Below are positions 1-20,000 of a DNA stretch of 20,000 bases, piece after piece. How positions within the stretch are numbered: the stretch's first letter is position 1; every line of letters begins with the position of its first letter. The position numbers were made by a program, and so were the translations under genes. Under the pieces are notes generated by a model. That model was not told the DNA's origin and ran no database searches. It saw nothing but the letters and a program-made list of their open reading frames with translations. The stretch is from an uncultured virus (IMG/VR IMGVR_UViG_3300032227_002278) (lineage: Duplodnaviria > Heunggongvirae > Uroviricota > Caudoviricetes): IMG/VR virus record IMGVR_UViG_3300032227_002278, one strand, 5' to 3'.

Positions 1-132
1 CTTCCACAAGATCACCCATTGTATATTCAATTTATGAAAGATGCAGAAGAACAATCTAATGTTCCTGCTCTGGAAATTGGAGATGAAGAAAGTATTTCTT
101 ATTTCAACAAGTATATCACAGGAGATAGGTAA
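1..132 (+). CDS. 3' end of a hypothetical protein (partial, runs off the window start)
   Basis: Frame 1 is open from base 1 (LPQDHPLYIQF...YITGDR) to TAA at 130-132, abutting the ATG at 133. Confidence 0.7.
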   Translation, partial: LPQDHPLYIQFMKDAEEQSNVPALEIGDEESISYFNKYITGDR

Positions 133-600
133 ATGGATATTAGTTTCTCTCAGTTGGTTTCTACTGTCATTCGTAAACATGGCATTAAATCCATAGAAAT
201 TGAATTTGCTGGAAGTGGAGATGAAGGTTACCTAGAAGAACCAGAAGTTTCATATGAAACTGATATTGATGAAAGCTCTAAAATAACTTATAGCGAAAAA
301 ATCAATACAGATATATCAAAGATTGTTAACTCTGCAAGTGAAGAATGCGGATTACTAGATAATCTAAATGAATTTTTAGATACTGAATATATTAAAGGTG
401 AATTTGTTTATAACTATAAAGAACATATTTTTCGCTTATTAAAAGAATGGGTTTTGTGGTATCTGGATAATGAATATACAGGCTGGCAGGATAATGATGG
501 TATACATGGCAAATTTGTTTGGAGTGCAGATAAAGATACCTGTCAGTTTATTCGCAATATACCAATAACAACATTCGAAGAATACGAAGAACAGATTTAG
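133..600 (+). CDS. DUF6878-like hypothetical protein
   Basis: 155 aa; GGAG RBS at 121; motifs GIKSIEIEFAGSGDEG and GWQDNDGIHGKF resemble DUF6878 as recalled. Confidence 0.7.
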   Translation: MDISFSQLVSTVIRKHGIKSIEIEFAGSGDEGYLEEPEVSYETDIDESSKITYSEKINTDISKIVNSASEECGLLDNLNEFLDTEYIKGEFVYNYKEHIFRLLKEWVLWYLDNEYTGWQDNDGIHGKFVWSADKDTCQFIRNIPITTFEEYEEQI

Positions 601-654
601 AATTACGATAATTCAAAAGACTGTTCTTTTAGGTGTAACACAAAGGAGTAAGTT

Positions 655-1113
655 ATGCAAATTACACTCATGCGTGGTCTTCCTGGTTCTGGCAAGTCTT
701 TTATAGCCAATAACATGGAAGGAACAGTACTATCCACCGATGACTTCTTCACCACAGAAGGTGGATACGATTTCGAGCCTACCCAAATCGGTCAAGCTCA
801 CGCTTGGAACCAACAAAGGACAGAAACTGCCATGATGAAGGGAGATTCCCATATCATCGTGGATAATACCAATATCATGTTCTGGGAAATGAAACCCTAT
901 ATCCTCCTCGCTGAAAAATATGGATATGAAATCGAATGGGTAGAAGCCCAATCCGAATGGGCTTGGAATCCAGAAGAATGCCATAAAAGAAATAAACATG
1001 GCGTTCCCCTAGAAGTTATACAGACAATGTTGAATAAGTACCAGAAATTGCCCAAACAAGGGGCTAAGGAAGCTATACTCACCGCTAAGGCTCCTTGGGA
1101 GGGGCAGGTATGA
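655..1113 (+). CDS. P-loop kinase, AAA_33 / N4BP2-like polynucleotide kinase family
   Basis: Walker A MRGLPGSGKS, plus STDDFF, AHAWNQ, IIVDNTN, WEMKPY and RNKHGVP motifs; AAGGAG RBS. Confidence 0.85.
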   Translation: MQITLMRGLPGSGKSFIANNMEGTVLSTDDFFTTEGGYDFEPTQIGQAHAWNQQRTETAMMKGDSHIIVDNTNIMFWEMKPYILLAEKYGYEIEWVEAQSEWAWNPEECHKRNKHGVPLEVIQTMLNKYQKLPKQGAKEAILTAKAPWEGQV

Positions 1114-1340
1114 AAATAGGTATTAAATGTCATGGAAACTCTTGGTATTCATGGCAGACTAATTCATTTGGTGACCTAAGCTGTTTTCATTGGCAGTATA
1201 CTACTGATTATGCACCTTATAATAAGTGTTTCCGTATGAATGCTGGCAAAGGGCATCCTATATTAGAGGTTTCGGTATCATCCATGTTCTCGAGAGATAC
1301 ATTAGGGATTAATTTGAAAACCTACAAAAGTAGAAGGTAA
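1110..1340 (+). CDS. hypothetical protein
   Basis: ATG at 1110 overlaps the TGA stop of the kinase (ATGA coupling); 76 aa. Confidence 0.6.
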   Translation: MKIGIKCHGNSWYSWQTNSFGDLSCFHWQYTTDYAPYNKCFRMNAGKGHPILEVSVSSMFSRDTLGINLKTYKSRR

Positions 1341-1350
1341 GATTTTGGGG

Positions 1351-1378
1351 TTGACTGTGGTTGGTTTAGTGATATAAT
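1351..1378 (+). promoter_or_regulatory. sigma70-type promoter for the tRNA cluster
   Basis: TTGACT (1351-1356), 16 nt, TATAAT (1373-1378) with extended -10 TG; 11 nt upstream of the tRNA 5' end. Confidence 0.75.
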
Positions 1379-1423
1379 GATTTTCTGTAGGGCTCTTAGC
1401 TCAATTGGTTAGAGCAAACCGCT

Positions 1424-1930
1424 TAAAAGGAGGAACCCTAAACAACAAATGTCGGATTGTGTACTTCGGCATGGCAATTCATACAGAGAAGTTGACATTT
1501 TTCAGCTTCATCTACAAGTTTTTGCCATTTTCTGTTGGAACACGAACGAATGTCAAGATTAAAGCTTTTTACTGATGGATCGAGATGATGGAATGAAAGA
1601 GCTGCATAGTTCTTTTTATATCCACAAATTTCACATGATCCACCTTTGTTTTTAGCTAATTCGATTTTTCGTAAGTGCCCACGGTTTTGCTGGCATACAT
1701 AAGTTTGATATTTGCGGTTTGTATGATGATTTTTACAGTATTCAGAGCACCATTTGCGCTGGTTTCCTGTTAAATCTTTATTACAAGTTCCGCATGTTGC
1801 ATGGGTTTCTTTTGAAGGGCTACTATTTGTTTCCATATGATTATGTAGTTATTCATAATCATTTTTTGGAGACTTTTAGTAAAATCTGTCAAAGTCGGTG
1901 AACCCTGTAAAATGGGAATACCGAGCCAAG
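1424..1930 (+). mobile_element. 5' part of a group I intron (P1-P6), with an HNH ORF in the probable P2 loop
   Basis: GTCAAAGTCGGTGAACCCT (1888-1906) and TGGGAATACCGAGCCAAG (1913-1930) are identical to the intact intron at 9324-9342 and 9347-9364. P7, P8, P9 and the omega-G are absent. The 5' splice site follows U33 or U34. Confidence 0.75.
1438..1836 (-). CDS. HNH endonuclease (probable homing endonuclease), antisense to the intron
   Basis: GGSCEICGY...LSFHHLDP...KCQLLCMNCHAEVH HNH/zinc motif; N-terminal CxxC...WCSEYC; the only convincing minus-strand gene. Confidence 0.9.
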   Translation of the reverse strand: METNSSPSKETHATCGTCNKDLTGNQRKWCSEYCKNHHTNRKYQTYVCQQNRGHLRKIELAKNKGGSCEICGYKKNYAALSFHHLDPSVKSFNLDIRSCSNRKWQKLVDEAEKCQLLCMNCHAEVHNPTFVV

Positions 1931-1982
1931 AGCCCAAATAGATAGTTGAATTGACTTAACTTTGTGGTTATTATTATATCAT

Positions 1983-2055
1983 GCAGAGTGTGCTCGACGG
2001 TATTGAGCAGCATCCTTATAAGGTGCCACAAATGGTCCGACTCCATTACTCTGCA
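1983..2055 (+). tRNA. tRNA-Ile (anticodon TAT), non-canonical
   Basis: Acceptor GCAGAGT/ACTCTGC, D stem GCTC/GAGC, anticodon stem GCATC/GGTGC, loop CT-TAT-AA (2017-2019), T stem AATGG/CCATT. G at position 8 and T loop TCCGACT are atypical; no encoded CCA. Confidence 0.8.
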
Positions 2056-2063
2056 ATGTTATA

Positions 2064-2148
2064 GCTATCGTGGCGGAACAGGCAGACGCAACAGACTTAA
2101 AATCTGTCGGGATTATATCCCGTACCAGTTCGATTCTGGTCGATAGCA
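2064..2148 (+). tRNA. trnL: tRNA-Leu (anticodon TAA), intronless
   Basis: Acceptor GCTATCG/CGATAGC, anticodon stem ACAGA/TCTGT, TAA at 2098-2100, long variable arm CGGGA-TTATA-TCCCG, T arm ACCAG-TTCGATT-CTGGT. Confidence 0.95.
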
Positions 2149-2160
2149 TTATAATCCTTC

Positions 2161-2340
2161 CAGAATAAGTTATTTTCTGCCCAAGCAAGGGCATCCTACA
2201 CCTACACCTACACCTACACTAAATCAGCCAATAAAAAAAATCCGAAACTTTTAAAGGACAAGCAGAATAAGTTATTTTCTGTCCTAGTAAGGGCATCCTA
2301 ACTTCGCCGTTAAAATCTGTGCAAGAATAAGTTATTCTTG
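2161..2340. repeat. Intergenic repeat cluster downstream of the tRNAs
   Basis: 38-bp direct repeat at 2161-2198 and 2263-2300 (3 mismatches); (CCTACA)x4 at 2195-2218; perfect inverted repeat CAAGAATAA-G-TTATTCTTG at 2322-2340. Confidence 0.85.
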
Positions 2341-2475
2341 GGGTTGAGTGGGGGAATGGAAGAAGGCTCCGGCTCGCAACCGGAACTTTTTTAACTGATT
2401 TTGAATATTTGATCCGATAATGGAATTACGATAATTCTGAAGCGTATTCTTTTTGGTGTAAGGCGAGGAGGAAAA

Positions 2476-2913
2476 ATGCCAATAATCGAAGGTGTGATTA
2501 GATATTACGAAGAAGATGAGTTTGTTGATAAGGTAGAGTGGCTATATCAACAAAAGCATATCAACAAGGATGGTTTCTTCATTGATAAGGATGGTAATTG
2601 CATATCAACAGATGTAGATTCAAATGTTGATAGAGATACACTTTGCATATCAATACCATATGGAGAATACCAGAATCTTTCAATCAAGGATTTGGTTGTT
2701 CCTCGTTATGGCGGGGTAATAACAGAGATTGATAATATGAATGCCAAGGTTTCATATGATGGCAATGAAGATGAGTATAACTTGATTGATTGGGCGAAGG
2801 AACATTTGGTTATTGAAGATGACCATCCTAATTTCAACGAGATTGTTATAGATATTTTTCTTGATGACCACAGGGAATGCGATAAACCAACAAAGGAGTT
2901 TAACAATGGATAA
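2476..2913 (+). CDS. hypothetical protein (acidic)
   Basis: 145 aa; GAGGAGG RBS; follows the element copy at 2424. Confidence 0.8.
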   Translation: MPIIEGVIRYYEEDEFVDKVEWLYQQKHINKDGFFIDKDGNCISTDVDSNVDRDTLCISIPYGEYQNLSIKDLVVPRYGGVITEIDNMNAKVSYDGNEDEYNLIDWAKEHLVIEDDHPNFNEIVIDIFLDDHRECDKPTKEFNNG

Positions 2914-3277
2914 AGATGTATTGCATTTTAAGAGTTTGAATAAACTGGCATCAAAGTTAATGATTACAGTTGCAAATATTATGTTGGAACCATCGGGGGA
3001 AACAAATACCCGTGTTTCTGTAGCTAACCTTTGCCAACAGCTATCTGAGAAAGAAATGTATTTTGAAAGAATCAAGAAGATTATTCTTGATTTTTTCAAT
3101 AAAGAGCATGATGATAAAGACTATAATCTTGATGAAGAAAAAATTGACAATCTTATCAAAAAGTTGATTAAAGAAATCAATACAGTTACTCAAATCTCTT
3201 TAGCAGCTCATGATAAGCTTGATATGTATTGGGATGATGAGACACAAGACTTTGTTTTCAAAAGTAAAGGAGAATAA
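2906..3277 (+). CDS. hypothetical protein
   Basis: AAGGAG RBS before ATG 2906 (MDKDVLHF...); 123 aa. Confidence 0.75.
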   Translation: MDKDVLHFKSLNKLASKLMITVANIMLEPSGETNTRVSVANLCQQLSEKEMYFERIKKIILDFFNKEHDDKDYNLDEEKIDNLIKKLIKEINTVTQISLAAHDKLDMYWDDETQDFVFKSKGE

Positions 3278-3282
3278 CAAAG

Positions 3283-3582
3283 ATGTCCGCAGCAATGATG
3301 AATGAAGAAGTTGAAGGTAAAAAAGAAAATAGGAAGCGTCTAATCAAGGAAACTGAAGTAGCAGATGCTCTTATGGCTATAGTTGGAAATCCAGAAAGAT
3401 TCGTAAGTTGCAAGGCTCATCATATTAATGAGTCTTGGTATCGTGTTAATGTAAGAAGTTTTAAAGATGAAATTTCCGGTCTTATTAAACTAACCACAGT
3501 ATGTAATTCTTACTTTGTATCATTTAGAGATGGTAAGTTTATAGAAGGAGATGAAGTAATTAATCTATATCCTATTAAGTAA
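3283..3582 (+). CDS. hypothetical protein
   Basis: 99 aa; AAGGAG RBS; tightly packed with the upstream gene. Confidence 0.75.
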   Translation: MSAAMMNEEVEGKKENRKRLIKETEVADALMAIVGNPERFVSCKAHHINESWYRVNVRSFKDEISGLIKLTTVCNSYFVSFRDGKFIEGDEVINLYPIK

Positions 3583-3606
3583 TAGACTTATTAGGGTGTT
3601 GTACCT

Positions 3607-3647
3607 AAGCTTGTCCTATCCTTATTATGTGGTAGGGCAAGCTTTTT
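3607..3647 (+). terminator. probable intrinsic terminator
   Basis: AAGCTTGTCCTATC / GGTAGGGCAAGCTT stem ending in a T-run. Confidence 0.55.
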
Positions 3648-3718
3648 GAATTACGATAATTCTGAAGGCTGTTCTTTTAGTTGTCGCCGTGGTGGTGACA
3701 AACGGAGGATTTAAGAAT

Positions 3719-5146
3719 ATGCGTTATCTAATGATTGAGAATCCTGGTGTTGCTCCTGTTGAAGGCTATACTTTGTTTGGTGGAACTACTAAGCGGGAAG
3801 CTACTGATAAGCGTATTATTGGAACATTTGGTTCTGGTAACAAGCATGGTATTGCTGTTGCTTTACGCCAGAATGTTCCACCTGTTGTCTTCTGTGGTAC
3901 TCAGAAGATGTCTTTCTTCACTCAACCTAAGACCATTAAAGGTGTAGGTAGCAGTGTAGAAGTTCAACAGATTTGTGTAAAATATGGTGGCAAGTGCAAT
4001 ATTACTGGTAAGACTACTACCAGCGAGAAAGAGCTTGACCAAGCTCTGGAATATGGTGCTAAGGATTGGCAAGAATTGTCTCTTGCTTTGAGAGAGTTTG
4101 TATCTAATGCTATCGACGCTTGTTATGAGCAAGATTTGTCTCATAGCGATGTTGTTGTAGAGATTGTTGACGAGAATCAAGTAAGAGCTAAGAGTGGTCA
4201 TACTCGGGTATTCATCCCTGCCACAATGGAAGTGCAGGAGTTTAAGAAAGATTTAGGAAAGTGGTTTCTTCACTTTTCTGAACCGGAAATGCTTACTCAG
4301 TCTGTCTTTCTTAAGAAAGATCGCAATCGTAAAGAATCTCGTAATGCGGTGATATATCGCCGTGGGGTTTTGATTCGTGAGTTTGGGAATGAAGAGCATA
4401 GCAGTCTCTTCGATTACAATATCGAAGATTTGCAATTGAATGAAAGCCGTCAATCATCTGATTGGGATTGTCGCTATCATGCGTCAAAGGCTCTTATCAA
4501 CGCTAATCGTGAAATTGCTACTGTATTCCTCAAATCTCTTATTGATAGGAGTGAGAAATGGGAATCTAGCTTCGATGGCAGCTACTTAGTTTGCTCTTGG
4601 GAAAATAAGGAAGTTATAGAGAAGCGTAGCAAAATTTGGCAAGATGCTATCGAAAGCCTGCTTGGCGATAAAGGATGCTTTACTAGCACTACATTGATGC
4701 AGACTGTATCTGGTAAAGGATATATTCCTGTTATCGTCAATGAAGGTTATCATAAGTTTTTCAATACTTTGAAATTGAATACAGATAGTAAGATACTGAG
4801 TGAGCATGATTTAAATCAAAGAGACATACTTCCAGCTACTAAAGCTGTAGTGTATTGTCTTGATGATATCTGGAGTAAAATTGACTTGGTTAATCTTACT
4901 CATGGTGAGAAGAAGCCTAGTGTTTATTGCTTCCGTCAACAGACGCAAGCTGCTGCAACAACACTTGGTTTTTGGAAAGGCGATGATATCTTCATCAATG
5001 TTGATATTGCTGAAGCTATTACCGACCAGCTCCGTGATACAATTGTTGAAGAACTTTGTCATCACATCACTAAAGCTACCGATGGTAGTCGTGACTTTGC
5101 CAATTGGCTAATTCGCTTTGCTGTTGAGATGAGCAAAGCTATCTAA
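3719..5146 (+). CDS. GHKL (HATPase_c-like) ATPase with permuted motif order and a C-terminal zincin-like segment
   Basis: GGAGG RBS before ATG 3719; 475 aa; motifs IENPG, IGTFGSGNK, ALREFVSNAIDA, GHTRVFI; C-terminal TIVEELCHH...DGSRDF. Confidence 0.7.
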   Translation: MRYLMIENPGVAPVEGYTLFGGTTKREATDKRIIGTFGSGNKHGIAVALRQNVPPVVFCGTQKMSFFTQPKTIKGVGSSVEVQQICVKYGGKCNITGKTTTSEKELDQALEYGAKDWQELSLALREFVSNAIDACYEQDLSHSDVVVEIVDENQVRAKSGHTRVFIPATMEVQEFKKDLGKWFLHFSEPEMLTQSVFLKKDRNRKESRNAVIYRRGVLIREFGNEEHSSLFDYNIEDLQLNESRQSSDWDCRYHASKALINANREIATVFLKSLIDRSEKWESSFDGSYLVCSWENKEVIEKRSKIWQDAIESLLGDKGCFTSTTLMQTVSGKGYIPVIVNEGYHKFFNTLKLNTDSKILSEHDLNQRDILPATKAVVYCLDDIWSKIDLVNLTHGEKKPSVYCFRQQTQAAATTLGFWKGDDIFINVDIAEAITDQLRDTIVEELCHHITKATDGSRDFANWLIRFAVEMSKAI

Positions 5147-5148
5147 TG

Positions 5149-5182
5149 CTAGAGGGGGATATATTCCCCCTTTAGTTTTTTT
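5149..5182 (+). terminator. intrinsic terminator
   Basis: CTAGAGGGGGA-TATAT-TCCCCCTTTAG followed by T7, directly after the stop codon. Confidence 0.8.
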
Positions 5183-5206
5183 GTTTTATTCCTTGGGGGT
5201 TGTACA

Positions 5207-5482
5207 ATGGTTGATGGAGACGGGATTTTTACCAAGTTGAGAGTGAAGGACAAGACAGGTGCTTTTATCTCCAAGGAAGAATTGGAAATTGAAGTTGAAG
5301 CAAGGATGAATGAAAGCGATAAAGACCCTGCGTGGGTATGTAAGATTCGTTTTGCTGAGGATGGGATTCATCATGAGATATATTGGGATGGTAAGTTTGC
5401 TGGAAGAAAGATTCAATCATATTCGACTTTTGAAGGGGTTTTAGACTCTAACTTTTGCACAATTGCTGGTGATTTTATTTAA
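5207..5482 (+). CDS. hypothetical protein
   Basis: 91-aa ORF in the co-oriented gene run. Confidence 0.65.
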   Translation: MVDGDGIFTKLRVKDKTGAFISKEELEIEVEARMNESDKDPAWVCKIRFAEDGIHHEIYWDGKFAGRKIQSYSTFEGVLDSNFCTIAGDFI

Positions 5483-5494
5483 AGGAGAACAACT

Positions 5495-5701
5495 ATGAAA
5501 TCGGTTATTCATCTTCGGAAGTGGATTGCAGAACAATTGAAACAAGTTGATGGTAATGATGATGTAAATCATGTTCTTAGATATATTCGTAGAAAAACAG
5601 ATCATCCATGTTATACGGAAGATGAAGTTATTTTAGAACAATGGAGATCTTTTTTGTCTGAGATTGATTGTTATGAAATTTTGAGAACTGAATTACGATA
5701 A
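5495..5701 (+). CDS. hypothetical protein
   Basis: AAGGAG RBS; 68 aa; the last codons ELR* are supplied by the repeat element. Confidence 0.75.
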   Translation: MKSVIHLRKWIAEQLKQVDGNDDVNHVLRYIRRKTDHPCYTEDEVILEQWRSFLSEIDCYEILRTELR

Positions 5702-5758
5702 TTCCTTGTCTCTTTCTTTTAGTTGTCGCCGTGGTGGCAACTAATTATAGGAGTATTT

Positions 5759-6133
5759 ATGGCTCATCCTTATCATCATTCATTAAGTTCTGTTAAGAAG
5801 TTTGGCGGAGTTCCCCAAGACTACGAAAAAATTCATTCTTGGTTTGATGAAACCAAGTCGCATTTTGCCGATTTTAGGCATCGTGCATTGCGTCATCATT
5901 CATTGGGCATATTTTGGTGTGAAGAGAAGTTTGGTATTACTATAACCAATTCTGACGGCAAGGAAGTTCCTGTTCGTTTAATTGGCGAACAGCACGTCCG
6001 TGAGGATTGTGGTAAGATTCCCAGTATTCAAGACTGGTTTTCACAGATTAAGCCAGCTCGTTGGATGGGAGAACCGCCTGTCAAACTGGAAAGGGTTTTG
6101 GAAGAATCTTCCGAAGTTGTGGAATTACGATAA
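5759..6133 (+). CDS. DUF6915-like protein
   Basis: AGGAG RBS before ATG 5759; MAHPYHHSLSS...IHSWFDETK...RHRALRHHS...IGEQHVREDCG.IPSIQDW matches DUF6915 as recalled. Confidence 0.8.
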   Translation: MAHPYHHSLSSVKKFGGVPQDYEKIHSWFDETKSHFADFRHRALRHHSLGIFWCEEKFGITITNSDGKEVPVRLIGEQHVREDCGKIPSIQDWFSQIKPARWMGEPPVKLERVLEESSEVVELR

Positions 6134-6187
6134 TTCCAGACCTCATTCTTTTAGGTGTCACCGGGGTGGTGACAAGGAGGAACTAAA

Positions 6188-6502
6188 ATGTTTGGCGAAC
6201 CTATCTTTTCTTATACCGCTCAAGATGCTTTAGATGATGGGGTGTTTCAGCAACCTTTCCCCAAGGAATATCCTGGTGTACTGCTTACAGAGGCTGTAAG
6301 CACGGCTTGCTTAACTAAAAATGATGGAAGGACATTTAACCAATGCGCCTTTCCTCTGGTTATGGACGCTGTAATGGCTGTTCAAGCCAAAAAGAATCCC
6401 AAAGATGGTTTCTGGAAGCTGGAAGAAACTGTCGCTGGAACTGTTTGGATTTTTCCAAATGAGTTTGGTTCTATCACAATTATGAAACCAGAGGAATATT
6501 GA
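6188..6502 (+). CDS. DUF6573-like protein
   Basis: FGEPIFSYTAQDALDDGV N-terminus and ITIMKPEEY C-terminus; AAGGAGG RBS. Confidence 0.7.
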   Translation: MFGEPIFSYTAQDALDDGVFQQPFPKEYPGVLLTEAVSTACLTKNDGRTFNQCAFPLVMDAVMAVQAKKNPKDGFWKLEETVAGTVWIFPNEFGSITIMKPEEY

Positions 6503-6678
6503 TGGATATTGTATATGTTGAATATGCTCCCCTTAAAGAGTATGAGGTGACTTATACTCTCAAGGGGAAGAAGTATCAAGATGTTGTCCGAGCAAACTCT
6601 AGCACAGATGCTAGAGAACTTGTTAAGACAAGATATAAAGATGCTCGTATTATTTCAGTTAGGGAAACAAAGAAATAG
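6502..6678 (+). CDS. small hypothetical protein (58 aa, absent from the ORF track)
   Basis: ATG overlaps the upstream TGA; MDIVYVEYAPLKEYEVTYTLKGKKYQDVVRANSSTDARELVKTRYKDARIISVRETKK. Confidence 0.65.
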   Translation: MDIVYVEYAPLKEYEVTYTLKGKKYQDVVRANSSTDARELVKTRYKDARIISVRETKK

Positions 6679-6686
6679 GAGGATAT

Positions 6687-6767
6687 ATGGGGTTTGCAAT
6701 TGGTGTTGTAGCTGGTCTTGTTTTTATTGCAGCATTAGGAAATATAAAAGTTGAGGAAAGGAATTAG
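6687..6767 (+). CDS. putative 26-aa membrane peptide
   Basis: AGGAGG RBS; MGFAIGVVAGLVFIAALGNIKVEERN; exactly fills the gap to the next element. Confidence 0.5.
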   Translation: MGFAIGVVAGLVFIAALGNIKVEERN

Positions 6768-6817
6768 ATTACGATAATTCTGTAGTATAGTCTTTCAAGT
6801 GTTAAAAGGAGGAAAAA

Positions 6818-7369
6818 ATGAACAGGAAGATGGTAGACGACAAGTATTTCAACAAATTTATATACGATAGACTTCAGAAGATAACTGATGCCATCGTTGT
6901 TTGCAAAACACTTGCTGTCAAGTATCCAGAGGTTCCACTTGGTTCATTTGATTTAGAATATATATTCAGAATTAGAAGTATGATTCCTTCAGGTGTATTT
7001 CCTGCAGCAGTGATTTACGCTGTTGGGAAGAATCCTCTTGCTCCTGTTGAAGATATATTTGATATTTTCATTGATTATATATTTGAATTTCGTGCTCATA
7101 TGGCTGGCTGTTGCTATGATTGTTGGGAAAATGTTTATGATATTGATGAATATTCCTTTGTTCTTCATAAGAAGATATGGAATAAAGCTGCCAAAAAGCA
7201 GAAAGAGCATTTTCTTTGCATCGAATGTATAGAAGACAGGCTCAAAAGGGAGTTGGAACCAGAGGATTTTAATTGGGAAGTTCCACTAAATGGTCCCGAT
7301 GAAATTCGTAGCAAAAGGCTTGAATCAAGAATGTATGGCGAAGATTACGATGAATGTTGGTACTGTTAG
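6818..7369 (+). CDS. hypothetical protein with C-terminal Cys-pair (zinc-binding) domain
   Basis: AGGAGG RBS; CYDC...LCIECIEDRLKRELEPEDF. Confidence 0.8.
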   Translation: MNRKMVDDKYFNKFIYDRLQKITDAIVVCKTLAVKYPEVPLGSFDLEYIFRIRSMIPSGVFPAAVIYAVGKNPLAPVEDIFDIFIDYIFEFRAHMAGCCYDCWENVYDIDEYSFVLHKKIWNKAAKKQKEHFLCIECIEDRLKRELEPEDFNWEVPLNGPDEIRSKRLESRMYGEDYDECWYC

Positions 7370-7380
7370 GTGTGACAATT

Positions 7381-7839
7381 ATGAATATATTCGCTCTTTC
7401 AAAAGACCATTTAGAATGTGCTATGTGGCACAATAATAAACATTGTTCTAAAATGATTTTAGAACACACTCAAATGTTATGCACGACACTTAATTTTTTA
7501 GGTGTAGACTCACCATATCGTTCTGTTCATAAAAATCATCCATGTAGAATATGGACAGGAACTAATAGAGCTAATTTTGTTTGGCTTTGTGAACTTACAT
7601 TTTATTTGGGGGAGGAATTTACATTTCGATATGGCAAGAAACATAAAAGTGTAGAGGTTGCAAATTTCTGCTTTAAACATAAAGATGTTTTGCCAGAGGG
7701 GGAATTAACAAAGTTTGCTTTGGCTATGCCAGATGAGTATAAAGTTTCATGTTCTATTGAATCTTATAGAAATTATTATAAAGGTGCCAAAAAACATTTG
7801 GCAAATTGGGGTCCAAGAGAAAAACCATACTGGTATTAA
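7381..7839 (+). CDS. pyrimidine dimer DNA glycosylase / endonuclease V family protein
   Basis: MNIFAL...KHCSKMILEHTQML...HKNHPCRIW...NFVWL...EFTFRYGKKH...AMPDEYK...YRNYY. Confidence 0.85.
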   Translation: MNIFALSKDHLECAMWHNNKHCSKMILEHTQMLCTTLNFLGVDSPYRSVHKNHPCRIWTGTNRANFVWLCELTFYLGEEFTFRYGKKHKSVEVANFCFKHKDVLPEGELTKFALAMPDEYKVSCSIESYRNYYKGAKKHLANWGPREKPYWY

Positions 7840-7863
7840 GTTTTTTTTCTTGGAAGAAACGAC

Positions 7864-7892
7864 TTGTTCCAGACTTTGTCCTATGATATAAG
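7864..7892 (+). promoter_or_regulatory. possible sigma70-type promoter
   Basis: TTGTTC, 17 nt, TATAAG with extended -10 TG; upstream of a structured leader. Confidence 0.4.
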
Positions 7893-7900
7893 TGTGAGCT

Positions 7901-7956
7901 ACCTGGTGCGAGGTTGTGTTTAGTAATCGGACGCACCTTATCCGATTGCAATACAA
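7901..7956 (+). ncRNA. putative structured leader RNA (two hairpins with complementary loops)
   Basis: ACCT-GGTGCG-AGGT and GTAATCGGA-CGCACCTTA-TCCGATTGC; the loops GGTGCG and CGCACC are complementary. Confidence 0.4.
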
Positions 7957-7971
7957 GGAAGTGAGAAGACG

Positions 7972-8346
7972 ATGATGAATAAGTTTGTTGCAGTTGTAGC
8001 TCTGGTTCTTTTGGCTAGTAGTTCTTTTGCTGGTCCTTTTGGACTGGTTGGACGCAAAGGCTATTCCAATAACAATAACAATACCAATACCACTACAAAT
8101 AGTGGCGGACAGGTTGTGTATAACAATCGTCCTTTTCTGGGAACCGCTCAAGCTGCTGCCAATTATTTAGCTTCAATCTGCCGCTTGGGGCACTTTGGTG
8201 GCAACTCAGGATATGAAGGAGTAGGCATGGGCAGCACTCCCTATCAAGCAGAAATGAACTGCTGCTATCGCAACAAATGGAATCCTAGAGAAGTAGGTAT
8301 CGCCCAAGGCTCAAATGGCATGTGGTATGCCTGCTGCCGTTACTAA
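7972..8346 (+). CDS. secreted protein, reduced CAP/SCP-like domain
   Basis: Signal peptide MMNKFVAVVALVLLASSSFA; N/T-rich linker; AQAAANYLA...GHFGG..GYEGVG...CC...VGIAQGSNGMWYACCRY. Confidence 0.7.
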   Translation: MMNKFVAVVALVLLASSSFAGPFGLVGRKGYSNNNNNTNTTTNSGGQVVYNNRPFLGTAQAAANYLASICRLGHFGGNSGYEGVGMGSTPYQAEMNCCYRNKWNPREVGIAQGSNGMWYACCRY

Positions 8347-8368
8347 GGTTTGATATAAGTTGACAAAG

Positions 8369-8397
8369 AAAGAGGCGGGGAAACCCGCCTCTTTTTT
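8369..8397 (+). terminator. intrinsic terminator
   Basis: AAAGAGGCGGG-GAAA-CCCGCCTCTTTTTT. Confidence 0.9.
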
Positions 8398-8445
8398 ATT
8401 ACGATAATTCTGAAGCCTATTCTTTTCGGTGGAAGGAGTAAACCG

Positions 8446-8640
8446 ATGAAAAGAGGATTAGTTTTAATTTTACTTTTAACGGGCTGTAGGCACTATACAA
8501 ACCATGCCAATCGCCCTGTTCCCAAATGGTGCGCTGAAAGTGGAGTGGCTACCAGCTACTTTCCAAATGCCCCATGCAAAAAATATGAATTTGAAATTGA
8601 GAAAGTGGATCTTTCTTTCAAACTAAGGAGAGAATGGTAA
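8446..8640 (+). CDS. putative small lipoprotein
   Basis: MKRGLVLILLLTGC lipobox-like signal; AAGGAG RBS. Confidence 0.65.
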   Translation: MKRGLVLILLLTGCRHYTNHANRPVPKWCAESGVATSYFPNAPCKKYEFEIEKVDLSFKLRREW

Positions 8641-9239
8641 TGGTTAAAGTGGTTAGCATTGACGAAGTTGTTGAAATTTTAAAGAATATCAATAAAGATA
8701 TTCTTTTCACTATTAGACTTGCTACTGATGCCGATCTTCTAAAGAAAGGCAATCCTTATAACAGGGTTATTAAGGTTCAAGACCTTCAATGTTATATTGG
8801 TAGCAAAATGTATGAAGAGCAAGTGAATGACAAGCTGCAATCCAAATGGAAGCAGGAAAAGATGGTGGACCCTAATGCACCGGAACCACAAAAGTTTGTT
8901 GCTATGGAAAGACCTTTTGGTACGCATGTAGAGGGGACACCGCTGATTAAACATGAAAAGAATGTTGGCAGTCCCTATTATTGTCAGATTTCTTGCGTGA
9001 AATCGGTTTCTGTTGGGTATTTTGATGAAAAATTAAATAAAATTTCAACAGATGCCGTAAGACCTTTCTTTAAGAATAAAAAGGAAGGTTCAAGACAGAT
9101 TGAGGCTGGACTTGACACTTGTGAAGTGATAGTATATAGAACACCTTGGGTTGGGAGTTTTGTTTCTATGCAACAGCATAACAGCAAGAACCTGATTCAA
9201 GTTGATAATATGTTAACATATCAGTGCTTAACACTCTGA
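8640..9239 (+). CDS. hypothetical protein
   Basis: About 199 aa; AAGGAG RBS; ATG overlaps the upstream TAA (alternative start 8634). Confidence 0.8.
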   Translation: MVKVVSIDEVVEILKNINKDILFTIRLATDADLLKKGNPYNRVIKVQDLQCYIGSKMYEEQVNDKLQSKWKQEKMVDPNAPEPQKFVAMERPFGTHVEGTPLIKHEKNVGSPYYCQISCVKSVSVGYFDEKLNKISTDAVRPFFKNKKEGSRQIEAGLDTCEVIVYRTPWVGSFVSMQQHNSKNLIQVDNMLTYQCLTL

Positions 9240-9248
9240 TATAAACAT

Positions 9249-9517
9249 GCGCCCTTAGCTTAATGGATAAAGCCACGGTCTTCGATATAGGAGCATTGTA
9301 AGAGAAATCTTATAATGAATTGCGTCAAAGTCGGTGAACCCTTAGCTGGGAATACCGAGCCAAGCCTGGAAACAGGAAGGTGTAGAGAGTAGACGACGCA
9401 GGTCTTAACAGGTAATGCTGAAGACCAAGGTGTACTCCAGACCACAAACCGAAAGGGTAGCGAAAGCTATAGTGGTAAGCTAAACCGTAGATAGAGGTTC
9501 GATTCCTCTAGGGCGTA
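9249..9517 (+). tRNA. trnR: tRNA-Arg (anticodon TCT) interrupted by a group I intron; exons 9249-9282 and 9480-9517
   Basis: Joined exons give acceptor GCGCCCT/AGGGCGT, anticodon arm ACGGT-CT-T|CT-AA-ACCGT and T arm AGAGG-TTCGATT-CCTCT. Confidence 0.9.
9283..9479 (+). ncRNA. group I self-splicing intron (IC3-like), 197 nt, no ORF
   Basis: P1 CTT|C:GGAG with U.G at the splice site; P2 CATTGTAAGA-GAAA-TCTTATAATG; P3 TGCGTC/GACGCA; P7 GAGTA (9387-9391)/TACTC (9433-9437); P8 GGTCTT/AAGACC; GAAA-looped P9 region; terminal G at 9479. Confidence 0.92.
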
Positions 9518-9522
9518 TTAAG

Positions 9523-9552
9523 AGAGAGACTAAGTAGTCTCTCTTTTTTTTT
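9523..9552 (+). terminator. intrinsic terminator after tRNA-Arg
   Basis: AGAGAGACT-AAGT-AGTCTCTCT followed by a T-run. Confidence 0.85.
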
Positions 9553-9581
9553 GTGTGTTGGTAACAAACAAGGAGGTTGTT

Positions 9582-9830
9582 ATGTTTGTGATTCGTGTGT
9601 CTAGGGGATCTTTAAACTATGTAGCTGGTTTTTCGGAGAATCATCAAGTGGTGGTTTTCTGCGAAGAATTGGAAGAAGCTAAAGTTTTCAATACTTATCA
9701 ACAAGCATTAGGATGGGTATCTGATTATACAGATGTTGGTTATGGATTTGAATTGAAAGATGTTAATTGTATTGTGAATATGAATGAGAATACTTCTGAA
9801 AAGTATCTGAATACGATTCTTCAATTGTAA
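9582..9830 (+). CDS. hypothetical protein
   Basis: AAGGAGG RBS before ATG 9582; 82 aa. Confidence 0.75.
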   Translation: MFVIRVSRGSLNYVAGFSENHQVVVFCEELEEAKVFNTYQQALGWVSDYTDVGYGFELKDVNCIVNMNENTSEKYLNTILQL

Positions 9831-9894
9831 TTACGATAATTGCAAAAGTCTTTGTTTTAGGTGTCGAAAAGGTTTCTACTAAAAGGAGAATAAA

Positions 9895-10491
9895 ATGAAA
9901 CCCGGTTTGTTGTTGTTCCGCAAGTTCGGTGAGCGAGTTGTCGTTGGTGATTCTGTAGTGGTCGCCCCGGAATTTCCTGTAACCTTTTTTATGATGGATG
10001 GCGTTGTTCATAGCTTGTCATATATTCTAGATGACAATGATATTGAAAATGCTATTATCCCACAGGGCACAAAGGATTGGTGTTGGGTTTTAGGGGGAGA
10101 ATCCTTTAGAGAAGATAGCTGCACATTGCATCTGGTTCCTGTCAAGTCTGTTGGAACTGTTGGAACTGTTGGTGTTCTTGACAAGGCTACTATGAAACTT
10201 TCTCTTGTTAAGGGAGAAGAGGTAGTTATACCAGAGTGTTTTGGGAAGAAGGTTAGCTTCTCTCACAACTCTGTAATGGTAAGCATGGATATTATGGATG
10301 CCCATAATAAACCAGAAGCATCTACCGAAATGTATTGTGATGTTAATTCAACCATGCCCATTCTTGCACCAAATGGTGTCAAGTTTGAAGTTACAGTTGA
10401 ATCTTTCAGAGGTGTTGCTGGTTGTAGTATCCGATTCAACGCAGAACAAGATACAAGTATCATGCGTGAAGAATTGCTTACTAGAGCATAA
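9895..10491 (+). CDS. CsrA/RsmA-like protein with a large internal insertion
   Basis: N-terminal LLLFRKFGERVVVGDSVVV and C-terminal FEVTVESFRG...SIRFNAEQDTSIMREELL resemble the two halves of CsrA. Confidence 0.55.
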   Translation: MKPGLLLFRKFGERVVVGDSVVVAPEFPVTFFMMDGVVHSLSYILDDNDIENAIIPQGTKDWCWVLGGESFREDSCTLHLVPVKSVGTVGTVGVLDKATMKLSLVKGEEVVIPECFGKKVSFSHNSVMVSMDIMDAHNKPEASTEMYCDVNSTMPILAPNGVKFEVTVESFRGVAGCSIRFNAEQDTSIMREELLTRA

Positions 10492-10493
10492 CA

Positions 10494-10814
10494 ATGGATG
10501 AGCAATTCTATAACATTCCACAGAAAGGTATGGGTGTTACAGTTTGCTACTGGAGAGCTAGAGAGCCAGCCACTATCATCAAAGTTAAGGGCAAAATTTT
10601 GATGATAAGGCTGGACTCTCTATATCAACAAGCTACAAATCAACACTCCCATATCATCATCAATAATCCTTCTGGATTAACAATGACTTTCTCTAAACGC
10701 AAAAGTAATAAATGGATTATGAAAGGAGAATCAGACTCCCCAAAATCCACTTACCTAGTTCTAGGGGAAAGAGCTAAAGTTCTAAATAATGGAGTTCTAC
10801 TAGCTGCTGATTAA
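10494..10814 (+). CDS. hypothetical phage protein
   Basis: 106 aa; starts 2 nt after the upstream stop. Confidence 0.75.
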   Translation: MDEQFYNIPQKGMGVTVCYWRAREPATIIKVKGKILMIRLDSLYQQATNQHSHIIINNPSGLTMTFSKRKSNKWIMKGESDSPKSTYLVLGERAKVLNNGVLLAAD

Positions 10815-10921
10815 ACAATACAATTTGTGTTCTGGAATAAAATCTTGAACATGAATTACGATAATTACAGATCCTGTTCTTTTAAGTGTCGCTGTGGTGG
10901 TGACAACCAAGGAGGTGCGTT

Positions 10922-11257
10922 ATGGGTCTTGATAGCTTCTGGCGTTCTAATGACGGTTCTTCCCCTGTTATCGAGAAAGACTACCCTGTATGCGGTGGTA
11001 TGTTCTCTGGAAACGGAAACGATAGTTTCCGGGGGAAAGTCTACAACTCCCTGGTTGAGGACTTGACCGGAGTTTCACTCTATCAAGAGGAAATTCCTGT
11101 TGATGTTGTCAAGGATATGGCTAGGAAGTTGAAAGAAACTTCTTACGACCCTGTAATCGAAAGGGATTATGATATCGATAAAGAGGAATACGAAGGACTG
11201 GTCAATATGTTTGTTGACCATGCCGAATCAAACCACCATCTGGTTGGATGGTGGTGA
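10922..11257 (+). CDS. hypothetical phage protein
   Basis: AAGGAGGT RBS; follows the element copy at 10854; 111 aa. Confidence 0.85.
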   Translation: MGLDSFWRSNDGSSPVIEKDYPVCGGMFSGNGNDSFRGKVYNSLVEDLTGVSLYQEEIPVDVVKDMARKLKETSYDPVIERDYDIDKEEYEGLVNMFVDHAESNHHLVGWW

Positions 11258-11279
11258 TAACTAGCTCGGTACGGAGCCA

Positions 11280-11315
11280 AATTATACCCAGAGGCGTACC
11301 ACTCTGGGTATAATT
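11280..11315. other. perfect 14-bp inverted repeat (terminator or processing hairpin)
   Basis: AATTATACCCAGAG-GCGTACCA-CTCTGGGTATAATT; no U-tract. Confidence 0.6.
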
Positions 11316-11324
11316 GAGATTCAA

Positions 11325-11696
11325 ATGGAAATAAAAACAATTAAACAAGCAAAAGAAGCTGGATTTAAATTGCTAACTCCTGAAGATAGAGGAGGAGAAC
11401 GACTTATTATTAAAGGTAAAGAATATATCAGGAATGGAGAAAAAGCAAAGTATGTTTATAAATCAACATTAAAAAAAGAATTTGGATTTACTGATAGCAT
11501 TATAAAAGAACTTGGAGAACCAGATAAACTTGTTGCAAACCCACACTATAGGTCCGGTCCCAAAAGCCAATTGTATCTTTTGGAAAAGGTTTTAGATTTA
11601 GTAGAAAAAAAGAAAATAGAAAATCCATTTTTAGCAATGAAAATGGATGACAGGGTTTTTAATAATTATAAAAAACCTAAAAATAACACCCATTAG
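11325..11696 (+). CDS. hypothetical protein (Lys-rich)
   Basis: 123 aa; GFTDSIIKELGEPD...NPHY...LYLLEKV. Confidence 0.75.
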   Translation: MEIKTIKQAKEAGFKLLTPEDRGGERLIIKGKEYIRNGEKAKYVYKSTLKKEFGFTDSIIKELGEPDKLVANPHYRSGPKSQLYLLEKVLDLVEKKKIENPFLAMKMDDRVFNNYKKPKNNTH

Positions 11697-11764
11697 AATT
11701 ACGATAATTTCTCAGCCCATTCTTTTAAGTGTCGCCGGGGTGGCGATAACCAAGGAGGTGCGTT

Positions 11765-11962
11765 ATGGAAGAAGTTCAACTTACCGCCGAAGAGAAGGCT
11801 CAACTCAAACTTCGGGAAAAACTTGCTGCACAGCAAGAAGCCGAAGCCGAAAAAGAAGGTATGTCAATAGGACGAGCGAGAATGTTCGCACCAGTCCGAA
11901 AAGGTAAACGAAGCGGTGGACACCTACACGGTGCGTCCCGCCAAAACAGAGCTAAGGTTTAA
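11765..11962 (+). CDS. hypothetical protein (acidic N-half, basic C-half)
   Basis: AAGGAGGT RBS; follows the element copy at 11697. Confidence 0.8.
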   Translation: MEEVQLTAEEKAQLKLREKLAAQQEAEAEKEGMSIGRARMFAPVRKGKRSGGHLHGASRQNRAKV

Positions 11963-12046
11963 TCCTTAGCCCTGTCTTCTCTAAGGATGGAGAAAGAATG
12001 TTGTTGAATATCATAATGTAAAACTTACAGGATGATATTTTAAACA

Positions 12047-12088
12047 ATGATATGCAAGGTGTTTCCATATCGACACCTTGCATATCAT
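12047..12088. other. 16-bp inverted repeat
   Basis: ATGATATGCAAGGTGT-N10-ACACCTTGCATATCAT. Confidence 0.65.
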
Positions 12089-12138
12089 CATTCCCTTATC
12101 AACATGTCGTCTAAACACTTTTTAATAGGAGTTTTACT

Positions 12139-12837
12139 GTGTCTGTTCCCAATCACAATGTATTGATGAAACTACCTGAATTCATAAAGTATCTTGATGA
12201 AACAGTTTCAAAGATTTCCCAAGATTCAAAACTCTATCACCAATTGAAAACTAGTGGTGTATATTTAATTGATGAAAATACCAAAATTCCAACCGAATTG
12301 GATTGGGATTTTAACAATAACATTCTTGCAAGTAATTGTCAATACACAGGAGTTTTTTGTCACGAAACTTCAAGGTTCTTTTACATAACTTTAAAACAGA
12401 TTTACCCCCAATCCAAAGAGTATATTGAAAAATATAAAAATAAGCGGGAAAAAGATAAAATTATTAAAGATAAAGAAAATGCACTATTTTATTGGCTACA
12501 AGATGAATCAATCGTCTGCTTAGTAGCAAAAGATGATTATAACACAAACGCAAAACTAGGTCCTGTAAACGCAGGAGATATCTTTGATATCAGCACCAGT
12601 ACCAGAGACTATTCATCTGGATATAATAAAAATCCAGCTAAATTAGCCAGAGGCTCCCTATTGATTCCTACAACATGGAGAAATATAAAATATGAACCTA
12701 CTTATTCAGAGATAATAAGAATGAGACCAATTGAAGTTATCAACCTAAGAGAAAAGAATTATCCTGATTATAATCCTCGTTATGACTATTGGGAAAAAAA
12801 ATTAAATAAAAACTTCCCACTTAGACAAACTAGCTGA
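12139..12837 (+). CDS. hypothetical protein
   Basis: 232 aa; GTG start with AGGAG RBS. Confidence 0.8.
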   Translation: MSVPNHNVLMKLPEFIKYLDETVSKISQDSKLYHQLKTSGVYLIDENTKIPTELDWDFNNNILASNCQYTGVFCHETSRFFYITLKQIYPQSKEYIEKYKNKREKDKIIKDKENALFYWLQDESIVCLVAKDDYNTNAKLGPVNAGDIFDISTSTRDYSSGYNKNPAKLARGSLLIPTTWRNIKYEPTYSEIIRMRPIEVINLREKNYPDYNPRYDYWEKKLNKNFPLRQTS

Positions 12838-13068
12838 TTAACTTTACATATCAACAATCAAATAATAATAAGATATATTGTTATTTAATTGTTATTTGAT
12901 TGTTATTCTATTGTTATTTTATAAGCTATAACTTATTATTTTTAAGTTGTAACCAATAATAACAATTATATAACTATAACTTATTGTAAAATTATAATAA
13001 GTTATAGTTATAAACTTAATTTGATAATAAGAATATACTATTTAGCTATAGTATTTACCTAATAACTA
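12838..13068. repeat. very AT-rich non-coding tract with 11-bp tandem repeats and inverted repeats
   Basis: ATTGTTATT at 12877, 12888, 12899, 12910; 17-bp perfect inverted repeat at 12969-12985/12996-13012. Confidence 0.8.
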
Positions 13069-13200
13069 AAGACTTCCTTATATAGAAGGTCTTCAGGGGT
13101 TGTACCAACAGCCCCCATATCAACAAACCAGAATTACGATAATTATAGACCCCATTCTTTTAAGTGTCGCCGGGGTGGCGAACAACAAAGGAAAAAGAAA

Positions 13201-13743
13201 ATGCTAGAATACGATTGTGAAGTCTCCTACAAGAACAATAAAGGACACACAGTTAAAGTATATCAAGATGAAAACCCACAGTCACCAAGAGATAATGACA
13301 ATCTTGGAAGCATGACATTTTTCCACAATAGATATAATCTTGGCGACAAACATAATCATACCCCAGAATCTTTCAATGAGTTTCTGGAATACAATTCCGA
13401 TGGAATCGTAGCCGTAAAAGTTTATGGCTATGAACACGGACAACTAACTATATCAACCAAACCATTCTCTTGCATCTTTGATAGCGGTGTACTTGGATAT
13501 ATCCATGTGTCCAAATTGGATGCTATGAAAGCATTCGAACAAAAAGAATGGACAAAAGAACTTGAAGATAAGATTGTTAAATGCCTTGAGCAAGAAGTTG
13601 AAACATATGATCAATACCTTGTAGGTGATGTATATGGATATATCGTCTTCGATGAAGATGACGAAGAGATTGATTCCTGCTGGGGATTCTATGGTAGCGA
13701 TATCAATAAAAATGGCATAAAAGATTATGCTGATAATATCTAA
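13201..13743 (+). CDS. hypothetical phage protein
   Basis: 180 aa; EVETYDQYLVGDVYGY...DSCWGFYG; follows the element copy at 13132. Confidence 0.85.
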   Translation: MLEYDCEVSYKNNKGHTVKVYQDENPQSPRDNDNLGSMTFFHNRYNLGDKHNHTPESFNEFLEYNSDGIVAVKVYGYEHGQLTISTKPFSCIFDSGVLGYIHVSKLDAMKAFEQKEWTKELEDKIVKCLEQEVETYDQYLVGDVYGYIVFDEDDEEIDSCWGFYGSDINKNGIKDYADNI

Positions 13744-13917
13744 TTGATATAGCCGATACAGCCATATAAACATGGCTGTATCGGCATTTTACATATCATC
13801 ATCTGTATATCAATATGATTATTCAAGGGTTGTACCAAAGGAAATCCAGAATTACGATAATTGCAAAGCCCATTCTTTCAAGTGTCACCGAGGTGGTGAC
13901 TAACAAAGGGGAATACA

Positions 13918-14130
13918 ATGCAAACTGAATACTTTGTGTGGGTCATGGATGAAAATGATAATGTTGTAAAGAGTGGTGTATGCTCAACCAAATATGAAGC
14001 TATCAGCTTCTCAAGGGTTCGCAGCAAAAAGTATAAGGCTACCCGTAGCCTTTGTGCTGAACATATCGTTGGAATGCCCAATGATAAGTATACCCTTATC
14101 TGGCAAGAACAAGTTACTATTGGTAACTAA
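13918..14130 (+). CDS. hypothetical protein
   Basis: Cassette ORF after element 13850; AAGGGG RBS. Confidence 0.8.
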   Translation: MQTEYFVWVMDENDNVVKSGVCSTKYEAISFSRVRSKKYKATRSLCAEHIVGMPNDKYTLIWQEQVTIGN

Positions 14131-14202
14131 GACTAATTACGATAATTCCAGACCACTTTCTTTCAAGTGTCGAAAAGGTTTCAACCAACAAAGGAGAATG
14201 CT

Positions 14203-14373
14203 ATGCAATCTTTTACCCCCGTCCGAAGCGTAATGTTCGTTGTCTCCTACAATGGAGATATGCTTTGGAAATACCCAACCAAAAAAGAAGCTGAAGAAGC
14301 TCTATGTTGGGCTAGCTGGAGATATAACTGGGCAGCTACCGATATGAAAATTGTTGAAGTAGTAAAGTTATAA
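14203..14373 (+). CDS. hypothetical protein
   Basis: AAGGAG RBS before ATG 14203; after element 14135; 56 aa. Confidence 0.75.
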   Translation: MQSFTPVRSVMFVVSYNGDMLWKYPTKKEAEEALCWASWRYNWAATDMKIVEVVKL

Positions 14374-14538
14374 CGATGATAGGTAGCTTCTTACATATCA
14401 ACATGGAGATAGTAAGCATATAACTTACTATCTCCATTTTCTTCCTTCAGGGGCTATAAAACAAACCCCGAATTACGATAATTCTAAACCCCATTCTTTC
14501 AAGTGTCGAAAAGGTTTCAACCAACAAAGGAGAATACT

Positions 14539-14757
14539 ATGAACGAGTCAACTGTGATTACTGGTGCAGACAATATCGCCGCTTTTCAGATTATTCGTCT
14601 GTATCACGCCCTGAGATTGCAAGAGAGAACTGGCATGACATTGTCTGCCGGTTCTGTTATCAAGTATGTTAATACATATTACGGCGTGAAAGGTCGTACC
14701 GCTAAAAAAGTAGCGGATAACCTGAAACTGAAGTATCCAGATATTCTTAGTCATTAA
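14539..14757 (+). CDS. hypothetical protein
   Basis: AAGGAG RBS before ATG 14539; after element 14471; 72 aa. Confidence 0.8.
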   Translation: MNESTVITGADNIAAFQIIRLYHALRLQERTGMTLSAGSVIKYVNTYYGVKGRTAKKVADNLKLKYPDILSH

Positions 14758-14923
14758 GAATATCTGGATACTAAAGGATATATCGAAAGATATATCCTTT
14801 AGTATTAACTTACTTCAGGGGTTGTACCAACAGCCCCCATATCAACAAACCAGAATTACGATAATTACAAACCACACTCTTTCAAGTGTCACCGAGGTGG
14901 TGACAATCAAACGGAGAACGATT

Positions 14924-15331
14924 ATGAACGATATCATCAGAACCGCCCTTTCCAAGGCGTACACGCCAGTCAATCCTCTTGCACCTGGTAAATACCAAGT
15001 GAAAGAGCGTATCACCTTGGAGATAGAAGGAACTATCACCAAAGGGGCAGACCAAAGCCGTGTCCCAACTGTTGATATTCCCTGGAAGAAAGTATGCGCC
15101 CACCTGGCTGAAAAGCTAGGCTGCGTAGGGGACGCTGCTATCAACCAACTCACGGATGCTATCCGTGATGCAATGAATAACAACAAGGATAAAGATACGG
15201 CTATTGAAAGCCATATCAAGAACCTTGAATCTGCTACCAAGAAAGTTGAATCTTTCTTGGGACAGCTTCCACCAAAGACTGTCAGCGGAAGAACTTCCGT
15301 TGATGTAGTAGTTAGAGAGGTTGCTCTCTAA
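14924..15331 (+). CDS. hypothetical protein
   Basis: GGAG RBS before ATG 14924; after element 14854; 135 aa. Confidence 0.85.
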   Translation: MNDIIRTALSKAYTPVNPLAPGKYQVKERITLEIEGTITKGADQSRVPTVDIPWKKVCAHLAEKLGCVGDAAINQLTDAIRDAMNNNKDKDTAIESHIKNLESATKKVESFLGQLPPKTVSGRTSVDVVVREVAL

Positions 15332-15486
15332 CTATAAAGGGGAATATAGAAAGCTATATTCCCCTTTATCAAATTACTTCAGGGGTTGTACCAACAGCCC
15401 CCATATCAACAAACCCGAATTACGATAATTCTAGACCCCATTCTTTTAAGTGTCGCCAAGGTGGTGACAAACCAAGGAGGTGCGTT

Positions 15487-15744
15487 ATGGAAGAATGCTG
15501 CGATTACTGCCAGGCGGACGATGTAACCACAGAAGAGGTTTATGGAAAAAACCTCTGCGAAGACTGCCAAGACCTCGAAATGGCAGGCGAATTAGAAGAC
15601 TTCATCTTTGATGATGAGGATGATGTAGATTATGATAAAAAACCTTATTATCATTGGGAAGATGATGAGGAAGATGATGAGGATTATGGCGATTGGGAAG
15701 ATGACGATGACGATGATGATGATGATGATGATAGTCGCCATTGA
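15487..15744 (+). CDS. CxxC/CxxC zinc-finger protein with an extremely acidic tail
   Basis: CDYC...CEDC followed by a D/E-rich C-terminus; AAGGAGGT RBS. Confidence 0.8.
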   Translation: MEECCDYCQADDVTTEEVYGKNLCEDCQDLEMAGELEDFIFDDEDDVDYDKKPYYHWEDDEEDDEDYGDWEDDDDDDDDDDDSRH

Positions 15745-15894
15745 TATCAAAGGATAGCAGACTCTAGTGGTCTGCTATCTCATTCTTCTTCAGGGGTTGT
15801 ACCAACGCCTCCCATATCAACAAACCCGAATTACGATAATTACAAAGCCCGCCCTTTTAAGTGTCGCCAAGGTGGTGACAACAGGAGAACGACA

Positions 15895-16092
15895 ATGGAA
15901 AACCTTCGTGCTAATACACTTCTCATGATGTGCCGCAAGGCTTTCATGAAAGGTGTCGCAAATATCAAACTCAATCCCAATGGTATCACTCCAGAAGAAC
16001 TGGAAGCTACCGCTAAAAAGTTGGGAATGGGATATCACAAAGTTAGCAACTTGGAAGTTAAGCTATACCGCAATAGCCGCCCACAAAGCTAA
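15895..16092 (+). CDS. hypothetical protein (basic)
   Basis: AGGAG RBS; after element 15829. Confidence 0.8.
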   Translation: MENLRANTLLMMCRKAFMKGVANIKLNPNGITPEELEATAKKLGMGYHKVSNLEVKLYRNSRPQS

Positions 16093-16158
16093 TTACGATA
16101 ATTCCAGACCACTTTCTTTCAAGTGTCACCGAGGTGGTGACTAACAAAGGGGAATACA

Positions 16159-16506
16159 ATGCGAGCTTATCCTAAGAAACTGCTTTCTTTTTTCGACTGG
16201 AACCAACTACTGGGTAAACGGACTAGTAAGAAGCTAGCCAATAATACCTATGTCGAAAAAATCGATAGCAATACCATCGGTATTCGCTACCACCGCACCC
16301 ATGTAGTCCAAGTGCGATCAGATGATACCTATCGTCTGACCACTAATGGCTGGACTACTCCCACCACCAAGGTGCGGTTAAATAAATATAGCCCGCTCAA
16401 TATCTGGCAAAAGAACTTCGAATGGTTCTATAACCACAATGGGGAAGATAAATCCTTCTTCGATGGGATTGTGGTAGATAGGGCTGGTAATCCAGTCTCT
16501 GTCTGA
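16159..16506 (+). CDS. hypothetical phage protein
   Basis: 115 aa; YHRTHVV...LTTNGWTTPTTKVRLN; after element 16091. Confidence 0.85.
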   Translation: MRAYPKKLLSFFDWNQLLGKRTSKKLANNTYVEKIDSNTIGIRYHRTHVVQVRSDDTYRLTTNGWTTPTTKVRLNKYSPLNIWQKNFEWFYNHNGEDKSFFDGIVVDRAGNPVSV

Positions 16507-16648
16507 TTATAAAAGGGTGTGATAGAGATATCACACCCTGTATCTTTACTTGCTTCAGGGGTTGTACCTTTCCATATCAACAATTACGATAATTACAAAC
16601 CACACTCTTTCAAGTGTCACCGAGGTGGTGACAACAGGAGGTTTCACA

Positions 16649-16849
16649 ATGCCAAACGACCTGCCCGAAGACTGGTATCTTGACCAGTCCTACGAAGACC
16701 GATATAGCTATGATGAACCATCAGAACCAGATGATTACTGGGCTGATGGCGATGCCCTAGCGTCTGCAGGGCATGGCATGGACGAAGATTACAACGGCTA
16801 TGACGATTGGGATGACTCTGAAGCAATAGATTGCGATGCAGAGTTTTGA
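16649..16849 (+). CDS. small, highly acidic protein
   Basis: AGGAGG RBS before ATG 16649; DGDALASAGHGMDEDY; 66 aa. Confidence 0.8.
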   Translation: MPNDLPEDWYLDQSYEDRYSYDEPSEPDDYWADGDALASAGHGMDEDYNGYDDWDDSEAIDCDAEF

Positions 16850-17010
16850 TATCTAGAGACTAACTAGGGATAATAATCCTATCCCTAGTTAGCTCATTCT
16901 TCTTCAGGGGTTGTACCAACGCCTTCCATATCAACAACCCCGAATTACGATAATTCCAAACCCCATTCTTTTAAGTGTCACCGAGGTGGTGACAAACGGA
17001 GGAGTTGACA

Positions 17011-17250
17011 ATGCAAAATGAAATCGAACACCTTCCACCCGCACAACCCCTTGACCAGGAATGTGAGTGCTGGTCTTGGAAAAAAATGAATGGTAAATGG
17101 ACTTGCGAACATTGCGGGTCTACCACTTCATTTGCTGAATCCGATTGCGGATTCTCAGATGATGATAACGATTCTGATATCGATGGATATCATGATCATT
17201 GTTCCGAGGTTGCATTTTATAGCAACCGCCATCAATTCGATGGCGAGTAA
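17011..17250 (+). CDS. small Cys-containing (zinc-ribbon-like) acidic protein
   Basis: GGAGG RBS; CEC...WTCEHCG; after element 16943. Confidence 0.75.
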   Translation: MQNEIEHLPPAQPLDQECECWSWKKMNGKWTCEHCGSTTSFAESDCGFSDDDNDSDIDGYHDHCSEVAFYSNRHQFDGE

Positions 17251-17317
17251 TTACGATAATTCCAAACCCCATTCTTTTAAGTGTCACCGAGGTGGTGACA
17301 AAACAACGGAGGTTTCT

Positions 17318-17557
17318 ATGTCTTATCATCGCACCGCTGACCGCCTGTTTGATGCCTGCCTTCTCGACCTTTATCCAGACGCTGGTCCCGTCTGGATGGA
17401 TTTTGGTATCGACGAACGAACCTTCCCCGCCTACCAAAGAGCGGTAAAAACCGGGAAGGTCACCGCAGACCAGCTACACAAAGCTGTATGCGACGGCAGA
17501 AAACTATCCGCCCTCATCGGAGTGGAAGTTAAAACAATGTTTGATATGTTCGCCTAG
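17318..17557 (+). CDS. hypothetical protein
   Basis: GGAGG RBS before ATG 17318; after element 17249; 79 aa. Confidence 0.8.
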   Translation: MSYHRTADRLFDACLLDLYPDAGPVWMDFGIDERTFPAYQRAVKTGKVTADQLHKAVCDGRKLSALIGVEVKTMFDMFA

Positions 17558-17706
17558 GACATATCAACACAGGAGATAGTAACCACTATCTCCTGTGCTA
17601 TTAACTTACTTCGGGGGTTGTACCCTTCCATATCAACAATTACGATAATTCCAAACCACATTCTTTCAAGTGTCACCGAGGTGGTGACAAACAAAGGAAA
17701 AAGACC

Positions 17707-17910
17707 ATGCCATATCTCACTGTTACCCCTGCCTACGGGCGTGATTATAAAACCAAAAAAGAAGCTGTACACGCATGGGAAACTGGCAAAGACTTCCAAG
17801 TGCAATCTATTTTTGATAGTGGATATATCAATAAAGCAGATGCACAACCTGGCACTACTGTTAATATCCGATATAAACGGATGACACAGATTGCAGTAGT
17901 AAAAGTTTGA
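17707..17910 (+). CDS. hypothetical phage protein
   Basis: VTPAYGRDYKTKKE...GKDF; after element 17638. Confidence 0.85.
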   Translation: MPYLTVTPAYGRDYKTKKEAVHAWETGKDFQVQSIFDSGYINKADAQPGTTVNIRYKRMTQIAVVKV

Positions 17911-18061
17911 TATATAAGAGTATAGACTAATGTCTATACTCTATCTTCTATATCAACGGGGGTTGTACCAACGCCCCCATATCAACAAACCAGAATTACG
18001 ATAATTCCAAACCACACTCTTTCAAGTGTCACCGAGGTGGTGACAAACAAAGGAACAAACA

Positions 18062-18256
18062 ATGCACGAATCAACAATCAAGACCCTCTTCACACTGCGT
18101 GAAAACGCCACCAGCGAAAATAACGCTGTATGGCGCAAAGCCTTTGAAAAGGCGGATTACGACCTCTGTAAAAAGATTACAGATAATCTGGCTAAGATAG
18201 ATGATGCTATCTTCGCTGCTATCCGCAGCCTAAGAAACGATAGCATGTCTTTATAG
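18062..18256 (+). CDS. hypothetical protein
   Basis: AAGGA RBS; after element 17994. Confidence 0.8.
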   Translation: MHESTIKTLFTLRENATSENNAVWRKAFEKADYDLCKKITDNLAKIDDAIFAAIRSLRNDSMSL

Positions 18257-18400
18257 CCAGATAGCACTAGCTAGGACTATTGAGTCCTAGCTAGTTTAAC
18301 TTACTTCGGGGGTTGTACCCTTCCATATCAACAATTACGATAATTCCAAACCACACTCTTTCAAGTGTCACCAAGGTGGTGACAAACAAAGGAACAAACA

Positions 18401-18610
18401 ATGAATATGCTTCGTAACGCTGCTTTTTTCCTTTTCGGTATCGCCCTTATCTGTCTGGTTGTATTCGGAGAAGGGTATATCTTGGGCGCACATATCCATG
18501 CGCCTGAGATAACTCAAGGCATCAACTGGAATATGCACTTCTTCTTCATGGGAGTCGTGTTCCTAACAGGATGCCTTAGCTTACTGAATCTATCAGTAAG
18601 TAAAAAGTAA
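18401..18610 (+). CDS. small membrane protein (2 predicted TM helices)
   Basis: Two hydrophobic stretches; after element 18333. Confidence 0.75.
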   Translation: MNMLRNAAFFLFGIALICLVVFGEGYILGAHIHAPEITQGINWNMHFFFMGVVFLTGCLSLLNLSVSKK

Positions 18611-18686
18611 ATTACGATAATTATAAATACCATCTTTTCAATTGTCACCACAATGGTTGTGGTGATAAACAACGGAGGTTTTTGAT

Positions 18687-18923
18687 ATGGAAAGCTATGG
18701 TTTCCTTGGTTTCGCTACCGAGCCGGTTGCAAACGATAATGGGGTATATCACTCCCCAGATTACCTTGCAGACTGGTTGTCTGCACATGGCGACCGCTAT
18801 GGCGGTAAGTACGCCATCTTTCATGAGATGGGTCACGATAAGCTCAAAAAGCTTATCGATAAAGAAGGTATCACCAATTGGGGTGATGCATGGGACTGGG
18901 CAGCTAAACGCCCACTAGGCTAA
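18687..18923 (+). CDS. hypothetical protein
   Basis: GGAGG RBS; after element 18610. Confidence 0.8.
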   Translation: MESYGFLGFATEPVANDNGVYHSPDYLADWLSAHGDRYGGKYAIFHEMGHDKLKKLIDKEGITNWGDAWDWAAKRPLG

Positions 18924-19130
18924 TATAAAGCTAGATATGGATATGGAAACATATCCATATCCAGCTTCCATATCATTAAGGGGTTGTACCATACAGCCAG
19001 AGTCTCAATCCCTGAATTACGATAATTACAAACAGGCTTCTTTTAAGTGTAACAAGTTTACCACAGTGGTAAACAAGTTACTTTTCGAAACTCGCAACCG
19101 GCTAGGCGCAGGTTGCTATCGGAGGCTATC

Positions 19131-19352
19131 ATGCAAAATATCACTTTCCGCAAAACTTCCCGTGGCTACATCGCTTCTTTCGATGGTGTCAGAAGCAAGC
19201 CCTCAAAAACAAAAAGGCAGGCTGAAATCAGCTTGAACAAAAAGCTAGCAGAAGCCGAACTCAGCGATGCAGGTAGACTGCATGCTGGATTCTCCATGCT
19301 AGAGACATCTGAAGACCATGCCGAGACATGGGACGCTAACTGGACCCTGTAA
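19131..19352 (+). CDS. hypothetical protein
   Basis: GGAGG RBS before ATG 19131; after element 19015; 73 aa. Confidence 0.8.
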   Translation: MQNITFRKTSRGYIASFDGVRSKPSKTKRQAEISLNKKLAEAELSDAGRLHAGFSMLETSEDHAETWDANWTL

Positions 19353-19391
19353 GGGTCTAGTTGGACACCAGCGGGTGCTATCGCCCGCTGG

Positions 19392-19511
19392 TTGTCTCTA
19401 TCATTACTTTCTTCAGGGGTTGTACCCTTTGTTTGTCTCTATCATTACTTTCTTCAGGGGTTGTACCCTTTGTTTGTCTCTATCATTACTTTCTTCAGGG
19501 GTTGTACCCTT
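19392..19511 (+). repeat. 41-bp tandem repeat, about 2.9 identical copies
   Basis: TTGTCTCTATCATTACTTTCTTCAGGGGTTGTACCCTTTGT at 19392, 19433 and 19474 (last copy 38 bp). Confidence 0.95.
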
Positions 19512-19670
19512 CCATATCAACATGGCTTATCAATATGGCATATCAACAAAGTGAATTACGATAATTACAAACAGGCTTCTTTTAAGTGTAACAAGTTTAC
19601 CACAGTGGTAAACAAGTTACTTGGTTCGGCGGGTTTGACTGGATATCACCCGCTATCGGAGGCTACTACA

Positions 19671-20000
19671 ATGGCTCAATCAATCGTCCGCACTGTCCGC
19701 ACCGCCCAGTATAAGGGCAAGGCTTACATCCTTTGCTACATCGGGGCGACCAAATTTGGTCCCCGTGCCCAACTGGGCTTCTGGGGACCAAGTGGCACCC
19801 GCTTCTGGGTGGATGCTAACTTGGTGCAGGAAACTGCACCAACCGATATAAATGAGCAAGGCTGGCGTGTAACGCCAGCAGCTCCTGCTAAGGCGTATAC
19901 GCCTGTGCAGCAGGTGCAAGCACCTTCTAGCAGCGAAGATGAGCTGCTAGAAGCCCGAGCCGCTCAATATGCGGCTATGGACGAAGATCTCCCCTTCTAA
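19671..20000 (+). CDS. hypothetical protein with an SSB-like acidic C-terminal tail (DEDLPF)
   Basis: GGAGG RBS before ATG 19671; 109 aa; P/Q/A-rich linker then AMDEDLPF and TAA at 19998-20000. Confidence 0.8.
   Translation: MAQSIVRTVRTAQYKGKAYILCYIGATKFGPRAQLGFWGPSGTRFWVDANLVQETAPTDINEQGWRVTPAAPAKAYTPVQQVQAPSSSEDELLEARAAQYAAMDEDLPF

What the first reader, a model, noticed from the sequence alone, without database searches (positions are those of the whole stretch)
601..19589. 27-copy bipartite element with a dyad core and fixed 11-bp spacer: a probable uncharacterised phage promoter/operator system
Seen: AATTACGATAATT (dyad AATTA-CGA-TAATT) is almost invariant. It is followed by 11 variable bases, then TCTTTYAAGTGT. 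All copies are on the + strand, mostly about 50-75 nt before an ATG with an RBS. It differs from the ordinary sigma70 promoter at 1351-1378, so two transcription programmes appear to coexist. Inference: it is recognised by a phage-encoded sigma factor, RNA polymerase or dimeric activator, and marks an early regulon. TACGAT could alternatively act as a -10 hexamer. No cognate factor is in the window, and I do not recognise the motif.
Basis: partly seen in the sequence, partly recalled or inferred. Interest (0 to 1): 0.85.

Follow-up and report, generated by a model that had tools for sequence, protein, structure and literature searches.

The report
Private promoter of Planctomycete jumbo phage
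A 36-base signal repeated 27 times before small genes of an uncultured freshwater phage is most likely a promoter read by the phage's own fast-evolving sigma factor, one of two private promoter types that related giant phages of Planctomycete bacteria use, and a spot where genes get swapped.

Summary
The 27 copies are real, all on the + strand, each leading an ORF. The best reading is a phage-specific bipartite promoter. The dyad lies at about -34..-22, TCTTTYARGT at -10..-1, and the start at the invariant T|G, where a covarying 5' hairpin begins. It is not a sigma70 promoter. Related jumbo phages, probably of Planctomycetes, punctuate the same small-gene region with two private classes: a short TGTACC class, calibrated by leaderless genes, and a bipartite class. 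The window has both. Its element sits in the bipartite slot before an orthologous gene, and its -10 block matches one relative's in register. In relatives the bipartite class precedes the gene of a divergent sigma70-family protein, the likeliest reader. That gene was not seen for this phage, and no transcript data exist. Close strains show gene gain, promoter loss and spacer exchange at copies, as in T4 PeSLs. Private phage-sigma promoters are known (SPO1, 7-11), and this scan noted similar cases on other DNA. My searches found no account of this motif, this sigma family or the two-class system.

The parts
601..636 (+). Bipartite promoter copy 1, no hairpin; abuts previous stop; leads AAA_33 kinase-like ORF 655
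1351..1378 (+). Canonical sigma70 promoter TTGACT-16-TATAAT before the tRNA region (contrast case)
2424..2459 (+). Copy 2, no hairpin
3598..3605 (+). Class A box (GTTGTACC) in tandem before copy 3, the same A-then-B order as before the orthologous gene in G001 and G017
3649..3700 (+). Copy 3 with hairpin; leads the 475-aa ORF
3719..5146 (+). 475-aa ORF of unknown function, used as clade marker; homologues in jumbo phages and Planctomycete islands
5199..5205 (+). Lone GTTGTAC box with no dyad copy after it
5691..5742 (+). Copy 4 with hairpin; the dyad supplies the stop codon of the upstream ORF
6123..6174 (+). Copy 5 with hairpin; a close strain has an extra gene between two copies here and a different spacer
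6767..6802 (+). Copy 6, no hairpin; the promoter+RBS unit (57-59 nt) is absent in L036 and in contigs of runs X2, X5 and X6
8397..8432 (+). Copy 7, no hairpin; RBS follows at once, ATG 15 nt after the proposed start
9829..9880 (+). Copy 8 with GAA-AAGGT-TTC hairpin type; leads ORF with weak CsrA match
10854..10905 (+). Copy 9; in L038 identity to the window starts at the dyad
11697..11748 (+). Copy 10 with hairpin
13099..13183 (+). Class A box (33 nt upstream) plus copy 11 (13132)
13829..13901 (+). Class A box (21 nt upstream) plus copy 12 (13850)
14135..14186 (+). Copy 13
14471..14522 (+). Copy 14
14821..14905 (+). Class A box plus copy 15 (14854)
15385..15469 (+). Class A box plus copy 16 (15418); spacer differs in the 97%-identical strain L037
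15796..15880 (+). Class A box plus copy 17 (15829)
16091..16142 (+). Copy 18, overlaps previous stop
16561..16633 (+). Class A box plus copy 19 (16582)
16910..16994 (+). Class A box plus copy 20 (16943)
17249..17300 (+). Copy 21, overlaps previous stop
17617..17689 (+). Class A box plus copy 22 (17638)
17962..18045 (+). Class A box plus copy 23 (17994)
18312..18384 (+). Class A box plus copy 24 (18333)
18610..18672 (+). Copy 25, TC shifted by one, longer hairpin
18983..19081 (+). Class A box plus copy 26 (19015); long hairpin whose first paired base is G34
19419..19508 (+). Three class A boxes in a 41-nt tandem repeat
19554..19620 (+). Copy 27, near-identical to copy 26

Best explanation
The element is a phage-private, two-block promoter ('class B') of a large phage that probably infects a freshwater Planctomycete. 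Host core RNA polymerase, loaded with a phage-encoded sigma70-family factor, reads ATTACGATAATT as the upstream block (about -34..-22) and TCTTTYARGT as the -10/discriminator block. It starts at the invariant G of T|G (position 34 of the element; 3 nt further on is possible). Most transcripts begin with a 6-bp hairpin, then the RBS. One promoter per one or two genes makes each accessory gene an independent unit, and the repeated copies also serve as homology patches for gene gain, loss and exchange. The likeliest reader is a member of a fast-diverging phage sigma family (L127 family, 290-370 aa), whose gene is led by class B in relatives, giving positive feedback. Shown: copy number, anatomy, hairpin pairing, positional and -10-block match to class B, the sigma genes in relatives, strain differences at copies.
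For: Anatomy: in 34 copies (27 plus 7 from other contigs) TTT and T33-G34 are invariant. In 23 hairpin copies pair 34-50 forms in 22, 33-51 in 16 and 32-52 in 3; pair 37-47 occurs as A-T 11, G-C 7, G-T 5. The four copies without a hairpin have the ATG 15-20 nt after G34. Calibration: class A of relatives has a pyrimidine-purine step 10-11 nt after TGTAC (G001 purine in 96% of 57; G066 72 of 79), and 11 of 50 SD-less first ATGs in W01 sit at that gap; its start context is often AAGT|GT or GGGT|GT. Class B: G001 12+/0-, G017 3+/0-, G002 20+/3-, controls 0/0. A matrix from 25 G002 sites chosen by the upstream word alone scores best at window offset 24 of the 27 offsets tried (mean 2.8; background -14.1, sd 6.9). 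A bipartite element precedes the orthologue of ORF 3719 in G001, G017, G002, G003 and G004, with A-then-B order in G001, G017 and the window. The L127-family gene is directly led by class B in G001, G002 and G004 and by one B-like copy in W01. The family is sigma70-like by profile and fold, was found in 0 of 10 host MAGs, and has 199 clusters at E<=1e-30. The closest pair (G001/G002, 42%) shares GAACC. Shuffling. Host: 40 of 41 genome loci with the marker gene are Planctomycetota MAGs.
Against: No sigma gene of this phage was seen and no transcript evidence was obtained. The upstream block (TTACG or CGATAA) does not match GAACC, and if the CGA words are aligned the spacing is 4 nt shorter than in G002. 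In 4 of 8 records with an L127-family gene (G016, G019, G064, G066) the gene is led by a class A or A-like element and no class B was found; W01 shows no repeated class B in the about 200 kb read. G066, the closest relative by gene content (6 of 42 window ORFs), uses class A alone in its array (79+/5-). G003 and G004 are called class B by position and two-block build only; their sequences differ. Most of the other marker-gene loci have sigma70-type, class A or no clear element before that gene. Position 37 is also a purine in 34 of 34, so the start is uncertain by 3 nt.
Confidence: 0.6

Rival explanations
1. Same promoter and start site, but the 13-bp dyad is bound by a dimeric phage activator (a MotA- or CII-like role) that recruits a holoenzyme reading only the T-rich -10 block.
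For: 12 invariant bases in 34 of 34 copies, while the spacer has 27 distinct forms and 50% mean identity, is more than one sigma-4 domain usually reads (general knowledge). The dyad is perfect and reaches to -22.
Against: With sigma70 the -10 would need the conserved A, present in only 17 of 27. The matching block in G001 is a loose dyad and in G002 no dyad. No candidate activator was found in 42 window ORFs.
Confidence: 0.15
2. One reading: the RpoD-like L125-family sigma, or a polymerase not detected here.
For: The L125 family occurs in G001, G002 and G004, which have class B; it is split over two frames in W01 and was not found in G016 or G019, which lack class B. Several of its genes are led by TATAAT-type promoters, fitting a first step of a cascade. 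G063, with a G001-like L125 sigma, has one G001-type class B site.
Against: G066 has an L125 sigma whose recognition helices are almost the same as G001's, yet 0 G001-type class B sites in 381 kb. These helices are sigma70-like and barely vary while class B varies. No RNAP beta or beta-prime over the cut-off in 5 relatives.
Confidence: 0.12
3. Host sigma70 promoter with TACGAT or GATAAT as the -10; the TCTTTYAAGTGT block and hairpin are then transcribed and act as a boxA/boxB-like antitermination site or an anti-SD switch.
For: Positions 14-15 are pyrimidine-purine in most copies and position 17 is a purine in 34 of 34. G018 uses ACGATAAT in TTGACA-16-GATAAT promoters. Island L157 has GGTACGAT in class A register. 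TCTTT would pair with the RBS in most folds. Four copies have TTGTAC 17 nt before TACGAT. The boxA likeness is recalled, not tested.
Against: No -35 (1 of 27 and 2 of 27 copies against a 13% background) and no TG extension. The 3' block matches the non-transcribed -10 block of G002 class B in register. Every gene having its own promoter leaves little need for antitermination.
Confidence: 0.08
4. The element is first a site-specific recombination site of an integron-like cassette array.
For: Strain differences map to copies. Planctomycete islands with related class A repeats carry a tyrosine recombinase.
Against: It has no paired 11-13-bp arms around a 6-8-bp spacer. Class B is also scattered singly through G001 from 57 to 272 kb. 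Breakpoints fall at different places in and around the element. No recombinase family was matched in 42 window ORFs.
Confidence: 0.05

Closest known systems
Phage-sigma promoters: phage 7-11 gp47 (GTAAtg-16-aCTA) and phiEco32 gp36 (tAATGTAtA); SPO1 gp28 middle promoters
   Same: A private promoter read by host core RNAP with a phage sigma. In 7-11 and phiEco32, distant sigma homologues (15% identity) read unrelated bipartite or single-block promoters at similar genome positions (PMC8948821, passages). SPO1 switches from host sigmaA to gp28 (PMC13401047, passages).
   Different: Different sequence. Here the copies lead accessory genes at very high density (27 in 19 kb), often in tandem with a second private class, and the candidate sigma is a 290-370-aa family not tied to those phages.
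PeSL cassettes of T4-type phages RB49/phi1, PST/T4, nt-1/KVP40
   Same: Repeated promoter + stem-loop + SD units in a hyperplastic small-gene region that mediate gene insertion, deletion and replacement (PMC2839356, passages; PMC4122927, abstract and first third).
   Different: PeSLs carry consensus sigma70 promoters and terminator stem-loops between or over the -35/-10 boxes. Here the promoter is not sigma70 and the hairpin starts at the proposed +1.
Group 2 jumbo phages (no RNAP, phage-encoded sigma factors)
   Same: Relatives carry several sigma70-family genes, including a minimal gp55-like and an RpoD-like one, and no RNAP subunit was found (PMC7824862, passages).
   Different: The passages read name two sigma types and no Planctomycete host (0 occurrences). 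The L127 family is a third, fast-diverging type.
Autoregulated ECF sigma promoters (recalled; e.g. E. coli RpoE GAACTT-16-TCTRA)
   Same: Class B of G001 and G002 is GAACC-N15..17-TCT and stands before the sigma gene.
   Different: The L127 family is much longer than an ECF and matches SigA/RpoD chains best. The window's upstream block is not GAAC-like.

Membership tests
Host sigma70 promoter | -35 TTGACA-like hexamer 16-18 nt before a TANNNT -10, or a TG extension | tested here: not met
   1 of 27 (TACGAT) and 2 of 27 (GATAAT) have a 4/6 match, background 13%; no TG extension
Host sigma70 promoter | Conserved A at the second position of the -10 hexamer before the T|G start | tested here: not met
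   A in 17 of 27 window copies, 21 of 34 overall
PeSL | Repeats in a hyperplastic region of small ORFs, ending in SD and start codon | tested here: met
PeSL | Consensus sigma70 promoter | tested here: not met
PeSL | Indels or replacements between close strains at the repeats | tested here: met
PeSL | Stem-loop acts as terminator; mini-circles form | not testable with these tools
   only contigs could be laid
Phage-sigma promoter | One orientation, fixed geometry, directly upstream of genes | tested here: met
Phage-sigma promoter | The same phage encodes a sigma factor | tested here: inconclusive
   none in the window; the rest of the genome is not held; relatives encode several
Phage-sigma promoter | Sigma-dependent transcription from the site | not testable with these tools
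   needs in vitro transcription or TSS mapping
Class B of this phage group (defined here) | -10/start block TCTTYYWDGY|G in register | tested here: met
Class B of this phage group (defined here) | Upstream GAACC block 15-17 nt before TCT | tested here: not met
   the window has ATTACGATAATT there
Phage RNA polymerase promoter (phiKZ/AR9, T7, N4 types) | Phage-encoded RNAP | tested here: inconclusive
   no PF00562 or PF00623 match over the cut-off in 5 relatives; the PF00940 search rang in no control; divergent RNAPs could be missed

The most novel reading that the evidence does not exclude
Planctomycete jumbo phages run an undescribed two-tier private transcription system. A conserved short TGTACC promoter, not sigma70-type, is also used by integrative islands in Planctomycete chromosomes, where no L127-type sigma was found, so these islands may be satellites switched on by the phage's signal. 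A second, bipartite class co-evolves with a hypervariable phage sigma family, giving many orthogonal sigma/promoter pairs. The window holds a lineage in which the bipartite class has taken over the accessory array and its upstream block has become a perfect dyad.
Probability: 0.3. Interest if true: 0.75.

Novelty: new variant of a known kind. Interest (0 to 1): 0.52.

Why it matters
It turns an anonymous repeat into a testable sigma/promoter pairing in phages of a phylum for which my search found no paper naming a phage. The L127 family has at least 199 sequence clusters; if each reads its own promoter, it is a natural set of orthogonal transcription parts and a system for studying how sigma specificity changes. 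It could give phage-type expression tools for Planctomycetes. The class A promoter shared with host islands raises a direct question about helper-satellite signalling.

Tried and rejected
No own genome is held. Exact element in IMG/VR: 31 single hits, none in an array; relaxed pattern: 24 single hits; -10 block plus hairpin: 0. GTDB genomes: 0. Named phages: only chance DNA hits. Rfam: only a tRNA above threshold. No RNA holder listed among 18 runs; this says nothing about expression. Contig ends of run X1 fall at copies, but that is expected from assembly at repeats, so it was not counted. Antisense sigma70 reading (TTGAAA-16-TATCGT): rejected because the TTG is not kept across copies. N4-type hairpin promoter, dif/Xer and attC readings: rejected on anatomy, from recalled consensus sequences. 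Helical phasing of the class A box (21, 32-33, 51-53 nt): suggestive, but relatives show other distances (33, 38-44, 60, 71-72). My interim cascade (L125 sigma reads class B) failed its test in G066. Class A as a host-wide promoter: at or below control outside the islands in 5 MAGs. Island protein L189:6068-6610 as a shared sigma: no homologue in other loci held. The single-subunit RNAP search was uninformative. PMC12619734 proved irrelevant. Supplements were not read; those of PMC7162821 may give a host for LR756511.
Full report
OBSERVATION. The window is phage DNA: tRNA genes, an HNH gene and about 40 short ORFs, few with any family match. The dyad occurs 27 times on the + strand against 1.4 matches expected; ATTACGATAATT is invariant and never on the - strand. 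Each copy leads an ORF and 10 overlap or abut the previous stop. Seven more copies lie on four metagenome contigs that do not match the window. The flank of one of them also occurs in the run that best holds the window, so the array probably extends beyond the window.

ANATOMY (position 0 = first base of the dyad). Over 34 copies, positions 1-12, 26-28, 33 and 34 are invariant; 17, 31 and 37 are always purines; the 11-nt spacer has 27 forms. In 23 copies a hairpin with a 5-nt loop follows. Pair 34-50 forms in 22, 33-51 in 16 and 32-52 in 3, and pair 37-47 changes between A-T, G-C and G-T. The two long-hairpin copies also pair first at G34. The four window copies without a hairpin put the ATG 15-20 nt after G34. 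This points to a start at T33|G34 with a 5'-terminal hairpin (inference); position 37 is an alternative. A sigma70 reading fails: no -35 before TACGAT or GATAAT (1 and 2 of 27; background 13%), and the A required in a -10 before G34 is present in 17 of 27. A second motif, GTTGTAC, occurs 16 times, all on +, and stands 21-53 nt before 13 copies.

RELATIVES AND HOST. No array of the exact element was found in IMG/VR or GTDB. The 475-aa ORF at 3719 gave 77 viral loci, the 595-kb phage LR756511 and 41 genome loci, 40 of them Planctomycetota MAGs. The host is thus probably a Planctomycete (inference), and the holders are freshwater runs where habitat is given. Many of these loci have plain sigma70 promoters before the gene. 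The jumbo records instead carry private repeats.

CLASS A. TGTACC-type elements form one-directional arrays: G001 60+/4-, G002 20+/7-, W01 7+/37- converging on one point, G017 58+/1-, G003 8+/3-, G066 79+/5-, all above controls; G016 and G019 have variants. A pyrimidine-purine step follows TGTAC at a fixed distance, and 11 of 50 SD-less first ATGs in W01 lie 10-11 nt after it. That is the signature of a promoter core at about -15..-11 with leaderless genes. The window's GTTGTAC box is a degenerate member.

CLASS B. G001 and G017 have GAACC-N14..16-TCTCTMGG (12+/0- and 3+/0-) and G002 has CCGAACC-N15..17-GTCTTCC (20+/3-), controls 0/0. G003 and G004 have other two-block elements. A matrix from 25 G002 sites picked by the upstream word alone peaks on the window's TCTTT block, offset 24 of 27 offsets tried, mean 2.8 against -14.1 (sd 6.9): TCTTCCWTGC|G against TCTTTYARGT|G. 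The orthologue of ORF 3719 is led by a two-block element in G001, G017, G002, G003 and G004, with A then B in G001, G017 and the window. The G001 upstream block and the window's dyad are both centred 18 nt before TCT. I therefore file the element as this lineage's class B, with a replaced upstream block.

READER. Four of five relatives encode sigma70-family proteins and none an RNAP subunit over the cut-off. One family (L127) matches SigA/RpoD chains by profile and by fold (pLDDT 84.6; Foldseek E 2e-6). It was found in 0 of 10 host MAGs, has 199 clusters at E<=1e-30, and its 8 members compared here are 15-42% identical. Its gene is directly led by class B in G001, G002 and G004, by a single B-like site plus class A in W01, and by class A or an A-like element in G019, G064, G066 and weakly G016. 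The closest pair shares GAACC. The alternative, the RpoD-like L125 family, co-occurs with class B but failed a forward test: G066 has nearly the same recognition helices as G001 and no such sites in 381 kb. G066 also counts against my reading in that the closest relative by gene content runs its array on class A alone.

SHUFFLING. In strains about 97% identical: an extra 136-aa gene lies between two copies at 6123 and the spacer is exchanged; the unit at 6767 is missing in L036 and in three runs; identity in L038 starts at the dyad of 10854; run X6 skips 17699-18401 between two copies (15 of 29 joints were shown). This is PeSL-like behaviour (PMC2839356), best explained by homology between copies.

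COMPARISON AND NOVELTY. It works like the phage-sigma promoters of 7-11, phiEco32 and SPO1, and like PeSLs in genome plasticity, but it is not a PeSL because the sigma70 criterion is not met. Ten literature searches gave no account of the motif (5 unrelated papers, listing only), of TGTACCC in Planctomycetes (none among the 15 listed) or of Planctomycete phages by name (0 papers). The library lacks most subscription journals. Papers seen: PMC4122927 abstract and first third; PMC2839356, PMC8948821, PMC13401047, PMC7824862, PMC7162821, PMC11958385 and PMC12619734 passages only. Earlier notes of this scan describe similar private phage promoters on other DNA; sequence look-ups found nothing. ECF, boxA, MotA, dif and attC consensus sequences are recalled.

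VERDICT. A real feature and a new variant of a known kind. Promoter function is likely (about 0.85); the full reading with the L127-family sigma as the likeliest reader is about 0.6. Interest 0.52, resting mainly on the undescribed two-class system and sigma family that the element leads to.

Noticed in passing
L139-L179; G005:C107:41000-73000; G010:C10 and C18; G014:C8: Integrative islands in Planctomycete MAGs (tyrosine recombinase, RuvB-like ATPase, ArdC, HTH, often an ECF sigma; serine-recombinase-like ORFs by eye) carry arrays of class A elements or of a CCGACTGATGTC class (53 vs 4 control in G010), confined to the islands, and share small genes with the jumbo phages.
   Followed up: partly
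L142, L145, L147, L148, L159, L170, L174 upstream of the marker gene: A hairpin that would bury the RBS begins right after the CGACTGATGTC core, so only transcripts starting inside it should be translated, as recalled for some T4 late genes.
   Followed up: no
G001:C1:292987-293150; W01 about 19.1-20.0 kb; G066 about 322.5 kb; G016 about 371.8 kb: Class A arrays grow denser towards one end and in G001, W01 and G017 stop at head-to-head copies; in G001, G016 and G066 a C/G-run follows. Possibly a genome end, packaging site or origin.
   Followed up: partly
window 1385-1975 and 9249-9517: Two tRNA-like genes appear interrupted by related intron-like inserts, the first holding an HNH ORF (1438-1836, - strand); run X6 has forms that skip 1403-1930 and 9264-9511. 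ARAGORN and Rfam did not call them.
   Followed up: no
window 9895-10491: 198-aa ORF with a weak CsrA match at its N-terminus (E 4e-4, below cut-off); the element's hairpin loops are mostly RRGGT rather than the GGA that CsrA is recalled to bind.
   Followed up: no
L212, L215, L216; L213, L214: The L127-family sigma gene lies next to a RuvB-like-looking ORF in W01, G016 and G019 and after a ParB-like-looking ORF in G001, G002 and G016 (labels by eye).
   Followed up: no
window 3719-5146: The 475-aa marker protein has no Pfam match but shows GHKL-like motifs in unusual order and a C-terminal zincin-like motif (by eye); 815 homologues.
   Followed up: no
L091:7013-7600 (G019): A CRISPR-like array of 36-nt repeats lies near the marker gene in this phage record.
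   Followed up: no
window 12840-13060: An AT-rich, repeat-like gap before copy 11 with no ORF.
   Followed up: no
W01:C1:190508-191282: The L125-family sigma of LR756511 matches in two separate open frames.
   Followed up: no

What the first reader, a model, noticed from the sequence alone, without database searches (positions are those of the whole stretch)
13069..20000. Array of 17 single-gene cassettes with a stereotyped regulatory frame
Seen: every ORF from 13201 to 20000 (17 ORFs, 56-180 aa, with no evident similarity to each other) has its own element, leader and RBS. Most also end in a unique hairpin plus GGGGTTGTACC box. Leader similarity runs up to the ATG, sometimes into the first codons (ATGGAAGAA at 11765 and 15487), then stops. 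Established analogue: PeSL promoter/stem-loop cassettes that mediate modular shuffling in T4-type phages. The motifs here are different. Inference: a plug-in platform for acquiring, expressing and swapping host-takeover or anti-defence genes, integron-like in layout but with no integrase in view. This is the best candidate for an undescribed system in the window.
Basis: partly seen in the sequence, partly recalled or inferred. Interest (0 to 1): 0.88.

Follow-up and report, generated by a model that had tools for sequence, protein, structure and literature searches.

The report
Phage promoter-bounded single-gene cassette array
An uncultured freshwater phage places the same short control sequence in front of nearly every small gene, and these repeats also appear to be where related strains gain and lose genes, as was already described for T4-type phages.

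Summary
All 17 ORFs between 13201 and 20000 have their own copy of one element: an invariant 13-mer (AATTACGATAATT), a conserved leader block, usually a 7-bp/3-nt-loop hairpin, then SD and ATG. 11 of 16 assessable cassettes end in a unique perfect hairpin plus GGGTTGTACC.

The element is not confined to the array. There are 27 copies in the window, all on the + strand (0.04 expected), and 15 more on seven short contigs of a ~97% relative.

It does not fit the sigma-70 consensus, although a near-consensus sigma-70 promoter sits in front of a tRNA-like sequence in the same window. I read it as the phage's own, probably early, promoter-leader. No transcription start data exist and no polymerase or sigma gene is in view.

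Relatives show:
- an extra cassette bounded by a 57-nt or longer direct repeat that includes the element;
- a two-cassette skip with its junction inside the repeated leader;
- an element-only indel, absent in 4 of 4 other runs.

Elsewhere, four cassettes are colinear.

The closest known system is the PeSL terminator/promoter cassettes of T4-type phages, with different motifs. The integron-like reading is not supported. Cassette functions are unknown. I rate it a new variant of a known kind.

The parts
13069..13131 (+). Left border of the array: hairpin, GGGTTGTACC box (13097-13106) whose GGGG pairs with a downstream CCCC, then ATATCAACA (13117-13125)
13132..13849 (+). Cassette 1: core 13132-13144, leader hairpin, ATG 13201, ORF to 13743 (180 aa, phrog_6186 of unknown function), unique hairpin 13752-13785, box 13827-13836
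13850..14134 (+). Cassette 2: core 13850, ORF 13918-14130 (70 aa); no 3' hairpin; the next core starts 4 nt after the stop
14135..14470 (+). Cassette 3: core 14135, variant leader stem GTCGAAA/TTTCAAC, ORF 14203-14373 (56 aa), hairpin 14403-14437, variant G-tract GGGG...CCCC in place of the box
14471..14853 (+). Cassette 4: core 14471, ORF 14539-14757 (72 aa, phrog_19182), hairpin about 14767-14806, box 14819-14828
14854..15417 (+). Cassette 5: core 14854, ORF 14924-15331 (135 aa), hairpin about 15334-15369, box 15383-15392
15418..15828 (+). Cassette 6: core 15418; leader identical to that at 11697 through ATGGAAGAA; ORF 15487-15744 (85 aa, Cys-rich N-terminus, poly-Asp/Glu tail); hairpin 15752-15780; box 15794-15803
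15829..16090 (+). Cassette 7: core 15829, ORF 15895-16092 (65 aa); its stop TAA overlaps the next core; no hairpin
16091..16581 (+). Cassette 8: core 16091, ORF 16159-16506 (115 aa, Pfam Kyano_Gp96, phrog_554), hairpin 16514-16539, box 16559-16568
16582..16942 (+). Cassette 9: core 16582, ORF 16649-16849 (66 aa, very acidic), hairpin 16860-16892, box 16908-16917
16943..17248 (+). Cassette 10: core 16943, ORF 17011-17250 (79 aa, Cys pairs, acidic); its stop overlaps the next core
17249..17637 (+). Cassette 11: core 17249, ORF 17318-17557 (79 aa), hairpin about 17568-17597, box 17615-17624
17638..17993 (+). Cassette 12: core 17638, ORF 17707-17910 (67 aa), hairpin 17917-17942, box 17960-17969. 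Skipped together with cassette 13 in one contig of run X5
17994..18332 (+). Cassette 13: core 17994, ORF 18062-18256 (64 aa), hairpin about 18266-18295, box 18310-18319
18333..18609 (+). Cassette 14: core 18333 (the 102-nt unit 18296-18397 is 97% identical to 17601-17702), ORF 18401-18610 (69 aa, hydrophobic); its stop abuts the next core
18610..19014 (+). Cassette 15: core 18610, longer leader hairpin (10-12 bp, loop TGG), ORF 18687-18923 (78 aa), hairpin about 18928-18967, box 18981-18990
19015..19553 (+). Cassette 16: core 19015, long leader (116 nt from core to ATG) with an extended hairpin, ORF 19131-19352 (73 aa), hairpin, then three tandem 41-nt copies (19384-19511), each carrying a box
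19554..20000 (+). Cassette 17: core 19554 (first 71 nt identical to 19013-19083), ORF 19671-20000 (109 aa). Contigs of two runs continue past 20000 into sequence resembling the 18979 box, so the array goes on
601..654 (+). Element without leader hairpin, ahead of the kinase-like gene 655-1113
2424..2475 (+). Element without leader hairpin, ahead of 2476-2913
3649..3718 (+). Element with hairpin, ahead of the 475-aa gene 3719-5146
5691..5758 (+). Element with hairpin. The upstream gene reads through the core and stops inside it (GAA TTA CGA TAA)
6123..6187 (+). Element with hairpin at a hypervariable locus. The relative L004 has an extra 136-aa cassette here between direct repeats of the gene tail plus element. 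L005 lacks 6177-6316. One X5 contig puts an element 18 nt before 6514
6767..6817 (+). Element (GATTACGATAATT, no hairpin) that is itself an indel. Window bases 6759-6817 are replaced by 5 nt (or 3 nt) in L005 and in contigs of X2, X5, X6 and X7, where the two flanking genes overlap as ATGA
8397..8445 (+). Element (TATTACGATAATT, no hairpin) directly after a canonical terminator
9829..9894 (+). Element with the variant stem GTCGAAA/TTTCTAC; the upstream stop overlaps the core
10854..10921 (+). Element with hairpin; its SD-to-ATG leader (AACCAAGGAGGTGCGTTATGG) is shared with 11697 and 15418
11697..11764 (+). Element with the compensatory stem variant GTCGCC/GGCGA; its leader is identical to 15418 through the third codon

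Best explanation
Region 13069-20000 and beyond is a hyperplastic accessory-gene region of an uncultured freshwater phage whose contig is at least 82 kb. Each small ORFan there is an autonomous expression unit.

The unit consists of:
1. a phage-specific promoter whose recognition block is the invariant, AT-rich 13-mer AATTACGATAATT;
2. a conserved leader (TCTTTYARGTGT), usually followed by a 7-bp stem with a 3-nt NGG loop that is kept by compensatory changes and probably acts in the RNA as a 5' stabiliser or regulator site;
3. SD and ATG at a fixed distance;
4. the ORF;
5. in most units, a unique perfect hairpin (terminator or 3' stabiliser) and a shared G-tract box.

My favoured transcription start is the near-invariant A five bases after the 13-mer. 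The same element heads genes and short operons across the whole window and on other contigs of a relative. It is therefore the phage's general, probably early, promoter. I expect it to be read by phage-specified machinery (a phage RNA polymerase, sigma or activator) and not by the host sigma-70 alone.

Neighbouring units share 50-140 nt of near-identical DNA. Homologous recombination between them deletes, inserts and swaps whole cassettes, and even seeds new promoter copies, as proposed for PeSLs.

What is shown: the anatomy, the statistics, the covariation and the indels in relatives. What is inferred: promoter activity, the start site, which polymerase reads it, and the recombination mechanism.
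For: Distribution and conservation:
- 27 of 27 copies are on the coding strand, all intergenic or overlapping the upstream stop, against 0.04 expected.
- Positions 2-13 are invariant in 27 of 27 copies. Position 18 is A in 26 of 27. Block 25-36 is nearly invariant. Nothing upstream is conserved and positions 14-24 vary.
- Core-to-ATG distance is 65-70 nt in 20 copies, 49-54 in the 4 hairpinless copies, and 77, 116 and 117 in the 3 with long hairpins.

Leader hairpin (25 aligned copies):
- 96.6% of cells are paired, 3 of 7 pairs carry compensatory changes (13 cells), and 0 of 500 shuffles reach the covariation score.
- Slid controls pair at 22-80%.
- G-U is the commonest closing pair, which favours an RNA-level role.

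Promoter reading:
- 12 of 16 array cassettes are followed by strong hairpins before the next element, so downstream genes need their own start.
- No + strand sigma-70 match falls on the elements. The best sigma-70 match in the window (TTGACT-16-TATAAT with TG, 11 of 12) sits at 1351-1378, in front of a tRNA-like sequence.
- A review passage states that jumbo-phage virion-RNAP early promoters are ~10-nt AT-rich highly conserved motifs centred near -10 and differ between phages (PMC7598289, passages read). The 13-mer is centred at -11 if A18 is +1.

Element elsewhere: 15 further copies lie on 7 contigs of one metagenome.

Recombination:
- L004 has an extra 136-aa cassette flanked by direct repeats of 57 nt or more.
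- X5 skips 17699->18401, between units that are 97% identical over 102 nt.
- The element-only indel at 6759-6817 appears in 4 of 4 runs and in L005.
- Leader subtypes are shared by non-adjacent cassettes and the identity ends at the ATG.

Foreign or accessory character of the array:
- Array ORFs have GC3 of 0.44 against 0.31 for the left-hand ORFs (p = 1e-4).
- 14 of 17 have no PHROG match.
Against: - There is no transcript data. No RNA run holds the stretch, so promoter activity and the start site are inferred.
- No RNA polymerase, sigma or activator gene lies in the window or on the seven related contigs, and the rest of the genome could not be read.
- The 13-mer is a 5-3-5 inverted repeat (AATTA-CGA-TAATT), which would also suit a dimeric DNA-binding protein.
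- The two conserved blocks lie about 23 bp apart, as -35 and -10 elements do. A start near position 37-39 is therefore also possible.
- The array hairpins are followed by interrupted pyrimidine runs, not clean T-tracts, so termination is uncertain.
- Stability is also seen. L006 is colinear with the window over four cassettes (1,576 nt, 97.4%).
- Most evidence for variation comes from short-read contigs that can break or mis-join at repeats. Several joints have short sides: 21-51 nt for 6181->6514, 17699->18401 and 18319->19008.
- The 'goes back' joint 15786->13090 is better explained as a variant of the repeated spacer, which L006 also carries, than as a reordering.
- Only one metagenome gave sequences that I could inspect directly.
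Confidence: 0.6

Rival explanations
1. RNA-level elements, not promoters. Long polycistronic transcripts are cut at or near the conserved sequence by a host or phage endoribonuclease. The leader hairpin then protects the new 5' end, or the leader is the operator of a translational regulator that controls the whole gene class.
For: - All genes are on one strand, and 4 of 16 array cassettes and several left-hand genes run into the next element with no hairpin between.
- The hairpin uses G-U pairs and covaries.
- A second small stem (22-25 with 32-35) is 81.6% paired.
- The distance to SD and ATG is fixed.
Against: - 12 of 16 cassettes carry strong hairpins just upstream of the next element, which makes read-through supply doubtful.
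- The most conserved part is an AT-rich 13-mer with no stable RNA fold.
- Four copies lack the hairpin altogether.
- In the window's lineage an element is present between two genes that overlap (ATGA) in the other strains. That is easier to explain as gaining a promoter.
- No Rfam family matches.
Confidence: 0.15
2. The 13-mer is the binding site of a dimeric phage regulator, either a repressor acting like mycobacteriophage 'stoperators' or an activator. It is not the polymerase recognition sequence. Transcription starts elsewhere in or near the element.
For: - The 13-mer is a 5-3-5 inverted repeat, 13 bp long, in one orientation relative to transcription, often at stop codons.
- This matches what I recall of stoperators, which are 13-bp asymmetric oriented sites in intergenic regions.
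Against: - Density is far higher than I recall for stoperators: 27 copies in 20 kb.
- The site always comes with the leader block at fixed spacing, followed by an SD.
- No repressor, integrase or other sign of a temperate lifestyle was found in the window.
- A regulator site and a promoter are not mutually exclusive.
Confidence: 0.1
3. A dense promoter region only. The repeats are promoters, but they play no special part in gene flux. The differences between strains are ordinary illegitimate indels or assembly artefacts at repeats.
For: - Four cassettes are colinear in L006.
- Several joints have short sides or lie in repeats where aligners and assemblers are unreliable.
- Some indels are not at elements: 10504->10598 inside an ORF, and a 332-nt insertion at 11982/11983.
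- L005's 140-nt deletion (6177-6316) has only loose microhomology.
Against: - L004's extra cassette is new sequence flanked on both sides by the same 57 nt or more, comprising the gene tail plus the element.
- The two-cassette skip joins units that are 97% identical over 102 nt.
- Of the 11 listed joints that do not involve the tRNA/intron regions, 8 have an end in an element or box. Repeats inflate this count.
Confidence: 0.15
4. An integron-like platform. A site-specific recombinase encoded elsewhere captures and excises cassettes at the unique hairpins and boxes.
For: Single-gene cassettes, each with a unique 3' hairpin and a shared short box, lie in one orientation.
Against: - Every cassette has its own promoter-like element.
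- The hairpins are perfect 11-18-bp palindromes with 4-7-nt loops and no unpaired bases.
- The box GGGTTGTACC and ATATCAACA do not fit the integron core motif GTTRRRY or its complement, as I recall them.
- No integrase is in the window or on the related contigs.
- The observed junctions lie within long homologous stretches.
Confidence: 0.04

Closest known systems
PeSLs (promoter-early stem-loops) of T4-type phages (Arbiol et al. 2010, PMC2839356, sections 13 and 16 read; Comeau et al. 2014, PMC4122927, abstract read)
   Same: - A composite intergenic unit that runs from the upstream stop codon through a stem-loop and promoter to the SD and start of the next gene, conserved over about 100 bp.
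- Stem-loops with G-tracts followed by C-tracts. Here the GGGG of the box pairs with a downstream CCCC.
- Concentrated ahead of ORFans in a plastic region.
- Close relatives differ by cassettes flanked by the units.
- Homologous recombination is the proposed mechanism.
   Different: - The promoter part is not the sigma-70 consensus but an invariant 13-mer plus a conserved leader.
- There are two kinds of hairpin: a cassette-specific one after the ORF and a shared, covarying one in the leader.
- Density is much higher. PeSLs number about 50 per genome. Here there are 27 in 20 kb.
- The host phage is unclassified, and no T4 core gene is in view.
- Mini-circles were not tested.
Phage-polymerase promoter sets (T7-type single-subunit RNAP promoters; early promoters of jumbo-phage virion RNAPs, review PMC7598289, passages read)
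   Same: - One highly conserved, phage-specific, AT-rich motif repeated in one orientation ahead of many genes.
- A 13-nt invariant block, then 4 looser bases, then a near-invariant purine. This is the geometry I recall for T7-type promoters (recognition block -17 to -5, start at +1).
- It also fits 'about 10 nt, AT-rich, centred near -10'.
   Different: - No polymerase gene is available to pair with the motif.
- The motif is not found in 50,697 phage records, in IMG/VR or in the papers searched.
- A conserved transcribed leader and hairpin follow the motif.
Morons / SPO1-type host-takeover modules (recalled)
   Same: Small genes of unknown function, each with its own promoter and terminator, packed into an early accessory region.
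   Different: Here the units are near-identical copies of one regulatory frame. Classic morons carry unrelated promoters and are scattered.
Integron cassette arrays
   Same: One-gene cassettes in one orientation, each followed by a sequence-unique hairpin.
   Different: - The cassettes have their own promoters.
- The hairpins lack attC features.
- There is no integrase.
- Junctions lie in long homology, not at a fixed cut site.

Membership tests
PeSL (T4-type promoter-early stem-loop) | Sigma-70-consensus -35 and -10 boxes with an AT-rich upstream region | tested here: not met
   The sigma-70 scan places no + strand match on the 17 array elements. Nothing upstream of the 13-mer is conserved.
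PeSL (T4-type promoter-early stem-loop) | A stable stem-loop, often polyG then polyC, acting as a terminator or attenuator | tested here: inconclusive
   GGGG...CCCC stems form at the box, and unique 11-18-bp hairpins follow 12 of 16 ORFs. Terminator activity was not tested, and the T-tracts are weak.
PeSL (T4-type promoter-early stem-loop) | The unit spans from the upstream stop codon to the SD and start of the downstream gene | tested here: met
   Stop codons lie inside or against the core in at least 8 copies. SD and ATG lie at a fixed distance.
PeSL (T4-type promoter-early stem-loop) | Enriched in plastic regions ahead of ORFans; indels between close relatives are bounded by the units | tested here: met
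   14 of 17 array ORFs have no PHROG match. See also the L004 extra cassette, the X5 two-cassette skip and the 6767 element indel. Caveat: these are short-read contigs.
PeSL (T4-type promoter-early stem-loop) | Mini-circles formed by exchange between neighbouring units | not testable with these tools
   Only contigs, not raw reads, could be laid.
Integron | IntI tyrosine recombinase next to the array | tested here: not met
   There is no recombinase family in the window or on related contigs. The rest of the genome was not available.
Integron | attC sites: imperfect hairpins with unpaired bases and conserved core sites | tested here: not met
   The hairpins are perfect palindromes. The boxes do not fit the core motif, which I recalled and did not take from a tool.
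Integron | Promoterless cassettes read from one common promoter | tested here: not met
   17 of 17 cassettes carry their own element.
T7-type single-subunit RNAP promoter | A contiguous conserved block of about 17 nt upstream of a purine start | tested here: inconclusive
   13 invariant, then 4 semi-conserved, then A in 26 of 27 copies fits that geometry. The start site is unmapped.
T7-type single-subunit RNAP promoter | A cognate polymerase gene in the same genome | not testable with these tools
   No whole genome is held. The contig is at least 82 kb, but only 20 kb is visible.
Jumbo-phage virion-RNAP early promoter | About 10 nt, AT-rich, highly conserved, centred near -10, ahead of early operons; split beta/beta'-like genes in the genome | tested here: inconclusive
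   The shape of the motif fits. The polymerase genes, genome size and timing are unknown.
N4 virion-RNAP hairpin promoter (recalled) | A hairpin with a 5-7-bp stem and 3-nt loop is required in every promoter | tested here: not met
   4 of 27 copies have no hairpin and 3 have a weak one. The invariant part lies about 22 nt upstream of the hairpin.

The most novel reading that the evidence does not exclude
The element is the promoter of an undescribed phage-encoded transcription system in a large freshwater phage, and it behaves as a self-propagating regulatory module. It copies itself between genes that were previously translationally coupled, as at 6767. It also captures foreign, higher-GC genes behind a ready-made leader. 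The promoter set would then be both the phage's expression code and its gene-acquisition machinery.
Probability: 0.2. Interest if true: 0.7.

Novelty: new variant of a known kind. Interest (0 to 1): 0.5.

Why it matters
- It gives a sequence handle (the 13-mer plus leader) that marks one transcription class of an uncultured lake phage seen in runs from at least eight studies. With it one can predict its polymerase or sigma specificity, pull out its accessory genes and follow their turnover in metagenomes.
- It extends PeSL-type modular shuffling, where regulatory repeats double as recombination substrates, beyond sigma-70 promoters and possibly beyond T4-type phages.
- The element-only indel is a clean natural case of a promoter being gained between two coupled genes.
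- The 17 or more ORFans, several of them extremely acidic, are candidates for host-takeover or anti-defence screens. Nothing here shows such a function.

Tried and rejected
Searches for the element elsewhere:
- Whole genome of the window: none is held.
- Megablast of the window against phages: only a 42-nt match to a Pelagibacter phage at 1889-1930.
- Distant blastn of one element against phages: no match.
- Pattern scans: IMG/VR 0 and genome contigs 0.
- Protein-guided loci in IMG/VR from three window proteins: none, none, and one weak 5-kb locus.
- LR756511.1, a 595-kb phage that shares the 475-aa protein at 32% identity, has no element: 1+1 one-mismatch hits against 2+2 for the control.

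Literature and RNA families:
- Literature searches for the three motifs: 0, then 18 papers of which the 10 listed look unrelated from their titles.
- Rfam at the gathering threshold and at E up to 1: nothing on the elements.

Sequencing runs:
- No RNA holder was listed among the 14 runs, so expression could not be examined.
- Joints I did not use as evidence: 8702->14759 (side 21); 1381->9436 and 1930->9375 (similar tRNA/intron-like repeats); 15786->13090 (a spacer variant that L006 also has); 18319->19008 and 17624->19008 (the left side is only the repeated box).

Ideas rejected:
- The weak NCBIfam SigF hit of the 475-aa protein (16.5 bits against a cut-off of 261) is noise. By my reading its motif (REFVSNAIDA) looks like a GHKL ATPase box.
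- A small leader stem at 22-25 with 32-35 is plausible but shows no covariation.
- A minus-strand sigma-70-like reading of the element (TTGAAA-16-TATCGT, 9 of 12, in 10 of the 17 array copies, plus 6798 on the left) is probably coincidental, because all genes are on the + strand.
- PADLOC hit 0 of 19 proteins. NCBIfam gave no array ORF a meaningful score; the only array hit was 13.6 bits against a cut-off of 425.
- The protein Atlas search of the first cassette returned only unnamed viral clusters.

Full report
**What is there.** The window is 20 kb of small genes, nearly all on the + strand. Its content looks like phage:
- a kinase-like ATPase;
- an HNH endonuclease on the minus strand;
- a gene whose homologues some phage records annotate as pyrimidine dimer DNA glycosylase (phrog_624, 'DNA binding protein');
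- a Kyano_Gp96 domain;
- two tRNAs.

No whole genome is held. Exact look-up of four window proteins puts them on a contig of up to 82,064 bp. The 14 listed runs, from eight studies, are labelled metagenome, freshwater metagenome or lake water metagenome, and all are DNA.

**The observation.** AATTACGATAATT (up to 1 mismatch) occurs 27 times, always on the + strand, against 0.04 expected. Seventeen copies lie in 13069-20000, one in front of each of the 17 ORFs. The ORFs are unrelated to each other; the best pair among 41 window ORFs has E = 0.12.

Of the 16 cassettes whose 3' end is visible, 11 end in a unique perfect hairpin plus an exact GGGTTGTACC box. One has a hairpin and a variant G-tract. 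Four run straight into the next element. Leader identity up to and into the first codons is real: 26 of 26 nt between 11748-11773 and 15470-15495.

Ten more copies head genes or short operons at 601-11697, so the element belongs to the whole region and not just the array.

**Anatomy of the element** (position 1 is the first A of the 13-mer):
- Positions 2-13 are invariant in 27 of 27 copies.
- Positions 14-17 are loosely conserved, and position 18 is A in 26 of 27.
- Positions 19-24 vary.
- Positions 25-36 (TCTTTYARGTGT) are nearly invariant.
- Nothing upstream is conserved.

In 20 copies a stem follows at 35-41 paired with 45-51, with a 3-nt NGG loop. RNAfold predicts it in 17 of them and leaves it unfolded in 3 whose stem has a C-A mismatch. 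Three copies have a longer hairpin at the same place, and four have none.

On 25 aligned copies the stem is 96.6% paired. Three of its 7 pairs show changes on both sides (13 cells), and no shuffle of 500 reaches the covariation score. G-U pairs are frequent, which points to a role in RNA.

The distance from core to ATG is 65-70 nt in the 20 standard copies and 49-54 nt in the four without a hairpin. A smaller stem at 22-25 with 32-35 is possible but shows no covariation.

**What it most likely is.** I read the element as a promoter plus leader, for these reasons:
- It has the orientation of the genes and stands at a fixed distance from SD and ATG.
- It often begins at the upstream stop codon.
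- In 12 of 16 array units it follows a strong hairpin, so the next gene needs its own start.

It is not a sigma-70 consensus promoter, because no + strand match falls on it. The best sigma-70 match in the window is TTGACT-16-TATAAT with an upstream TG, and it stands at 1351-1378 before a tRNA-like sequence. By inference, the host consensus is ordinary and the 27 elements are read by something phage-specific.

Two geometries fit:
- A contiguous promoter with the 13-mer as recognition block and a start at A18. This matches my recollection of T7-type promoters. It also matches a review's statement that jumbo-phage virion-polymerase early promoters are ~10-nt AT-rich, highly conserved, phage-specific motifs centred near -10 (PMC7598289, passages read).
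- A two-block promoter, with blocks about 23 bp apart and a start near position 37-39, at the foot of the hairpin.

I cannot choose between them. No RNA run holds the stretch, and no polymerase or sigma gene is in the window or on the related contigs. The 13-mer is also a 5-3-5 inverted repeat, so a dimeric regulator site remains possible.

**Relatives.** One metagenome yielded seven short contigs with 15 further copies. Four of these contigs are parts of the genome not in the window, so the element is used widely.
- **L006** is colinear with 15171-16746 at 97.4% over four cassettes. It has 40 differences, none in a 13-mer.
- **L004** matches 4983-6172 and then carries an extra 136-aa ORF absent from the window. 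The ORF is flanked on both sides by the same 57 nt or more: the last 26 nt of the upstream gene plus the element.
- **L005** lacks 6177-6316. It also lacks the element at 6767: window 6759-6817 is replaced by 5 nt, and the flanking genes overlap as ATGA.

I then laid contigs of four runs from four studies on the window. Three results bear on the array:
- The same element-only gap appears in 4 of 4 runs.
- One X5 contig joins 17699 to 18401. It drops two cassettes, and the junction lies inside units that are 97% identical over 102 nt.
- Two runs continue past 20000 into a further box, so the array goes on.

Other joints point to further gene flux near elements: 6181->6514, 11264->11729, and a 332-nt insertion at 11982/11983. 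However, several have short sides, and contigs can break or mis-join at repeats. One apparent reordering (15786->13090) is better read as a spacer variant that L006 also shows.

**Mechanism.** The data fit homologous recombination between neighbouring units, the mechanism proposed for PeSLs (PMC2839356, sections 13 and 16 read). Leader subtypes shared by non-adjacent cassettes, with identity stopping at the ATG, are what such exchange predicts.

The array ORFs are compositionally distinct from the left-hand genes. Mean GC3 is 0.44 against 0.31 (p = 1e-4), and the G>C skew is absent. That fits genes drawn from another pool.

Nothing supports a site-specific, integron-like system. The cassettes have their own promoters, the hairpins are perfect palindromes, and no recombinase is in view.

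**What the cassettes encode.** This is unknown. Hits among the 17 array ORFs were:
- Pfam: 1 of 17 (Kyano_Gp96).
- PHROGs: 3 of 17, all of unknown function.
- PADLOC: none.
- NCBIfam: none at a meaningful score.

Three ORFs are very acidic. That composition is also seen in DNA-mimic proteins, but I did not test the idea.

**Novelty.** The motif was not found in 50,697 phage records, IMG/VR, one genome per prokaryote species, or the papers searched. The principle, however, is known. I rate this a new variant of a known kind: PeSL-like composite regulatory cassettes built on a non-sigma-70, phage-specific promoter-leader, at unusually high density, in an unclassified freshwater phage.

Noticed in passing
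window 1351-2148: A near-consensus sigma-70 promoter (TTGACT-16-TATAAT with TG, 1351-1378) precedes a tRNA-like 5' half at 1388. tRNA-Ile(TAT) lies at 1982-2056 and tRNA-Leu(TAA) at 2064-2148.
   Followed up: partly
window 1403-1930: A stretch of about 526 nt carrying a minus-strand HNH endonuclease ORF (1438-1836) is skipped in contigs of two runs (X5, X7). It looks like a mobile insertion, possibly an intron, in a tRNA-like gene. Rfam found no group I intron match.
   Followed up: partly
window 9250-9525 and 1889-1930: There is a second tRNA-like gene with an insert; 9264-9511 is replaced by 50 nt in X5. It shares a roughly 40-nt motif with 1889-1930. That motif is the only part of the window matching a known phage (Pelagibacter phage HTVC120P, 42 nt at 97.6%).
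   Followed up: partly
window 12840-13060: A very AT-rich, gene-free stretch with 11-nt iterons (ATTGTTATTT-like, 3-4 copies) and long inverted repeats lies directly left of the array. It could be an origin or a module boundary. GC content and GC skew change here.
   Followed up: no
window, 20 sites (e.g. 2544, 2558, 2602, 13117, 17561, 19540): ATATCAACA occurs 20 times (18 on the + strand) against 0.32 expected. Most copies lie between the box and the 13-mer, but three are inside ORF 2476-2913 and some lie right after stop codons. Its role is unknown; it is reminiscent of a protein-binding box.
   Followed up: partly
window 19384-19511: A 41-nt unit containing the GGGTTGTACC box is triplicated in tandem (93-100% identical).
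   Followed up: no
window 13201-20000 vs 133-11962: Array ORFs have higher GC3 (0.44 against 0.31, p = 1e-4) and no G>C skew. GC content rises along the array from 0.36 to 0.56.
   Followed up: yes
window 13854-18641, minus strand: Read on the minus strand, 10 of the 17 array elements (and 6798 on the left) match TTGAAA-16-TATCGT, 9 of 12 to sigma-70. These would be antisense promoters facing the upstream genes. Probably coincidence.
   Followed up: no
window 3719-5146: A 475-aa protein has a motif that I read as a GHKL-ATPase N-box (REFVSNAIDA). It is 32% identical over 99% of its length to an ORF of a 595-kb uncultured phage (LR756511.1), which lacks the element.
   Followed up: partly
window 15487-15744, 16649-16849, 17011-17250: Three cassette proteins are extremely acidic, and two have Cys pairs. 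DNA-mimic proteins have a similar composition, but this was not tested.
   Followed up: no
window 12139-12837: A 232-aa ORF with a GTG start and only 31% GC has no element. It is preceded by a long perfect hairpin (about 12047-12086). In run X2, 332 nt are inserted just upstream, at 11982/11983.
   Followed up: no
L001 1135-1839: A related contig carries a D12-class N6-adenine DNA methyltransferase downstream of an element.
   Followed up: partly
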